Assembly (NCBI GenBank): GCA_019058315.1
Contig: JAHPZH010000002.1
Location: 909,910-973,909 of the forward strand
Source of the DNA: Candidatus Helarchaeota archaeon
GTDB taxonomy: Archaea > Asgardarchaeota > Lokiarchaeia > Helarchaeales > RDOG01
Direction: 5' to 3'
Length of the DNA stretch: 64,000 bases
In this document: positions 1-64,000 of the stretch, one piece after another
Position numbering within the stretch: position 1 is the first letter of the stretch
Layout of the letters: the number at the start of each line of letters is the position of its first letter
Translations under genes and position numbers: made by a program
The notes under the pieces: generated by a model
Told to the model about the DNA's origin: nothing
Seen by the model: only the letters and a program-made list of their open reading frames with translations
Databases searched by the model: none

Positions 1-10
1 TGAACTAGGA

Positions 11-460
11 ATGAAATTAAATAATGCAAATTTTTTAAAGAAATCCATTGATTTTTATAAAAAATCTGCAAAATACAGGAACTTCGAAAATTTCCCTGCT
101 GAATATGCATCAACTCAAAATAATCTTGGATTAGTTTATTTAATCCTTGCTAATAGTCGAGATAAAGAAGAAAATTGTAAAAAAGCAATAAATTCTTATG
201 AAGAGGCTCTGAAATTTTATAAATTAAATAGATTTCCAGATAAATTTGGCTCAATTAATAATAATATTGGAATAAGCTGTCTTATATTAATAGAATTAAG
301 TAAATCTGAAAAATATTGTAAAAAAGGAATGAAAGCTTTTAATTTTGCACTTGAATTTTATAAAAAAGAGTTATATCCTGAGCAATATGAGGGTATAATA
401 AAAAACCTAAAAAAAATTGAAAGATTGTGTGGTAAAAATAAACTTGTTAATGAAACATAA
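11..460 (+). CDS. TPR-repeat protein, C-terminal part (probably starts upstream of the window)
   Basis: Repeated 'YASTQNNLGLVY...AINSYEEAL' and 'FGSINNNIG' TPR units. Confidence 0.75.
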   Translation: MKLNNANFLKKSIDFYKKSAKYRNFENFPAEYASTQNNLGLVYLILANSRDKEENCKKAINSYEEALKFYKLNRFPDKFGSINNNIGISCLILIELSKSEKYCKKGMKAFNFALEFYKKELYPEQYEGIIKNLKKIERLCGKNKLVNET

Positions 461-477
461 GGGAAGTTAAGTCCAAA
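450..477 (+). repeat. dif/Xer-like site A (11-6-11): ATGAAACATAA GGGAAG TTAAGTCCAAA
   Basis: TTAATGAAAYATAAGGGAAGTTA (447-469) recurs at 4178-4200 with 1 mismatch; TAA-N6-TTA geometry. Confidence 0.55.
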
Positions 478-522
478 AATAGGAATATAATGAAATAAAT
501 GAAAAAATCAATTAGAAAAAGT

Positions 523-1419
523 CTAACTAACTTCTAAAAAGTCAGTTATTTTACTTTTCTTCAGACCCTTAGTTTTTGTGCCCCATATCGAATCTAAATC
601 AGGTGTAAATCGATAATATTCTTTATATTTTGATATATCATCGCCTTTTCGTATATTTTTTATTCGTTTTTTAATAATTTCTATGTTCTTTTGACTCTTT
701 TCGATGCCAATACTTCTTCTATTTAATTGCATTGCAACAATATTAGTCGTTCCTGTTCCTGTAAAGGGATCAAAGACTAAATCTCCAACCTTGGTCGAAG
801 ATAAAATAATTCTCAATAGTAAAGCGACCGGTGCTTGTTGTTTATGAAGTCGTTCGTTTGTATTGGGGTGTCTTAAAGCTTCATCACCTGCAAAATAACC
901 TGATGTTAATTCTCTTATATCAATCCATACATCAGTTACATAAAGACCATTTTCTCTTGGCTTTTTTTCATTTGCCATTAATGGAAGATCAATTCTTAAT
1001 CTATTAAAGGTCGCAGGTTTATCTCCTTTTGTGGCAAATCCAATTACTTGAAATTGTTTTCCATATCTATAAGATTGCGGAACAGCAGATGTCTTTTTTC
1101 TCCAAATTATTAAATTTTGAAACGTCCATCCAGAATCTCTTAAGGCTCTTAAAACAAATTCAGCATTTTTTTCTCTTTGCATGAAATATATTGATCCACC
1201 TTCCGAAGTGCAATCATAAATTAATTTACAAATTTCAGTCATCCATTCCCAATATTCCTCCGGGTTCATATCATCCATATGATTTTCATATGCTTTTTGT
1301 TGATTAAAAGGAGGATCTAAAAAACTTAAAGTAATTGGAGATAATTTTTCATCTTTAGAAATTTTAGATTTAAGAATTTCTTTACAATCGTCTTCAAAGA
1401 TAATCGGATCGAATTCCAT
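523..1419 (-). CDS. Site-specific DNA methyltransferase (N4-C/N6-A, beta class)
   Basis: Catalytic DPPF motif N-terminal, SAM-binding DPFTGTGTT C-terminal, HxxQxP motif. Confidence 0.92.
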   Translation of the reverse strand: MEFDPIIFEDDCKEILKSKISKDEKLSPITLSFLDPPFNQQKAYENHMDDMNPEEYWEWMTEICKLIYDCTSEGGSIYFMQREKNAEFVLRALRDSGWTFQNLIIWRKKTSAVPQSYRYGKQFQVIGFATKGDKPATFNRLRIDLPLMANEKKPRENGLYVTDVWIDIRELTSGYFAGDEALRHPNTNERLHKQQAPVALLLRIILSSTKVGDLVFDPFTGTGTTNIVAMQLNRRSIGIEKSQKNIEIIKKRIKNIRKGDDISKYKEYYRFTPDLDSIWGTKTKGLKKSKITDFLEVS

Positions 1420-1530
1420 ATTTTATCTACTCAAAAAATAATCTATCCAAAGAACCTTTATGTAATAATATTAATAAAATTGATTATAAAGTTCTATAAT
1501 TTTTGTCAAATGTGATTCTGTGGGAGAAGC

Positions 1531-3030
1531 ATGAGAGATTTTGAATTAAGTGAAAATATCATTGATTTAATATTAGATGAATTAAAAAGGGCGGAAAAAT
1601 TTATTAAAATTGCAGTTTTTCAACTCCATAATGAAGAAATTTTTAATATAATTAATGATAAATTGAAAAAAGGGTTAGAAATAGAGATTTTCACACTTCC
1701 TTATGATTCTATTCATCAAAATATAGAGAAAATTCAGAAATTATTTGAAGGGATAATAAAAAATGGAGCAAAAGTATATTTTTGTAAGTGGAATGTAGGG
1801 GATCCAGAAAGAACTACAACCGCTGTAGGAGTTTGGTATTCTTTTCATGGAAAGTTTTTGGTGACAGATAAGATTGCTATTGCCTTTTCAGCAAACTTGA
1901 CCGAAAATAGCGAACTAGACGTTTTAATCTCGTTTAAAAATGAAAAAGATAAAATTGATGAATTTTCCAGAAAATTTGATTATTTGAGAGAATTATTTAT
2001 TGATCCCACTGGTTCATATTCAGGAAAAATTCGGCAAATTGTTACTTCTAAAGAAGTTGAAAATGTTGATGAATTATTTGAGTTGCCTCCCTCTATTAAA
2101 AATGAAGGTTTGACGGATTTTTGGATTCAACATTATCCCTCAGAAATATGTCCAGAAGAAATAGATATTGAAGAAAAGCTATATATTGCACCGTTTGATT
2201 GTAAAGCACGAAATTTTATTACAAAATTATTGAATGAAGCGAAATCTTTTGCTTATATCTGTATTGAAACATTTACTGATTCTGATATCCCTGATGAATT
2301 GAAAAAAATTAGTCTAAAAGGAATTGATATTAGAATAATCTCTGGAAGCGAAAGTATGGATTTCCAAGATAGAATTAATGAAAATTTTAAGGAACTTATT
2401 GCTTCCGATGTCAAAATGAAAACCATTATAGGATACGTTCATGGGAAAATGATTATAACTGATAAACATCTAATGGTTAGTTCTATTAATTTTAATAAAA
2501 TGAATCTTGGATTTGATAAAACAAAAAAATTTTGGAGGGCAAATACAGAAACTCTTCTTGTTTGTTCAGATGAAAAATTAATTGAAAAAGCAAAACAGGA
2601 TTACATAGCTTGTTATGATAAAGGAATTAAAATCGAAAGGAAATTAGCAGAAAAAATTGAAAAGAAAGTAGGAAATATATTTACAACTATTTTTCAACTT
2701 AAAACTAGAAAAGAAGTAAAGGAACTTTTCTCAAGGTTAATTATTGCAAAAGATATCGAAGAAAAGAAATTTATTTTAACAATTGGGAAAATTACAGCAA
2801 AGATTATGAAACATTTTGGAAAAAATATGGTTCAAAAAGAAGATTTTCTATTATCTCTGATATTATTCTATCTTTCAGAAAGAAAACACGACATAGATCA
2901 ACTTAAAGAAAAATTAGAAATTCTAGAAACAGATTTTAATCTGAATAAACTATTAAATATTCTTATAAAAAATGATTTCATAGAGAAAGAGGGAGATCAT
3001 TTTAAATTAAATGTTGGAAAACTATTCTAA
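1531..3030 (+). CDS. Double phospholipase-D (HKD) domain protein with C-terminal winged helix; putative restriction nuclease
   Basis: Two intact HxK(x4)D motifs (FHGKFLVTD, VHGKMIITD); divergent from the methylase. Confidence 0.75.
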   Translation: MRDFELSENIIDLILDELKRAEKFIKIAVFQLHNEEIFNIINDKLKKGLEIEIFTLPYDSIHQNIEKIQKLFEGIIKNGAKVYFCKWNVGDPERTTTAVGVWYSFHGKFLVTDKIAIAFSANLTENSELDVLISFKNEKDKIDEFSRKFDYLRELFIDPTGSYSGKIRQIVTSKEVENVDELFELPPSIKNEGLTDFWIQHYPSEICPEEIDIEEKLYIAPFDCKARNFITKLLNEAKSFAYICIETFTDSDIPDELKKISLKGIDIRIISGSESMDFQDRINENFKELIASDVKMKTIIGYVHGKMIITDKHLMVSSINFNKMNLGFDKTKKFWRANTETLLVCSDEKLIEKAKQDYIACYDKGIKIERKLAEKIEKKVGNIFTTIFQLKTRKEVKELFSRLIIAKDIEEKKFILTIGKITAKIMKHFGKNMVQKEDFLLSLILFYLSERKHDIDQLKEKLEILETDFNLNKLLNILIKNDFIEKEGDHFKLNVGKLF

Positions 3031-3088
3031 TTTGAATCTTTTTATTTTAAAAATATCACCAAATAAAAAAAACTTGGAAAATTATTCA

Positions 3089-3871
3089 TTAGGGAAGAAT
3101 TTTATATATTATCAATTTTTTTGATTTTTTTTGAAGATTAAACTCATTCTGTAATTGTTCAACATTCTCTTTTATAATAAAATCAAGGATTTTTATTTTA
3201 AAACCGGGTTCAATCTCGTAGAATTCCATGCAATCCTCTTTTAATATATTTCCAGTATTATTTAATATTTTAATTTGTAAAGACATTCCAAAAAATGTAC
3301 ATTCCCCATAGCAGCAGTTAGGAATAGGGTCTTTATTTTTAAATTTACATTTTTCAATGCAATATAAGTGCAATTCTGAGTTATAATCTTCATTAGGTAA
3401 ATTACACTTTTCTCCACCACTTTCCGGATGACAACTGAGACAATCAGGGTATTCCTCACACGTTCTAAAATCCCAAAAAAGGCTTCCGAAGAATTCTTTT
3501 AATTCTGAAGTTGAATAATCCTTTGGATCGAAAAAATCAAACTCAAACCATAACTCTTCTTTTCTAATTTGTGCAAGATTTTTTAATTCCTCTCTATCAT
3601 AAGTTACTAAAAAATCAATATCTCCGCATTTACTTTCTTTTTCAGCATAACTTCCAAAAATATAAAGTTCCTTTAAGATAGAACCATATTCAGAAGCCAA
3701 TAATCCTTTAAAATTTTTGATAACCTTTTTTTCTAACGGAATAAAAAAATCACGATCAAATTTAATATTTTCACATTCAGGACATTTATGGACTTCTTGT
3801 AATCCTGAATATTTATCTCCTCTTCCGCACCTTTTACATAGTCCAATCTTAGGTATTTTCATCACAACCAT
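3089..3871 (-). CDS. Cys-rich minimal nucleotidyltransferase (MNT/Pol-beta fold) with N-terminal Zn ribbon
   Basis: YIFGSYA...GDIDFLV (GS/DxD); CxxC pairs at the N-terminus and many Cys in the C-half. Confidence 0.75.
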   Translation of the reverse strand: MVVMKIPKIGLCKRCGRGDKYSGLQEVHKCPECENIKFDRDFFIPLEKKVIKNFKGLLASEYGSILKELYIFGSYAEKESKCGDIDFLVTYDREELKNLAQIRKEELWFEFDFFDPKDYSTSELKEFFGSLFWDFRTCEEYPDCLSCHPESGGEKCNLPNEDYNSELHLYCIEKCKFKNKDPIPNCCYGECTFFGMSLQIKILNNTGNILKEDCMEFYEIEPGFKIKILDFIIKENVEQLQNEFNLQKKSKKLIIYKILP

Positions 3872-4180
3872 AACTAATTATTCAATAATTGAATTAGAAT
3901 TTAGTGAAATTTGACCCCAAATAATTTGAAAATAAAAGTCATAAGACTAAATAAATTAATAAATAAGTTTCTAATAATACTTAACCCTTTTTCCATATTA
4001 ATTTTATATTTATAAATTATGAAGTGAATTTTCTTAAGTTCATTGTTTATATGGACTTATCTCCGCAAATTTAGAAATCGATATTCTATTAATTCTTATA
4101 ATATTCATTATTCTTCAATTTCAAAAAATAGTTAAATGTTTAAAAAAACTATTTTTTTGAAAAAGTTATATTATGAATTA

Positions 4181-4208
4181 ATGAAATATAAGGGAAGTTA
4201 TGTTCTAT
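4181..4208 (+). repeat. dif/Xer-like site B: ATGAAATATAA GGGAAG TTATGTTCTAT
   Basis: Direct repeat of site A with identical 6-bp spacer; right arm starts TTATGTT like the bacterial XerD arm. Confidence 0.55.
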
Positions 4209-4247
4209 TCATTAAAGTCAATATAAATAAATTGATATTTTTTTAAA

Positions 4248-4940
4248 TTATTCTTGATGATAAATTCTATGACACTTTTTACACGTAGGAACACAATTCA
4301 ATGGGTCCAAACATCGTTCAGGATAAACTTTTGGGCTTGCTATATGGTGTACTGTGCTAGCTGGTTTTTCACAATAATGACAAAATCTATTTTCACGTAA
4401 AAATTCAATTCTAAAATCCATCCATAATTTTGACCTATAAAAGTCCTCTGGGAATTCTTTAAGTCCAATTTTTTCACCGTTTTTATAAACTAATTTCTGA
4501 TTTTCATATATCTTACTTTCATTAATACCAATTATTAATTGCAGATCATCCAATATTTCTAAAATATCATCATCATTACGTAAATCTTCATCAGCAGCAA
4601 TCTTTTTTTCTAAATCATTAAGCTCAGATTCTTTCATTTCAGGTATCCCAAGAAGAGAAGTTAAGGCTAATATTTTATAATCAATTAATGGATAATTTTC
4701 AAACGCAAAAATGTAATATTTCTTAGCGACTTCAAATTCCCCAAATTCATTTCCATATAAATCTCCTAAGTCCATTGCAATATGAGGATCTGAAAATTCC
4801 TTAAACCCTTTTTCTAAAAGGTCTTTTGCTTCAGTAAATCTCTCAGAGTTTATTAATTCTCTTGCAGGATAAACATACTTCTCATTAATTTCTCTCCATG
4901 AGGCTTTTCTCCCACTCATAATAATAGAACCACCTTCCAT
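4248..4940 (-). CDS. TPR-like N-terminus plus C-terminal HNH endonuclease
   Basis: CHYC...TVHHI...NCVPTCKKCHRIYH. Confidence 0.8.
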   Translation of the reverse strand: MEGGSIIMSGRKASWREINEKYVYPARELINSERFTEAKDLLEKGFKEFSDPHIAMDLGDLYGNEFGEFEVAKKYYIFAFENYPLIDYKILALTSLLGIPEMKESELNDLEKKIAADEDLRNDDDILEILDDLQLIIGINESKIYENQKLVYKNGEKIGLKEFPEDFYRSKLWMDFRIEFLRENRFCHYCEKPASTVHHIASPKVYPERCLDPLNCVPTCKKCHRIYHQE

Positions 4941-4944
4941 AATT

Positions 4945-5460
4945 TTAACTTGGAATGATATTATAAATCCAAGTTATGATATTGAGAACTTTTTTAAATA
5001 TTATAATAGAATCTTCGGAAGAGAACCGTTTTTGGCCGTGCATTGCATCATTTCTAAGTTCTCGCAACTCATCTAATTGGTCTAAGAAATTTGAAGGATA
5101 ATTTACATTTTCTAGTTCATCGATACATTCTCCAATATTTCTTAAATCTTTATTGATTTTTAAATCTGCGTTAATATGAGTTTTTAATTCATTTTCAAAA
5201 ATTCTTGCACTCATTAAAACCGAAGCTGTCCATAAATTGCATGCAAGACATCGCAAATTTTCATTTATATCTTTTTTTAAAAAATTCGTCATATTTTCAA
5301 TTAATATTTCTGGAAAAAAATTCTGTATTTTTGATTTTTTTGATTTAATATCTGAATGATTTAAGTTATTAATATTTGAAATAATCATTTGAAGACAATT
5401 ATCACAATAATATACTCTTAAATAAATAGGATTTGAACAATTCTGGCAATAATTTAGCAT
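4945..5460 (-). CDS. HEPN/DUF4145-like protein with N-terminal Zn finger
   Basis: RNDAMH (Rx4H); 'ASVLMSARIFE' helix; two CxxC at the N-terminus. Confidence 0.7.
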   Translation of the reverse strand: MLNYCQNCSNPIYLRVYYCDNCLQMIISNINNLNHSDIKSKKSKIQNFFPEILIENMTNFLKKDINENLRCLACNLWTASVLMSARIFENELKTHINADLKINKDLRNIGECIDELENVNYPSNFLDQLDELRELRNDAMHGQKRFSSEDSIIIFKKVLNIITWIYNIIPS

Positions 5461-5549
5461 TTTATCCCCCCGAAACCTTTATTTTTACCAGTTTTGTCTA
5501 TATATAACTGGATTTTTGAAGTGGCTTTTTTAGTCATCTTTTTACCCAA
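5454..5549 (-). CDS. Small 31-aa ORF (MGKKMTKKATSKIQLYIDKTGKNKGFGGIKC), not in the ORF track
   Basis: TTG start preceded by GGAGGT; fills the gap in the operon and overlaps the next start. Confidence 0.4.
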   Translation of the reverse strand: MGKKMTKKATSKIQLYIDKTGKNKGFGGIKC

Positions 5550-5565
5550 AATTTTTACCTCCAAA

Positions 5566-6489
5566 TCATTCCTTTACTCGTTTTTTAAAAATACACTCAT
5601 AACCTTCTGGTTTTAATTTATCGGGTTGTATTGAAGTTATTCCAAAATAAGATTGGTTATATTTTGAATACCAATTGAATCTGGGGTAAGATCTCTCACT
5701 AGGAAAATCTTTTTCTCTTATTGTTACTAATTCCCATCCGTTTTCTCCAAAATAATTTAAAATATCAACAAGCTCCAAAGAAGCAATTTCATCCTCGTTA
5801 TTTCCCTCATATAAATAATTCCAACCATCACCTTCTAAATCATCAAATTCATAATAAATTAAAAAATCATATAATGAATTGGGATCTAAACTTTTTTGTA
5901 CATAATCAACGATGAAATAATTAGGTTCCCCCTTCGAATTTTTTTCATAATCAATTCTTTTAATAATATTTACTTTTTTATATTTCCAAACTTCCGGAAT
6001 CTCACTTTTAGTTTTCTTTTTTGCTTTTCCCTTCTTTGAAGGAAGTTTAATTTTTCCCTTATTACAGTTATTACAAATTGAAATATAATTTAAATAATTT
6101 AATGGATTTCTAGAATTGGGATTAATTTGCCTTATATTCAGTTTATCTTGTGGAAATGTTTTTTTACAAAACTGACATTGATTATTATCCTTGAAAAATA
6201 TAATTTCTTTAATTTTAGGTTTTAATACCATTGTTTTTGGGCGTTTTTTAATAATTTGGAAATAATCATTCTCATATCTAATAATCCGTTGAGTTATTGC
6301 GTTTTGATCAATTTTTAGTTCATCTGCAATATCAGATATTGTTAGTGATTGAAAATTTTTTCTTATAAATACATAGATAATTTCTTTTATTGATTTTGGA
6401 ATCTTTTTTACATTAGACATTTTTATTCTATTATTTGTAAGATAGAACACTCTTATATATCTTTTGTTATTTTGTACATGACATTTCAC
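5566..6489 (-). CDS. HTH + degenerate HNH + DUF4177-like domain protein
   Basis: 'LTISDIADEL' HTH; CQFC...NYISICNNCN with the first His missing; 'LNYFGENGWELV' motif. Confidence 0.6.
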   Translation of the reverse strand: MKCHVQNNKRYIRVFYLTNNRIKMSNVKKIPKSIKEIIYVFIRKNFQSLTISDIADELKIDQNAITQRIIRYENDYFQIIKKRPKTMVLKPKIKEIIFFKDNNQCQFCKKTFPQDKLNIRQINPNSRNPLNYLNYISICNNCNKGKIKLPSKKGKAKKKTKSEIPEVWKYKKVNIIKRIDYEKNSKGEPNYFIVDYVQKSLDPNSLYDFLIYYEFDDLEGDGWNYLYEGNNEDEIASLELVDILNYFGENGWELVTIREKDFPSERSYPRFNWYSKYNQSYFGITSIQPDKLKPEGYECIFKKRVKE

Positions 6490-6518
6490 ATTGAGATATA
6501 CCTAATCTATATTCCAAA

Positions 6519-6546
6519 CAAAAACGTATGAGAAGTTATATTACAT
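6519..6546 (+). repeat. Possible degenerate dif-like site C: CAAAAACGTAT GAGAAG TTATATTACAT
   Basis: Spacer differs by 1 base from sites A/B; right arm TTATATT. Confidence 0.3.
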
Positions 6547-7051
6547 TCTAAATCATCATTATATTTATGCTAGAATTCATATATCAAAACGATTTTGAAA
6601 AATAACACAATAATAAATTGTTATTGATTTCATCTGGATCTAAAAACTCTTCAATTCAGTTTTTACTTAATTATTATTGAAATCTTATCTTATGGATCAA
6701 TGATACATTATATGGCGCCAAATGAAGTTCATTATTAATTGTTTAATATCTTAACAAAGTTTAAGTAGAACTCATTGAAATAAATTATTTTATTAATTAT
6801 TCTTTATACATCTTCTCTAATTTCTTATTTCACAAAAAAAATTAATAAAATAATTAATAACGTCCCAATCAAAAAGATTTTAATATTTATTTTTATTATT
6901 ATATTTTAAAGGTCTGGTTTTGTAATAAAAAAGAAGAGGAAAAATAAAAAGTCTATATTAAGAAACTTTTTGAAAAGAATATAAAATAGGGAATATACAA
7001 TAATAAACCATTATTTCTATTCCATTTTTTTTATTTATTTTTCTAATCTTA

Positions 7052-10000
7052 TTGAATATTTGTGTGATAATTATGGAAAAAACAACAAGATATTGGAAAA
7101 ACAGATATAAAGTTATCAAAGAAATAAAAATTTCGGGATCTATTCCTTTTAATGAAAAAATTGAAATTCGGCAATTTATATGTGAAGATCTACTATTAAA
7201 ACAAGAAGTTATACTTAAAAAAATTAAAATAAATGAAAACGAAGAACTTAAGGAATTAGCAAGATTCTTATGGCATTATGAAATGTCATTGAATCAAAAG
7301 GCCATAAATAATTCAGATGGCAAAACATTATTGAAATTAATAGATTCGCAATATGATCCTATAGAAAATTATTTCATTATCGTAACTGATTTTGGGGGGA
7401 TTTCTTTGAAGGAATGTTTAACTCAAACCGAACAAACTGATGATAGCATATCTTTTCAAAATTTTTTATCAGGAAAGAAAAGAAAATGGGATTCGATCCT
7501 TAAGTTAGTAGAAGGCTTATCATCATTACATAATTCTGGATTAATTCACCGAAATATATCTTTAGAAACAATTTACTTTAATAGTAATTCTTATAGAGAA
7601 GGGGAAAAGGAAGTATTAAAAATTGGGGATTTTAATTGGAGTATTTATTTGTATTCAATTGCAAATATATTCTCTAATAAGTTTTCAATTGAAATAATCC
7701 AATGTAAAAATGATTTCTTTCGAGCACCTGAATGTAATACTGATATTGTATTAAAAAATCCAGTACCTCGTGGTGAAAATAATCAATCAGATCTTTTTTC
7801 GCTGGGACTTGTTTTAGCTTTTTTATTAACTGATTTGGACATAAACAAATACAAAATATCTGAAAATTCAGACAAAATTCAAATTCTTTTAGAGATTCGA
7901 GATTATATTAAGAATTATAAAAGATTTTTAGAACAAGAGAGAGAAATAATATTAAAATTGATCGAAATAGAACCGGAGAAAAGGTTCTTAAATGCTGAGA
8001 AATTAAAAGAGAATATTAAAAACTTTTTAAGAGAATTAAAATACAAATTTAGCTACTATAAAGAATTACCTATATACTTTCCCTTAAGTAGACAGAGTAG
8101 ATTATTAGAAATAATTTCAAATAGAATGAATATAGGTATTGATGCTATTATTCGGGATCCAGATGAATTTTTAAGAATTGAATTTTCTAATACAACATTT
8201 TACTTATCAAAAGATCAACAATTTCCATTATGGGTCAAAGGAAAAACTGGAACTGTATATAAAATTAGGAGTATTTATAGAAGACCCAAATTAGCAGAAC
8301 TTTTCATAGTAAGATGGAAAGAATATGATTTTGAAAAAACAGACATTCAAATATGCAATACAAAAAATCTTTTTTGGAGAGATAAAGATAGTAATGATCC
8401 AATCTATTTAGGTTGGGAAAAAATATTCGCAACATCCTTGGATCTAATTAACGAGAAAGTTGCGGAATTATCTGAGGGGGATAAAGATAAAGAAAGATGG
8501 CTCGAAACTATAGAAATTGTCACTGATGCTGAAATAGATTTAGAAGAGAAAAAAATATTTGATTATCAATTAATCAGTTCAGAGCAGGAAAAAAAGTTAG
8601 AAGAAGAATACAAAATAAAAATTGCTATTTCAAATTTAGCTGATGAGGAATTATTTTCTGATCCGAGTGGAGATTTCAGAGGAACTAGCTTGGAATTAGT
8701 TTTAGAAAGAAATATTTTTGAACCATTTAAAGAAAAGAGAAAATGGAAAATAAGTAGTAGTGAATATGATGAAAATATAGATACAACAGTTTTTACATTG
8801 GTTAGAACAAAAAAGGGGGAAGATCCTCCATTAAATGGATTTATAAGAATGTGGGAATTAAAAAATACAGCTCCACTTCTTAGAAGAAAATATGGAATTA
8901 TTCAAAATTTAGAAAAACACGAATTACTTTTAAATTCGATTTTAAAACCAGCCTCAACTCATAAATACTTCGAAAGGGATATTATTAAAAAAGAAATCGT
9001 AACGGATATATTCAATACATTTCCGATTTTTTTATTACAAGGTCCTCCTGGCACAGGAAAAACTTGGACTGCAAAAGAATTAATAAAAGTAACTTTAGAA
9101 AATGATCCTTATGCTAAAATTCTTGTTACAAGTAAAGAGCATTTCCCACTGGATGATTTATTGACAAAAACATTAAAAATGATTCAAGATCTAGAAATAA
9201 AACCCAAACCAATGCTAATCAGGCTTATTTCAACTGAACGAGAGCAATTTTATGATCCAAAATCATTAATTTTTTTACATTTTAATAAAATAATTGCTAA
9301 AAATCTTCTAGAAAAACTTATAAAATGGGTTCCCAAAAATCCCAAGTTAAATGAGTTAGGAAAAGAATTAAATAAAATTGCTAGGGAAGATTTTGAATCG
9401 CCCAGTAGAGAATGGATAGAATTAGTAAAACAGAGTTCTAATATCCTCTTTTGTACTACCACTGCTCGAGAACTTCAAGAACTCGAATATTTTCATCCTT
9501 CATTTGATTTGGTAATTATTGAGGAATCTGGAAAGGCATATCCATCAGAATTATTATTTCCATTACAATTGGGAAATAAATGGGTTTTGATTGGAGATCA
9601 AAATCAATTACCTCCTTTTAGAGTTGATGATATAAACGAAATTCTTGAAGAGCGATTGGAAAAAAAGGAAAATGAGGTAAAAGGTTTACCTAATTATAGT
9701 TCTCAAGATTTTCTCGAATTTAAACAAGATGTTAAAAAAGAAATGAAGATTTTTCAATCTATGTTTGACCGATTTCAGAAGGTTAATCATTCCTTTAATA
9801 AAGCTGATCAAATAAAGTCTTGTGATACACTAATAAATCAATATCGCTTACCTTCAAAAATAAGTAGAATGATTTCTACAATTTTTTATAATAAAGAATT
9901 TATTCAGAAAATCAAAGATCCAGAACTAGGAAGTTTCATTATTGAACCCGAAATTTTAAAAGATGAACAATTGATATGGATTAATACATCTTATAAAAAA

Positions 10001-10495
10001 GAATATAAAGAGCAAAGAAGCGGTTATGATATATATAATATTGGAGAGGCACTTTTAATTAAAGATTTATTAACAAAAATACAAATATCGGAAAATAATG
10101 GGAATTTTTCAATTGCGATATTGACTCCCTATAAAGAACAACTTCAAACCCTCATCAAAACACTTCCAAATCAATTAAATAATCTGAAAAATATTAAAAT
10201 TCGTGAAAGTTGTTATACTATCGATAGCTTTCAAGGTCGAGAAGCAGATTTAGTAATTATATCTTTAGTTAGGAATAATCGAAAAGAAAGTTCTAGACGC
10301 GCTTGGGGTTTTATACCTGGACCAGAGAGATTAAATGTGATGCTTTCAAGGGCAAGAAGAACTGAAATTATTGTTGGAAATTTCGATATGTGCCGAACTT
10401 TCCACCGAGATGACTATATGACGAAATTTAATAAAGTAGCAAAATTTGTAAAAAATTATGGTAAATTGTTAACTCCAAAGGAGGTGCTAGAATAA
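7052..10495 (+). CDS. Ser/Thr kinase-like domain fused to UPF1/DNA2-like SF1 helicase (MkoA-like); likely start ATG 7073
   Basis: Kinase: HRN, DFN, APE, SDLFSLG. Helicase: GPPGTGKT, IEESGKA, IGDQNQLPP, QYRL, TPYKEQ, TIDSFQGREAD, RLNVMLSRAR. Confidence 0.88.
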   Translation: MNICVIIMEKTTRYWKNRYKVIKEIKISGSIPFNEKIEIRQFICEDLLLKQEVILKKIKINENEELKELARFLWHYEMSLNQKAINNSDGKTLLKLIDSQYDPIENYFIIVTDFGGISLKECLTQTEQTDDSISFQNFLSGKKRKWDSILKLVEGLSSLHNSGLIHRNISLETIYFNSNSYREGEKEVLKIGDFNWSIYLYSIANIFSNKFSIEIIQCKNDFFRAPECNTDIVLKNPVPRGENNQSDLFSLGLVLAFLLTDLDINKYKISENSDKIQILLEIRDYIKNYKRFLEQEREIILKLIEIEPEKRFLNAEKLKENIKNFLRELKYKFSYYKELPIYFPLSRQSRLLEIISNRMNIGIDAIIRDPDEFLRIEFSNTTFYLSKDQQFPLWVKGKTGTVYKIRSIYRRPKLAELFIVRWKEYDFEKTDIQICNTKNLFWRDKDSNDPIYLGWEKIFATSLDLINEKVAELSEGDKDKERWLETIEIVTDAEIDLEEKKIFDYQLISSEQEKKLEEEYKIKIAISNLADEELFSDPSGDFRGTSLELVLERNIFEPFKEKRKWKISSSEYDENIDTTVFTLVRTKKGEDPPLNGFIRMWELKNTAPLLRRKYGIIQNLEKHELLLNSILKPASTHKYFERDIIKKEIVTDIFNTFPIFLLQGPPGTGKTWTAKELIKVTLENDPYAKILVTSKEHFPLDDLLTKTLKMIQDLEIKPKPMLIRLISTEREQFYDPKSLIFLHFNKIIAKNLLEKLIKWVPKNPKLNELGKELNKIAREDFESPSREWIELVKQSSNILFCTTTARELQELEYFHPSFDLVIIEESGKAYPSELLFPLQLGNKWVLIGDQNQLPPFRVDDINEILEERLEKKENEVKGLPNYSSQDFLEFKQDVKKEMKIFQSMFDRFQKVNHSFNKADQIKSCDTLINQYRLPSKISRMISTIFYNKEFIQKIKDPELGSFIIEPEILKDEQLIWINTSYKKEYKEQRSGYDIYNIGEALLIKDLLTKIQISENNGNFSIAILTPYKEQLQTLIKTLPNQLNNLKNIKIRESCYTIDSFQGREADLVIISLVRNNRKESSRRAWGFIPGPERLNVMLSRARRTEIIVGNFDMCRTFHRDDYMTKFNKVAKFVKNYGKLLTPKEVLE

Positions 10496-10496
10496 A

Positions 10497-12596
10497 ATGT
10501 TTCAAATTAATGAGGAAGGATATAAAAAAGATTTTCTCACTATACCAATCGAAATGATTAAATGTGAGATACATATTAAAAAACTGGCAAAACTAACTAC
10601 ATTTGAGAAACTAACTTTAAAATTTATTTATGAAGAAAATTCTCTTCAAGAATTACTAAATGCATTTAATGCTGGAACTCACATTATGAATTTCATTATT
10701 GCAAAACTTTTTTATCAAGGATTAATTAGGCTCAAATTAAATGAAGGTATCGTTGAATTAAGTGATAAAATTATTGATTATGTAAAAAACAATAAGTTAG
10801 ATGAATACTCAGAGGAAGAGAAATCTTATAAAAAAAGAAATTTTACGTTTATCCAGGAAAAAATAAGTGGCGAGCTATTTTTAGAAAATCGTGTAAAAGA
10901 ATATTTAATAAAACCACATTCCCCAAAGGATACCAATTATTATGATGTTAAAGCCAACATATATGGTAGTTTTCCAAATCTAAGAGATTTCTCAATAACA
11001 AAATTTGCAAAACGGGCAATTGTGGAATTAAAATCAGACATAGAAGATATAGAAAAAATTGAATTTATTAAAAATTTAAACCTTAATAAATTTTATATTC
11101 CCCTTGTCGATAAGACCAATAAAAAATTATTAAAATTGGATTATGATTTTTTTCCAAGCCATATTCAAAAAGCTTGGCAAAATGCCTTTGAATCTCAGCA
11201 TTTTAAAAGTGGAGAAGAACAAATAAATTTAGAGCTATTAAAAGATGAAACTAAGTTCTTCTCCATTAAGACCATTAAAGAGGAACTCTTTAAAGCTTTA
11301 GATTCTTTAAAAGAGCTATTTATAAGAATTAATGTTAAACAAGATAAAACTGAATTATTATTTCAGTCTGATATTATTTTAGATAAGATTTCAAATTTAA
11401 TAGAGAAAACTATTGAATTGACTAAAAGTATAAACCAAATTCAATTTAATTATGAAAAATCTAATATCTTCATTGAAAATTTTAAATCTTTTATAATTAA
11501 AGCCAAAAAACTTGTTATCATATCTTCTACTGAAATTAATGTGAGCAGTATTCCTATCTTAAGTTCTGTTATAAATGATCTTATTAAGAATAAAGTGCAT
11601 GTAATTCTTCAATGGGGATTGTTAGAAAATCAAAGATATCCTGATTTAGCACGTAAATTAGAGATATTTGAAAAAGAAATAAGAAAGATGATAGATAATG
11701 ACTTTCAAAAATATCTTCATATCTATCATACTACTACCAGAACTAATTCAAATTATATTTTAATTGATTATGATAAATTAATCTACTCTAATTTTTCATT
11801 TCTTAATTGGAATAAAGCACTTGACACAATTATTACATTTGTAGAAATTGAAGGTGGTGAAATGCCTTTAAATTTTTTAGAATTTAGTATTGATTACTCA
11901 CCCCCTGAATTTACACAAAGGTCTTTTTTAAATAAACTTCTTTTAGAGGGAAATGCATCTCTTTTAAAGAAATTATCTAGCCAAAGACAGAAGTTCATTC
12001 TAAATCTAAAAGAAAAATTCGAAAAATTAAAGAACCTTATTGAAAGCGGCAGTTTTAATAATGAAGAAAATGAAATTAATAATTTAAAATCAATTATTGG
12101 ATCAGGAATTAACTTTGATAGTGTTTCAAAAATAATAGATTTAGAACACGAAGAAATTCTTATTGATATTATGGAATCAACAAAAAATTCTATCTTTCTA
12201 TATACGGATGAATTAAATATCCTTCCATTTGGTCCTCATTTTGAAGAAAACATAGAAAAGTTCACAAATAGTGAATTTAGTATTATTTTAAATAAATACT
12301 TTTTAAAATCTGAAAATGAAACAAAATGGGCAAAAGGAATTAAAAGAATTGAATATATCTCAAATAAATTTCCTCAATTAAAACTTATAGAATTAGAGCA
12401 AAATTTCAAACTAAATATAGTTTTAGTTGATAATGGTTTAATTTTTTATTCAAATTCTCGCATTTTAGCACCTAGAAGAAGGATTGATTATGATTTCAAT
12501 ACTAAGAATTTTGGTTTGATAATTGATTCTGCTAGTGTCAATAAAGAAATTCTAAAATGCTTAAATACATTTCATGTTTTAAATTCTAAAAAATAA
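10497..12596 (+). CDS. Winged helix + two degenerate PLD-like domains (MkoB-like)
   Basis: PLD-fold patterns 'AKKLVIISS...VHVILQWG...TNSNYILID..LIYSNFSFL' and 'KLNIVLVD..LIFYSN' without HxK; starts 1 bp after the helicase stop. Confidence 0.62.
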   Translation: MFQINEEGYKKDFLTIPIEMIKCEIHIKKLAKLTTFEKLTLKFIYEENSLQELLNAFNAGTHIMNFIIAKLFYQGLIRLKLNEGIVELSDKIIDYVKNNKLDEYSEEEKSYKKRNFTFIQEKISGELFLENRVKEYLIKPHSPKDTNYYDVKANIYGSFPNLRDFSITKFAKRAIVELKSDIEDIEKIEFIKNLNLNKFYIPLVDKTNKKLLKLDYDFFPSHIQKAWQNAFESQHFKSGEEQINLELLKDETKFFSIKTIKEELFKALDSLKELFIRINVKQDKTELLFQSDIILDKISNLIEKTIELTKSINQIQFNYEKSNIFIENFKSFIIKAKKLVIISSTEINVSSIPILSSVINDLIKNKVHVILQWGLLENQRYPDLARKLEIFEKEIRKMIDNDFQKYLHIYHTTTRTNSNYILIDYDKLIYSNFSFLNWNKALDTIITFVEIEGGEMPLNFLEFSIDYSPPEFTQRSFLNKLLLEGNASLLKKLSSQRQKFILNLKEKFEKLKNLIESGSFNNEENEINNLKSIIGSGINFDSVSKIIDLEHEEILIDIMESTKNSIFLYTDELNILPFGPHFEENIEKFTNSEFSIILNKYFLKSENETKWAKGIKRIEYISNKFPQLKLIELEQNFKLNIVLVDNGLIFYSNSRILAPRRRIDYDFNTKNFGLIIDSASVNKEILKCLNTFHVLNSKK

Positions 12597-12619
12597 TCTT
12601 GATATAATTTTCAGTACGA

Positions 12620-15040
12620 TTGAAAATACAGAAGGATTATATTCTATTTTCAAATTTTATCAAAATAACGAATATTACTAATAAGCAAAATAATTTGGAT
12701 GGAGGAATAAAAATAAACTTAAAAAAAATTGAAATTAAGAATTTTATGGGCGTTCATGACGTAACCTTAGATAATTTAGGTATTTTTAATGTAATAATTG
12801 GAAAAAACAAAACAGGAAAATCATCTATCTTAAAATTATTAGCTAATTATAAAGTAAATGATAATTTTTGGGTGGCAAACAAAAAGTTTGCCTCTGAAAA
12901 AGGAGAAAATAAACCAATTGAATTATTAAAATTAATATGGGAATTAGATTCAGAAGATATAATACAACTTAAGAAAGTTTCTTCTAGTTTAAAAAATGCT
13001 AAACTTTCATCAACTAATCTAATTATGGTAACAGAACATAAACCCCTAAATAATCATTCTGCAAAATTTTATTCAGATCAAAATTTATCAAAACTTTCGT
13101 ATGAACTACCAAGTGTAGCTCAGACTATGTTCCAAAATACAATATTGGGGGGTAAAATTATAAATATGATTCCATGTGTAAGATATTTATCTACGGATTT
13201 TGAAAAACGAATTACAGAAATCGAATTGGTTAGTAATAAGCAAGATCCTGAATTTATTTTCTATACAAATCAAGATGTAATGGTTTTCGATCAAATATTT
13301 AATTGGATTGATATAAAAAACCGAAAAAGAGAAGAAATTCAAGAATTCATTAATATTATAAGGAAATTAATTAATGTTGATTTAGAAATTAATGAATTTG
13401 AAGCAGGAAACGATTTTCAACTCTCATTAGATTATGAAGAATTAGGTCTTAAATTTGAGAGAGCTTTCCGAACCGCTGGACATGCAACACAACAATTAGT
13501 TTTAATTTTATATTATTGTTTCTTTCAAAAAAATCATTTAATTCTTATTGATGAAATTGAAATAGGACTTCATCCAAGTCTTTTGAGGTATTTATATAAT
13601 GTACTTTATGAATTATCAGAAAGAAATAATAATCAATTAATTGTATCAACCCATTCGTCTGTCTTTCTTGATTTATGTCCAAATGTTTACTTATTAGAAA
13701 ATGCTGAAAATGGTTCAATCTCCTATAATCACTCGGACTTTATTACAATCAGAGCAATTGATGAATTAATAGACCCTGATCCTATTGATTCTGCATTTAT
13801 TTTATCAAGAGATGAATATTCACTATTAATACAATCAGGATTTGATGAATTAAATTTAAATATGATAAATAAAATCCATGATTATTTTAAGCCATTTGAA
13901 TTATTTTTAGAACACGAAGAAGGTCTTGATGAATATAAAAAGATATTAAAACTTGGAACTACTATAAAACATTATAATTCTCAACTTCTTCAAAATGTAC
14001 ATTTTTTAAGCTCTACCGTTGAAGAAATATCGCTAAATTATGATGATAAATTAAAAAATAAACTAAAGAAAATTGTAATTTGTCAAATAAACAAAATTAA
14101 GGTTGATAAAACATATAAGAATCGAGAGGAACAATTTAAGAATTTATGTAAAGAATGTTGGAACCCAAAATTCCAGAATATTTTAACATATTCTCCGATG
14201 AAAGCAGAGGAAAAAAGGATTGAGATAATTGAACATTTGAAAAAATTGAAGAAATATAATAAAATTAACAATATTAATCAAAATTCTATCATTATAGTCT
14301 TTCCCGAAAATAGCTTTCCTTATATTGCTTTAGAAAATCTCATTAAATTTGCCACAAATGAAAAAGTTATAATTGTTGGAGGAATGGAACATAAGAAAAT
14401 CGGTCAAATCAAGAAAATTTTTTCGAAATTACCTCATGAATATCAAAAAAGATTAATTATTCCAAATTATAATCAATATTTTAAAAAATTATTAAAAAAA
14501 ATAGGTAATAAAGATACTAATCCATTTGATCCTCTACAAGAACGAGATTTGGAAGTAATTACTAATTCTAAATTTTTAAATCAAGCTATAATTATAAATT
14601 CTGATAAAAGAATTTCATTTCAAATTAAGAATATTCCAGTATATTTCTTTAATAAAGAAAAAAATAGATATGATAAAGAAGGTATTCCTTCAATATTAAT
14701 ACCTCATTTTAAAAAATTTAAAACAGTAATTGGTAATTTAGCTATTCTAATATGTAAAGATTTTTTAGTTAATTATGAAATAATCCCTCAATGGATGGAA
14801 AAAAATGATATCAACATTATTATTATCCCTTCTTTTACTCAATTAGTAAAACCATTTCAAGATAAAATTGGAGAAATTATGAGAAATAAAAAAAATGAAG
14901 GAAAAATATTTGTATTCGCAAGTTTAGCCGAATATGGTGGATCTGGAGTCTATTGCTACAAAAAAAGGAAAGATTATGAACCTGGAAAAAAAGGAAATCT
15001 CGAACCTGGGGAAGAAAAATGCAAAGAATATATAATATAA
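12620..15040 (+). CDS. ABC-type (AAA_15/AAA_21-like) ATPase fused to a C-terminal nitrilase/carbon-nitrogen hydrolase domain
   Basis: GKNKTGKS, LIDEIEIGLHP, STHS; nitrilase triad VFPE / QIKN / ILICKDF. Confidence 0.8.
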   Translation: MKIQKDYILFSNFIKITNITNKQNNLDGGIKINLKKIEIKNFMGVHDVTLDNLGIFNVIIGKNKTGKSSILKLLANYKVNDNFWVANKKFASEKGENKPIELLKLIWELDSEDIIQLKKVSSSLKNAKLSSTNLIMVTEHKPLNNHSAKFYSDQNLSKLSYELPSVAQTMFQNTILGGKIINMIPCVRYLSTDFEKRITEIELVSNKQDPEFIFYTNQDVMVFDQIFNWIDIKNRKREEIQEFINIIRKLINVDLEINEFEAGNDFQLSLDYEELGLKFERAFRTAGHATQQLVLILYYCFFQKNHLILIDEIEIGLHPSLLRYLYNVLYELSERNNNQLIVSTHSSVFLDLCPNVYLLENAENGSISYNHSDFITIRAIDELIDPDPIDSAFILSRDEYSLLIQSGFDELNLNMINKIHDYFKPFELFLEHEEGLDEYKKILKLGTTIKHYNSQLLQNVHFLSSTVEEISLNYDDKLKNKLKKIVICQINKIKVDKTYKNREEQFKNLCKECWNPKFQNILTYSPMKAEEKRIEIIEHLKKLKKYNKINNINQNSIIIVFPENSFPYIALENLIKFATNEKVIIVGGMEHKKIGQIKKIFSKLPHEYQKRLIIPNYNQYFKKLLKKIGNKDTNPFDPLQERDLEVITNSKFLNQAIIINSDKRISFQIKNIPVYFFNKEKNRYDKEGIPSILIPHFKKFKTVIGNLAILICKDFLVNYEIIPQWMEKNDINIIIIPSFTQLVKPFQDKIGEIMRNKKNEGKIFVFASLAEYGGSGVYCYKKRKDYEPGKKGNLEPGEEKCKEYII

Positions 15041-15463
15041 TAATGATAGAATAAATTAAAATTAATTTTGAAATTAATCTTAAGGTTATTACATATCAAT
15101 ACACTAAAAAAATAGAAAGTAAAATAATTGAGAAATTAGAAGAAGATAAAAGAGAATTAAAAGAAATTATAAGATAATTAACTTTTAAAATTGAATTAAT
15201 GCAAGAACAATTTTTAAAAACTATGCGGTTAATTGATCAAACCATAACTGTAAAAAATATTGGAGAAATTGATTCATGAGAAATCATTAAGAATATTTTT
15301 AATAGTGCGTAATTTGAAAATATCTCTGCCAGATTTTGTTAAGAATCTCTCCCTTGAAGAAAAGAAAAAATTAATTATTCTTTATACACTTGGATCATTT
15401 ATTGTAAGCAAAACTTCCTACTAATCTTTAATTCGAAAAATTTAATAATAATCATTAAACTAA

Positions 15464-16480
15464 GTGATTAAGTGGATGGGAATGGAACCTAAAATATTAC
15501 AGAAAATCGAGAAATATGGAAGATATTCGGAAACTTTTCCCCTTAAAAAAGGTCCGGTAGGACCAGTTGAAGTGAAAGGTGTAAGGGGACAACAAATAAA
15601 AATTTATCTGACTTCTGATGGAATAGAAATTTATGATAAGAATAATGTATTAGAAAAGAGTATTTTTTATGACGAAATTGACGCATGTATAAACCTTAAT
15701 GTTGCCGAGCATTTAAAGATTCCAAAGAGTACCTTGACTTTTTCTGCCTATAAAGTGGAAACAATTTTATTACATTATTCAAATAACAAAAAATTATATC
15801 TACTATTTTGGAGTACTATTGCTGGTTGGCAACCTAAGCGACATGCAAAAGTCTTTAATAAAATACAAGAACACATAAATCGTCCGAATATAAAGGACTT
15901 TTTGATTGCTCTAGCTCCAAAATATGACGATTTTAAAATCCCAATTTCTCGAATTCAAGAAGAGTATCCTCTTGATGTTAATGAGATCCGCCATATAGTT
16001 GAGGAAATTACGGATTCGAATTTTAAATTCAAACAATCCAAAGATTATATTCTAGTGAAACCCAAACCTAAAATCGAAGTTGAAAGAGTAAGTATAAATG
16101 GAGAAGAAAAATTTAATGTAGTAGATAAAATAGAAATACCTCTTGAATTTCATATAACAAACCGAGGCACTTATCCGGCAAGAATTTCTCTACATCTTGA
16201 TGCTGCAAATTTACCAACGGGAAAACCTCATCCTCCATTTGATATTAAGCCAGGAGAAACCGCAATAAAGACCTTTCATGTTTCCACATTTGTAAAAGAC
16301 AATGAATATACAATGAATTTATTGCTGTGTGATAACAACGATGATAATGTTGAAATTGAAGATTCGGGAGTTACTTTTACAATAAATAGAAAAACATCAA
16401 AGAAAATGAAATTAAAAAATATTCTAAAAGCAGCTCTTTATCAATCCGCAAATGTGTTAGGAATCGCAAGGAAAATATAA
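15464..16480 (+). CDS. Hypothetical: PH-like domain, helical linker, Ig-like domain, basic amphipathic C-terminal helix
   Basis: 'KIYLTSDGIEIY...SIFYDEI' PH-like pattern; 'ITNRGT...IKPGET' Ig-like pattern. Confidence 0.5.
   Translation: MIKWMGMEPKILQKIEKYGRYSETFPLKKGPVGPVEVKGVRGQQIKIYLTSDGIEIYDKNNVLEKSIFYDEIDACINLNVAEHLKIPKSTLTFSAYKVETILLHYSNNKKLYLLFWSTIAGWQPKRHAKVFNKIQEHINRPNIKDFLIALAPKYDDFKIPISRIQEEYPLDVNEIRHIVEEITDSNFKFKQSKDYILVKPKPKIEVERVSINGEEKFNVVDKIEIPLEFHITNRGTYPARISLHLDAANLPTGKPHPPFDIKPGETAIKTFHVSTFVKDNEYTMNLLLCDNNDDNVEIEDSGVTFTINRKTSKKMKLKNILKAALYQSANVLGIARKI
16382..16480 (+). repeat. Direct repeat copy 1 (3' end of 15464..16480)
   Basis: 16382-16431 identical to 16710-16759, then diverged. 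Confidence 0.9.
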
Positions 16481-16488
16481 AAAATAAA

Positions 16489-16695
16489 ATGAAAGTTAAA
16501 TCAATGAGAAAAGAAGTAGATAAAGCAGATTTAATAATTGTTATATTAGTGCTAGTATTTTTAGCATCTTTAGTCTTGATTGATCACTTATCTGAACCTA
16601 TAATTGTCGTAACAATTTTAATTATCACAATTACAGTAATTATCATAAGAATAATCGTTTATTATTATAGATATAGAACAAATAAAGAAGAATAA
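16489..16695 (+). CDS. Small 2-TM membrane protein
   Basis: Two hydrophobic segments in 68 aa; lies between the direct repeats. Confidence 0.6.
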   Translation: MKVKSMRKEVDKADLIIVILVLVFLASLVLIDHLSEPIIVVTILIITITVIIIRIIVYYYRYRTNKEE

Positions 16696-16706
16696 AAGTT
16701 TCCTCT

Positions 16707-16811
16707 ATGATAAATAGAAAAACATCAAAGAAAATGAAATTAAAAAATATTCTAAAAGCGGCCCTATTAAGATCCGCAGATGTGTTAGGAGGATTTGCGA
16801 GGAAGATATGA
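16707..16811 (+). repeat. Direct repeat copy 2; reads as a 34-aa ORF MINRKTSKKMKLKNILKAALLRSADVLGGFARKI
   Basis: 50 bp identical to copy 1, then mainly synonymous changes and a 3-bp in-frame insertion. Confidence 0.85.
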
Positions 16812-17066
16812 CAAATAATAAAAAATCTAATTTTTTATAAAACTCATTAAAAAATGCCTTCCCATACTGCTCGGTTTGGTATTAATTAGATATAAGCATT
16901 ACTTTAAAATTTTAAAAAGCAGTTATTTTCAAACTAGGTATTTACAGACTATTAAAAACAAAATTATCGTCATCATCCACAAATACCTTTATCCAATTCA
17001 AAACCAATTCTAACTGAAAAAGAATATTATAAATGACCACTGAAAGAATATAAGAATTATACTAAA

Positions 17067-17705
17067 ATGAAAGAAAAACCATCTCTATTAATCATAGGAA
17101 ATTCAAATGTAGGGAAGAGTGCCACAACTAAACTACTTCTCCCGAATCCGAAGAAATTTAAGGGGAAAACGGGCAAATCTCCCGGGAGCACATTATTTAT
17201 TGAACCGATTACACAAGTTAACCTCCCCTATAAGATTATAGATTTGCCAGGCTTCGGATATATGCGCCATAAGGGTAGGAGAAGGGAAGACCATATTAAA
17301 AATTTAATCATTGTCCACATCGAAAAACACCACAAAGAGTATTTTTTTGGCATTGTGGTATTAAATATTCTCCGGATCGAACAGCAAATCACTAAATATT
17401 TCATTCAGGATAAAAATTCCATACCCTTAAATTTTGAACTACTCCAATTTCTAAAAGAATTTGATATTCCTTTTATTGTGTTACTGAATAAAATCGATAA
17501 AGTTTCAGAATTAGAAATGAGAAGGATTATTGCATTCTTTGTTGATGCAGCTCGAGAATACGGATTAAATCTAATTCATTTAGACAACTTTGATAAAACT
17601 AATGAAACCAAGATACCATATTTAGAATTTTCAGCACGAAAAAAAACAAATCTTGGAAAGTTAAAATCGATAATTCAGCATTATTTTAATTTATTTCCTA
17701 AATAA
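17067..17705 (+). CDS. engB: EngB/YihA-family GTP-binding protein
   Basis: GNSNVGKS, GKSPGST, DLPGFG, NKID, FSA. Confidence 0.82.
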   Translation: MKEKPSLLIIGNSNVGKSATTKLLLPNPKKFKGKTGKSPGSTLFIEPITQVNLPYKIIDLPGFGYMRHKGRRREDHIKNLIIVHIEKHHKEYFFGIVVLNILRIEQQITKYFIQDKNSIPLNFELLQFLKEFDIPFIVLLNKIDKVSELEMRRIIAFFVDAAREYGLNLIHLDNFDKTNETKIPYLEFSARKKTNLGKLKSIIQHYFNLFPK

Positions 17706-17898
17706 TATGAATGAAATTTATTCGATTAGAGCTATAAGAAATAATAAATCTAATTTTTCCATAAAAATTCATTCAAAACAAGCCTATATCTATGGATTTG
17801 GTATCTTCAAACATAGGGTGAATTTGGAAACATAAAAAAGAAGTTATTTTCAAATAATTTATTTACAAACATTATATACAAAAAAACGAGATAAAAAA

Positions 17899-19179
17899 AT
17901 GCAAAGAACCAAATTTATTTTATTAATATTTTCTCAAATACTCTTAGTATCTTCGGTGTTTTTTAGTGTTTTAGACGCCCCAAATCCTAGTTGCTTAATC
18001 TCAGCACCCAATTTAGCCGAAATCCCCAGAAATCTTGTAATCGCAACTCCCAGTTATGTAAATAGATGGTCGACTACATATTCCCCGGACAATATCGATA
18101 TTTCAGCAGATGGACGATATTTTGTAACAGGCGACTCAGCCCCCGCCCCTACTAATCTTACCTTTTACGATAGAAACGGTCCTAGGTGGGCCCACATTCC
18201 AGGGGATGCTATCCTTGATGTAGCAATTTCTGCAAATGGGCAATATATAGTAACTGGAACCCAGATAAAAAATGTAACTCTTTATAACCGAGCAGGATTT
18301 CGGGATGATTATATTCCTAGTGATGGTATTATATCAGTTGCAATATCAGCTGACGGGCTTTACTTCGTTGCTGGAGATATACCTGGTCGCGTTCTTATGT
18401 TTAATAGATCTAATCCTCAAGCTAATGGAATTAATAACATGTGGAATTATACTACTGGTGACGGTAGTATTGGCGCACTTGCTATTTCATCAGACGGTCA
18501 ATGCATTGCTGCTGGTGGCTGGAATCAAAATATAACTCTACTTAATCGAGATTCTACAGTAATTCAGGAAATCGAAACTGGAGCGGTTCGATCATTGGCG
18601 ATGTCCGCTGATGGGACTTATATTGTCTCCGGAAATTCAAGCGGTTATGTATCCTTATTTAACAACACGGGTAGTTTGTTAGTGGGCTATGATATGGGGG
18701 AAGAAGTTCGAGAAGCGGCAATTTCGGCAGATGGTCAATATTTCGCTGTAGGAGGAATTAATGACCATGTCATGATGTTTAGACGAAATGGATCAATAGT
18801 CTGGGATTACGATACTGGATTTAACGTTTATTCGGTCGCAATGTCAGCAAATGGGCAATATGTAGTTTCGGGTGATGGAAATTCCAACGTAACACTATTT
18901 AATCAAACTGGATTTATGTGGAACTATACAACTGGGGGTTCAGTTAATAGTGTAGCAATTTCGGCAGATGGGCAATATTTTGTAGCTGGATCAGGTGACA
19001 ATTACGCCTATCTGTTTAAAAATCCATTACCAAGTGACGAAGACCAGAATCAACTAATTCTACTACTATTGGCTCAAGCGGGAACTGGAGATCAGTCAAT
19101 ATTCATGTTTGCGATAATCGGAATCGGTGCAGTGTCAGCAGTGATAATAATAATTCTACTGGTTAAAAAACAAGAGTAA
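17899..19179 (+). CDS. Secreted WD40/PQQ-like beta-propeller with C-terminal membrane anchor
   Basis: About 8 'VAISADGQYFVAG' repeats; signal peptide; TM + KKQE tail. Confidence 0.88.
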   Translation: MQRTKFILLIFSQILLVSSVFFSVLDAPNPSCLISAPNLAEIPRNLVIATPSYVNRWSTTYSPDNIDISADGRYFVTGDSAPAPTNLTFYDRNGPRWAHIPGDAILDVAISANGQYIVTGTQIKNVTLYNRAGFRDDYIPSDGIISVAISADGLYFVAGDIPGRVLMFNRSNPQANGINNMWNYTTGDGSIGALAISSDGQCIAAGGWNQNITLLNRDSTVIQEIETGAVRSLAMSADGTYIVSGNSSGYVSLFNNTGSLLVGYDMGEEVREAAISADGQYFAVGGINDHVMMFRRNGSIVWDYDTGFNVYSVAMSANGQYVVSGDGNSNVTLFNQTGFMWNYTTGGSVNSVAISADGQYFVAGSGDNYAYLFKNPLPSDEDQNQLILLLLAQAGTGDQSIFMFAIIGIGAVSAVIIIILLVKKQE

Positions 19180-19374
19180 TCTTCAAAATTTTCCACTTTT
19201 TTAATTTACCCTTTTTTAAATTTAGAATTTTTATGAAACTTCATGTCCTGTAATGATTCGTTTGCTATTCGCTAGGTAAAAAAATGCGCATAATTCTAAT
19301 ATTTGAAGCTGAATAGAAAAATATTTTAGTTTTTAAGTGAGATTATATTCCAAATATTTTTTTAGTGAATCAGC

Positions 19375-20079
19375 ATGAATGATAAAATACTATGTCCAAA
19401 CTGTTCTTCCCCATTAAAGCAAGTTACAAGGGCAGTTGTAAGATGTGAGGTTTGTGATATAGAATTTCCAAGGATCGGATTATTGATAAAGCACGAAAAA
19501 AACGTCTATGAAATTTTCACCTGCAACTATTGTGGCTGCAAGGAGGGAGAATTTCACGAGTATGGCTGTGAAATGGAGCGATGTCCGTTTTGTGGTCTGC
19601 AGCTTATTTCATGTGAATGTATTTACGAGCATCTAGGATACAAAATCGATGAGAATGCCCCTTACTCCGGTCTCCCCAAGAAAGTCTATGAGAAGGGAGT
19701 CTCTGATAAGGAAAGAGAAAAATGGAAGGAAATTTTAAATGATAAAGGAAAAATTTCCTGCCTCTTCTTTCCAAACATATGTCCTACTTGTGGAAAGTTG
19801 TGGCCTGCCAGATTTATGGCTGATGCTTGGGAGAAAGTCCCAAATCCCCGAGATTTAAAGTATCAATCCTTGTGCGTATCCTGTTTTTTAAAATTAAGAT
19901 CGGGAGAAGACATATCAACAAAAGATTTATGTGAATATTGTGGCTCCCTTAATCCAACCCATGTTATCGATTCGGAAAGAATTGAAATGAGTAAAGAGGG
20001 GAAGTTTCTTTGTGCAAAATGTCATGATTATATTAAAAATATACTAAAATTAAAAAAAGACATGCCAAGGAAGAAATGA
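19375..20079 (+). CDS. Multi-zinc-finger (CxxC-rich) hypothetical protein
   Basis: At least 8 CxxC pairs. Confidence 0.7.
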   Translation: MNDKILCPNCSSPLKQVTRAVVRCEVCDIEFPRIGLLIKHEKNVYEIFTCNYCGCKEGEFHEYGCEMERCPFCGLQLISCECIYEHLGYKIDENAPYSGLPKKVYEKGVSDKEREKWKEILNDKGKISCLFFPNICPTCGKLWPARFMADAWEKVPNPRDLKYQSLCVSCFLKLRSGEDISTKDLCEYCGSLNPTHVIDSERIEMSKEGKFLCAKCHDYIKNILKLKKDMPRKK

Positions 20080-20093
20080 AAAAATAGTAAATA

Positions 20094-20762
20094 TCAACTA
20101 TTTATTTTATCCTCATTATCAATTAGTTTAAAATAGAAATCTCTAGAAAAATAGTAATCTAGAACAGTGATCACGATATAAAATATTAGGATGAAAAGGG
20201 TTCCTATTCCTATGGCATTATAGGAAAATATTATTAGAAATATTAAGAATGTGGCAGATACAACATTTAGCAATCCCCAAACTCGGAAGTTATGTCTCTC
20301 ACCGGGTTTTGCCGTAATTATTGAGTATAATGCCCAGCTAATATCTATTAATGAAAGTACTAACAATGCATATATGAAATTGAAGTTATTTAACCAATTT
20401 AGAAACATAATATAAATAAAATTCAAGCTATTTATTAAAAAAACTGCCATTTCACTAGTAATTGTAAATGTATTATCAACTAATTGCCCTGCCATACATA
20501 AAATGATAAGTTCGGAAATAATAAAGAAAGTATTTACAAAAAATTCACGTGGACGTTGTCCCTTGCTTGTTATTGAGTGAACATTATTTCCATGAAAAAA
20601 CCTAATAGCAGTTATTAGGAAGGTAATAAAATTAAAAGTTATATTAATATCAAAATTCGATTTTAGCATCCTATCAATACCATATTCAATTGGAAAACTA
20701 ATGAGAATTGAATATAGAATTGGGATTAAATTAGAATTAGCTACTTCTATGGCTTTTCTCAT
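20094..20762 (-). CDS. Polytopic membrane protein
   Basis: 6-7 hydrophobic segments; RFFHGN motif. Confidence 0.7.
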   Translation of the reverse strand: MRKAIEVANSNLIPILYSILISFPIEYGIDRMLKSNFDINITFNFITFLITAIRFFHGNNVHSITSKGQRPREFFVNTFFIISELIILCMAGQLVDNTFTITSEMAVFLINSLNFIYIMFLNWLNNFNFIYALLVLSLIDISWALYSIITAKPGERHNFRVWGLLNVVSATFLIFLIIFSYNAIGIGTLFILIFYIVITVLDYYFSRDFYFKLIDNEDKINS

Positions 20763-20873
20763 GACAGATATCCCTATGTTAATATTTTGATAACAACTAA
20801 ATTTAACACTTTATAAAAATTTCGTAAAGTTGGAAATTAGATTCAGAATTCAAAAAGCGTTTTTTCTTTACTT

Positions 20874-21869
<996 letters not shown>

Positions 21870-22009
21870 TCAATTTTTTTTTACTTCATTTTCAAAATTT
21901 ATTTTCACCATCTCAATTATTTCCAAAACCTCTTTTCTTCGATTTTGCACAATGCAACTATATTACCAAATTCTGTAATTATCTTTATGTAATTATTTAT
22001 GTAATTAAT

Positions 22010-22873
22010 TTATTCTTTTCCAATTAAAAATTTAAAATACGTTCCCAATTGACGAGGACGAACAAGTAAAGCTGGAACTTGTTTGCGATAGTCCCTAAAA
22101 GATTCACCAAATCGTTCAATTAATTCTTTTTCTTCAACTTTCCAGATATGAATTATAAAACCAATGAGAAGCAAAATAAAGAAGATGATGGAATAAAGAG
22201 AAAATTGCACCAAAATTCCCGAAAAACTGACGTAAATCACTCCAGCATAAGCAGGATGGCGTAGTACTGAATAAATTTTGTGATTCTGAATGGAGCTTTC
22301 CTCGGGAAAATATAAATAGACTACTGTCATATAATCAAATCCAAAAGTAAAAAGTGAACGTATCATGGTTAAAGCTCCTAAAATAAACACTACGATTCCA
22401 AGGATAATTCGAATGAAATCAAAAATCCACGTATTTAACCAAGATATGGAAAGGGGTTGAATAAATTTTGTGGCTGGTCGGAATGGATCTAAATAGGATT
22501 TATTTAATATCAATGGAATTGTATTAAAAATCCCCAAGCATATCATACATATAACCCCAGCAAAGCCAAAAAAGAAAACGCGTTGATAAGAAGTCTGTTG
22601 ATATTTCGCTTTTAAGCGATCTCGCCAAAACCACATCTGATAAACTAAGAGTAATCCTCCAGACTCGATGATAATTACACCAAGAATCGGAAAAAACCAA
22701 CTCCAATCAGTTCCCAAAATTTGTATATTTACCTTGGTAAGTTTTAGAAACATGAATAAAGAAAAATAAATTAATATTATACAAGCAATCGTATATAATG
22801 GTAATAATATAATGCGTTTCCCACGTAGCGCAGGTAATTTTTCCCGAAATTTATCGAATCCTTTGATTTTCAT
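22010..22873 (-). CDS. Isoprenylcysteine carboxyl / phospholipid methyltransferase-family membrane protein
   Basis: YSVLRHPAY and EEKELIERFGESFRDYRKQVP motifs. Confidence 0.85.
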   Translation of the reverse strand: MKIKGFDKFREKLPALRGKRIILLPLYTIACIILIYFSLFMFLKLTKVNIQILGTDWSWFFPILGVIIIESGGLLLVYQMWFWRDRLKAKYQQTSYQRVFFFGFAGVICMICLGIFNTIPLILNKSYLDPFRPATKFIQPLSISWLNTWIFDFIRIILGIVVFILGALTMIRSLFTFGFDYMTVVYLYFPEESSIQNHKIYSVLRHPAYAGVIYVSFSGILVQFSLYSIIFFILLLIGFIIHIWKVEEKELIERFGESFRDYRKQVPALLVRPRQLGTYFKFLIGKE

Positions 22874-23036
22874 AGATTGTTAACACATTCTTTCTAATTA
22901 ACTTAAACAGTTTTTTTAAAATTTTATCAAACTATAATGAAAATTAAATTTAAAATTCCTTATTGAGGATTTAATCTAATGATCTTTTAATTTTTAATTT
23001 GAAATAATAGTTACAATAGAGGGAATTGAAACTAAA

Positions 23037-24071
23037 ATGAAAGAAAAAGATACTAAAAGCAAATCTCGACCGCACCCATTCGCGCAACTCATGATATATA
23101 TAGCTGGAAAAACGTACACGCATTTAGTTTCATTAGCTGCCAATTTGGGTATTGCTGATTTGCTAGCTGATGGACCAAAATCCGTAGAGGACCTCGCTGC
23201 CGCTACTGAAACTCATACACCAAGCCTATATCGCGTTTTACGTGTTTTAGACCGTATGGGTGTATTTTCTGAAAAAGAACCAAGAATCTTTTCTTTAAAT
23301 CGCATGTCTAAATATTTACTTACAAATTCACCCCTTTCTGTGAGAGATTGGGCCATTATGAATGGAAGTGAATGGCATAGTCGAACTTGGTCAAATATTT
23401 TATTTAATATAAAAACAGGCAAACCATCTTTTGATGAAGTATTTGGAATGAAATTTTTTGATTATTTTGAAAAGAAACCTGATGAATTTGTCGTCTATAA
23501 CAATGTAATGACATTTTTCTCGAAAGGTCAAGCAGCAATTTTAGCTAATTCTTATGATTTCTCCAATTTTCAATCCATCGTTGATGTGGGGGGCGGGCAT
23601 GGTTTCCTTCTAGCAACAATTCTGAGATCTAATCCATCGCTACAAGGTATTTTATTCGACTTGCCAAGAGTAGTAAAGGGTGCAAAAAAAACAATGGAAA
23701 AACATAACCTATTGGAACGATGTAAGATTATTGGAGGCGATTTTTTTCATAGTGTTCCTAAAGGAGCAGATGCTTATATAATGAAATATGTAATTCATGA
23801 TTGGTATGATGAGAAAGCCAGAATAATATTGAAAAACTGTCGAGATGCTATAGCCCCAAATGGAAAATTATTAGTAATAGATAAGGTAATTTCTTTAAAA
23901 AGTGGATTAGAAGATGAGATTATGGGAGACATAGAAATGATGATACTTGGAGGTGGGCTTGAACGTACAGAAAGTGAATTCAAGCTTCTTTTTAATAGTG
24001 CTGGATTTAAATTGACTAATATTATCCCTACCCAATTACCATTATTTATTTTAGAATGTGAGCCAATTTAA
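23037..24071 (+). CDS. O-methyltransferase (dimerisation HTH + Methyltransf_2)
   Basis: VDVGGGHG, FDLP, GGDFF, VIHDW, ERT. Confidence 0.93.
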   Translation: MKEKDTKSKSRPHPFAQLMIYIAGKTYTHLVSLAANLGIADLLADGPKSVEDLAAATETHTPSLYRVLRVLDRMGVFSEKEPRIFSLNRMSKYLLTNSPLSVRDWAIMNGSEWHSRTWSNILFNIKTGKPSFDEVFGMKFFDYFEKKPDEFVVYNNVMTFFSKGQAAILANSYDFSNFQSIVDVGGGHGFLLATILRSNPSLQGILFDLPRVVKGAKKTMEKHNLLERCKIIGGDFFHSVPKGADAYIMKYVIHDWYDEKARIILKNCRDAIAPNGKLLVIDKVISLKSGLEDEIMGDIEMMILGGGLERTESEFKLLFNSAGFKLTNIIPTQLPLFILECEPI

Positions 24072-24240
24072 AATCGATTCTAAATAAAATTTGATTTGAG
24101 AATTAAATATAAGCGAATTTGCAATCAATTGGAAACTGTATGAGCATAAACAATATACATTTATAAAAAATTTAAAAAATCATATTTCAAGAGACTTCTC
24201 GAAAAGTTTACTTTATATTAATATTGAGAGGTAATAAATT

Positions 24241-24624
24241 TTGGTTCAAATTGACATGTTTGCGTTGCTTGGCATAGGTGTTATGACAGTTTTATTCATT
24301 TTATTAATATTGGTATTTAGATATTATTATAAATTATATAGACTTGTTGAATATTCTGAAATTTGGAAGTATTGGAAGTATCAGCTTATAGGTTTTGTCA
24401 TTGCGGGTGGTGGACTTTTGGTTTCATTTTATTTTTATGTTTTGTACATTTTTTCCATGCCAACTGAAGCCTTAAGAGTTTCTGCGGATGTATTTCATCT
24501 TATTTTAATTTATTGTGGGGCACTAATAGGAGTAATTAGTAGTCTTGTTACTTTGGTGGGAATGCAGGAATTCTATAATAAAGCTGAACAAATGTCAAAA
24601 AAGGATGATCAAGGAGATGTTTAA
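24241..24624 (+). CDS. 3-TM membrane protein, paralogue of the next gene
   Basis: YYYKLYRLVEYSEIWK ... GMQEFYNK. Confidence 0.7.
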   Translation: MVQIDMFALLGIGVMTVLFILLILVFRYYYKLYRLVEYSEIWKYWKYQLIGFVIAGGGLLVSFYFYVLYIFSMPTEALRVSADVFHLILIYCGALIGVISSLVTLVGMQEFYNKAEQMSKKDDQGDV

Positions 24625-24627
24625 AAA

Positions 24628-25008
24628 ATGAGCTATTTTTTTATTTATTTCTCGCTTATAGCAATTTTTATTATCCTAAGTTCTTTAAATATAGGGTATT
24701 ATTATTATTTTAAGCTCTATAAACTAACTCAATATAGTAATATCTGGAGATCTTTCAAAAAAATTACAATCGGAATGGCAGGGGTAATTATTGGAATGAT
24801 AGTAATGATTTTGATGCTATTTCATTATTTGTTAACAACCTTTCCAGATCTCTTCCTAGATGCATACTTCAATATCACCAATTTTTATGCATTGGGCGTA
24901 ATTCTAGGAGCTCCAGTTTGTACAGTAGGACTTATAATTAATATTTATGGGACAAGAAAATTTTATCAAAAAATGGAAAAAATGGTAATTGAATCCGCAG
25001 AAAATTAA
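24628..25008 (+). CDS. 3-TM membrane protein, paralogue of the previous gene
   Basis: YYFKLYKLTQYSNIWR ... GTRKFYQK. Confidence 0.7.
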   Translation: MSYFFIYFSLIAIFIILSSLNIGYYYYFKLYKLTQYSNIWRSFKKITIGMAGVIIGMIVMILMLFHYLLTTFPDLFLDAYFNITNFYALGVILGAPVCTVGLIINIYGTRKFYQKMEKMVIESAEN

Positions 25009-25409
25009 TTTTTAAGCTATTTCTTAAAAGGTTGTCTATATAATTATCTTAAATGCAATGAATTATTAATAGACTGAATTATTACTAATTAAAAAGGACA
25101 ATTTCAGAGAAATTATTAATAGAAAAACGGTAATTAAAGAAGATTATGTAATCGATTCCAAGATCAAAAAAACTCTTTCTCAAAACAACATATTGAGCCA
25201 GTCTCAAAAATTAATTGGACTTCTCAGAATAAATTTTTAATTATTTTCAATCAGAATTAAAGAACCGTAACTGAATAGCAAAATCTTAACTAAGTTAATT
25301 TGAATTTACTTTATTTCTTATAAATCATCTGTCATTTTAATATTACACCCTATCCAAGATATAGAACTGAAATTTTTGCAGAAAATTAAATGAAAGGAAA
25401 GAGAGAATC

Positions 25410-25982
25410 ATGCAGTCAGAAATAAATAAGATTAATGGGAAAAAAAAAGGTTCTATTGATTCTAATGACCAAATTTCAATATTAATTTTTGAAGTTGGAT
25501 GGGAACAATTTACTATGGAGCTTTTTGAGGCTAGTGAAATTATTAAAAGAGGGCAAATTAGAAGGTTACCAAAAAGCCTTCCATATATAGAAGGAATATA
25601 TAATCATAGGGGAGAAATAATTCACATTCTTAACTTAAAAAAGAGATTAAGATTAAATGAATACCTAATATATAAAACAAAACTCGAGTCTATTAATAAA
25701 AGCGATAATGATTCAAAATCCTTGAATAATTTCATTATTATTGTTGAAATTAATAATAAAAAAATTGGATTTTTAGTTGATCGTATCGTTGATGTTGTAA
25801 ATGTAAATTCTGAAGACATTATCGATTTAAGTCCTATTTTTCAAACTAGTATAGATATAGAATATATTAAATCAATTATAAAGTTTGACGATAGACCTAG
25901 AGTTATGCTAAATATAATCAAACTTCTTACAGAGGTTGGAAAAAATATTAGAGAAGAAGAAACAACATTAAAAAATAAATAA
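25410..25982 (+). CDS. cheW: Chemotaxis coupling protein CheW
   Basis: LPKSLPYIEGIYNHRGEII; IGFLVDRIVDV. Confidence 0.9.
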   Translation: MQSEINKINGKKKGSIDSNDQISILIFEVGWEQFTMELFEASEIIKRGQIRRLPKSLPYIEGIYNHRGEIIHILNLKKRLRLNEYLIYKTKLESINKSDNDSKSLNNFIIIVEINNKKIGFLVDRIVDVVNVNSEDIIDLSPIFQTSIDIEYIKSIIKFDDRPRVMLNIIKLLTEVGKNIREEETTLKNK

Positions 25983-25985
25983 AAG

Positions 25986-26384
25986 ATGAATTTAATGACA
26001 GAAAATAAAAAACGAATATTGATAGTAGATGATGCACTTTTCACTAGAAATTACCTAAAAAATATCATTAATAAAATCGATCATTGCGAAGTTGTAGGAG
26101 AGGCGTCAAATGGGAATGAGGCAATTTTACTTTATAAGGAAATAAAGCCCGATTTGGTCACTATGGATTTAATTATGCCCGAAAAAGATGGTATTGAAAC
26201 CACTGAAGAGATTTTAAAAATTGACCCAAAAGCACAGATAGTTGTAATATCAGCTTTAGGACAAGAAGCTATGGTTGTTGAGGCAACAAAAAAGGGAGCT
26301 AAAGATTTTATTAAAAAACCTTACGAACCTGAACAGATTTTGGCAATATTAGAACGTCTTCTGAATCTAAAAAACGTAAATTAA
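25986..26384 (+). CDS. cheY: Response regulator CheY
   Basis: LIVDD, MDLIMP, SA, KPY; stand-alone REC domain. Confidence 0.92.
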   Translation: MNLMTENKKRILIVDDALFTRNYLKNIINKIDHCEVVGEASNGNEAILLYKEIKPDLVTMDLIMPEKDGIETTEEILKIDPKAQIVVISALGQEAMVVEATKKGAKDFIKKPYEPEQILAILERLLNLKNVN

Positions 26385-26420
26385 AAAGGTTTTAGAAATA
26401 AATTATATCAAGGTGAGGCT

Positions 26421-28463
26421 TTGGAATCAGAGGAAGATGTAAAACTTTTCATAAGTGAAGAAGAAGAGCTACTTCAAAAATTAGAGGACAATCTCTTCAA
26501 TTTAGAAGAAAATCCAGAGGATAAAAATCCGGTTCAAGATCTTTTCTACATTTTTCACACATTAAAAGGTATTAATGCAATGGCAGGCTTCGTAAATGTT
26601 TCAGAATTCTGCCATCATTTTGAATCTATTTTAGATAGTGCAAAAAATAAGGAAATTTCAGCAGAAAATTTGACTACTTTTCAAAACTTATTTTTTCAAT
26701 GCTTAGATAACCTTAGAAAACATCTTAGGCAAATTAAGGAGGGTGACATGACAGATCTTAACTCTGAGATTGTCAAAGAGATAAAAGAAAAAAAAATTAC
26801 CTTTAAAAAACAAGATAAAAAACAAGAAAGCAGTGAAACATTTCTAAAACCTATTACTATTGAAAAAATTCACCAATTAGTAAAGGATATAAAAAACAAA
26901 TTCTTTGAAATTCAAATTCGTCTTCAAGAAAGTTGTCCTTTTAGAAAAGCCAGATTGATGATTATTATAAGAGAATTAAATGAAGTCGGTCTTTTTTGCT
27001 GGAGTAATCCTTCCCCTGAAATACTAGATTCGGGTGAGATTCCACTAGAATTTATACTTTTTTACATATCTACAAAAAAAATTAATAATTTTAAACAAGT
27101 CCTGAATAAAGTTTCAGAAATTGAAAAAAAGTATATTTCAGAACTGGAATCGAATGATTTCCTGAATACCGTTAAAATGCTTATTGAAAATCGAAAAAAA
27201 GAAGAATTAATTAAAGATATTGATAGCTCGGAACATGATAACATAAATATTGACAGTATTAAAGTAGATGTTGATGTTTTAGAGAAGTTAATGAATAATT
27301 TCGGGGAGATAGTTATAATTAGAAATCAAATTAACCAATTATTAATGGAAGGATTAGATAGTTCAGTTAATGACCTTATAAAAAATATGGATAAACCTTT
27401 ACTTGATATTCAAGACTTAATCTTAAAATTGAACCTGATTAAGGTAGAAACGACTTTTAAAAAATATCGAGGTTTGATTCGGGATCTATCAAAAGAAACA
27501 GGTAAAAAAATTAAATTTTCATTAGAGGGCACAGATGTAAAATTAGATAGAAAAGTTTTAGAGGAATTAAACGTTCCAATTATTCATTTATTAAGAAATG
27601 CAATATACCATGGTATAGAACCGCAAGAGGAAAGAAAAAGGAAGCATAAAGAAGAGTTAGGTAAAATAAAACTTAAGGCATATAGAGGAGCTGACTCAGT
27701 ATTTATTGAAGTATCAGATGATGGAAAGGGGATTGACTTTGATTCTATACGACAAAAAATAATTGATAAAGGATACTATTCGAAGAAAGATGCAAAGGAA
27801 TTAAGTGAAGATATTTTAAAAAAGTTTATTTTAATGCCTGATTTTTCTACACTTTCAGAAGTAGATATCATCTCAGGTAGAGGAATGGGATTAAAAATTG
27901 TGAACGATATAATCAAAGGTTTAGGTGGTTCTTTGAGAATACATTCAGAAAAGGATGTTGGAACTACCTTTACATTAATAGTACCATTTACAAAGGCTAT
28001 ATTTAGGGCACAATTAATAACTGTGGCTGATGATCTATTTGCTATTCCTCTTGAACGTATTGAACAAATCTATTCTTTTAATATTAACTCAATAGAATCT
28101 GATAATCAAGTTAAATATTATAAAATAGATGCCCAAAAAAAAGTACCTCTTATCTTTTTAGATCACTATTTAAAACTTAGAAATCATGAAAATAAATCAA
28201 ATTTTAATAAAAATATTAAGATCGGAATTTTATGTCATATGGATGAAAAACATTCCGCAATCCTTGCTTTAGATGAGGTTCTTGAACAAACTGACGTTAT
28301 AGTTAAACCTTTTAAATCGGATTATTCAGATTCTGACGATTTTCTAGGTTCTGCAATCACCGGAGATGGTTCAATTTGTTTAATACTAAATGTTTCAAAT
28401 ATTATTTCATCTACTTTGAAAGAAACTCAATCTGAAACAGAAATTATAGAATTAAATAAATAA
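26421..28463 (+). CDS. cheA: Chemotaxis histidine kinase CheA
   Basis: Hpt FHTLKG; HLLRNAIYHGIE; DDGKGID; SGRGMGL; C-terminal CheW domain. Confidence 0.96.
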   Translation: MESEEDVKLFISEEEELLQKLEDNLFNLEENPEDKNPVQDLFYIFHTLKGINAMAGFVNVSEFCHHFESILDSAKNKEISAENLTTFQNLFFQCLDNLRKHLRQIKEGDMTDLNSEIVKEIKEKKITFKKQDKKQESSETFLKPITIEKIHQLVKDIKNKFFEIQIRLQESCPFRKARLMIIIRELNEVGLFCWSNPSPEILDSGEIPLEFILFYISTKKINNFKQVLNKVSEIEKKYISELESNDFLNTVKMLIENRKKEELIKDIDSSEHDNINIDSIKVDVDVLEKLMNNFGEIVIIRNQINQLLMEGLDSSVNDLIKNMDKPLLDIQDLILKLNLIKVETTFKKYRGLIRDLSKETGKKIKFSLEGTDVKLDRKVLEELNVPIIHLLRNAIYHGIEPQEERKRKHKEELGKIKLKAYRGADSVFIEVSDDGKGIDFDSIRQKIIDKGYYSKKDAKELSEDILKKFILMPDFSTLSEVDIISGRGMGLKIVNDIIKGLGGSLRIHSEKDVGTTFTLIVPFTKAIFRAQLITVADDLFAIPLERIEQIYSFNINSIESDNQVKYYKIDAQKKVPLIFLDHYLKLRNHENKSNFNKNIKIGILCHMDEKHSAILALDEVLEQTDVIVKPFKSDYSDSDDFLGSAITGDGSICLILNVSNIISSTLKETQSETEIIELNK

Positions 28464-28476
28464 TTGGTGTAAGTAG

Positions 28477-30519
28477 ATGGGATTTAAAAAAATTGATAAA
28501 AAAGAATTAGAAACGGGCACTGGTCCATGTTTTATTGGAATGCCCTTAGTAAAATTAGATAAATCAGAGTTAGAGAAATTAAAAGATGCTAAAATAGTAC
28601 AAGATTCCTTTTTAATGGAAAAATTTTCTGAAATATTGATTGAGTGTGATGAATTTTTAGAATTTCAATACTTAAATAATGGAAAAAGAAAGTCACAACA
28701 AGCAAATGGAAATATTTCGATAATTAATAAATCTAAAAGGGATCGAATATGGGACACACAACTAGAAATAGAAGGTTCTCATATTGATATTTTAGAAGCG
28801 AATGAAGGGAATAGCATTGATTTTGGGATTTTAGAACCGAATTCAACCAAAAATAAAAATTATAACATCGAAACAAAAGATAATATATTTGAAATGCTTC
28901 ATGTAAAAGAAAATATTGATGTAATTAGTATTCAAACTGAAATTTTGGAAAATATAACAGATAAATCTGATCAAAATTTATCAGAGGAGAAGAAAGAGCG
29001 GAAGAATTTACTCATTTCAGGAAAAGAAAATAAAATTAAGTATAATCTCACTTTGAGAAATGTCTCCACTAAATCAATTAACAATCTAAATGTTAAAAAA
29101 AGCTTTTCAAAGGATTTCAAAAATTTCACCATAGAAGGCGAATCTAGTGAAAATGCAAGAATAATTGGGAATTATTTAGAGTGGACACTAGATGAACTAG
29201 CCCCTAATGAAGAAAGAATGATATCAATTATTACAACAATAGTACCAAGACGTGATGAAATTATTCGTTCTGGAAATATTGAAATTACTGGGAAAATCGG
29301 AGATTTTTTAGTTTCAGGAGTAAATATTGAAAATTTTACAGCATATTCACATGCTATGCATGCGATACAGAAGTTTGAAGATGAACATATACCCAACAAA
29401 TGGAATTGTTCACTTATTTTTGAAAATCATAGTGATTTTAAAATAAATTTAGTTTCTATTTTGGTATTTGATAAATCTAAATCTAAGAAATTTATTGAAT
29501 TTGATTATAACTCATCAAATGAAAAAAATATCCTTCGACCTGGAGAAAAATTTGTTTCTGAATATTGGTACTTGGAGGATGAACATGAGCCAAAATTTTC
29601 AAGAAAAATAGAATATTCGGTAGATTATAAGGTAATAAAGACATCAAATATAAAAATTAAAATTGAAGATGTTGCCTTTGATATAGTCGATCTTCAAATT
29701 GAAAAGAAATTTTCAGAAGACGAGATTGGTTCATTTAAAAAGTCAGAAATTACCAATAATATTACTATTGAAAATAAGAGTACAATTCCTGTAAGGGGAT
29801 TAATAATTAGGGAAATAATTCCAGAAGATTTTCTTCCCAACACTGATATTTCTAATTACACCTTTAATTTATCATCTGGAAAAATAAGTCAGAATGATAT
29901 TGTCCTTAATATTACACCTAATGATGATGATTCAACTAAGATTCATGTTCTAGAATTGAAAATAAATTTGAAACGGATACAAGAAAAAAAGCTTGTAGCA
30001 ATAAAAGAATCTTTGGAAATACACCATCCAATCTTAGCAGTAACACCAAATCATGATAAAAACTATCAATTTCCGCTTGAAATCATTTCGTATTTTTTTA
30101 AATATGACAATAAAAACGAAATTAAAATGAATGAATATTATAAAATTGAGAATAATTTAACAGAAGATAAATCGCTTTCCGTAAAATTAACTTATAAACC
30201 ACGAAAATTGATTACAAAAAAGGAAATTTTTCCAGGAGTTCATGACAATGAATTTGCAATTGAGATTACTGTTATAAATCAATCAAATGTAGAGATAAAA
30301 AATACTATTATTTCTGATATGTTCCCAGAATCCTTTGAGTTGTTATCCTCAAATTTAAAATATGAACTCACTAAACCTGATAAAGAGGGAAATCAGATAA
30401 TAAAATTTACGATTGAGAACGTTTTGCCTTATCAAGAAAAAGAAATTGTGTATTATCTCAAGAATAAAAGTGGAAAGCAAGTTAAATTCTCAAAATTAGA
30501 ATCATATTTTTTTGGATAA
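28477..30519 (+). CDS. Unknown cytoplasmic multi-Ig/beta-sandwich protein inside the che operon
   Basis: Repeated 'ITIENKS...IIREIIPEDF' / 'ITVINQS...ISDMFPESF' DUF11-like patterns; no signal peptide or TM seen. Confidence 0.6.
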   Translation: MGFKKIDKKELETGTGPCFIGMPLVKLDKSELEKLKDAKIVQDSFLMEKFSEILIECDEFLEFQYLNNGKRKSQQANGNISIINKSKRDRIWDTQLEIEGSHIDILEANEGNSIDFGILEPNSTKNKNYNIETKDNIFEMLHVKENIDVISIQTEILENITDKSDQNLSEEKKERKNLLISGKENKIKYNLTLRNVSTKSINNLNVKKSFSKDFKNFTIEGESSENARIIGNYLEWTLDELAPNEERMISIITTIVPRRDEIIRSGNIEITGKIGDFLVSGVNIENFTAYSHAMHAIQKFEDEHIPNKWNCSLIFENHSDFKINLVSILVFDKSKSKKFIEFDYNSSNEKNILRPGEKFVSEYWYLEDEHEPKFSRKIEYSVDYKVIKTSNIKIKIEDVAFDIVDLQIEKKFSEDEIGSFKKSEITNNITIENKSTIPVRGLIIREIIPEDFLPNTDISNYTFNLSSGKISQNDIVLNITPNDDDSTKIHVLELKINLKRIQEKKLVAIKESLEIHHPILAVTPNHDKNYQFPLEIISYFFKYDNKNEIKMNEYYKIENNLTEDKSLSVKLTYKPRKLITKKEIFPGVHDNEFAIEITVINQSNVEIKNTIISDMFPESFELLSSNLKYELTKPDKEGNQIIKFTIENVLPYQEKEIVYYLKNKSGKQVKFSKLESYFFG

Positions 30520-30540
30520 ATATAGAATGGATGAGATCAT

Positions 30541-31401
30541 ATGAATTTTCGATATTATGAAACTCTACCAGATAAATCAAAGGATTATATATTACCTTTA
30601 ATTGAACAAATCGTTCCAAAATTATCAAATAATGAAATTAATATTTTTTTTGAAGACTCCAAAAAAAATTCGTCAACTAAAACAACTAAAACAAAGTCAA
30701 AGACAACAAATGGATTCGTATCTCTTGAAATGAATTCAAATGACGATGCAGACTTGACTAAATTAAGTAGTAATCAATTGAAAAAAATTTATCAAATTTT
30801 TATCAGTAGAGAAGATAATAATAAATTGGCTATTAAATGGCGATTTTATAATTTCCTTAAATATAATCGAGACTTTGATATAAAAAATATTCAACTATAT
30901 AGAGAAAATACTTTAGAACAAGTAATTGATTTTATAATAGAAACAGATGAGGATGAAAAAATAATAGTTTGTTGTTTTGATATATTAGATCTTAAAACAT
31001 ATACTATGGCAAGTTCAAGTTTGGTAGATTTTCTTCAAAAGCTAAAATTTATTCCCAATAGAGTTATTTTCGCTGCAAATAAATCTTATCGAAATATTCC
31101 TATCAATAATCCTATCGATATTGATAAAAATAACATTATACCAGAATTATGGATAGAATTTATTGAAGTTGATTGCCCTTTTAGGGGAGAAGATTTAATA
31201 ATCGTAGAAAATTCTGATTTAAAAATTGCAGGTTTTAATTTTACCAGTATTAAGGATTTACTCGATTATGTATTCAAATTTTCAAAGAAAGGACAGATTT
31301 CAATCTTTAAAGAAATAGATTACCTTTTGAAAGATAATAATGACACAAATTATCAACCAGAAATCGAATTGATTTGGAAAGGAATCATGGTAAAAAAATA
31401 G
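30541..31401 (+). CDS. Unknown protein inside the che operon
   Basis: 286-aa ORF tightly packed in the operon; no motif confidently recognised. Confidence 0.6.
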   Translation: MNFRYYETLPDKSKDYILPLIEQIVPKLSNNEINIFFEDSKKNSSTKTTKTKSKTTNGFVSLEMNSNDDADLTKLSSNQLKKIYQIFISREDNNKLAIKWRFYNFLKYNRDFDIKNIQLYRENTLEQVIDFIIETDEDEKIIVCCFDILDLKTYTMASSSLVDFLQKLKFIPNRVIFAANKSYRNIPINNPIDIDKNNIIPELWIEFIEVDCPFRGEDLIIVENSDLKIAGFNFTSIKDLLDYVFKFSKKGQISIFKEIDYLLKDNNDTNYQPEIELIWKGIMVKK

Positions 31402-31413
31402 AAAGGGAAAAAT

Positions 31414-31968
31414 ATGATAGAAGCAAAAAAAATTGAAAATTTTAGTGCAATAGAATTAATTATTGAAGGTGAAAGAGTTCTAATCGAAACTAAATATATT
31501 AAAGAAATCTTAATTCCCGAAGAGGAAATAATTCCAGTTCCCTTTTCGAGAAAATCAATTATTGGAATAATTGATGTCAGAGGAGAGCTATATACTATTA
31601 TTTCATTAAGTAAAATTTTATTTAAGGCCACAAAGCAGGACTTAATTGAAAATAAACCTATACTTTTAGTCGACCTTGATGGTTTAAAATTAGGTTTATT
31701 AGTAGATTCTGTATTTGATGTTCATAATTATTCTAAATCGATTTTTGAAAAAAAGGACCTGATTCACAAAACAGAAATAGATCCAAAATTTATAAAAGAA
31801 ATGGGTTTTTCAAATGGTGATTCTTTAATCTTATTAGAGTTAAACTCGATAGTTCAAACCTTCTTTTTAGCATTAGAAGAAAAATCTACGGCTTCGATTC
31901 AATCCGATATAATATTAAAGCCATCAAATGATAAACCTCCAAAAAAAGATACTACCCAAAAAAAATAA
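31414..31968 (+). CDS. cheW: Second CheW
   Basis: VPFSRKSIIGIIDVRGEL; LGLLVDSV. Confidence 0.9.
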   Translation: MIEAKKIENFSAIELIIEGERVLIETKYIKEILIPEEEIIPVPFSRKSIIGIIDVRGELYTIISLSKILFKATKQDLIENKPILLVDLDGLKLGLLVDSVFDVHNYSKSIFEKKDLIHKTEIDPKFIKEMGFSNGDSLILLELNSIVQTFFLALEEKSTASIQSDIILKPSNDKPPKKDTTQKK

Positions 31969-31982
31969 AATGGAGTAATACT

Positions 31983-32624
31983 TTGCTTTCGATTGAAAAA
32001 TTAAAACTAACAACCCTTCAAAAAGATGCTCTCTACGAGCTTGGCAATATAGGTGCAGGAAATGCAGCTAATGCCTTATTTCAGATGGTTAACATGAAAG
32101 TTGAAGTAAATATTCCTAAAGTTGAGATTGTAGATATAAATCAATATTTTAATACACTTTTTAATGATACTGAAAAAATATTTATTTCGAGGAGCCAGAT
32201 AAACGATAAGATACAAGCAACTCTATTACTTATATTTAGACTTCCAGAATTATTGAAATTATTATCAATTATTGAAAATGAGAAAAATATTGAAAATAAG
32301 AACATTAATAAATTACAAGATTTATCGATTAGCAGTGAAAATGTAGCAACAAAGCTTGCGAATACTTTAATTGGTCAATATATAGAAACAATGGGGCATT
32401 TATTAGGATTTAAACTAAATATTAAGTCACCAACAATAAGTTTAGATATAAGACAAAATATACTTAATAATATAAAGGAAGAAGTAAAATATATTCAAAA
32501 ATTAGCTCTTATAATTAATACTAATTTAATTAATAGTGATATTAAAAATTCTGGATTATTTTTATTGATACCGAATGTTAAAACACTACCAACATTACTA
32601 AATATGTTATTTGATTTTAAATAA
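31983..32624 (+). CDS. cheC: CheC-family phosphatase
   Basis: DALYELGNIGAGNAANAL (ExxN); second site degenerate (KLAN). Confidence 0.88.
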   Translation: MLSIEKLKLTTLQKDALYELGNIGAGNAANALFQMVNMKVEVNIPKVEIVDINQYFNTLFNDTEKIFISRSQINDKIQATLLLIFRLPELLKLLSIIENEKNIENKNINKLQDLSISSENVATKLANTLIGQYIETMGHLLGFKLNIKSPTISLDIRQNILNNIKEEVKYIQKLALIINTNLINSDIKNSGLFLLIPNVKTLPTLLNMLFDFK

Positions 32625-32679
32625 CGGGAGAATCAAAAACTGAATAAATTAATTTATTTAAAAGGAAGTTTAACTTAAT

Positions 32680-33780
32680 TTGGAACGACAGTCTTTTAAT
32701 AAAAATCAAATCAAATTAACTAAACTTGATAGTATAAAAATTAATGAGGAATTATATCAGAAAATTATTCGATTTTTAAACAAAGAAACGCAATTAAATT
32801 TTAGCTTTTATAGAAGAAATTTTATAGAGAAAAGACTAAAATTACGAATGATTAGATTAGAATATAAGGAACTTGAATCTTATTATAAACATTTAATATC
32901 TAATAAAGATGAAATAGAAAAATTTATGGAAAGTTTTAATATAAATTATACACATTTTTTTAGAAACTGGGAAGTATTTGAGCAATTTCAAAATATATTT
33001 ATCCAATCATTAAATCATCAAATACAATACATTAATAGTAAACTGAAACCAGATCCTTCAAAAATTATCAGCAAGAAGAAAGAAATTAAAAAGAATGAGA
33101 AAACATCTAGGGAGATTTTAAGAAAAAATAATTCGAGTTATTATGGAATTACCCAAAATTCTATTAAAAATGAAAATTTAAAAAAATTTTTAAAGCACAC
33201 TTCAATATATCGAAAAATTGAGGCAAACAAATATTCTCATAACATAAATCCAATACTCATCTGGTCATGTCCTTGTGCTTCCGGAGAAGAACCATATTCG
33301 ATTGCTATGATTTTAGATAATCTAAAAATACAAATCAAAAATTTTCCAGAATTTAAAATAGTTGCCTCAGATATTGATATGAGTGCTATAAATAAAGCGA
33401 AAATTGGAATATTTTATGATAATTCAACAAAGGAAATTTCTAATTTTTATGAGTTAAAATATTTTAAGAAAAAAAAGATACCATATGGAAATGAATATGA
33501 GCTTAATGAAAAAATAAAAAATTCTGTTGAATTCATAAGAGAAGATATTACAAAAGCTCATAAAAAAAGCTGGCAATATGATATTATTTTTTGCCGTTAT
33601 CTAATGATTTATTTAAATAAAGAAAAAAGAGATGATTTTATAAAAGTAATAGAAAAGAAATTAGCTTGGGGAGGACTATTATTTTTAGGCAAAACAGAAA
33701 CTCTGTTAAATGTTTCCTGCAATCTTAAGCTTGTTGATTCAAAAAATCACATATATTTAAAAACTCTGTCTAATAATTGA
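32680..33780 (+). CDS. cheR: Chemotaxis methyltransferase CheR with a Lys/Asn-rich insertion
   Basis: INYTHFFRN, IWSCPCASGEEPYSIAM, DIIFCRYLMIY, LFLGKTE. Confidence 0.93.
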   Translation: MERQSFNKNQIKLTKLDSIKINEELYQKIIRFLNKETQLNFSFYRRNFIEKRLKLRMIRLEYKELESYYKHLISNKDEIEKFMESFNINYTHFFRNWEVFEQFQNIFIQSLNHQIQYINSKLKPDPSKIISKKKEIKKNEKTSREILRKNNSSYYGITQNSIKNENLKKFLKHTSIYRKIEANKYSHNINPILIWSCPCASGEEPYSIAMILDNLKIQIKNFPEFKIVASDIDMSAINKAKIGIFYDNSTKEISNFYELKYFKKKKIPYGNEYELNEKIKNSVEFIREDITKAHKKSWQYDIIFCRYLMIYLNKEKRDDFIKVIEKKLAWGGLLFLGKTETLLNVSCNLKLVDSKNHIYLKTLSNN

Positions 33781-34979
33781 TGAAAATGGTAATAAGAGTT
33801 ATAGTTGCAGATGATTCTTCCTATCAAAGAACAATGATATCTAAAATGATATCTGAGCATGAGAAAATAGAAGTAATAGATACTGCAAGGAATGGAGAGG
33901 AGGCAGTTGAGAAAGTTTTAAAATTTCAACCGGATGTTTTATTATTAGATTTAATAATGCCTAAATTAGGTGGTTTAGAAGCATTAAAAAGAATAAGGCT
34001 TAAATATCCAGTACCAACAATAGTTTTTTCAGTTTTAGATCCAAAAACATTGGATTCATCAGTTAAGGCACTCCTTCTAGGAGCATTTGATTATATAATT
34101 AAACCTGGTGGAATATGGAAGGTAGAACTTCCAAAATTTAAAAAACAATTAATTTCAAAAATTATTTTGGCATATAAATCAAAAAAAATTAAACAATTTA
34201 ATAAGAAAAGCGAAAAAAAAATTATTCCGGACATTAAAACACAGAAACGAATTAATACGTTTAAATCTGAAAAAATAAAATACGAAATTAAAGAAAACTT
34301 TCCAAAACCTACTTTTAAAAATAATAAAGGCTTGAATTTAGATATAATTGTTATAGGTACTAGCGTAGGAGGTCCTAAAACCTTAAGATCAATTTTAAAA
34401 AAAATTCCAAAAAAATTTACTTGTCCTATATTAATTGTTCAACATTTGAATTCCAATTTTATGGAGATGTTTGCAAATAATTTAAATGAAATATGTAAAT
34501 TAAATGTAAAAGTCGCAGAAAATGATGAAATTATCCATTCTGGTAATATATATTTGGCTCCAGGAGGTAAACATATGGAGATTATCAGAAGGAATAACAA
34601 ACCATTAATAAGAGTATTTACTGGAGACCCAATTAATTTTTGTAAACCTTCTGTTGATCCATTATTTATTTCAGCAGCTCGTATCTTTAAGAATCAAGTA
34701 TTGGGAATTATTTTGACAGGAATTGGATTTGATGGCACTGAGGGACTTAAAGCAATTAGATTAGCTGGTGGAATAACTATTGCTGAATCTCAAGAAACTT
34801 GTGTAGTTTTTGGAATGCCAAAAGTGGCCATAGAAAAAGGTGCAGCTGAAATTATAGTACCAAATTATCAGATAATTGATTATATGGTTAAATTTTCAAA
34901 TAGATTTAAATATAGGATATCAGATAGATCCTATTTAGGTGAGGGCGATATAAATGAACGAGGAAATGAAACAAATTAA
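33777..34979 (+). CDS. cheB: Chemotaxis methylesterase CheB (REC + esterase)
   Basis: GTSVGGP, VQH, PSVD, LTGIGFDG, FGMP. Confidence 0.95.
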   Translation: MMKMVIRVIVADDSSYQRTMISKMISEHEKIEVIDTARNGEEAVEKVLKFQPDVLLLDLIMPKLGGLEALKRIRLKYPVPTIVFSVLDPKTLDSSVKALLLGAFDYIIKPGGIWKVELPKFKKQLISKIILAYKSKKIKQFNKKSEKKIIPDIKTQKRINTFKSEKIKYEIKENFPKPTFKNNKGLNLDIIVIGTSVGGPKTLRSILKKIPKKFTCPILIVQHLNSNFMEMFANNLNEICKLNVKVAENDEIIHSGNIYLAPGGKHMEIIRRNNKPLIRVFTGDPINFCKPSVDPLFISAARIFKNQVLGIILTGIGFDGTEGLKAIRLAGGITIAESQETCVVFGMPKVAIEKGAAEIIVPNYQIIDYMVKFSNRFKYRISDRSYLGEGDINERGNETN

Positions 34980-36108
34980 ACATGAACTTAATGAAAAAGC
35001 AAAAAAATTGGATTTTATTTTTCTATTTACCAATATTTGTCTAACTAAAGATATCAAAATAAAGGAAATTTTAGAAAAGCTAATTGAATTAATACAAACT
35101 GCTTGGCAATTTCCAGATTCAACAGCTGTCAGAATTAAATATGGTAATATTGAATATAAAACAGAAAATTTTAGGGAAACAAATTGGAAATTAATGGAAA
35201 AAATCGAAATAATGGAAAAGGTTCTTTCAATAGAAATCTATTCTCTTGAAGAAAATACATTTCTCCCAGATGAAAAAGAGTTAATAAAAGAAATTCTAAA
35301 TCGATTGAAGCCTATAATAGAGCTTGAAAATTTGAAGCTAAAATTAAAGGAGAAAAAAAGTGAAGGTTTGAATAAGTTGTCTATGCTCTCTGAAAAATCG
35401 GGTCTTTCTATGCAAGAATTGATACAGACAACCGTTAATGCAGAATTAGAACAATTTGCTTATGTAACATCGAAAGATCTTCAAGAACCGTTACGCATGG
35501 TATCAACCTATGTAAACTTACTCTCCAAAACTCTTAAAGATGAACTTGATGATGAGACAGAAGAATATATTACCTTCATTATAGATGGTGTGAAGAGAAT
35601 GCAGAAATTGATAGACGATTTAGTCGCTTTATCATATATAAGTAAAGAAGGGAAAGATTTCAAACCTACAAATTTTAATAATGCTGTAGAACTAGCAATT
35701 GATATTTTAAAAGAAGCAATTGACGATTCAAATACAGTTATAACTAAAGATGAATTACCAACAATACTGGCAGATGAATCTCAAATAATCCAATTATTTA
35801 AAAATCTCATTGGAGTTTCTATCATATTTCGTGGTGAAGAAAATCCCCAAATACATATCTCCGCTAAACAAATCGATGATTATTGGGAATTTTCATTACA
35901 TGATAATGGAGTCAGTATAGCTCCTTCATACTATGAACGAACTTTTGTCAATTTGCAGCGTTTAAATATGAGAGAGGAATATTTAGGAACAGGTATGGGA
36001 CTAGCAATAAGTAAAAGAATAATAGAACGACATGGTGGGAAAATAAGGTTGAAGCCACTCTCAGATAATGAAACAGTAATTTACTTCACAATTCCAATTA
36101 TTAAATAA
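34954..36108 (+). CDS. Histidine-kinase-like protein with degenerate H and N boxes
   Basis: FAYVTSKDLQEPLR (His replaced by Lys), NLIGVSIIF, DNGVSI, GTGMGLAI. Confidence 0.85.
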   Translation: MNEEMKQIKHELNEKAKKLDFIFLFTNICLTKDIKIKEILEKLIELIQTAWQFPDSTAVRIKYGNIEYKTENFRETNWKLMEKIEIMEKVLSIEIYSLEENTFLPDEKELIKEILNRLKPIIELENLKLKLKEKKSEGLNKLSMLSEKSGLSMQELIQTTVNAELEQFAYVTSKDLQEPLRMVSTYVNLLSKTLKDELDDETEEYITFIIDGVKRMQKLIDDLVALSYISKEGKDFKPTNFNNAVELAIDILKEAIDDSNTVITKDELPTILADESQIIQLFKNLIGVSIIFRGEENPQIHISAKQIDDYWEFSLHDNGVSIAPSYYERTFVNLQRLNMREEYLGTGMGLAISKRIIERHGGKIRLKPLSDNETVIYFTIPIIK

Positions 36109-36190
36109 AGTGAATAATTATTAATTTTTTAAATTTCATTAAGAATAAAAAAACTTAATTATTATTTTCTAAAAGATTTAATAATAATTT

Positions 36191-37012
36191 TTAATCTTTA
36201 GATGAATAGGAAACTAATTTTTCTTTTAAATCTTCAGCTAAATCTCCTAATCGAGAAGCTGTTGTTGTGAGTTCTTCCATAGAAGCAGTCTGCTCTTCTG
36301 TGGATGCATTAATTGTCTCTAGAGATTCGAAAGATATCTTAATCTTTTCTATTATATCATTGATTCCTTTATTAGTAACAGATATTGAGTTTTTTGAATC
36401 CTCTGCTAATTTTCGAACCTCAGCTGCAACTACTGCGAATCCACGGCCATGTTCACCTGCTCTACCTGCTTCTATACTAGCATTTAACGCAAGTAAATTT
36501 GTTTGTTCTGAAATATTTATCAAAATATCCAAAATATTACGGATTTCACTTGAAGATTCCATTATTTCTTGACCAAGACTTGTGATTTGATTTGTAGTTG
36601 AAGCGATCTCTTCAGATGAGGCATTAACTTCGCTGGCACTCGCGGCCAATTCACTAGCAATATTTGATACATTTATTGATGACTCCTTACTCGCTTTAAG
36701 GACATTATTGATCGTTTCATGTTGTTCTATAATGATTTTACCTGAGTAGTATAAAGAATATAGAAAAGTTATAATTATGAGACTGGCGCATATTACAAAA
36801 ACAATTGCTTCACTAGGAAATACAACAAAATGAAAAGCAGCAGATTCGACTATTAATATGTATGAAACAACTTGTGTTAGCATAACTTTAAACGCTAATG
36901 AGCTAATGTTTGATTTAAAATAATACTTAAATGCTATAAGTATTGCTATACAAATGAATGGAACAACATAGATATAAAATTCAATAGGTACTATCATCTC
37001 TTCTGCAAGCAT
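36191..37012 (-). CDS. Short membrane-bound methyl-accepting chemotaxis protein
   Basis: [37 protein letters not shown]; 3 N-terminal TMs. Confidence 0.93.
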
Positions 37013-37197
37013 TATTTTTCACATTTTTATTATTGTTTTGAAGTAAGAAAGCAGCAAATAATTTAAACCTTATCAAATTACTATATCAATTTTTAGAAAA
37101 AATAGGTAGCAAACATTCATTTGAAAATTTTATCAAAAAATTGTTGCTAAAGATATGGATTTCATTACTGATAAGATAAAATAAAATTTAGATGATT

Positions 37198-37875
37198 TTA
37201 ATCTGATCGATTCATTTTTTTTATTTTTTCCAAAAAATATTCATCAACAACTTTTAATTTAGGTCGTTGATATTTTTCACTTAATTCAATTATAATTTCA
37301 TTATAATCAATAATAAACTCTCTCACGCCTTTCATAAACTTAAAGTAACTTTTTGGTGTAATTTTCTTCCCTTCTTGTTTTTCTTTACTTTTAAGCTCTC
37401 TAAAGATTTCTTTTCTGATAATACTATCCCACAAAGGAAAAAAATCGGGAACTAATAGATGGAGAAATTTTCCTGTAGCTGTCGATGCAAGGATACCATT
37501 GAAGATTTCAAAATGTTTATTAATCTGTTTTTTCCATTTATTATCATTTAAATCAGTATTTTCTATCTTTAAAGATTGATATTTGATTAAATCCTTACAA
37601 TGCTCTTTAACTGATTCAATTATGTCATAAGTCCAACTCTTCCTTTTTTCTGTATTAAGAACTCTTCCCATATTTCCCCAAATTAACAAATATGTCCGTA
37701 TTGGACCTTTTATATCACTTTCATCAATTTCACATAAATTAATCTTTTTTGTAAATTGAAGACAATTATTATAGATTATATCTGTAGCAAATTTCCATTC
37801 ATGTTCATGGTTTTTTACTAGATCCTCAATTTCTTTTTGGGCAGGTTTTAAGATTGAACTGTTTCTATCAGTCAA
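37198..37875 (-). CDS. Hypothetical; possible alpha-helical (HhH-like) DNA glycosylase fold
   Basis: TATGKFLHLLVPDFFPLWDSIIR motif; C-terminal KVVDEY. Confidence 0.45.
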   Translation of the reverse strand: MTDRNSSILKPAQKEIEDLVKNHEHEWKFATDIIYNNCLQFTKKINLCEIDESDIKGPIRTYLLIWGNMGRVLNTEKRKSWTYDIIESVKEHCKDLIKYQSLKIENTDLNDNKWKKQINKHFEIFNGILASTATGKFLHLLVPDFFPLWDSIIRKEIFRELKSKEKQEGKKITPKSYFKFMKGVREFIIDYNEIIIELSEKYQRPKLKVVDEYFLEKIKKMNRSD

Positions 37876-37991
37876 ATATAATCTCTCAAAATACTCAATT
37901 ATTCGTTAAAAATATTTGTAATAAATAGTCAAAAATATTTTTAATAAAGTTCTTTTTATTTTTTAAATTTAAATGATTTATGAGTGGAATA

Positions 37992-38004
37992 TAACTGCGA
38001 TTAT
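37992..38004 (+). repeat. Right half-site of the 31-bp dispersed repeat (TAACTGCGATTAT)
   Basis: 13/13 match to consensus positions 19-31; left part unrelated. Confidence 0.65.
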
Positions 38005-38174
38005 GAGACACTAAGAAAATACAGAAACTAAAAAAAAGAAATTTGGTTTATAGAATCTTTAAAACGAGGGGAATTTCTATTTCTCAACAATAAAGAAGAT
38101 TCTAATTTAAAAACTTTTAAATAATTTTTCTTAAAAATACAATTAATTCCTTTTTTAAAAAGAAGGTTAAAAAT

Positions 38175-38714
38175 ATGAATAAAGCAGGAGCAGCAGCAGT
38201 AATTTTTTTCCTGTTAGCTGCTGGAGCCATCGGCTATATAGCCTATGAAACGATGCAACCTACTCCTATAGACCCAGGTACTGCGTTATATATATACGAG
38301 AAAATTTTTCCGCCACCTCCACAAAGAAATACTTGGTACACAAAATATGACAGTTATAAATATACAAATCCAGCCTTAACTAACATACTTTTCAGTGAAT
38401 TACGAATAGAATTTGAAATTAGACCTGGAGAACATGTATTATTTAGTTTTTCGACACAAATTTTTCTTCCTTCTGGTGGACCCTTTACGGCAGCTGCCTT
38501 TTTCGTTGTTGATGGAATTGATAAAGAAGCTGGTTATCCATCTTGCGGTGTTGCAATGGATACATCAGATGGTGCGAGTATTCAAAGTTGCTCAATGTTA
38601 ATGGCCCTTTCCTTATCTCCGGGAACACACAACGTTACAGTTAAGATTATTGGGACTGACACAGGAATAAGATTTTCTGACACTAGTATGGCAGTCCAAA
38701 CTTATACAACTTAA
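38175..38714 (+). CDS. N-terminally anchored surface beta-sandwich protein
   Basis: N-terminal TM, Pro-rich linker, 'LSPGTHNVTV'. Confidence 0.65.
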   Translation: MNKAGAAAVIFFLLAAGAIGYIAYETMQPTPIDPGTALYIYEKIFPPPPQRNTWYTKYDSYKYTNPALTNILFSELRIEFEIRPGEHVLFSFSTQIFLPSGGPFTAAAFFVVDGIDKEAGYPSCGVAMDTSDGASIQSCSMLMALSLSPGTHNVTVKIIGTDTGIRFSDTSMAVQTYTT

Positions 38715-38744
38715 TTTTTTTTTATTAAATCTGAAAAAATGATT

Positions 38745-38775
38745 TATACCCAATTTCAGACTTAACTGCGATTTT
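38745..38775 (+). repeat. 31-bp dispersed repeat copy 1
   Basis: TATACCCAATTTCAGACTTAACTGCGATTTT, 1 difference from consensus. Confidence 0.95.
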
Positions 38776-38937
38776 GAAAAATTGAAATTTAGAAGTTTCT
38801 CATTTTATGTAGTGATTTATAATTATTTTTTAACCTGTTATTGGTGAAGGGATGTTCAGAGAAACTTTATTGCCACAAGTTTAAATTTATATTAAATAAT
38901 TATGAGATCTAAATCAGTATATTAGGAGATATAAATC

Positions 38938-39879
38938 TTGGAATTTAAAGAAGCAAAAAAGATAGAAGCAGAAAAGATAGAAAAAAATTTTAGAAATGGT
39001 CCATTTCAAGAGTATAAAGATAAATGTAAGGATATTAAAGGAGAGTTTTCAATTGATGATGCGGGATTTGAGATTTTTCAGGGCCCAATTCTAAATTATA
39101 ATCCAATTATGATAATTGGTTTTAATCCCGGATATGGGAAGAAGGCAGGACCGGCTCAAAAAAACTTAGAACATAGAATATATTATAATATCCACTCTAT
39201 TTATGACACATTTTTAGAAAAGAGAATAAAAGGAGATTATACATATTTTGCTAGAAATCTAAGGAGATATTTTTGTTTTATTTTTCTAAATGAAGAACAA
39301 GCTAATTATAAACACACTTGTATTAATAGGCAATATTTGAAGGAGCGGAAAAGTCATGAAATTGATTCTTCTGCTCAATTTATGGATTATTGTATGAGCT
39401 GCCCACCTGTGGTTCAAAGTAGAAAATGGTTTAAATTAGAAAAAAATGAAATTTCCATACCATTTAAAATATTAGCAAGTGTTTTTGCTACTAACTTGAT
39501 TTTTTTTAAATCACCTGTTGAAGAGAGGCTCCATAATTTAGAGCTTGCCCTTCAATTAAGTCGCTCTATATTAATTGAATTAATAAATAAAGCAAACCCT
39601 AAACTAATAATAACATTCGGAAACGAAGTAGAAGATGAATTAGAGAAATTGCAAAAGGAGAAAAAAATTCGTGAAGACATCAAAATTTGTAGGTTGAATA
39701 ATCCTTCAACAGATAGAAGTGGAGAACTTACAGAACCAGATAACATCGAAAGACTTAAAAAATTGAGAAACTTCATCAAAGAACAGATCCAGAAATCTAG
39801 CGAATTTAGGCAAGAAATAGACTTCATTCTTTATAAAAATAAATTAGAGAAATTAGAGGAATTATTAAAAGTTAGTTGA
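38938..39879 (+). CDS. Uracil-DNA-glycosylase-superfamily protein
   Basis: IMIIGFNPG, TNLIFFKSP, PKLIITFG, LNNPS (HPS-like). Confidence 0.65.
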   Translation: MEFKEAKKIEAEKIEKNFRNGPFQEYKDKCKDIKGEFSIDDAGFEIFQGPILNYNPIMIIGFNPGYGKKAGPAQKNLEHRIYYNIHSIYDTFLEKRIKGDYTYFARNLRRYFCFIFLNEEQANYKHTCINRQYLKERKSHEIDSSAQFMDYCMSCPPVVQSRKWFKLEKNEISIPFKILASVFATNLIFFKSPVEERLHNLELALQLSRSILIELINKANPKLIITFGNEVEDELEKLQKEKKIREDIKICRLNNPSTDRSGELTEPDNIERLKKLRNFIKEQIQKSSEFRQEIDFILYKNKLEKLEELLKVS

Positions 39880-40083
39880 CTTACTTAGCAATAAGTAGTC
39901 TTAAAATAAAAAGAGAAGGAAATTATTTTTGTATTTTAGATAAAAAAAAATTGCACAAATTAAGCTCTAACTCAAAGTAAAAAGTTGAGCTTGTCAGATT
40001 ATAAATAATTAAATGAAGAACTGGATATTTTAACTGAGAAATTCAAAGATGTTTATAAAAAGGTAAAGGGAAATAAGATAAGT

Positions 40084-40734
40084 GTGAAGTTAAAATATAA
40101 AATAGCGTTGGTCGGAGATCCTAAAGTAGGAAAGAGTAACCTCCTTAATAGATATATTGACGGAATCTTTAACCCTCCCCCTTCACGAATAGGGGTAAAA
40201 TTTTATCAAAAGACTGTTCAAATTCCAGGAACAAATGAGGAGGCTCGATTTTTATTCTGGGAAATGATTAACAGAAGATTTCAAGGGATAATCGAGCAGC
40301 ATTTCAAGAGCACGAGTGGAGTCATATTAATTTTCGATACTACAAGAAGGGAAACATTTGATAACCTCACTTATTGGCATGATGAAATCAAAGGGCGCAT
40401 CAAAAATGTTGTTCCCGGGATTTTAATTGGGGCTAAAATGGATCTCGTGGACCAAAGAGTGGTATCAACTAAAGAAGCGCAAGAATATGCAGATAAAATT
40501 AAATATGCATACATTGAAACTTCTGCAAAAACAAATCATAACGTTACCAAAGCTTTTAATTTTATGATTAGGGAGCTTCTAATTCCTGAAAAAGCCAAGA
40601 TCGATGAACTTATTAATAAGATAAAGAAAATAGAGAAAGATGGATTAAAATTTACAGAAGAATTCAAAATATTAAAAAAAATTAAAGAATTAAAAAAATT
40701 TAAAGAAGGATTAAATAAGTTGTATGAAGATTAA
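40084..40734 (+). CDS. Rab-like small GTPase with degenerate G2/G3
   Basis: GDPKVGKS, IGVKFY, GAKMD, ETSAK; WEMIN in place of WDTAG. Confidence 0.88.
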   Translation: MKLKYKIALVGDPKVGKSNLLNRYIDGIFNPPPSRIGVKFYQKTVQIPGTNEEARFLFWEMINRRFQGIIEQHFKSTSGVILIFDTTRRETFDNLTYWHDEIKGRIKNVVPGILIGAKMDLVDQRVVSTKEAQEYADKIKYAYIETSAKTNHNVTKAFNFMIRELLIPEKAKIDELINKIKKIEKDGLKFTEEFKILKKIKELKKFKEGLNKLYED

Positions 40735-40869
40735 AAAAAAATTTAGCTTGCATCATAGAACTAACAATTAATTTATACTTTTTTATGCCGTATTATATTG
40801 CAGGAGTTGTAGCAGATAATTTTAAGAAAATATCTGCTGAATTAAGAAAAGAATTGCTATTATGATAAT

Positions 40870-40900
40870 TATACCCAATTTCAGATTTAACTGCGATTAT
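40870..40900 (+). repeat. 31-bp dispersed repeat copy 2
   Basis: TATACCCAATTTCAGATTTAACTGCGATTAT, 1 difference. Confidence 0.95.
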
Positions 40901-40918
40901 GTTACAAGATGGATAAAC

Positions 40919-43900
40919 TTATATGTTAAGGAAAATTTCATTAACTAAATTTTCGGTATCTTTAAAAATACCCACATTTCCAGCGAATTTCTCTAAATCA
41001 ACCTCAAATTCTTTTTCAAATTTTAATAACATCTCCTTTTGCCTCTCTATGATTAATTTGTTTGGCAATCCTGAGGTAATGAGTGCGATCACTGTATATT
41101 TTCCGTCTTGAATGCCTATTTCGAAATGTTGGTATGATAATTTTTGCATCCCTGTTTCTTTGGCTTCCGCACCTAATTCCATACCAAAACTTCGAATTGC
41201 TGTCAGAAATCCACCAATTAAATCAGAATCTAAGGCGGTTTCAGCGAAATTATAGTTATACATGTTCACTCCGCTTGATTTATTAATCAACATCAAAGCA
41301 AATAAGATCATTCTAGCATATTGTTCATTCATTTTATTTAATTGCCCTCTTAACTGGTTATTTCCTGTTTGGATATTTCTTTTTGTTTGCTCATCTGCTC
41401 CTGGAGATTCAAAATAATTTTTAGTATTACTCTCTAAAAGAATGATTATAGCGTCCATGCAAGTCAATATATCATATTGTAAATTTAGATATGTACGATT
41501 CCAAATTTCATCTTCTGTAATCTTTTCTAGATCAGCAATCCACTTATTAAATATCTCTGTAAATATTTTTGTGACTTGTAAATCAGGAAAATACGAATTT
41601 GATTTTATATGTAATTCTTTTAAAATCAGTAAAATATTATCAATTGGTGCTTTTTCTATACATAAATTATTCAATTCCGAAAGTCTTTGAGTAAATTCGA
41701 ATGCATTATAAACCTTGCTGGTTATTACATCCATGGTAGTAGAGATTTTTCTGGAATATTTAATTGCTAGATTAATAAGATTCTTAATATAGGCTAAAAA
41801 TCCGGTAGCTTGTTTTATATCTTCTAAATAAATATCAATTACAATATAGTCTTGTATTATAATAAGCTCAATAATTATGAGATCTCCACCAACCTTAGCC
41901 ACCCCTGAATATGTAATATGGAATTTTTCCTCTTCTTCTTCTACCTTTGTTACATCTAAAGATGAGATTTGCTCTTTTGCTATTCGATATGCATTAGGTT
42001 TAGTCAAACCTTCAAAATTTATTTCACTATGACTTCTCTGGAGTGTCTGCATTAAGGAAATTAAATTCGATGAACTAAGTTTTTTAGGTTGGACAAGGGG
42101 ACATTTAATTTGAACAACATTTGGGGTAATTTCCATAGAAATTAACTCACTTTTAGCTGTTTTGTAACTTACTTTTCCATGAATTCGTGATTTTCCACAA
42201 GTTAATGGGGTTAAGATGAAATCTGTTCCTATTGATTCTCCTGGTTCCAAGATATCAATAGTATTTATTGGTGTATCTATTTCATATTGCTGTTTTTTAA
42301 TTTCCAATGAAACTAAAATATCTCTTATTATTCTATCAGAGGTGTTTTCGACAACTATTTTATACCTAATAGCTCCTCCGACATAATCATAAGCTCTTCT
42401 TATTACAAGATCTTCTTTTAATATTTTAATAGGTTTTTTGGTTGGTTGAATAACCTTGATTTCTCCTTTTTGTTTCCTAGCTGCGTAAAGAACTATCGCA
42501 ACGATAACAACTGAGCCAATCATTATAATTAGAATAATGATAAAAATAATATCACTCTCAGGAAAGAAAAAAAGAGGTAATGATTTCGGAGGGTCGGATC
42601 TAGGAGGCTCATCTTCTGAAACTAACTCTATATAAGCCGAACTCTCTATATATATTATTTCCCAATCACTTCCCCACTCGCCATTTGTATCATCATCCCA
42701 TACTACATGAATATTTCCATTTTCATCTGTAATAATGCAAGGATTCTTACTATCTCCATCATTCCATCCAATAAAATCCGAAATGCAAGTGGCATTAGAC
42801 CACCCTGCAGTTGTATAATTTATATACATAATTTCCCAGTCAGTTCCCCACTCTCCAGTTGTCCAATCCTGCCAAACGACATGAATGTTATCGTCATTAT
42901 CCGCAGCGATGCTTGGATAATTGCTCTCATTGTTATTCCAACCATATATATCTGAAATACAAGATACATTCGACCAACCCATAGATGTATAATTAGCATA
43001 CATAATTTCAGTGTCCGTCCCCCATTCACCATTTGTATCATCCTGCCAAACAACATGTAAATTTCCGTCAACATCTGTGATAATTCTGGAAAAATTACTA
43101 TAAGCATCATTCCAATCCCATATTCCTCCATATCCATCTGAAATTACGGTTACATTTGACCAACCTTTCGCAGTATAATTCACATACATTATTTCTTGAT
43201 CTATTCCCCATTGACCATTTGTTTCATCCTGCCAAACTACATGAATATTACCATTATTATCAATTGCGATCGAAGGATCTGAACTCTCGCCAGTATTCCA
43301 CCCCCAAACTCCCCCATATCCATCTGAAATCACAGTTGCATTCGACCAACCCTCAGCAGCTGTATAATTCGCATACATGATCTCAATATCAGATCCCCAC
43401 TCCCCAATTGTCCAATCATCCCAAGTCACATGAATATTACCGTTATCATCAACGGCAATACTAGAGTGATAACTATTACCATCATTCCATCCGGTGTAAT
43501 CGTCCGAAATTACCGTTGCATTTGACCAACCTTCAGCTGTATAATTAGCATACATAATTTCAACATCTGTTCCCCAAGCACCTACAGTTTCATCGTGCCA
43601 AACAACGTGGACATTTCCAAATTTGTCCGTAGTGATGCTCGGTTCACAACTAGCTTTATCATTCCATCCTAAATAATCATCAGAAATGATGGTCACGTTT
43701 GACCAGCCTGTAGTCATAGTATAATTAACATACATAATTTCTGAATCAGTTCCCCAAGATCCATTCGTATTATCTTGCCAGACGACGTGAATAATGCCAT
43801 TACTATCTGCGGCAACGCTTGAACAACAGCTAGTACCACTGTTCCAACCCCAAAACTCTTTATAACCATCCGAAATTACGGTTGCACTTTTCCATGTGTT

Positions 43901-45385
43901 AGTTAAATTATTTCTTATCCGTTGTATATAAATATCGTAATCTGAATTTCTATAATCATTCCAGCTTACTATTGCTCCTCCCATTTGGTCGCTAACAATA
44001 CTTGGAGCATAAAGGGAAACTCGTTCAGTACATACTGGAATTCCATCAGCTGTGAAATTGACTTGTCCTTCTCCATTAACTTGTTGTAAAAAAATAGATG
44101 TGTTAGTATATCTCTGATCTCCCCAAGTAATAAAAGCTCCCCCATTTTGGTCTGAACAGATTCGAGGGTAAAATTGAGTTGAACTCTCATTACAAATCAA
44201 AATCCCATTTGTAGTCCAATTTATTGTCCCAGTGGAATTTATACGTTGTGCATAGATATCAAAATCACCAAATCTATTATCATACCAACAAATAATAGCC
44301 CCTTCATAACTATCATCACAAATTCTAGGAGAATATTGGCTATTTCCATAACTACATATAAGAGTTCCATTATTATTCCATTTTATATAACCCGTTGAAT
44401 TAATTTTTTGTGTATAAATATCCTTAATCGAATCTCTAAAATCAAGCCAACTGAATATTGCACCTCCATTTTTATCGCTGCATATGTCAACACTGTATTG
44501 ATCTTCAAATTCTGTACAAATTTCCACTCCATTATCTTTCCATAACATAAATCCACTAGAATTAATCCTCTGGGCATATAAATCTTTGCCAGCTACAAGC
44601 CCATTTCTATTATCTTCCCAGACAATAATTGCTCCCCCATCCCCATCTTCGACTATTTTAGGAAGAGCATGATAACTAATATTACATATCGCAGTGCCAT
44701 TGTCAAGCCATTGAGTATATCCGCTGGAATTAATTCTTTGCGCATAAATGCCAGGGGGTCCATCTCTCTCATCTGCCCAAGTTATGATGGCACCTCCCTC
44801 TCCATCGCTACAAATAGAAGGTATCTGCTGGTGTAAAGCTAGGTTACAAATAGGAGTCCCATTTGGTATCCATTGAATATTACCCCTTGAATCAATCTTT
44901 TGTGCATAAATATCGTCACTTCCTGTCCTATTATCTTGCCATGTAATAATTGCACCTCTATTGCCATCACTGACGATTTTAGGGAGGCTCTGATATGCAT
45001 CTGAAGTACATATTGGTTTTCCATCAAGTGTCCATAAAAGAACTCCTCCCGCACTTATTCTCTGAGCATAAATATTGGAATCTGAGGCACTAACTCTATC
45101 ATCCCGCCAAGTAACTATTGCTCCTCCTACTCCATCTGGACATAGAGCGGAATCCATTTGATTATTAATTTCAGTGCAAATAGGCGTTCCGTTATTATAC
45201 CACTTTATTTTATATATTGTTGAAAGAAATTCCAATTTTTTATCATTTGGAATAGAAATACCGTTTTTACCAGGATTATAAATTGGTAAGGGTGAATTTA
45301 CTGATGAAATAAATAAAAAGAACGGGATAAATACCAAAATTATTAAAATAAAAAAATACCACTTTGGGAGATCTTTTTTTTTCAT
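40919..45385 (-). CDS. Large single-pass receptor-like protein: two extracellular beta-propeller repeat regions, TM, Ig/appendage-like domain, C-terminal longin-like domain
   Basis: About 8 'DGxGGAIITWxDxR..DIYAQRI' repeats, about 7 'GNIHVVWQD.T.GEWG.D.EIMY' repeats, TM near aa 945-970, 'LDSDLIGGFLTAIRSFG' longin-type motif. Confidence 0.8.
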   Translation of the reverse strand: MKKKDLPKWYFFILIILVFIPFFLFISSVNSPLPIYNPGKNGISIPNDKKLEFLSTIYKIKWYNNGTPICTEINNQMDSALCPDGVGGAIVTWRDDRVSASDSNIYAQRISAGGVLLWTLDGKPICTSDAYQSLPKIVSDGNRGAIITWQDNRTGSDDIYAQKIDSRGNIQWIPNGTPICNLALHQQIPSICSDGEGGAIITWADERDGPPGIYAQRINSSGYTQWLDNGTAICNISYHALPKIVEDGDGGAIIVWEDNRNGLVAGKDLYAQRINSSGFMLWKDNGVEICTEFEDQYSVDICSDKNGGAIFSWLDFRDSIKDIYTQKINSTGYIKWNNNGTLICSYGNSQYSPRICDDSYEGAIICWYDNRFGDFDIYAQRINSTGTINWTTNGILICNESSTQFYPRICSDQNGGAFITWGDQRYTNTSIFLQQVNGEGQVNFTADGIPVCTERVSLYAPSIVSDQMGGAIVSWNDYRNSDYDIYIQRIRNNLTNTWKSATVISDGYKEFWGWNSGTSCCSSVAADSNGIIHVVWQDNTNGSWGTDSEIMYVNYTMTTGWSNVTIISDDYLGWNDKASCEPSITTDKFGNVHVVWHDETVGAWGTDVEIMYANYTAEGWSNATVISDDYTGWNDGNSYHSSIAVDDNGNIHVTWDDWTIGEWGSDIEIMYANYTAAEGWSNATVISDGYGGVWGWNTGESSDPSIAIDNNGNIHVVWQDETNGQWGIDQEIMYVNYTAKGWSNVTVISDGYGGIWDWNDAYSNFSRIITDVDGNLHVVWQDDTNGEWGTDTEIMYANYTSMGWSNVSCISDIYGWNNNESNYPSIAADNDDNIHVVWQDWTTGEWGTDWEIMYINYTTAGWSNATCISDFIGWNDGDSKNPCIITDENGNIHVVWDDDTNGEWGSDWEIIYIESSAYIELVSEDEPPRSDPPKSLPLFFFPESDIIFIIILIIMIGSVVIVAIVLYAARKQKGEIKVIQPTKKPIKILKEDLVIRRAYDYVGGAIRYKIVVENTSDRIIRDILVSLEIKKQQYEIDTPINTIDILEPGESIGTDFILTPLTCGKSRIHGKVSYKTAKSELISMEITPNVVQIKCPLVQPKKLSSSNLISLMQTLQRSHSEINFEGLTKPNAYRIAKEQISSLDVTKVEEEEEKFHITYSGVAKVGGDLIIIELIIIQDYIVIDIYLEDIKQATGFLAYIKNLINLAIKYSRKISTTMDVITSKVYNAFEFTQRLSELNNLCIEKAPIDNILLILKELHIKSNSYFPDLQVTKIFTEIFNKWIADLEKITEDEIWNRTYLNLQYDILTCMDAIIILLESNTKNYFESPGADEQTKRNIQTGNNQLRGQLNKMNEQYARMILFALMLINKSSGVNMYNYNFAETALDSDLIGGFLTAIRSFGMELGAEAKETGMQKLSYQHFEIGIQDGKYTVIALITSGLPNKLIIERQKEMLLKFEKEFEVDLEKFAGNVGIFKDTENLVNEIFLNI

Positions 45386-45647
45386 TATAATTCACTAAAA
45401 TTTTTAAATTTTTATGTTAAAATTACTAATTACTACGAATTAATGTCATTTGAAATGAATATATTTTTTAAAAATCACATACAATAAGAATATATATTTG
45501 ATTTTAGAGGTAAGTCAATTTTTTCTAAACTCTTTTCTATTTGTCAAAGTCTCCTTTTTTTTCTATTTCTTCCATAATTATTACCTCAAATTATGGAATA
45601 TTGACTTCTTTAAAACTAATCTTTTCCTTTTTTACCTAAAGAATTGC

Positions 45648-46138
45648 AGAATGCCCCTGCCTTCAGCGGGGGATGCAAGCAACAACGAAGTCAAAATTAT
45701 TTTAGTTATCAATTAGTCTTTAGTGGTTTAAATAGATTGAACAAGCTAGAGTAGGTGATGAAGAAATATAGGGCAATCAAGGTAAGGTTGTATCCCAATA
45801 GAGAAGAGAGAGCATTATTAGATCAGACCTTTGGCTGTTGTCGATTCATCTATAATAAGATGTTGGAGGAGAGGATTAGGGTGTATAAGGAGTTAAAGGA
45901 GGATAAGGATACTCTTTATGCCCATAAATATAAAACAGAGAGGGAGTATAAAGGACAGTTTCCGTTTTTAAAGGATGTTGATGCAAAAGCATTGCAATCT
46001 GAGTGGAGACATCTAAAATCAGCCTATGACAATTTCTTCAGGAATTTTAAGAAGGGTATAAAGAAGGGGTTTCCGAGATTTAAGTCTAAGAAGTCTAAGC
46101 AGTCCTATACAACATTTAATAGTAATAACAACTTGTAA
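45648..46138 (+). mobile_element. Truncated IS200/IS605-family element: left-end hairpin plus 5' third of tnpB
   Basis: Hairpin CCCCTGC-CTTCA-GCGGGGG at 45654-45672 upstream of a tnpB N-terminus. Confidence 0.8.
45755..46138 (+). pseudogene. tnpB: tnpB N-terminal fragment (no RuvC or Zn ribbon)
   Basis: KVRLYPN, TFGCCRFIYN, FLKDVD..ALQ, AYDNFF, GFPRFKSKK, then stop. Confidence 0.9.
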
Positions 46139-46139
46139 A

Positions 46140-46379
46140 ATGGACATCAATGATAATAGCATCGATATAATCATATGTTTCGATGTGTTTCATGCCTTCG
46201 GAGCGAAAGAAGAAAGTATCTTAAAAGAATTTAGCCGAGTATTAAACAAAAATGGGTTTTTGTTAATAAATGACCATCATTACAAAGAGGATGAACTAGT
46301 ATCTAAAGTTTTGAGCCATAAAATCTTTGCTTTGAAAAGGAAAAAAGAAGACTTTTATTTTTTTTTAACTAATGACTAA
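46140..46379 (+). pseudogene. C-terminal fragment of a class I SAM methyltransferase
   Basis: DNSIDIIICFDVFH...EFSRVLNKNG; N-terminal GxG motif absent. Confidence 0.75.
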
Positions 46380-46457
46380 TATGGACAATACATCGTTGCT
46401 GGAAAGCGAAAAGAAATATTGTAATTCTGAATTATTGTGTGTCTATAGAATTAATTC

Positions 46458-46488
46458 TATACCCAATTTCAGACTTAACTGCGATTAG
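46458..46488 (+). repeat. 31-bp dispersed repeat copy 3
   Basis: TATACCCAATTTCAGACTTAACTGCGATTAG, 1 difference. Confidence 0.95.
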
Positions 46489-46603
46489 ATTAATTTAAAA
46501 GACCTATCTTAAAAATATTAACTTATTATAAAAAATATTTTACTTGAAGTTGATATAAAGATAAGAGATAACAAAGAATTTTAGAATTTATGAAGGTGAT
46601 GTT

Positions 46604-47707
46604 ATGATCCCTCTTTTCCCGATAAACTCGATATTTATGGTTTTGGGGCTCATCTCAGTCTTTTCATCAGCAATTGCTGCAATTTTAACCTTGCATCAAT
46701 TTATGTTGACTAAAAATCGTTTAAATCTTTATACCTCATTAGGATGGATATTTTGGCTATTTTTTCTTTTAACCTTTACATTATCTGGTTATTTTTCAAT
46801 TTTCAACCAAGATATTGCGATTATTTTAATGCAAATAAGTATGACTATATCTGTTGCTATAACATTTAGTATGACATTAGCCTTTGATACCATGTCCCGG
46901 GAATCTGCAGATCCCATTAAATTAATCATAATTTCTTTTGTTTCCGCAGCACTTATCATATTTAGTATGACTCCGGGTTCATTGCATTATGAATTTTCTT
47001 CTGGGGTAATATTTTTTTATTGTAATGAGGTATTTATTTTATCATTTTTTATTTTAATGGGGTTTTTATCTTATATACACATTTTTTATAATGCAAAAAT
47101 TCTTTGGGTTGCTCCTAATAACTTAAAATTTCCAGCATTCATGGAGCTCCTAGGTGTGATATTCCTTGCACCAGGGGCATTAATAACACTAGTACTTGGC
47201 ACTAATTTAATTATTTCTGGGATTTCTTTTTTATTTATAGGGTTAGGTACTCTCCCGGTTGCGATAGTATTTGCTAAGTATTCGAAACTGTCCTACATAC
47301 TTCCTTTCAAGGCTTTACGTTTAACGATCATCGAGACTAATAGTGGAATTGCAATCTTCAATCATGTGTGGAATAAATTGGATGATTTGGTGGATGAGCA
47401 GCTTTTTTCAGGCATGTTGCAGGCTATATCTCAAATTTTAAATGAATCTCTTAAAAGGGGAAACGTACAAGAGATAAGGATGGATCGAGCCGTCTTATTC
47501 GTGAAAAGGCTCCCTTCCAATCCCATAGCATGTATTCTGGCTTCCACAAAATCGTCGAGTTCTCTTCAACATGCTTTGGATTCTTTTTCCGATCACTTCA
47601 GCAAAGATTTTGCTCTTTTTTTTGATAATCCACACATGATAGATAACTTCGATAGTGCCAAAAAACTTGTGGAGATCTATTTTCCATTCATCCCTGAGTA
47701 TGATTGA
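46604..47707 (+). CDS. 7-TM membrane protein with C-terminal longin-like domain
   Basis: About 7 TMs, then 'SGIAIFNHVW...DEQLFSGMLQAISQIL...GNVQEI'. Confidence 0.75.
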   Translation: MIPLFPINSIFMVLGLISVFSSAIAAILTLHQFMLTKNRLNLYTSLGWIFWLFFLLTFTLSGYFSIFNQDIAIILMQISMTISVAITFSMTLAFDTMSRESADPIKLIIISFVSAALIIFSMTPGSLHYEFSSGVIFFYCNEVFILSFFILMGFLSYIHIFYNAKILWVAPNNLKFPAFMELLGVIFLAPGALITLVLGTNLIISGISFLFIGLGTLPVAIVFAKYSKLSYILPFKALRLTIIETNSGIAIFNHVWNKLDDLVDEQLFSGMLQAISQILNESLKRGNVQEIRMDRAVLFVKRLPSNPIACILASTKSSSSLQHALDSFSDHFSKDFALFFDNPHMIDNFDSAKKLVEIYFPFIPEYD

Positions 47708-47719
47708 GATTTGTATTAT

Positions 47720-47750
47720 TATATCTAATTTCAGACTTAACTGCGATTAT
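47720..47750 (+). repeat. 31-bp dispersed repeat copy 4
   Basis: TATATCTAATTTCAGACTTAACTGCGATTAT, 2 differences. Confidence 0.95.
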
Positions 47751-48115
47751 AAGACTATGAATATTAAAAAAAGGGATAATTATAAGATTATTTTCGTTTT
47801 TTAATCAAAAATATTGTTTTTATAACTGCTACTATGAATGTCTAAAAAATTTCTATTCTAATAAAAAAAAAGATAAAATTTTGAAGGGTATTATCGCTTT
47901 TTAAGATAAATAAAAATTCCGACTGCTACTCTAATTCCTATTTTAGTTTTCTCAACGATATGATTGGGGCTAATTACATATCTTTATAAATAGGAGTAAT
48001 ACTCATTTTTTATAAGTGATTACAATTGTTTCGTATTACTAGAAGAAACGTCTTAACTGTAGTCATGATATTGATTCATAAGGAGATAAGCTGAAATACG
48101 TAGAGGTGATAATTA

Positions 48116-48790
48116 ATGAGCAAAATATTAGATTTTTGGATGAAAATTTGGTTATACATAATGGCTGCTGGTGGCATATTATTAATCGTACTGGTGGTTG
48201 TATTTTGGAATCAGTTTGATTTGGCAACCCTTTTGGTGTATTTTACTTGGATAGGTCTAGTGCTCCACGTGATGGAGGAATGGCGTTTTCCTGGGGGCTT
48301 CCATTATATCTATAATCTCATGAAAAAATCAGAAAACACAGATCGTTATCCCATGAACAGGGTATCTGACATGTTAACTAATTTCGGGGCTTTAATATTT
48401 GGCTTTGGGAGCATCATCATCGGTGTAAACCCCATAATAGCAATTTCTTTGTTCCTTTTTTGTGGCGTCGAAGTTCTAGCTCATACTGGCATCGGAATTT
48501 ATTCGAACAAATTACTCAATACCCAAGGAAAGAAAATTATCTACAATCCAGGGTTTCTAACAAGCTATCTAGTATTTTTACCTGTCTCAATTGGGTTCAT
48601 TTACATTTTTGCAACAGGAATATTACAAACAGTTTTTACTGATTGGTTGTTGGGTCTGGTTTTGATTGGCGGTATAGGATTTCTTTTAATTTTCCTCCCA
48701 GAAAGGATGTTACGAAACAAAAACTCGCCTTATCCCTTCACCGGGAAATATGAATTTGGATATTATAAGAAATTTATTGAGTTTAAATGA
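48116..48790 (+). CDS. HXXEE-domain membrane protein
   Basis: LHVMEEW..PGGF, YNPG. Confidence 0.85.
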   Translation: MSKILDFWMKIWLYIMAAGGILLIVLVVVFWNQFDLATLLVYFTWIGLVLHVMEEWRFPGGFHYIYNLMKKSENTDRYPMNRVSDMLTNFGALIFGFGSIIIGVNPIIAISLFLFCGVEVLAHTGIGIYSNKLLNTQGKKIIYNPGFLTSYLVFLPVSIGFIYIFATGILQTVFTDWLLGLVLIGGIGFLLIFLPERMLRNKNSPYPFTGKYEFGYYKKFIEFK

Positions 48791-48889
48791 ATATGGATTA
48801 TTATCAATTTCGATTTTTTTAACTCAATTACCAATATATCAATATTTTAAATTTAATGCTGTATATACTACTTCATCCCCAAAAAAAAG

Positions 48890-49633
48890 ATGAAAAACAT
48901 GAATTCAGATGAATCATTTATTTATTTAATATCGCATACTCAATCTATAATTTTGATAGCTTTAGTTGTATGCTTACTTTTTATAAGCATTAAAACTAAA
49001 TTGACTCATGTGGACAAATTTAGACAAAATTTTGTAGCTGGAATTTTTATTTATTTTGCCTCTGCAATGACTGTAATAATACTGTCAATTTGGCTTCTAT
49101 ATATTCTTCCTGAACCAATTTATAACTTGTTGGATATTTCTACAATAATAGGTGTAATTATAGCATATTTTTTAATCATTCGCGGACTTTTTATATTAAA
49201 TAGCTATCTTTCTTCATTAATCGATTATAATGAGCAGAATTATAAGAGAATTTCTATAATTATTGCTTTTCTTGCATCAGGAACTATCTTTATTACAAAT
49301 TTAATTATTTTAAAATTTGATCCTGCAAATATGGGGCTCATAATTCCTTTTTTCGGTCTGGGTATAGGGCAATTTTTTATATTCATCTATTGCTTCTTTT
49401 TACACAGAGAAATAAAAGTTCTTAAGATTAATATGATGGCTTACTTCGGGACAGGTTTTATGTTCCTTACTGTTCACCTTTCCCTCTCAACTTTATATAA
49501 TCTCGGAATAATTCCATATATAATTTGGTTTAGTATAATACTTGGTTTATGTAACAATTTAATGATTATCTTCTTAATTCTTGGTTACTTGAATTTTAAA
49601 AACCGAATAGACAAGATTAGCAGTGCTAATTGA
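48890..49633 (+). CDS. 7-TM membrane protein
   Basis: About 7 hydrophobic helices. Confidence 0.7.
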   Translation: MKNMNSDESFIYLISHTQSIILIALVVCLLFISIKTKLTHVDKFRQNFVAGIFIYFASAMTVIILSIWLLYILPEPIYNLLDISTIIGVIIAYFLIIRGLFILNSYLSSLIDYNEQNYKRISIIIAFLASGTIFITNLIILKFDPANMGLIIPFFGLGIGQFFIFIYCFFLHREIKVLKINMMAYFGTGFMFLTVHLSLSTLYNLGIIPYIIWFSIILGLCNNLMIIFLILGYLNFKNRIDKISSAN

Positions 49634-49962
49634 AATTGATAGAGTGAGAACTTTCTAGATTTATTATTTTCTCCAATTGGGATAGTAATGATTGTAGGAA
49701 TTGTGGAAGCAATCATAGTAATTATGTTATTAATTAAGAACAATAGAAACCTAAATGAACGTTTACAAAAAGTCGAAAGACAAATTTCTGCTAAGAAAAC
49801 ATTTTGATTTTCTCTCACATGAAAAGCGAAATGATCCAACTAGATAACTTCTGTACGGAATATCTCATGGTAATTTGACATAAAAAATATAAATTTATTA
49901 AAATCACTGAAAAACAATAAAACCCTAAGTTCTAATATAAAAATTTTAATAATATAGCAAAA

Positions 49963-50931
49963 TTAGTCCATATTTTGTTCCATTTTCTGTTTAATTTCTT
50001 CTAGGGTTGTAATAGCGTCTTTAAATTGAGGGTCAATAGCGAGAGCCATATTAAGAAATTTAATAGCTTCTTGAAATTTTTTAAGACTTGAAAATACGAG
50101 TCCCAGAGCATACCACGCATTTTTATTTTTTGGATTTATTTCAACTGCTTTCTTATAACATTCTAATTCTTTTTGATAATTTCCTAAACAGGCATATCCA
50201 ACTCCTAAAAAATACCAAGACTCACTATCTTGAGGGAGAATATTGACTTTTTCTTTAAAACATTCCAAGGCTTTTTGATAATTACCTAGCTTTCCGTAAG
50301 CGAGTCCCATATTATGCCAAGCATCATTATCTTTAGGTGTAATTGCCACAGCTTTTTCGTAATTTTCAACTGCTTTTTGATAATTAGCAAGTTGAAAATA
50401 AGTAAATCCCAGATTATAAAATGCATCACTATATTCAGGATTAATTTCTACTGCTTTCTCATAGTATTCTATAGCTTTTTGATATTTTTCTAAATTTCCG
50501 TACTCCTTACCCATGTCGTACCAAGCTTTACTATTTTGAGGATTAATTCCTACTGCTTTTTCATAACATTCTATAGCTTTTTGATAATTTCCTAATTTAC
50601 CATATGCTAATCCCATGAAATGCCAAGCCCCATCGTCTTGAGGGTCTATTTTTACCACTTTTTCATAACAATTAATTGCTTTATGATGATTTCCCATATC
50701 ATAAAATGTGACACCCATATTGAACCATGCATCAATATATTGAGGATCAACACCAATAGCTTTTTCGTAATGTTCAATAGCCTTTAAATAATTTCCTAAA
50801 TTATAATATGCAAGCCCCATGATATACCATACAACACGATCTTGCTGGTCTATTTTGATTACTTTCTGGTAATATTCAATTCCTTTCAAAAATTCTCCGT
50901 TCTTAATTGATGTACGCCCCTTGTTTTTCAA
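49963..50931 (-). CDS. TPR-repeat protein
   Basis: About 9 tandem 34-aa TPRs (AWxxMG...KAIExYEKAV.I.P). Confidence 0.93.
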   Translation of the reverse strand: MKNKGRTSIKNGEFLKGIEYYQKVIKIDQQDRVVWYIMGLAYYNLGNYLKAIEHYEKAIGVDPQYIDAWFNMGVTFYDMGNHHKAINCYEKVVKIDPQDDGAWHFMGLAYGKLGNYQKAIECYEKAVGINPQNSKAWYDMGKEYGNLEKYQKAIEYYEKAVEINPEYSDAFYNLGFTYFQLANYQKAVENYEKAVAITPKDNDAWHNMGLAYGKLGNYQKALECFKEKVNILPQDSESWYFLGVGYACLGNYQKELECYKKAVEINPKNKNAWYALGLVFSSLKKFQEAIKFLNMALAIDPQFKDAITTLEEIKQKMEQNMD

Positions 50932-51011
50932 TTCTAATAAAAGATCTACAGTGTTTTCTTTCGACGTTTTGATTACCTATTTTTCTTTAGAAACTAAAAA
51001 TAAATAATGAT

Positions 51012-52100
51012 TTAGTAATATGGAATGAACGGGAAACATTCATCAATAACCTTAGGAGTGTCTTTAAAAAGATTAACATCAGCTGTTTTTTGAAACTGGT
51101 CAATTTCGTTGCGATATTTTTTTGTAAAGACGTCTGCAAACAAATTGAGTGCTGATCTAAGTGATGCGCTAGATTTTGTAGCAAGCAAAACGAATACGAC
51201 ATGCAAGCGATCGGATTGTTTTAAAATCACTAAGCTCTCCTCAAGTTGTATTTCTTTTATGTTTCCTTTTTGTATAGTTTCTTTTACAAAATGACCCAAA
51301 GCTGAAATCATACCTGAAAAGAGATTTTCGTCGATTAAGAAATCTTTTTTATTCCATATATGGTCATATAGCGGGATGCTTTTATCTCGTTCGATTATGA
51401 CTAATCTAGATGCTTTAAACGGCAACAAGAATCCTAATTTCGGCTGCTTAGCGTAAACCACACCCATTAATAACGTTCCAATGGCAAAAAATATATCACT
51501 AAATGCAGGAATGGACTGGTTTATCTTCAAAGCGGTAACCAGGGGTGCCATTATCTGCTGGAATAAAATCCCAACATTTGCTAAATAAATCCAATTTTTT
51601 AATTCTTCTGGAGCATTACGCCAAAATTTAATTCCAAGATATATGACTGAAACCATGATGATTAAAACAAGTCCTAAGATAACGGATAAAAGCGTATCTT
51701 GAATGAAAATTGAGGGGTCTCCATTCGGATAAAGAAACTGGTAATAATATCTTAAATCGAAACAAAGAAAAAGCAACACTGCAGAAAGGAAGGAAATTAA
51801 CATCATTTTTCCCGTTTCGACAGATTCCCTGGTCATTACATCATAAAGTAAAGCGACGCTAAATGTTATTGGTATCCAAAGAATTACACTAAGAATTGCA
51901 TAAGTGAATGAGAAAAACAAAATTGCTAATCCTTTCGATACCTCCCATGATGTTAAAGAAAGGTAAGTTAAGGCACAGATGAAAAAATGTTTGTATCTTA
52001 ATCTAAAATATTGATAAAATAGAAAAATGGTGCCAAATGCTCCTGGAGCTGCACTGATAAAATAAATCATAACCTCTATTGTAAAAACCATAATAACCAT
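51012..52100 (-). CDS. 7-TM + longin-like protein, paralogue of 46604..47707
   Basis: Shared 'MxRES', 'LPFKA.RL.IIE', 'DExLFSGM', 'FPFIP' motifs. Confidence 0.75.
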   Translation of the reverse strand: MVIMVFTIEVMIYFISAAPGAFGTIFLFYQYFRLRYKHFFICALTYLSLTSWEVSKGLAILFFSFTYAILSVILWIPITFSVALLYDVMTRESVETGKMMLISFLSAVLLFLCFDLRYYYQFLYPNGDPSIFIQDTLLSVILGLVLIIMVSVIYLGIKFWRNAPEELKNWIYLANVGILFQQIMAPLVTALKINQSIPAFSDIFFAIGTLLMGVVYAKQPKLGFLLPFKASRLVIIERDKSIPLYDHIWNKKDFLIDENLFSGMISALGHFVKETIQKGNIKEIQLEESLVILKQSDRLHVVFVLLATKSSASLRSALNLFADVFTKKYRNEIDQFQKTADVNLFKDTPKVIDECFPFIPYY

Positions 52101-52193
52101 CTACTCAATTATAAGATTTCTTTTAATGCAAGATTTTTTAAATTTTCCATAACTTATAAAGCAATTAATTAATGAATATTCTTCAAAAAAGAG

Positions 52194-52817
52194 TTGAAAT
52201 TTGTGATAAAAAATCAAAAAATAATAGGAATTTGCGGAATGATTGCTCCAGTGATATTTAACTTGATATGGATTATCGGGGGTTTCATACAGCCCGGATA
52301 TAGTCATATTCGCGACGATGTAAGCACACTTATGGCATCGGGAGCACCGAACAAACTTTTATTCGATATTATGCATATTGCTGAATTAATTTTAATAATA
52401 ATATTTTTAATTGGCTTACTTCAAGTAATGAGAGATTTAGGAAACTCGTTTGTTGCTCCAATTTTATTTTTAATTTCACAGAGCATGGAACTTACTGTTA
52501 CAATATTTTTCCCTTTAGATTATGGTGGTGAGATTACCACATTAATTGGAACCATGCATTTTATACTTGTAGTGATACTTGGTTTCATTGCAATGGGTGG
52601 CATGTTTACAATGTGGTTTGAATTAAAGAAGGTAGACGAATGGAAGGGATATGATGTTTATTCGCTGATAACATTCATTTGTACTTTAACTCTTGGGCTT
52701 TTCTTATCAATGACTGCAGGAAGCGAAATAATGGGATTAATTGAAAGGTTCGTAATTGTTGCTAACGGACAATATTTCTTTGTAATAGCGTTAAAGGTTT
52801 ATCTTACAAGTGAATGA
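52194..52817 (+). CDS. DUF998-like membrane protein
   Basis: PGYSHIRDDVSTL, MHF, GLIER. Confidence 0.75.
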   Translation: MKFVIKNQKIIGICGMIAPVIFNLIWIIGGFIQPGYSHIRDDVSTLMASGAPNKLLFDIMHIAELILIIIFLIGLLQVMRDLGNSFVAPILFLISQSMELTVTIFFPLDYGGEITTLIGTMHFILVVILGFIAMGGMFTMWFELKKVDEWKGYDVYSLITFICTLTLGLFLSMTAGSEIMGLIERFVIVANGQYFFVIALKVYLTSE

Positions 52818-52912
52818 AATTAAATTTTATAAATCCCAATATATAATTAAGTTCAACTTTATTAACTAATTTAAATAATATACTTATTTAAACCAAAAAA
52901 GAGGGTATTTGG

Positions 52913-53629
52913 ATGTTATTTCGCAAGCTTGATGAAGATCGTGATCAAAAAATTGACGACTCAAAGCAATATCTTAAAAAGATACGAAATGATCTTGAAA
53001 TTTTAAAAAAGACAGACACTGGCATAGATTTTGATAATGTTGGAAAAAAACTTGATGCAATAAGTAAAATTATTGAGAAATTGCCTGAAAAAATTCCCAA
53101 GATAGAAATCACATCCAAATATATTAAAGAAATTTTCCAACTTCTAGAAATGTCCAACCAAAGCAATATTGCTTTATTAGTTGATATTGAAACTAAATTG
53201 GTAATTATGGGGTCTAGAATCCACTTGGTGGGTGTTCTTCAAAAAATAATTAAAAATCCTGATCGAAGGAGTATAGCACCTAGGGGAAAAATTTGGAAAA
53301 ATATTAAAGCATGTTTTCCTAGGTTCAAAGGTTTTAATGTGACCGTCTGGGGTGGTGGTGGATACATGACAAAAGCTGAAAGTTTTTCCGTTAAGTTAGA
53401 CGATTTTAAATATAAAAATGAAAAAACAGATTCTAAACTAACATCAAATCAAGCCCGTGAATCAGCTTTTAAAGAATTAATAAGTCTTGTAAGATCATTC
53501 CTCTCGTGGGAAATAGAGAAATATAGGGTGGACGAATATCTCAGGACTTGGACTTTTGATAAGGATTTAATAGTTAAGTTTCAATTCGATTGGCGTTCCT
53601 ATGAGGAACGATATGATCCAACAAGATAA
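52913..53629 (+). CDS. Hypothetical protein (N-terminal coiled coil)
   Basis: 238-aa ORF with RBS-like GAGGG upstream. Confidence 0.6.
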   Translation: MLFRKLDEDRDQKIDDSKQYLKKIRNDLEILKKTDTGIDFDNVGKKLDAISKIIEKLPEKIPKIEITSKYIKEIFQLLEMSNQSNIALLVDIETKLVIMGSRIHLVGVLQKIIKNPDRRSIAPRGKIWKNIKACFPRFKGFNVTVWGGGGYMTKAESFSVKLDDFKYKNEKTDSKLTSNQARESAFKELISLVRSFLSWEIEKYRVDEYLRTWTFDKDLIVKFQFDWRSYEERYDPTR

Positions 53630-53692
53630 CTTTCATAGAAAATTTTGATAAAATCGTAATAATGGTAAGAAGAAAATGTTTTAAATTTATTG

Positions 53693-53722
53693 TCTACCCA
53701 ATCTCAAACTTACTGCGATTAT
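53693..53722 (+). repeat. 31-bp dispersed repeat copy 5 (degenerate)
   Basis: TCTACCCAATCTCAAACTTA-CTGCGATTAT, 3 substitutions + 1 deletion. Confidence 0.88.
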
Positions 53723-53821
53723 AATAATTCTGTAGCATACTCATATTTTACTATTTTTGGTAGACAAAAATAAACGCTTTGATTATATGAATAAATTAAT
53801 AATAAATATTCTACTAAAATA

Positions 53822-54076
53822 ATGAATAACACATTTAGGTTTCAAAAGGAGTTGAATAAATTTAGTAAAATATCTGAAGATAAAGCTGTTAAATTAGCTA
53901 AAAAAGCGCTTTCGGAGAAAGGGTGGGATATTGAGAAATACATAATGAAAAAAGAAGAGTCTGATGAGAAATGGATAATCACTTTCGAAGGTAAAGAACC
54001 CCGACCTCCTGGAGATGAAATGACTATTTATGTTATTAAAAAAGATGGATCCATTAAGGTATTTATTGGAGAATAA
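53822..54076 (+). CDS. Small PepSY-like protein
   Basis: ISEDKAVKLAK...WIITF...IYVIKKDGSI. Confidence 0.5.
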   Translation: MNNTFRFQKELNKFSKISEDKAVKLAKKALSEKGWDIEKYIMKKEESDEKWIITFEGKEPRPPGDEMTIYVIKKDGSIKVFIGE

Positions 54077-54198
54077 GAGAATTTTAAATTCTTAATTCCA
54101 ATTTCCTATAATAATTTTGCAGCAAATATCCATTTTTTGACTTCTTCGTGAGAGATATGATATAATAAGATAACCTGTAAAAATTTTAGTGGTAAATA

Positions 54199-55467
54199 AT
54201 GGATAAAATAACTTCTAAAGAAGATAAGAAATCTTTTCTATTATTAAAAAAGAAATGCGGGCTTATAGAAAGAGATTTTGCAGTTAATAAAAAAGGACAG
54301 CTCTATTATCTTAACCTTTCTGGTAAATATTTGAAAAAAATAGAAGGGTTCGAAAATTTCTCCCACTTACAAAAATTATATCTTTCTAATAATGAAATCA
54401 CGAAGATAGAGGGATTGGATAAGCTCTCCCAATTAAAAGAATTATATCTTGATAAAAATCAGATCAAAAAGATTGAAGGATTAGATAACCTCTCCCAATT
54501 GCGATTTTTATTCATTCCAAGTAATCCGATCACGAAGATAGAGGGATTGGATAAAATTTCTCAATTAACAGAATTAAATCTTGGGGAACTTAAGATCACT
54601 AAGATAGAAGGGTTGGAAAAGCTCTCCCTATTAATCTCATTATCAATTTCAAGAAATGAGATCAAAAAGATTGAGGGGTTGGAAAAGCTCTCCCAATTAA
54701 GAGAATTATGGCTTTCTGAAAATAAAATCAAAAAGATTGAGGGGTTAGAAAAGCTCTCCCAATTAATCTCATTATCAATTTCAAAAAATGAGATCAAAAA
54801 GATTGAGGGGTTGAACAACCTCTCCCAATTACAAACTTTATATCTTCCTAATAATCAGATTACAAAGATTGAGGGATTAGAAAACCTCTCCCAATTACAA
54901 GCATTAAACCTGAGTGAAAATCAGATCTCAAAAATCGAGGGGTTGGAAAACCTCTCCCAATTAAGAGAATTATACTTAGATGGAAATCTGATTGCGAAGA
55001 TTGAGGGGCTAGAAAACCTCGGTCATATAACAAGATTGGAGCTTCATAAAAATAGAATTTCTAAACTAGAAGGTTTGGAAAACCTCTCTGCATTAGAATG
55101 GTTAAATCTTTCTGATAATCAGATTATGAAAATTGAGGGTTTGAAGACTCTCTCCCAATTGAAAAAATTGAACCTAATAAACAACAAGATCTCAAAGATA
55201 GAGGGATTGGAATACCTCTCCAAATTAGCAGAGTTATATCTTTTTGGTAATCCCATAACTAAAATCGAAGGATTGAATATTCAGGATGTAAAAGCAGTAG
55301 TTATATACTGTCACCAAAAAAAAATACAGGACAAAAAAGATATGATTGCGGAATTAGAATATATTAAAGCACAAATAAATAAACCAGGAATTAAATTGTT
55401 AGAATTAAAATATTTAAAAAGACGCGTTCAGGAATTAACTGATAAATTAAGCGTTATTGATATATAA
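54199..55467 (+). CDS. Leucine-rich repeat protein (SDS22-like 22-aa repeats)
   Basis: About 15 'LxxLxLxxNxIxKIEGLxxLSQ' units; 66-bp DNA periodicity. Confidence 0.95.
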   Translation: MDKITSKEDKKSFLLLKKKCGLIERDFAVNKKGQLYYLNLSGKYLKKIEGFENFSHLQKLYLSNNEITKIEGLDKLSQLKELYLDKNQIKKIEGLDNLSQLRFLFIPSNPITKIEGLDKISQLTELNLGELKITKIEGLEKLSLLISLSISRNEIKKIEGLEKLSQLRELWLSENKIKKIEGLEKLSQLISLSISKNEIKKIEGLNNLSQLQTLYLPNNQITKIEGLENLSQLQALNLSENQISKIEGLENLSQLRELYLDGNLIAKIEGLENLGHITRLELHKNRISKLEGLENLSALEWLNLSDNQIMKIEGLKTLSQLKKLNLINNKISKIEGLEYLSKLAELYLFGNPITKIEGLNIQDVKAVVIYCHQKKIQDKKDMIAELEYIKAQINKPGIKLLELKYLKRRVQELTDKLSVIDI

Positions 55468-55484
55468 ATGATCTAAAACTATTC

Positions 55485-55515
55485 TGTTGCCAATTTCAGA
55501 TTTAATTGCATTTAT
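55485..55515 (+). repeat. 31-bp dispersed repeat copy 6 (degenerate)
   Basis: TGTTGCCAATTTCAGATTTAATTGCATTTAT, 7 differences. Confidence 0.7.
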
Positions 55516-55575
55516 AGAACATTATTTTTTAATACTAAAAACTAAAAAGCTTAAAAAAAGGAAAAAAATTGAAGA

Positions 55576-57090
55576 TTATTGTTGCTTTTTGAGATAAACC
55601 AAGATTAAAACCACAGCTGCACCAATTCCAACAAAAATAACTGTAAGTGGAATTATTAATTGATCTCCCGCTCCTTGTAGCATCAAGAGGAGCAAAGGTA
55701 ATAAATTCTGTTCACCAGCTGAAGAGGGTCTTTCTAATAAGCGCATATTAGCATAGAAACTGGCGTATAACGTATTTTGGGCTTTGTCATTTGTCTGATT
55801 GCCGTAGTACCATTCGGGATCTAATGTACCATATCCTCCAAACACTATGCCAATAGGATTTATTCCTAATGGTAGACTGGTCACGCTTCCAAGATTTTGC
55901 CCGGTGTAGTTAACTGTTCGATTAATGGAGATCATCCACTCTATAATCGTATGGTTGCGACCAGATTCTTGCCCAGTCACATTGAAGCCAAAAGCCACAG
56001 TATAATTAAGATTGTTTAGAGAAGGTCCAAAATAACAAGTTATGTCTCGGTAACCACCTCGCTCAGTATGAAATCTTAAATCCTTAGTTCCATTATTATT
56101 AAGGTCAAGGAAAAGAAAGCCCGCATCATTAGCATCAGTGTTATTATCAGGTTCTACGTCATAGCAAATATATAGGTGGGTATTATCATGCTTGAGAAAC
56201 ACACTTATATTGTCGTCTGGATGGTTTGAAATTGGTTTAAAGAAGAAATGATATCGGGTCGCGTCGTCCCACTCGCCTGGAGTCATAATGCCGTCAATTT
56301 TAGGTGTTATAGTTTTGTATGGGCATAATAAATTAAGAAGTGGTCTATCTAATAAGAGCAAATCGGCATAGAAACTGGCATCGTTTGTACCCACAGGATT
56401 ATCATCTGTCTGATTGCCGTAGAGCCATTCAGGTGATAGTGTGCCGTATCCTCCAAAAACTACACCAATGGGATTTGTTCCAAATGGAAGACTAGATGCG
56501 CTTGTTAGATTCTGCCCTATGTAATTAGCTGTTCGATTAATGGAGATCATCCATTCTATAATTGTATGGGTGCGAGCAGGTTCTTGTGCGGTCAAATTGA
56601 AGCCAAAGGCAGCAGTAAAATTAAGGTTTGGTAGATTTCCAATGAAGGTCTGACTTACAAATCGAGATCCATCTCTTACCACTTGGAAACTAACATCTTT
56701 GTTTCCAGTATTATTGAGGTCAAGGAATAGATGGCCCGCATCATCGGTGCTATTATCATCATCTGGTTCAACATCATAGCACATAAATAGATGGGTATCA
56801 TTGTGCTTGAGAAAAATACTAATATTATCATCTGGGTGCCCTGAAGTTGGTCTAAAGAAGAAATAATATCGAGCAGCATCATTCCACTCTCCTGGAGACA
56901 TAAGACCATCGATCGTGGGTGTAAGAGCTGTTTTGGGACATAATAAAGTGGTATCTATAGAAAGTATATGGGTTGTTTCAAAATCATTCGACTGCGTTAC
57001 TTTGATTAATGGAGAAAATGAATTTGCTAGAAATAATGAACCTATGAACATCTGAAGGATTATTAAAACAAAAATTTTGCTTTTTTTCAA
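55576..57090 (-). CDS. Surface protein with two tandem CBM9/DOMON-like domains and a C-terminal anchor
   Basis: Duplicated ~205-aa unit starting 'TPxIDGxMxPGEWxDA'; signal peptide; TM + KKQQ. Confidence 0.8.
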   Translation of the reverse strand: MKKSKIFVLIILQMFIGSLFLANSFSPLIKVTQSNDFETTHILSIDTTLLCPKTALTPTIDGLMSPGEWNDAARYYFFFRPTSGHPDDNISIFLKHNDTHLFMCYDVEPDDDNSTDDAGHLFLDLNNTGNKDVSFQVVRDGSRFVSQTFIGNLPNLNFTAAFGFNLTAQEPARTHTIIEWMISINRTANYIGQNLTSASSLPFGTNPIGVVFGGYGTLSPEWLYGNQTDDNPVGTNDASFYADLLLLDRPLLNLLCPYKTITPKIDGIMTPGEWDDATRYHFFFKPISNHPDDNISVFLKHDNTHLYICYDVEPDNNTDANDAGFLFLDLNNNGTKDLRFHTERGGYRDITCYFGPSLNNLNYTVAFGFNVTGQESGRNHTIIEWMISINRTVNYTGQNLGSVTSLPLGINPIGIVFGGYGTLDPEWYYGNQTNDKAQNTLYASFYANMRLLERPSSAGEQNLLPLLLLMLQGAGDQLIIPLTVIFVGIGAAVVLILVYLKKQQ

Positions 57091-57226
57091 GAAAATTTAC
57101 TCCAAAATTTTTATAATTATTTATTTTGCTATATCTGATTATTTAATTTTTAAAAATTTTTAGGAATGATTTAACTAAATATTTCAAATGTTTAAAGAAC
57201 AGACATTTGAATGAATTAAAAATTCA

Positions 57227-57949
57227 CTATGAATCTTTTAGACCAATTTTAAACCCACACCAAACACATTCTATCGATGCTCCAGGAGTAGGGACTTTAT
57301 CAATTGGTCCTTTACAATTTGGACATCGCAAAGCTTCAAGTTCTTTTTCCAACCCCTCATATTTAGCTCCTCCCTTTTTTATTTCTGCCTTGATTCTATC
57401 TAAATTCATTAAATGTTTCTTATTAGTTGGTTCAATTTTATAGGCTGCTTCATAACAAAGAATGGCGTTTTTAATTTCTCCAAGGTTCTCATGGACTTTA
57501 CCTTTAGCATTTAAAACATCTAAATATTTTGGTTGTAATTTCAGAGCCCTCTCGAAAAAGTCAATTGCCCCATTAAAATTTCCAAGCTTAGCTTCCTTAT
57601 TTCCTAAATAATAGAGCCGTTTTGGTAGTTGCATCCATTTTTTCATTGCTTTATAAAAGTAAAGGCTTTTCTTTAAGTCATACTTTTTTTTGCCAAAAAA
57701 GATGTAAATTTTCTCTTCGCTTAATATTAATTCTGTATAATTGTAATCTATATCATTTCGTGATGAAACTGATACAATCATATGCATTTTAAGAGTTTTT
57801 GGTGTTCCCTTTTTAGGTTTAATGCATAGATTTTCTTCTGTTAATTCAATTTCGGATTCGATTTTATCAGACTTTTTTAGATTCTTAGAAGGAATGGTTT
57901 GAGAAAAAAACCCCTTCTTTTCATGAAAGGAAATTATTTCTTCTATCAT
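57227..57949 (-). CDS. PH-like + TPR + C-terminal Zn-ribbon protein
   Basis: 'IELTEENLCIKPK'; two TPRs; CPNC...CVWCG. Confidence 0.7.
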   Translation of the reverse strand: MIEEIISFHEKKGFFSQTIPSKNLKKSDKIESEIELTEENLCIKPKKGTPKTLKMHMIVSVSSRNDIDYNYTELILSEEKIYIFFGKKKYDLKKSLYFYKAMKKWMQLPKRLYYLGNKEAKLGNFNGAIDFFERALKLQPKYLDVLNAKGKVHENLGEIKNAILCYEAAYKIEPTNKKHLMNLDRIKAEIKKGGAKYEGLEKELEALRCPNCKGPIDKVPTPGASIECVWCGFKIGLKDS

Positions 57950-58129
57950 TTTTTTTCTCCAAATAAGTGAATTAAGGATTTTATTTTCATTTCCTTATTT
58001 AAAAATATCCATAATATTTGAAAACAACTATTTTTTTATCTTTTCTAATGATATAAAATGGATGGAGCTAAAGTTGAAAGTCCTCATATGATCAATTTTT
58101 AAATAAAACAATAAAAAAAATTCTAATTA

Positions 58130-59560
58130 TTACTTCCCACTTCTCCGGTCGGGACGTAATTTGGCTCGTGCATATGTATAACGAAATCTGAGTCCCATTC
58201 TATCTTTCAATGGTTTCATGAATTGTCCAACAGTAATCCCACCTTTTTTACACAAATCCGCTAATACTCTCCCGAACTTTTCTGGATTATCTATATGTTC
58301 CTCGGGTAAACCGAAACAGCCAGAACAAACCATATTTGCTTCATTAGGACAGATAGCACCACAACCAGAATTAGTAATAAAACCACAACACACATACCCC
58401 TGATTCAAAAAGCAGATATTCGGATCCATAATTCCTTCAAAATCTCGTTTATATCCTGTTATTGCCATATCTGGGCTTTTTCTATCACATTGATCGCAAA
58501 CAATTGTTTGACCAGCATCAAATCTTTCATCAAGTGAAAGTTTAAGCAATGCAACTCCAATTATATCTCTTGTTAATTCTGGTATGCTTGTAAGAATACT
58601 AATTGCAAGAGGACCTAATATTGGAGGATTTGCAGTTGCCACAGCTGTTAAATCCACTGCTTTTGCTCCCAATACATCTTTAGTTGGAAGCTCTAATTTC
58701 CTTAATCCCGCAATTTCTAGAATATTAGCATTAATATGAATATGTCCGAAATTTGGTAACTTCAAAGCAATAGTAGCAAATTCGATTATTTGAGCAATAT
58801 GTTTATCTGATAATTTTTCAACACTAATTGCCAATTTAGCAAGATCTACGGCTTCGGGATCAGCGGGTTTGGTTGAAATTCCCCACTCGCCCATTACTGG
58901 CTTGTTACCTTTTGGCCATCTCACTCCTGGTGCTGTAGCAGTGAGTGGTCCAAAGCATAATTTACCTTTTTTAAGGATACAATCAGCTCCACGCATCTCA
59001 CAGACTTCACAAACGTTAGTACCTGGATAATTCTCAGCTACCAAATACGTGGCAATGAAATAGACTGCACTCTTATAATTATGTGGTCTTGGAGGACAAC
59101 CAGGCATCCAAGCGTCGATTTTAACTATGTTCTCGTTAGGAACTACTTTGTCGGTGAATTTAGGAACATTTTCAATAGGTATAGCAAAATTATCAATAAT
59201 AGATTCCGCAGTTATAAATTTCCGTTTAGTGCATTCTTCAATAGGATAAATATTAGCAAGTCCTGCAACTGAACCATAACATGCACAAGTTCCATGCATA
59301 ATCAGGACTTTAGCTTTCTTGCGGATTGTCTCAAGTAAATGAATATCGTGTTCAGTACGAATTTGTCCTTCCACCATGCCAATATCAATTGAACCATCAT
59401 GCATATCTTCTAGTTGTTTGTCTTTTGTATCGACAACAGCTGCCCAATAAACTATCTCTAAAGCTGGTAAAATATCTAAAAGCTCTTCATGTAAGTCGAG
59501 TAGGGACTGATGGCAACCCCAACAACTACCGAGTTGAACAAAAGCTATTTTTATACCCAT
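58130..59560 (-). CDS. mvhG: [NiFe]-hydrogenase small subunit, MvhG-like, extended
   Basis: GSCWGC, VEG, GTCACYG, PGCPP, distal cluster motifs CDQC...CCG...CGAICP...CSGCFG. Confidence 0.85.
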   Translation of the reverse strand: MGIKIAFVQLGSCWGCHQSLLDLHEELLDILPALEIVYWAAVVDTKDKQLEDMHDGSIDIGMVEGQIRTEHDIHLLETIRKKAKVLIMHGTCACYGSVAGLANIYPIEECTKRKFITAESIIDNFAIPIENVPKFTDKVVPNENIVKIDAWMPGCPPRPHNYKSAVYFIATYLVAENYPGTNVCEVCEMRGADCILKKGKLCFGPLTATAPGVRWPKGNKPVMGEWGISTKPADPEAVDLAKLAISVEKLSDKHIAQIIEFATIALKLPNFGHIHINANILEIAGLRKLELPTKDVLGAKAVDLTAVATANPPILGPLAISILTSIPELTRDIIGVALLKLSLDERFDAGQTIVCDQCDRKSPDMAITGYKRDFEGIMDPNICFLNQGYVCCGFITNSGCGAICPNEANMVCSGCFGLPEEHIDNPEKFGRVLADLCKKGGITVGQFMKPLKDRMGLRFRYTYARAKLRPDRRSGK

Positions 59561-59634
59561 TATATTTTCACCAACTAATTGATTTTTAGAATTAAATAAA
59601 AATACTTCGTATTGATTTTATATCGAAAATAAAC

Positions 59635-59665
59635 CTTACACAATTTCAGATTTAACCATGATTAC
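59635..59665 (+). repeat. 31-bp dispersed repeat copy 7 (most degenerate)
   Basis: CTTACACAATTTCAGATTTAACCATGATTAC, 8 differences. Confidence 0.65.
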
Positions 59666-59769
59666 AAAAAAGTCAAAATATGGAATTTTCTGAAATATAA
59701 AAATTAATAAACCATTTAAAAAAATATTTATATCTTTAGTTATAAAATTAAACTGAAGAAGGTGAGAAA

Positions 59770-60546
59770 ATGGCTATAGATTGGGGATATATTTTTGAGT
59801 ATGCACTAAATCAAATAATAAAACCCTCTATTTTTAATGATCCGTTTCAACTTATTATGCTTGGTATATGGCTTGTTGACGGGATTTTTTTAGCTGGATT
59901 GATTTGGATATTATATAAAAAATATAAAGATACTGAAAATTTTGAGTCATTATTATTTTTGATAGGTTTGTTATTTATATTAATATCTCTTGTATTCTTT
60001 AATATGGCAAAATTCTGTTATACGTCTTTAGGTTCACGAGGACCAGGGGATCTTTTATTTATAATTTCTCAAATTCCCGTTATCGTCGGAGCCTTATGTT
60101 TTAATATATTTGCAGTTCGTGTTACTTTTCCAAAACATTCAAGAATCGTCTTTTCTTTTGTTTTAATATTAGGAATTATTTTTTTAGTAACTATAACTTG
60201 GGGAGTTATTTATGGTCCTCCGTATACTAACGTTGTTAATTTTGATGTTCTTTTTTCTTTAGACATTATTTTTATACGTCTTTGTTCTCTTTTACCAATT
60301 ATTATGATTCCAGCTGCGGTTTTCTTCTATTTTGGTATAAAAATCCGAGATGAAGCTAAACATAAAAGTACCCGCTCCATCTGGTTGGGACTGGGAATAG
60401 TGTTTTTTGCTATAGCCTTCGTTGTTTCACCAATTACAATTGAATTAAGATTCTTACAAGCTTGTATTTTACCTGCTCCAATTATTTTTTACATCTGTTT
60501 TTCCATGCCAGATTGGTTTAAACGTAAAATTGGATGGCCTGATTAA
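59770..60546 (+). CDS. 7-TM membrane protein
   Basis: 7 hydrophobic helices; C-terminal MPDWFKRKIG. Confidence 0.72.
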   Translation: MAIDWGYIFEYALNQIIKPSIFNDPFQLIMLGIWLVDGIFLAGLIWILYKKYKDTENFESLLFLIGLLFILISLVFFNMAKFCYTSLGSRGPGDLLFIISQIPVIVGALCFNIFAVRVTFPKHSRIVFSFVLILGIIFLVTITWGVIYGPPYTNVVNFDVLFSLDIIFIRLCSLLPIIMIPAAVFFYFGIKIRDEAKHKSTRSIWLGLGIVFFAIAFVVSPITIELRFLQACILPAPIIFYICFSMPDWFKRKIGWPD

Positions 60547-60637
60547 TCTCTTTTTAATCCTTTTTAAGAAAAAATAAGTAAAAAAAATATAAAAATAAAG
60601 TCTTTATAAATTTCTAATTTTTGCAATGAAAAGAAAT

Positions 60638-60697
60638 TTATGAATTAAAAGTCGGTCTTTTATCTTGCCAAGACGAAACTACTTCAAAAGCTTTAGA
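60638..60697 (-). repeat. Duplicated 3' end of the amidase gene (SKAFEVVSSWQDKRPTFNS*)
   Basis: 60643-60672 identical to 61441-61470; flanks similar and in frame. Confidence 0.9.
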
Positions 60698-60701
60698 TCT
60701 G

Positions 60702-61346
60702 TTAAATTTGTCTTTTTAATTCAATCAATACACCGCAATGTTCACATTCACAGGGCGGTAAATATTGTAAGGGTGCTTTACATGATGGACATTTTAAAGC
60801 AGCTAACTCAGATATTTTTATTTTTGAAGGCATTTCAATGAAAAATTTTTCAATTTTTCTGAATAATTCTTTTTGTTTTTCTTTTTCATCTTTTATCTTA
60901 GGATAATCTATTAATTGAACTAAATGTTCCCAAAATTGTAAGGATAGATCATCATAAACATTTACACCCCTTTGATAAAATATCCCATTTTTACTCTTTT
61001 TAGTAACAGTAATTCTTTCAAAAAAGATATAGAATTTCCTTTTGTCTTTAGTTAAGATTTCCAATTGATTTTCCTCGAATTTTGTAGGTTTAATATAAAT
61101 TTTAAGCCTATTAAATGATTCTATTTCGCCTATTGGAATTTTTATTAGATCTAATTTTGTGTCTTTTGGTTTAATTATTAAATCTTGATTTGTTAATTCT
61201 AATCTTGCATTTATTGCTTGCTCTTTAGGAATTATTTGGTTAATTGGTCCTTTCAATGAATATCTAATTTTCCGGTGTTTGAATATTACAAATTTCTCTT
61301 TAGATGATACTATTTCGATATTAGGTGATATTTCTTTTCTCATCAT
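60702..61346 (-). CDS. PH-like + C-terminal Zn-ribbon protein
   Basis: 'LELTNQDLIIKPK...IPIGEI'; CPSC...CEHCG. Confidence 0.65.
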   Translation of the reverse strand: MMRKEISPNIEIVSSKEKFVIFKHRKIRYSLKGPINQIIPKEQAINARLELTNQDLIIKPKDTKLDLIKIPIGEIESFNRLKIYIKPTKFEENQLEILTKDKRKFYIFFERITVTKKSKNGIFYQRGVNVYDDLSLQFWEHLVQLIDYPKIKDEKEKQKELFRKIEKFFIEMPSKIKISELAALKCPSCKAPLQYLPPCECEHCGVLIELKRQI

Positions 61347-61435
61347 AATCCAGCCCTATTCAAAAGTATTAATTCTGTCAAGAATTATTTTATAGGTATT
61401 AAAAAATCCTCTTAAAATTTTTTAGGAAAATAAAA

Positions 61436-62920
61436 TCATAAATTAAAAGTCGGTCTTTTATCTTGCCAAGGTGCTACTTCTTCAAAAGCTTTTGAAACTT
61501 GAAGCACAGTAACCTCGTCAAACCGCTTTCCGACAATTTGCATTCCAATAGGCAATCCATCGCTATGCCAACCACAGGGGATTGATGCTGCGGGATGCCC
61601 ACTCATATTAAATGGATAAGTATATGAGAGCCATTCACTAGTACCCACCTTTTTCCCATCAATTTCAACTAAATCAAAGAGTGTTTTATCTATCCCAATA
61701 GCTGTACGGCCTACAGTTGGGGTAATTAGTAAATCATATTTCTTAAAATGTCGAGCGATATTATTACAGATCATTTCAATTTGAATTTCCGCCCTTTTTA
61801 TGTCTTTAGCAGAAAATTGTTTTCCTAACTTAACCATTTGAGCTAGGACAGGATCAATCTTATCTTCCCAATCCTTTAATAGACGCATCGCATCCAAAAC
61901 GTAATAAAAACTTGAAGCCCAAACTACTCCTAAAACCATGAAGACATCTCTTATTTTTGGCAATTTTCGACCAAGAACCAATTCCTTAGAGTATGAAAGA
62001 TCGATTAGATCTGATTCTTCTACATCCCAACCAAATTGCTCAAATTTCTCAAGACCATTCAAAATACTTTTTTCAACTTCAGAATCAACTATTTTCGCAG
62101 CTAGGTTCATAGCATAACCGATTTTAAGTTTTTTGGGTGGTGGCTCCTGCATTTTTTCAAGGAAGCTATAGTTAGGTTTAGGAATTGATAATTTATCAGA
62201 GTCATCTTCTCCAACAATAACATCAAGCATCAATGCAGCATCTTTTACGCACCGAACTATTGGACCATTCTGAGTAAATGTTGAGATAGATCCTCCAAGT
62301 CTAGAAAAAAGATGAGGAACACGACCAAAATTAGGTTTAATTCCATAGGTGCCACAAAAGCTACAAGGGACTCTAATTGAACCTCCTCCGTCGCCTCCTA
62401 TAGCTAGAGGTCCTAACCCAGACGCGATTGCTGCGGCGGCACCACCACTCGAACCACCCGGAGTTCTTCCTAAATTCCAAGGGTTTTTTGTAGCCCCAAA
62501 AATTATATTGGTAGTAATGGGGGCATATCCAAAAGGGGGGAGATTGGTCTTCCCTAACATAACAATCCCTGAATTTTTCAACCTAGCAACTGCTATGTCA
62601 TCTTCTGTAGGAATATAACTTTCAAATATTTTACAACCAAAGGTTGATCTAATCCCTTTAGTTTCTAGTTCATCTTTTATAGAAGTTGGAATTCCATGTA
62701 ATAATCCTAATTTTTCACCTTTTTTAACGGCGTTATCAGCATTTTTTGCTGTTTCTCTTGCTAAATCAAATGTTAATGTACAATACGCATTAATAATCGG
62801 GTTAATTTTTTCAATTCTTTCGATAATTACCTCAGTTGCCTCTACAGAGGTCAATTCTTGACTCTTTATTTTCTCTACCATATCGCAGGCAGACATAAAA
62901 CAAATATCTTCTTTTCTCAT
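61436..62920 (-). CDS. Amidase-signature family amidase
   Basis: IKD, GKTN, PGGSSGG, DGGGSIRVP, GLPIGMQ. Confidence 0.95.
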   Translation of the reverse strand: MRKEDICFMSACDMVEKIKSQELTSVEATEVIIERIEKINPIINAYCTLTFDLARETAKNADNAVKKGEKLGLLHGIPTSIKDELETKGIRSTFGCKIFESYIPTEDDIAVARLKNSGIVMLGKTNLPPFGYAPITTNIIFGATKNPWNLGRTPGGSSGGAAAAIASGLGPLAIGGDGGGSIRVPCSFCGTYGIKPNFGRVPHLFSRLGGSISTFTQNGPIVRCVKDAALMLDVIVGEDDSDKLSIPKPNYSFLEKMQEPPPKKLKIGYAMNLAAKIVDSEVEKSILNGLEKFEQFGWDVEESDLIDLSYSKELVLGRKLPKIRDVFMVLGVVWASSFYYVLDAMRLLKDWEDKIDPVLAQMVKLGKQFSAKDIKRAEIQIEMICNNIARHFKKYDLLITPTVGRTAIGIDKTLFDLVEIDGKKVGTSEWLSYTYPFNMSGHPAASIPCGWHSDGLPIGMQIVGKRFDEVTVLQVSKAFEEVAPWQDKRPTFNL

Positions 62921-62937
62921 TTCTACATCACAAATTT

Positions 62938-63546
62938 TTAGTTCTGAAATTTATTATACATATTAATTGAAATCATCAATAAAAATGGGTGCATTGTAAA
63001 CACAGCAATCCATTCAATAATAAAAGTATTCACAGAAAGCACAAGAATTAAATTAAATGCTGCTACTACAAAACCATACAGTCCGATGTATTTATTTAAA
63101 TCAGGATGTCTATATACAAATAATCCTCCTAGGGATAAAACTAACACCATGGTTATGAAAAACGTTGTGGACCAAAAACCATGTTCACTCGGAAAATCTT
63201 CTGAAAAGATACCAATCATAATATCAGCAAATGCGGCAAATCCTCCAATTATTTGAATTATAATTAATAATACTCTATCCATTTTATTATCGAGATACCA
63301 TTGATAAAGACCAAAAATAAAAACGAAAAATGCTGAACCAGTTAAAATCTGACCAATATTATATACAATTGCACCATTAGGGTTGTAACTGGAATTGCCC
63401 AGATCACTCAACCAATTATAAAATGGATTAAACGGGTTTGCAAAAGGATTAATTGGATTTGGAAATAACGCCCAAGAGATAAAAGTGGCACTAAAGAAAA
63501 AAATACTGGTAATAAATCCAGCAATACTGCTTATTGGTTTTTTCAT
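62938..63546 (-). CDS. DUF998-like membrane protein
   Basis: NWLSDLG, IGIFSED, HG..S. Confidence 0.7.
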   Translation of the reverse strand: MKKPISSIAGFITSIFFFSATFISWALFPNPINPFANPFNPFYNWLSDLGNSSYNPNGAIVYNIGQILTGSAFFVFIFGLYQWYLDNKMDRVLLIIIQIIGGFAAFADIMIGIFSEDFPSEHGFWSTTFFITMVLVLSLGGLFVYRHPDLNKYIGLYGFVVAAFNLILVLSVNTFIIEWIAVFTMHPFLLMISINMYNKFQN

Positions 63547-63632
63547 TCAAATTCATCCCATTTAATAAATTAACATCTATTATTTTGTTTATTAATATTT
63601 CAGCAGTTAAAAAAAACAAAAAGACAAGTCTT

Positions 63633-64000
63633 TTATTTAGGTTTTAAGGCTTCTCCCAATAATTCATATAATAAAGTTATTATTTCATCTGGCTCTATAT
63701 TTTGCTTTTTTAAGAAATCTGTAGCTCTGATCACGTGTTCAATCATTGCAGAAGATAATAAGGATAATAAAATGCCTAATTTCATAGGATTAATATCTAA
63801 TCTCAATGATTTATCTTCAAATCCTAATCTCATAGTTTCCATAAATATCGCTTGCGTTCTTTTATTTTGATCATCATATTCCTTTACACTCTGGACTTTC
63901 TTATTAAAAAATTCTTCAGATATTCTCGATTCTACCTTAAATAAGAAATCAGCATATCCTGGATTGTTATTACAAAATTCTAAAAATGACATACCAATTA
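63633..64000 (-). CDS. Probable TetR/AcrR-family regulator, C-terminal part (runs off the window)
   Basis: 'GFEDKSLRLDINP' TetR C-domain pattern; frame open to the window edge. Confidence 0.6.
   Translation of the reverse strand, partial: IGMSFLEFCNNNPGYADFLFKVESRISEEFFNKKVQSVKEYDDQNKRTQAIFMETMRLGFEDKSLRLDINPMKLGILLSLLSSAMIEHVIRATDFLKKQNIEPDEIITLLYELLGEALKPK

Follow-up and report, generated by a model that had tools for sequence, protein, structure and literature searches.

An Asgard archaeal gene fusing an OLD/PARIS/Septu-type ABC ATPase to a nitrilase related to those of defence reverse transcriptases: a candidate single-chain immune effector

ATPases of the OLD family and its kin (GajA, AriA, PtuA and AbiLi; AAA_15 and AAA_21) share a logic in which the ATPase is coupled to a toxic effector. 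In PARIS, OLD/Gabija and Septu this effector is a nuclease, supplied in cis or by a partner gene (TOPRIM, DUF4435/AriB or HNH/PtuB). Nitrilase effectors are rare in immunity. They occur in bacteria as the C-terminal domain of large defence proteins, the DRT1 and class 3 UG-Abi reverse transcriptases (UG1, UG5 and UG29), where their catalytic residues are conserved. The class 3 nitrilases form a clade of their own (PMC9226505). In DRT1 the oligomeric state of the protein both activates and restrains the nitrilase (PMC13275509).

Here we describe a gene of an Asgard archaeon (Promethearchaeota) that joins an ATPase of the former kind to a nitrilase related to the latter. It lies in a stretch of 64,000 nucleotides, which we call the window, and its parts are listed in Table 1. 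The fusion is an intact open reading frame in a single gene, and an identical 806-aa protein is already recorded in the protein collection (P0003). Like the OLD-type systems, it has an ATPase of the same family with the same motifs; unlike them, it carries a nitrilase. Pfam and PADLOC found no nuclease domain anywhere in the protein, and no cognate nuclease of the PARIS, OLD/Gabija or Septu kind was present in the fusion or in the gene downstream (15464-16480). Unlike DRT1 and the class 3 enzymes, the fusion has neither a reverse transcriptase nor protein-primed DNA synthesis, the controlling module being an ABC ATPase, and its host is archaeal rather than bacterial; the same two resources detected no reverse transcriptase domain, either in the fusion itself or in the genes next to it. 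Literature searches for nitrilase together with Asgard, AAA_15 or conflict systems returned no description of this architecture, and the surveys of Asgard and archaeal defence that we consulted make no mention of nitrilase. Residues 1-33 were modelled with low confidence. Their alignment with the segment that precedes the ATPase in long homologues nevertheless makes it plausible that translation starts at the TTG at 12620.

Table 1. Positions of the fusion gene, its domains and its conserved motifs in the window
Feature	Coordinates	Strand	Basis
ABC ATPase-linker-nitrilase fusion gene	12620..15040	+	ORF list and translation; 806 aa, TTG start, stop codon within coordinates
ABC-type ATPase domain AAA_15/AAA_21, residues 34-351	12719..13672	+	Pfam, PADLOC, PDB sequence matches, Foldseek
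Walker A GKNKTGKS, residues 61-68 (K67)	12800..12823	+	Sequence; G61, N63, G66 and K67 nearly invariant in 38 homologues
ABC signature-like motif RTAGHATQQ	13469..13495	+	Alignment block; GSGTQELL in homologues
Walker B HLILIDEI (D311, E312)	13535..13558	+	D311 and E312 invariant in 38 homologues
H-loop region VSTHSS (H345)	13643..13660	+	T344 and S346 nearly invariant; His position is H, Q or N among homologues
Linker, residues 352-479	13673..14056	+	Conservation and full-length model
Nitrilase-superfamily (CN-hydrolase) domain, residues about 480-806	14057..15037	+	AF2, Foldseek, VIA, hhalign
Predicted catalytic Glu563 (VFPEN)	14306..14308	+	Invariant in 50 sequences; aligned to canonical PE Glu
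Predicted catalytic Lys670 (FQIKN)	14627..14629	+	At least 90% conserved; aligned to canonical invariant Lys
Glu687, invariant, candidate second catalytic Glu	14678..14680	+	Aligned with vanin-1 Glu in the sole sequence-level PDB match
Predicted catalytic Cys712 (ICKDF)	14753..14755	+	Invariant; aligned to Cys of canonical enzymes, vanin-1 and RT-fused nitrilases
AEYGGSG motif	14927..14947	+	E771, G774 and S775 invariant or nearly so

The C-terminal domain is predicted to adopt the four-layer alpha-beta-beta-alpha sandwich of the nitrilase superfamily. When its AF2 model (pLDDT 89.6, pTM 0.90) was compared with the PDB by Foldseek, the top matches were all nitrilase-superfamily enzymes. VIA aligned the model (range 29-356) with formamidase 5g3o over 218 residues at a Z of 19.9 and an rmsd of 2.7 Å, and about 50 further nitrilase-family entries reached a Z of at least 18. 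At the level of sequence the domain is less typical. The Pfam profile PF00795 scored below threshold on the 806-aa protein (E 1.4e-3; 18.4 bits vs a cut-off of 23.2), scored a leucine-rich-repeat (LRR)-nitrilase paralogue of the same genome at 24.2 bits when the genome was searched and at 22.3 bits with hmmscan, and gave 38 bits on a relative of 1275 aa. Judged by these scores, the clade is a divergent member of the superfamily, not a typical PF00795 sequence.

The putative catalytic residues were located by profile alignment. In hhalign the clade matched the four canonical CN-hydrolases encoded by its own genome (Prob 95.3%, E 2.2e-8), with E563, K670 and C712 falling on the PE glutamate, the invariant lysine and the invariant cysteine of these enzymes. 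The cysteine is lost in just one of 13 genome-derived sequences (L019). Placement of the candidate second glutamate, E687, is more delicate: it lies 17 residues past the lysine, beyond an insertion, and the hhalign comparison with the canonical set places this loop differently. The vanin-1 alignment comes from a PDB profile search with an alignment of the domain only, in which this pantetheinase was the sole match (E 5e-4); matches obtained with the full-length alignment were swamped by LRR. By its Glu-Lys-Cys motif, the nitrilase is predicted to be catalytically intact. The first-pass annotation, made from the letters alone, had proposed a nitrilase with an intact E-K-C triad (FPE, QIK, ICKD), a reading that depended on the fold; both the triad and the fold it named are borne out by the alignments and by the model.

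The first-pass annotation had also named the nitrilases fused to DRT1-type reverse transcriptases, and here the link goes beyond analogy. Of the PADLOC models, just one matched the C-terminal domain, the DRT RTasNitrilase (E 2.7e-7, 27.9 bits, with partial coverage). In the genome that carries the fusion, this profile picked out the fusion gene, the LRR paralogue and one further protein, and none of the four canonical CN-hydrolases. When the clade was aligned by hhalign with three RT-fused nitrilases, the probability was 97.5% (E 5.4e-12), with only some 20% identity across the 169 columns aligned; the canonical CN-hydrolases reached only 78% against RT-fused nitrilases. The alignments pair the AEYGGSG motif with the YGGS of RT-fused (DRT class 3-like) nitrilases, a motif common to these homologous domains, and with that of another protein from the same genome (L112). 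Profile comparison, in small alignments of 3-13 sequences, thus suggests that the clade is nearer to the nitrilases of class 3 (DRT1-like) defence reverse transcriptases than to housekeeping CN-hydrolases.

The ATPase assignment of the N-terminal part is significant. Both AAA_15 (E 8.3e-19; 68.9 bits, cut-off 32.1) and AAA_21 (E 8.3e-17; 62.6 bits, cut-off 27) scored above their Pfam thresholds, and the Walker A, signature, Walker B and H-loop motifs were all located, with LILIDEIEIGLHP around D311/E312 and STHS at residues 343-346. PADLOC matched the domain to AbiLi (1e-22) and AriA (5e-22), and also to Old, PtuA and GajA. Its PDB sequence matches were OLD (6p74) and AriA (8ux9), while Foldseek returned PtuA/retron I-A, Eco8, OLD and Rad50. 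A helical insertion in the N-lobe, at about residues 78-234, was poorly modelled (pLDDT <50). The closest solved relatives of the ATPase are OLD, AriA and PtuA/retron I-A, all of them associated with nucleases. The initial reading of an OLD/PARIS-AriA-type ATPase bearing GKNKTGKS, DEIEIGLHP and STHS agrees with these matches, as does the contrast it drew with nuclease-paired kin.

The linker between the two halves was mostly modelled with confidence in the full-length protein. Among 38 homologues, G446 is invariant and T447, N459 and L463 are nearly so, and the conserved columns are kept in relatives that have LRR only. From about residue 440 onward (LGT...LLQNVHFL), the end of the linker is retained whatever the architecture and accompanies the nitrilase module.

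A search of 1.84 billion representative proteins gave the nitrilase clade 587 matches at E<=1e-3, of which 64 reached E<=1e-30; the domain nearly always forms the C-terminus of proteins 500-1600 aa long. AAA_15/21 accompanied it in 39 of 61 close relatives (with LRR in four of these and Roc/Ras in one); the other 22 had LRR only. More distant relatives carried TPR, HEAT or LRR partners, and in one split form the nitrilase was a stand-alone protein of 326 aa. Across these proteins the same nitrilase is combined in turn with ABC ATPase, LRR, Roc, TPR and HEAT modules. The ATPase of most homologues bears LRR/Roc modules or some 570 aa of additional N-terminal sequence; BLASTP detected no similarity of this extension, as found in 1330-aa homologues, to the upstream MkoB-like gene. 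The ESM Atlas yielded plain AAA_15/21 clusters only, with scores below 0.9, and not the fused architecture. Strong matches in genomes all belonged to Promethearchaeota, and the distribution there is patchy: of 400 genomes searched in the phylum, 7 had matches at E<1e-30, and the one same-family and five same-order genomes had none. A search of phage and plasmid collections with the nitrilase domain (tblastn) gave no match.

The fusion gene sits in a dense defence island. Upstream of it, Pfam and PADLOC identified a DNA methylase, a PLD nuclease, MNT, HNH, HEPN, HNH, MkoA and MkoB; the HNH/HEPN genes (4248-6489) lie on the other strand, past the last two. Location in a defence island is confirmed for this window, and it is mainly on this single island that the defence association rests. 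At the four closest homologue loci the neighbours were mostly unannotated, had nothing in common and gave few PADLOC matches. The LRR-nitrilase paralogue in the same genome adjoins a large type II/IIG-like methyltransferase and an AriA/LmuB-like ATPase. No conserved partner gene emerged when the neighbours at the four loci and in the window were compared all against all by BLAST. The downstream gene at 15464-16480 (338 aa) had no Pfam, PADLOC or NCBIfam match and no relatives at the four loci.

The nearest neighbours raise an alternative of their own. Directly upstream and on the same strand is a Mokosh type I pair (MkoA, PADLOC E 1.9e-169; MkoB, E 5.7e-21); the TTG of the fusion follows the MkoB stop after only 23 bp. 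The MkoB-like protein is without the HxK(x)4D motif, and the kinase loop of MkoA reads HRN and DFN. The fusion might then be a third gene of this Mokosh-like operon, supplying the effector that compensates for both defects. However, no ATPase-nitrilase was found near five other Asgard MkoA-MkoB loci, two of which have MkoA proteins 48-49% identical, and neither MkoA nor MkoB was present at the four closest homologue loci. The fusion also has an NTPase switch of its own, and its relatives have quite different partners. The association is thus not conserved, the fusion is not a conserved Mokosh component, and we rejected the third-gene reading for want of co-occurrence; we consider it improbable.

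A more serious contender, though still an unlikely one, is a regulatory or signalling protein outside immunity, whose nitrilase output would process an endogenous signal or modify a protein under ATPase control, for example by N-terminal or side-chain deamidation of the kind carried out by Nta1-type amidases of the nitrilase superfamily. LRR, Roc-GTPase, TPR and HEAT proteins are greatly expanded in Asgard archaea, and it is to these modules that the nitrilase is also fused; partner shuffling alone is therefore no proof of immunity, since such proteins are abundant in Asgard signalling. The homologue loci without clear defence neighbours would also fit a signalling role, as would a related family of proteins that are about 1275 aa long and end in a CN-hydrolase, some match to which occurs in 25 of 54 and 6 of 42 genomes of two genera, commoner than is typical of a single defence gene. 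Against this, the ATPase is specifically of the OLD/AbiL/AriA/PtuA defence group, the nearest kin of the nitrilase are those of defence reverse transcriptases, the gene lies within the island, and its close clade is very patchy. It is far less probable that the C-terminal half is a housekeeping amidase (pantetheinase-like, amidase or carbamoylase, for instance) fused to an ATPase by chance. It shares its fold and triad with metabolic nitrilase-superfamily enzymes, and vanin-1, its one sequence-level match in the PDB, is a pantetheinase. Yet the genome already encodes four canonical CN-hydrolases, the domain scores under the CN_hydrolase threshold and is embedded in long multidomain proteins, and the close clade is missing from the searched genomes of the same family and order.

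The explanation we favour, with a probability of roughly 0.55, is a conflict or defence protein that works autonomously as a single chain, with a nitrilase effector gated by the ATPase. A defence island, an OLD/PARIS/Septu-type ATPase and an intact nitrilase related to those of defence reverse transcriptases together make a new single-gene immune module the most likely reading. The ABC ATPase, of the OLD/AbiL/AriA/PtuA type, would act as a nucleotide-dependent switch and possibly as the sensor; the nitrilase-superfamily amidase, with its Glu-Lys-Cys centre, would be the effector. ABC heads dimerise upon ATP binding, and nitrilase-superfamily enzymes must form a dimer or higher assembly to be active. 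Because of these two properties, the latter shown also for DRT1, we propose that a trigger sensed by or via the ATPase would alter the oligomeric state and so switch on the nitrilase. The enzyme would then hydrolyse an amide (C-N) bond of some essential small molecule or protein, and the infected cell or the invader may be arrested as a result. In the first-pass annotation, an ATPase sensor would gate an amidase/deaminase effector that depletes a metabolite or nucleotide; nothing points to deaminase chemistry on bases.

In its modularity the fusion, with its relatives, resembles the NLR-like/STAND and ROCO-type immune or signalling proteins, which are built of a repeat sensor, an NTPase switch and an effector: here one effector domain is recombined with LRR, TPR, HEAT, Roc GTPase and ATPase modules. 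Unlike that of STAND proteins, its NTPase is ABC/SMC-like, and the 25 commonest Pfam families in distant relatives included neither NACHT nor NB-ARC. As a defence protein, the fusion would be a second, architecturally unrelated carrier of a DRT1-related nitrilase, and it would carry the OLD/PARIS/Septu ATPase theme beyond nucleases, to an effector of another kind. A single chain of 806 aa with a simple ATP switch may offer a compact system in which to hunt for the substrate and to test oligomerisation as a general on-switch. More tentatively, Promethearchaeota may possess their own lineage-specific repertoire of NLR-like receptors, with a DRT1-homologous nitrilase as the common death or defence output of interchangeable sensors and switches built from ABC ATPase, LRR, Roc, TPR and HEAT modules. 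If so, the 806-aa protein would be the minimal, ATP-switched form of such receptors, and an ancient amide-containing target would be common to bacterial and archaeal immunity.

The fusion is encoded by an 806-aa ORF with a TTG start, the single open frame at that place. Since stop codons are common in DNA of ~25% G+C, the composition around the gene, this frame is not a product of chance, and the protein collection contains the same 806-aa sequence as entry P0003. Every motif quoted in the first-pass annotation, GKNKTGKS among them, was found in the translation where it had been placed.

The N-terminal half had been read as an OLD/PARIS-AriA-type ATPase, and this assignment held. Pfam assigned residues 34-351 to AAA_15 (68.9 bits with the cut-off at 32.1; E 8.3e-19) and to AAA_21 (E 8.3e-17, also over cut-off). 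The top PADLOC models were AbiLi (1e-22) and AriA (5e-22), with further matches to PDC-M38A, Old, NsnB, HEC-01A, PtuA, MAD3 and GajA, and the only solved relatives by sequence were the OLD-family nuclease 6p74 (5.9e-10) and PARIS AriA 8ux9/8v45 (~2.5e-9). In the AlphaFold model of the whole protein, the best structural matches to the N-terminal half were PtuA (from retron I-A and Septu complexes), retron Eco8, OLD, Rad50 and RecN; the helical insertion in this half, residues 78-234, is poorly modelled (pLDDT <50). An alignment of 38 homologues showed almost no variation in Walker A (G61-S68) and none at D311/E312 of Walker B or at H318/P319; at the H-loop position, H, Q or N can stand. The signature-like motif ahead of Walker B reads RTAGHATQQ in this protein and GSGTQELL in most relatives.

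By Pfam alone, the nitrilase half would not be convincing (PF00795, E 1.4e-3; 18.4 bits, under the 23.2-bit cut-off). The claim of a nitrilase with an intact E-K-C triad is instead carried by structure prediction and profile alignment. A model of residues 451-806, predicted from an alignment of 50 homologues, reached pLDDT 89.6 and pTM 0.90. Its top Foldseek PDB matches all belong to the nitrilase superfamily (vanin-1, beta-ureidopropionase, NitFhit, AmiF, carbamoylase, Nit2 and Lnt); VIA-align superposed it on B. cereus formamidase (Z 19.9, rmsd 2.7 A, 218 residues) and returned 50 further nitrilase-family entries at Z>=18, each covering model residues ~29-356. When a profile of the clade (13 domain-only sequences) was aligned with the genome's own four canonical CN-hydrolases, Glu563 (VFPEN) fell on the canonical PE glutamate, and Lys670 (FQIKN) and Cys712 (ICKDF) on the invariant lysine and cysteine. 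These three residues, together with E590, N654, Q668, E687, D714, W725 and AEYGGS, show little or no variation within the family, the cysteine being lost in just 1 of 13 genome-derived sequences. E687, which follows a family-specific insertion, may be a second catalytic glutamate. The domain proper begins near residue 480 with the strand KIVICQIN, and a conserved helix-strand element from ~440 accompanies it in all architectures.

When the domain-only profile was run with HMMER over all 1.84 billion representative proteins, 587 were recovered at E<=1e-3, of which 64 reached E<=1e-30; in nearly all of the 587 the match lies at the C-terminus of a 500-1600-aa protein. The profile did not pick up the millions of ordinary CN-hydrolases; the clade is thus small and divergent. 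The combination that the first-pass annotation did not recognise recurs here: AAA_15/21 is present in 39 of 61 close relatives, four of them also with LRRs and one with Roc/Ras. About 21 of the 39 are ~1330 aa long and carry an unannotated N-terminal region of ~570 aa. This region (L037:9932-11650 and L038:12670-14375 in two relatives' loci) is conserved in most ATPase-nitrilase relatives, has no Pfam match and is absent from our protein, which shares the minimal form with collection entries P0005 and P0040. The other 22 close relatives join LRRs to the nitrilase without an ATPase, and more distant ones bear TPR, HEAT or LRR arrays. A split form of the family occurs in Promethearchaeota archaeon CR_4 (L040:5493-7576, minus strand), where the start of a stand-alone 326-aa nitrilase overlaps the end of an upstream 368-aa ORF; this ORF matched nothing in Pfam or PADLOC and did not resemble the ATPase by BLAST. 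Proteins of ~1275-1290 aa with a C-terminal CN_hydrolase (PF00795, 38 bits; e.g. L041:8339-12166, plus strand) and ~1000 N-terminal residues without a Pfam match recur, sometimes in several copies, in many Promethearchaeota genomes, many of them of genera g25/g26.

Judged by source names and genome titles, all strong matches lie in Promethearchaeota (Lokiarchaeota); the close relatives include Odinarchaeota, the distant ones Thor- and Heimdallarchaeota. Strong matches (E<1e-30) were present in 7 of 400 genomes of the phylum and in none of the same-family (n=1) or same-order (n=5) genomes. Such patchy occurrence is the pattern of an accessory gene, and we consider a housekeeping amidase highly improbable. 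In the organism's own genome (5.8 Mb, 12 contigs), contig 3 encodes the single paralogue, an LRR-nitrilase of 655 aa.

The isolated C-terminal domain has one PADLOC match only, the DRT RT-associated nitrilase PDLC03804 (E 2.7e-7), which also matches the LRR paralogue and a 1275-aa relative. Genome-wide, PDLC03804 matched three genes, namely the fusion, the LRR paralogue and a 462-aa protein (96.5 bits), and none of the four canonical CN-hydrolases. The 462-aa gene lies within the first 1.5 kb of contig 1 (L112:91-1479, minus strand), and the 2.8 kb at this contig edge show no RT. In tblastn it hits the C-terminal ends of "reverse transcriptase domain-containing proteins" (~1170-1235 aa) encoded on bacterial plasmids, an architecture of the class-3 UG/Abi (DRT1-like) kind (PMC9226505). 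In profile-profile comparisons, all resting on small alignments, the Asgard clade scored Prob 97.5% (E 5.4e-12) against three RT-fused nitrilases and 95.3% (2.2e-8) against the canonical enzymes, and the latter two groups scored 78.4% (1.7e-5) against each other. The Asgard and RT-fused nitrilases have a YGGS motif in common and likely form, on these alignments, one "defence nitrilase" clade. In DRT1-like proteins the nitrilase is likewise C-terminal and homologous to that of the fusion, whereas its partner is an RT.

The fusion gene sits within a low-GC run of defence genes; ordinary metabolic genes follow from ~20.9 kb on.

Features in and near the defence gene run (window coordinates)
Feature	Position	Strand	Source
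N6/N4 DNA methylase	523-1419	-	Pfam/PADLOC
PLD nuclease	1531-3030	+	Pfam/PADLOC
Nucleotidyltransferase	3089-3871	-	Pfam/PADLOC
HNH	4248-4940	-	Pfam/PADLOC
HEPN	4945-5460	-	Pfam/PADLOC
HNH_5	5566-6489	-	Pfam/PADLOC
MkoA	7052-10495		PADLOC, E 1.9e-169
MkoB-like protein	10497-12596		PADLOC, E 5.7e-21
ATPase-nitrilase fusion	12620-15040	+	ORF list, translation
WD40 protein	17899-19179		
CheA-type histidine kinase	26421-28463		Hpt, P2, H-kinase_dim, HATPase_c, CheW

Just outside the island lies a CheA-type kinase, so the organism has chemotaxis genes. The LRR-nitrilase paralogue (L042:9958-11925, minus strand, ~840 kb on contig 3) stands between a 765-aa type II/IIG-like methyltransferase and a 953-aa AriA/LmuB-like ATPase, and may mark a second defence locus. 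Two WD40 proteins, 45% identical to each other, are encoded a few kb from the fusion and from this paralogue (L042:16-1344) respectively, possibly by coincidence, as WD40 genes are numerous in Asgard genomes. Another relative adjoins a giant protein containing an endonuclease. At the four closest homologue loci most neighbours are unannotated, and no neighbour is shared among these loci or with the window; beyond the window, the defence association is suggestive only.

The adjacent Mokosh type I pair (7052-12596) appears catalytically degenerate, and the C-terminal segment NFKLNIVLVD...YSNS resembles a PLD motif minus its His. The fusion starts 23 bp past the MkoB stop, the MkoB-like protein lacks the HxK(x)4D motif, and the MkoA kinase loop has HRN and DFN in place of HRD and DFG, which suggested that the nitrilase gene might supply the Mokosh effector. 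However, five other Asgard MkoAB loci, two of them with 48-49% identical MkoA, have no similar neighbour, and MkoAB is absent from the four closest homologue loci. The idea thus found no support in co-occurrence, and an accessory Mokosh gene is improbable.

What the sequences do establish is a conserved, intact ABC ATPase and a conserved, intact nitrilase-type catalytic centre on one chain. ABC heads form dimers sandwiching ATP, and enzymes of the nitrilase superfamily must form dimers or larger assemblies to be active. The nitrilase of DRT1 is both enabled and held in check by assembly (PMC13275509). From these three points we propose that a trigger would act on the ATPase and change the oligomeric state, that this change would open the amidase site, and that the opened amidase would arrest the infected cell by hydrolysing some essential metabolite or protein that bears an amide. 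We put this ATPase-gated nitrilase effector, taken as a whole, at slightly better than even odds (about 0.55); a signalling role outside immunity is less probable, although likelier than an accessory Mokosh function. As to substrate, a weak sequence match to pantetheinase is only a lead, and nothing favours base deamination specifically.

In conclusion, the searchable literature yielded no description of a CN-hydrolase joined to an AAA_15/OLD-type ATPase. Nitrilases go without mention in the Asgard and archaeal defence surveys consulted and are described as uncommon in antiphage defence (PMC13275509). Defence modules that pair an ATPase with an effector are already known as a kind, as are nitrilase effectors, and sequence comparison identifies the nitrilase module as homologous to those of defence RTs, recombined with sensor or switch modules.

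Follow-up and report, generated by a model that had tools for sequence, protein, structure and literature searches.

A probable integron-like cassette array with a lineage-specific 31-nt junction site in a Candidatus Helarchaeota genome

Co-oriented 31-nt sites and the modules between them

The window analysed here, a stretch of 64,000 nucleotides from a Candidatus Helarchaeota archaeon, contains within 21.7 kb seven copies of a 31-nt site, all intergenic and on the + strand, together with a remnant of the right arm of the site at 37992. The sequence-only reading had located these copies at 38745, 40870, 46458, 47720, 53693, 55485 and 59635, always between genes and with none in the first 37 kb, and each of these observations was verified. 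Sites m1 (38745-38775), m2 (40870-40900) and m3 (46458-46488) have one mismatch each to the consensus and m4 (47720-47750) has two, which puts four of the seven copies within 1-2 mismatches. Site m5 (53693-53722) is 30 nt long, with one base missing and four mismatches. Sites m6 (55485-55515) and m7 (59635-59665) are the most diverged, m7 above all, which retains its left arm but has an altered right arm. The position from which the array had been said to start, 37992, is a genuine partial copy (37992-38004, + strand) that retains the right arm alone, TAACTGCGATTAT, 740 nt to the left of m1; it is also the best nhmmer match genome-wide after the seven copies. All copies point the same way, and they decay with distance from one end.

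No site match was obtained in 100 shuffles of the window. With 17% of the array being non-coding, an intergenic position for 7/7 copies has a chance probability of about 5e-6. An nhmmer search of the whole 5.79-Mb assembly returned these seven copies only at E<1e-5. Because the search found nothing beyond them and the remnant, the site is unique to this locus and not scattered over the genome. It was also not found in 150 class-level and 150 phylum-level genomes and is therefore lineage-specific; one genome of the same family likewise gave no match. The best eight site copies differ by 0-2 changes, and orthologous genes differ by 10-13%. The sequence shared among the copies is about 35 nt, with no common element body. 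Folding energies of the 31-mers are 0 to -1.7 kcal/mol, and no hairpin forms; with 130 nt of flank, the sites fold no better than shuffles (z of -1.4 to +1.1) and have no stem in common. The best dyad in the site, 6/8 positions around ACTTAA, is equalled by 365 of 500 shuffles; a simple tyrosine-recombinase core site would not usually lack a significant dyad in this way.

Module C0 (38005-38744, + strand) consists of one gene of 179 aa and no family (38175-38714), whose stop lies 30 nt ahead of m1. Module C1 (38776-40869, + strand) carries a 313-aa gene and, at 40084-40734, a Ras-family GTPase that has a paralogue with 83% DNA identity at C5:333193-333911 of the assembly. Beyond m2, where the flanking genes are convergent, module C2 (40901-46457) combines a 1488-aa propeller-repeat protein, encoded on the minus strand, with the truncated relic of an IS605-type TnpB. 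Module C3 (46489-47719, + strand) has a single 367-aa gene (46604-47707), the 7TM-longin gene of the sequence-only reading. Six genes make up module C4 (47751-53692), encoding HXXEE, 247-aa, TPR and DUF998 proteins, a paralogue of the C3 gene and, in last position, a 238-aa protein. Module C5 (53723-55484, + strand) comprises an 84-aa gene and an LRR protein. Past m6, again between convergent genes, module C6 (55516-59634) is read entirely from the minus strand, with genes for a 504-aa protein, a TPR protein and an MvhG-like (Oxidored_q6) protein. In most modules, the stop of a + strand gene lies 10-65 nt ahead of the next site.

The Ras-family, TPR, LRR and MvhG-like labels proposed from the sequence were borne out by family matches, but the UDG-like label was not (E of 0.06, not significant). 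The MvhG-like gene in C6 has a resident counterpart with 77% DNA identity at C5:1145664-1147076, and the orthologues of that resident copy are located in Hdr/Mvh operons. Cargo genes in the array are paralogues of resident genes and their composition is genome-typical rather than foreign, so that acquisition of foreign genes is unsupported.

Module joints in related lineages

Comparison with relatives was based on one 13.7-kb contig from a related MAG (L056) and three short contigs. L056 contains four good copies of the site and a fifth that is degenerate. All of them are intergenic and point the same way, and they separate a different set of modules: Lactamase_B/rhodanese, 7TM-longin, TPR with radical SAM, a hydrolase with two small genes, and a propeller protein with a 238-aa protein. 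One module is common to both arrays. L056 5889-7185 matches window 46449-47751 at 97.2%, and the DNA on both sides is unrelated. The homology starts 9 nt before m3, the left border of the shared module, and stops at the last base of m4, its right border; m3 itself is identical to L056 5897-5927 at 31/31 positions. Within the shared 7TM-longin module, 95.5% of codons at conserved residues are identical, as are 112/114 upstream bases, compared with 77-85% identical codons in four other shared genes. This far lower divergence fits a recent exchange of the module.

A joint of the same kind was found in a third lineage, L063, in which a 75-aa gene and its site match L056 at 91%. The homology breaks at the end of the site and is followed by an ADP-ribosylglycohydrolase gene where L056 has the propeller gene. 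The breaks at the repeat that the sequence-only reading had proposed to look for are therefore present, at either border of the 7TM-longin module and between L063 and L056. Its proposal of a gene-capture platform built from recombination sites is supported as far as the module joints are concerned, but not with regard to the capture of foreign DNA, the cargo being resident paralogues. In a fourth lineage, L060, a 133-nt stretch holding m5 (53631-53763 in the window) is missing and the flanking modules are joined directly, the indel carrying 4 filler bases and no duplication. Lacking this one site, the two modules are fused, and site loss of this sort explains the multi-gene modules.

Not all rearrangement occurs at sites. 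Two breakpoints between the window and L056 are off-site, to the left of the 238-aa gene, which is the last gene of a module in both arrays, and to the left of the radical SAM gene. The latter gene lies within the array in L056 and 8 kb outside it, with no site, in the window genome. The region to the left of the array is rearranged as well, without sites. In an unrelated metagenome contig, L010, two segments flank a 50-nt site-bearing piece, and both segments are also found elsewhere without this piece.

Candidate enzymes and rival explanations

As the sequence-only reading had noted, the window offers no recombinase: a search for recombinase families among ORFs of 36-64 kb gave no match, and no recombinase gene is present in or beside the array in either the window genome or L056. 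PF00589 (tyrosine recombinase) has no match within about 120-125 kb of the array. Only two tyrosine recombinases are encoded in the genome, both Xer-like (C5:822784-823839 and C7:268585-269727), and PF16795 has no match in it, which speaks against the border of an SSV-type element, where inserted DNA lies between int(N) and int(C) fragments of a split integrase gene. A 61-aa int(C)-like fragment was found solely in L010, 3.8 kb from the site of that contig. A Y1 (IS200-type) transposase was not detected in the genome; the Y2 (IS91-type) profile had no match here and none in control genomes either, so that its negative result is uninformative. No excision or circular junction was seen in the available reads, which are short contigs only.

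The truncated TnpB relic (IS605 OrfB, 45629-46138), overlooked by the sequence-only reading, matches the first 510 nt of a full element at C3 of the assembly and ends 320 nt before m3. We rejected the possibility that the site is the end of this IS200/IS605 TnpB element, since full-length copies lack the motif and no Y1 transposase was found. In an accretion array anchored at a tRNA, tmRNA or rRNA gene, the repeat would copy the 3' end or tail of that gene, its attB. Within the assembled sequence the site does not appear to be such a tail: the window contains no tRNA gene and no Rfam family, and a search of the assembly, which takes in the region following the complete 23S gene, gave no further site copy. 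The sole 16S gene is assembled without its 3' half and tail, and ARAGORN tRNAs number only 26.

The repeat could be a selected cis-acting expression element (3'-end- or terminator-associated, promoter or operator), with the reshuffling due to homologous recombination or unrelated to it. In 10/12 cases the site follows the end of a + strand gene by 10-180 nt, and in 8/12 a + strand gene begins downstream; one L056 copy ends 2 nt before a start codon, where its initial TATA could be the TATA box of a leaderless mRNA; and both the site-less junction in L060 and the rearrangements at site-less places would suit such an element. However, neither gene relation is general, given that a + strand gene is missing downstream of m2 and m6 and upstream of m7. 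The fixed distance from gene starts or ends that the sequence-only reading had weighed as counter-evidence to recombination sites is not seen, distances varying from 2 to 365 nt. Moreover, no T-run or hairpin terminator accompanies the sites, a regulon site limited to one strand of 22 kb in 5.8 Mb has no obvious rationale, and the low divergence of the shared module and its ends at sites are left unexplained. We regard an expression element as unlikely. A lower probability still attaches to the site being the conserved core of a small non-autonomous, MITE- or REP-like insertion element, with copies gained and lost apart from the modules. The m5 stretch that L060 lacks would agree with such an element, especially as it contains 9-nt inverted repeats, TTGTCTACC and GGTAGACAA, and so would the inserted piece in L010. 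These inverted repeats are missing at the other copies, however, and the short common sequence has neither terminal inverted repeats nor target-site duplications, a point also made by the filler bases of the L060 indel. Nor is the site the end of the genome's TnpB element or of the neighbouring relic, and the lack of a Y1 transposase and the restriction to one locus and one strand, where many loci and both strands would be expected, argue further against this origin.

Two known types of recombination site were also considered. Xer/dif sites consist of two inverted arms of about 11 bp with a 6-bp spacer and occur once per chromosome. A chromosomal site of this type, multiplied by elements exploiting the host Xer recombinase into an IMEX-like array, would account for the single locus, for the two Xer-like enzymes being the only tyrosine recombinases and for co-oriented copies that decay from one end. 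We nevertheless consider it very improbable: the site shows no 11-6-11 dyad, its best dyad being no better than in shuffles, and the GC skew does not turn at the locus. Nor was the site found in the same-family genome or in the 300 class- and phylum-level genomes, whereas in archaea the known dif sites are conserved between related genera (PMC2958812). Least credible of the alternatives, and hardly tenable, is a true integron array that lacks an integrase (CALIN) and has atypical attC sites. In its favour are the integrons and CALINs reported from Asgard MAGs (Ghaly et al. 2022, PMC9668308), the uniform orientation of an array in which sites follow genes, and the GTTAAGT on the minus strand of the site, compatible with the GTTRRRY core. 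Against this, the folding values reveal no attC-type imperfect palindrome, the attC-like layout is only half present, several modules are multigenic with genes on both strands and their own upstream regions, and no tyrosine recombinase lies within 120-125 kb.

Taken together, we consider it probable that the locus is an integron-like cassette array whose exchangeable modules are joined at a lineage-specific, non-attC site. The same site stands between other modules in relatives, and the array therefore behaves like an integron-type gene-shuffling platform; it can also be likened to att-flanked islands accreted in a row. The 31-nt site would be the junction of a chromosomal row of modules particular to this Asgard lineage, each module comprising a single gene or a small number of genes that have upstream DNA of their own. 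Modules would be inserted, lost and exchanged among related lineages at sites of constant direction, and site loss would merge neighbours into larger units. As a short, asymmetric stretch of double-stranded DNA without a hairpin, the junction would be served by an enzyme encoded elsewhere. The joints, we infer, are the work of a site-specific recombinase, with the two Xer-like tyrosine recombinases as possible candidates; the modules may pass through a free (circular) form, and new ones probably enter at the better-conserved left end. No crossover point was found, and therefore homologous recombination between the 31-nt repeats could give the same joints.

A further-reaching version of the integron-like array is possible, and we put it forward tentatively. 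The locus may be an Asgard platform of its own, in which a host enzyme (a diverged Xer-like or an unrecognised one) acts in trans on the 31-nt site, copying resident genes into the polar array and exchanging them between lineages. Its cargo would then include small GTPases as well as longin, TPR, LRR and propeller proteins of eukaryote-signature type. If true, such a platform would supply the mechanism behind the paralogue expansions that characterise Asgard genomes.

Comparison with known systems

The array resembles integron arrays, including sedentary chromosomal ones and CALINs, in that co-oriented sites of recombination type part gene modules, a gene commonly stops shortly ahead of the site and sites are more similar within a lineage than between lineages. 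Module set and order vary among relatives with joints at the sites, as between the window and L056 and between L063 and L056, and CALINs likewise require no adjacent integrase. In contrast to integron attC, an imperfect palindrome that forms a single-stranded hairpin (R''-L''...L'-R'), the site here is 31 nt long and asymmetric and forms no such hairpin; neither IntI, the tyrosine recombinase with an extra domain that integrons encode beside attI, nor a recognisable attI was found. Unlike integron cassettes, the modules have their own upstream regions, may be multigenic on both strands and carry paralogues of resident genes.

Co-oriented direct repeats are also left by serial insertion in att-flanked accretion, as in the CIME/ICE of Streptococcus, the tycheposon islands of Prochlorococcus (bioRxiv 10.1101/2020.12.28.424599) and archaeal tRNA genes. 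There, too, inner elements may lack an integrase of their own, and hybrid end sites are possible, comparable to the leftmost copy with its right arm only and the rightmost with mainly its left arm. The repeat described here, by contrast, appears to lie outside any tRNA, tmRNA or assembled rRNA gene, neither end of the array has an integrase gene or fragment, and the modules, of down to one gene, have no element functions.

Within Asgard archaea, the integrative elements of Atabeyarchaeia (Yucahu-i) use a short AT-rich, non-tRNA att motif, AATTAACTTAT, carry genes of their own for a tyrosine integrase and for replication, and were seen as circular forms in reads (Valentin-Alvarado et al. 2024, PMC11529989). 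The host type is the same, the attachment sequence serves more than one element, and smaller units are nested in larger ones, as here; the hexamer TTAACT is common to that motif and the 31-nt site. By analogy, the motif may count as a precedent for the cassette-array reading. The Helarchaeota array differs in having no element genes, no circles seen and a conserved sequence of 31 nt. In the pdif modules of Acinetobacter plasmids and in IMEX arrays, modules are similarly bounded by short sites, of 28 nt, and the host recombinase is encoded elsewhere; those sites have an 11-6-11 dif dyad and, in pdif, alternate in orientation, whereas the sites here show no significant dyad and point in one direction.

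A co-oriented 31-nt site confined to one locus

Seven copies of a 31-nt site (m1 to m7) lie on the plus strand at 38745, 40870, 46458, 47720, 53693, 55485 and 59635. The first four carry one or two mismatches to the consensus, the copy at 53693 lacks one base, and those at 55485 and 59635 are the most diverged. At up to three mismatches the consensus matched four times in the window and never in 100 window shuffles; the diverged copies were added by repeat finding and direct reading of the sequence. All seven copies are intergenic, although only 17% of the array is non-coding, confirming the number, strand and placement noted in the sequence-only reading. When the whole assembly (5.79 Mb, 12 contigs, the window being C5:909910-973909) was scanned with approximate matching and an nhmmer profile, these seven were the only matches at E<1e-5, and thus the motif is unique to the array locus; the genome-wide scatter of copies that the same reading had named as contrary evidence was not seen. 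The next best nhmmer match, at 37992-38004 and 740 nt left of the first copy, is a partial site consisting of the right arm only (TAACTGCGATTAT). On the minus strand of the window's own contig, 15 nt matching the right arm (C5:988939-988953) fall inside a 246-aa ORF and were taken as chance. A k-mer screen for further locus-restricted repeats returned mainly tandem paralogue clusters.

The site was compared with known site types. Folding energies of the 31-mers reach -1.7 kcal/mol at most, and when the flanks are included the folding is no better than that of shuffled sequence. The best inverted-arm layout pairs 6 of 8 positions around ACTTAA and was matched or beaten by 365 of 500 shuffles. 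With such weak folding and a dyad no better than shuffled sequence, the site is neither an attC-type hairpin nor a dif-type dyad. Scans found no tRNA genes or Rfam families in the window or in L010, a metagenome contig carrying the site core, and the GC skew of the 1.4-Mb contig does not turn at the array. ARAGORN detected only 26 tRNA genes in the assembly, in which the 16S rRNA gene is represented by its first 828 positions at a contig end (C12:50-897); the tail of that gene, a possible source of the site, is missing from the assembly.

A TnpB relic at 45629-46138 corresponds to the first 510 nt of an IS605-type element, comprising about 126 nt of left end and the first 127 tnpB codons before stopping abruptly at 46138. 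Its identity is 87% to a full 424-aa copy on another contig (C3:1385000-1387400) and 84% to a further copy on contig C6. The site was rejected as an end of this element because the relic stops 320 nt short of m3, the nearest site, with unassigned DNA in between, and the full-length copies contain no 31-nt motif.

Gene content of the modules

The site intervals contain one to six genes each. Named C0 to C6 independently of the contigs, the modules hold a 179-aa gene (C0); a 313-aa gene and a Ras-family GTPase (C1); a 1488-aa propeller-repeat protein and the truncated TnpB (C2); a 367-aa gene at 46604-47707 (C3); six genes including HXXEE, TPR, DUF998 and 238-aa genes and a paralogue of the 367-aa gene (C4); an 84-aa gene and an LRR protein (C5); and three minus-strand genes, among them a TPR and an MvhG-like protein (C6). 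For most module genes the genome contains paralogues at other loci, and the propeller, LRR, TPR and 7TM families likewise have members outside the array. The Ras gene shares 83% DNA identity with its genomic paralogue and the MvhG-like gene (58130-59560, minus strand) 77% with its own; in both cases the duplication limits do not match site positions. Searches found no closer relatives of the other module proteins. The tetranucleotide composition of the modules is typical of the genome, and by these sequence features the cargo looks native rather than foreign.

The MvhG-like array gene is a stray copy, with 82% protein identity to the one at C5:1145664-1147076, and close relatives of its protein family in other MAGs reside in operons of the Hdr/Mvh type, together with Fer4 and CCG-domain genes. 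A tandem duplication of about 615 nt (55784-56947, 74-80% identical) lies within a 504-aa gene with no family assigned (55576-57090). Module C4 also has, between two convergently oriented genes, a 32-nt stretch (49819-49850) that matches the final codons of the 238-aa gene (53601-53632) at 84% identity and may be what is left of the end of an earlier module.

Modules and breakpoints in related lineages

Cluster look-ups of module proteins led to L056, a 13.7-kb contig of a related MAG (GCA_048887025.1) that encodes a copy of the 367-aa protein with 97% identity. L056 has four strong sites (5897, 7156, 8968 and 10778), all intergenic and on the strand of the 367-aa gene. These are preceded by a degenerate copy at 4334 that immediately follows a cheY-like gene. 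Its module set differs from that of the window: a Lactamase_B/rhodanese module, the 367-aa gene, TPR plus radical SAM, an alpha/beta hydrolase with two 75-aa genes, and a propeller plus 238-aa gene. The sole high-identity block in common is L056 5889-7185, which equals window 46449-47751 (m3, gene and m4) at 97.2%. Homology runs from 9 nt before m3 to the last base of m4, with unrelated DNA beyond on both sides. Between L056 and this genome, the 367-aa gene has identical codons at 95.5% of conserved residues, and upstream of it 112 of 114 bases agree, compared with 77-85% identical codons for the cheW-like, cheY-like, radical SAM and 238-aa genes. The 367-aa module is therefore much younger than the genomic background, which fits the expectation for a module that would have been recently exchanged. 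Site m4 differs between the two genomes in its left arm, by two substitutions and a 3-nt gap, though the module on its left is 97% identical, a weak hint that the site may travel with the module on its right.

Further contigs of related lineages were informative. L063 and L056 have a 75-aa gene and its site in common at 91%; beyond the site the two part, L063 with an ADP-ribosylglycohydrolase gene and L056 with the propeller gene. In L060, the 238-aa gene adjoins the upstream region of the 84-aa gene, with four bases in place of the 133 nt that contain m5; site loss of this kind fuses two modules and accounts for multi-gene modules. In L061 the gene that flanks the array on the left has a homologue, with no array beside it.

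Not all breakpoints lie at sites, and the region left of the array is itself variable. On their left sides, the 238-aa and radical SAM blocks common to L056 and this genome break off away from any site. The radical SAM gene, within the array in L056, is located 8 kb right of the last site in this genome with no site adjoining. In both L056 and L061, the cheW-like/cheY-like pair (window 24241-25008) is directly followed by other DNA, so that the 12-kb chemotaxis cluster plus MCP of the window (25009-37923) is an insertion or deletion relative to both; its edges carry no 31-nt site. Two direct repeat pairs of 83-94 nt, 81-86% identical (60615-60697 with 61413-61495, and 16369-16462 with 16697-16790), each bracket a short stretch, in one case a 214-aa gene adjacent to an amidase gene; the repeats resemble gene ends that were duplicated on either side of an insertion.

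Outside these lineages, a sequence-only covariance model of the site gave only noise in 150 genomes of the class and nothing in 150 genomes of the phylum, and the single other genome of the same family contained no site match. The core was found in no public viral contigs. One public genome-contig match was ascribed to chance, being coding sequence of an ABC transporter; public metagenome contigs returned the same coding sequence and L010. When the left flanking gene of the array was used as query for an empty site, no homologue was found in the six other genomes of the order. L010 (also L048/L051), a 5.4-kb contig and the sole other public occurrence of the exact core, is a mosaic of an HTH gene piece, an 868-nt segment identical to the TYW3 locus of a 1.9-Mb archaeal MAG, and a 4-kb segment that is identical to other contigs and carries a C-terminal SSV-type integrase fragment of 61 aa. 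Between the TYW3 and 4-kb segments, each of which occurs elsewhere without the site, lie 50 nt with the site, including 13 additional nt of right flank identical to those beside the first L056 site. The arrangement may represent a genuine joint or a chimera produced in assembly, and L010 was for that reason left out of the support.

Candidate enzymes, mechanism and known systems

The genome encodes two tyrosine recombinases (C5:822784-823839 and C7:268585-269727). Both are Xer-like, with scores far below the cut-off for the XerA family; the closer of the two lies 125 kb from the array. Profile searches of the genome found no serine recombinase, Y1 transposase or SSV-type integrase; the Y2 profile had no match even in control genomes, and its blank carries no weight. 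Five weak to moderate Cas1 family matches (24-42 bits) are located inside open frames of 1474-2772 aa (contig positions C6:307676-308380, C7:35450-35872, C11:726840-727508, C1:396293-396946 and C11:840577-841251). A 225-aa gene (37198-37875, minus strand) facing the left end of the array has no Pfam match, belongs to a family of about 190 representatives and is DUF6308-like by language-model features. Its predicted structure (pLDDT 94.5) most resembles HhH-GPD DNA glycosylases, for example OGG2, MagIII and MutY, at modest Z scores (7.4-4) of a range that helical proteins can reach by chance. This gene was rejected as a cis-encoded enzyme in intI-like geometry, since its L061 homologue, 84% identical, stands without an array and the L056 array begins beside the cheY-like gene instead. 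Four DNA read runs yielded only short contigs of related strains, whose joints had sides under 30 nt and none at sites.

Taken together, the sequence data fit a lineage-specific cassette array: co-oriented sites stand at the junctions, relatives carry different modules, joined at the sites, one module seems recently exchanged, one site was lost with fusion of its two modules, and the sites stay nearly identical while the genes drift. The array ends may bear on the mechanism. The leftmost remnant is a right arm only and the rightmost copy mainly a left arm; such hybrid end sites would be expected after insertion at a chromosomal site with crossover near TAAC, as we infer from a single example per end. 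Site-specific recombination is the simplest mechanism for the joints, and homologous recombination at the 31-nt repeats is a possible one. The main rival holds that the site acts in gene expression and that module shuffling is a by-product. The sequence-only reading, which had proposed a cassette system with site-specific recombination sites, is thus supported in part: the comparison shows the cassette-junction behaviour, whereas the recombination mechanism and its enzyme are putative.

Asgard genomes are large for archaea and hold many lineage-specific paralogues of eukaryote-signature families. To our knowledge, little is established about the mechanism by which these paralogues duplicate and move. 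An array with modules exchanged at a defined short site would provide a concrete and testable one, and the site offers a handle for an enzyme search, for metagenomic time series of module turnover and for following the recruitment of resident genes into arrays.

Our literature search found no published description of such non-attC junction sites in Asgard archaea. By attC structure and integrase the array falls outside the integron family, and by dyad and conservation outside Xer/dif. Aloposons, elements with giant genes at tRNA sites (PMC8813620), were set aside as a different kind of element. Functional relatives of the array are accreted att-flanked islands, for example the tycheposon islands, the elements of Atabeyarchaeia, whose att motif is short and AT-rich (PMC11529989), and integrons and CALINs, which have been reported from Asgard MAGs as well (PMC9668308). 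An array exchanging modules at this site would be separate from the attC/IntI integrons known from archaea.
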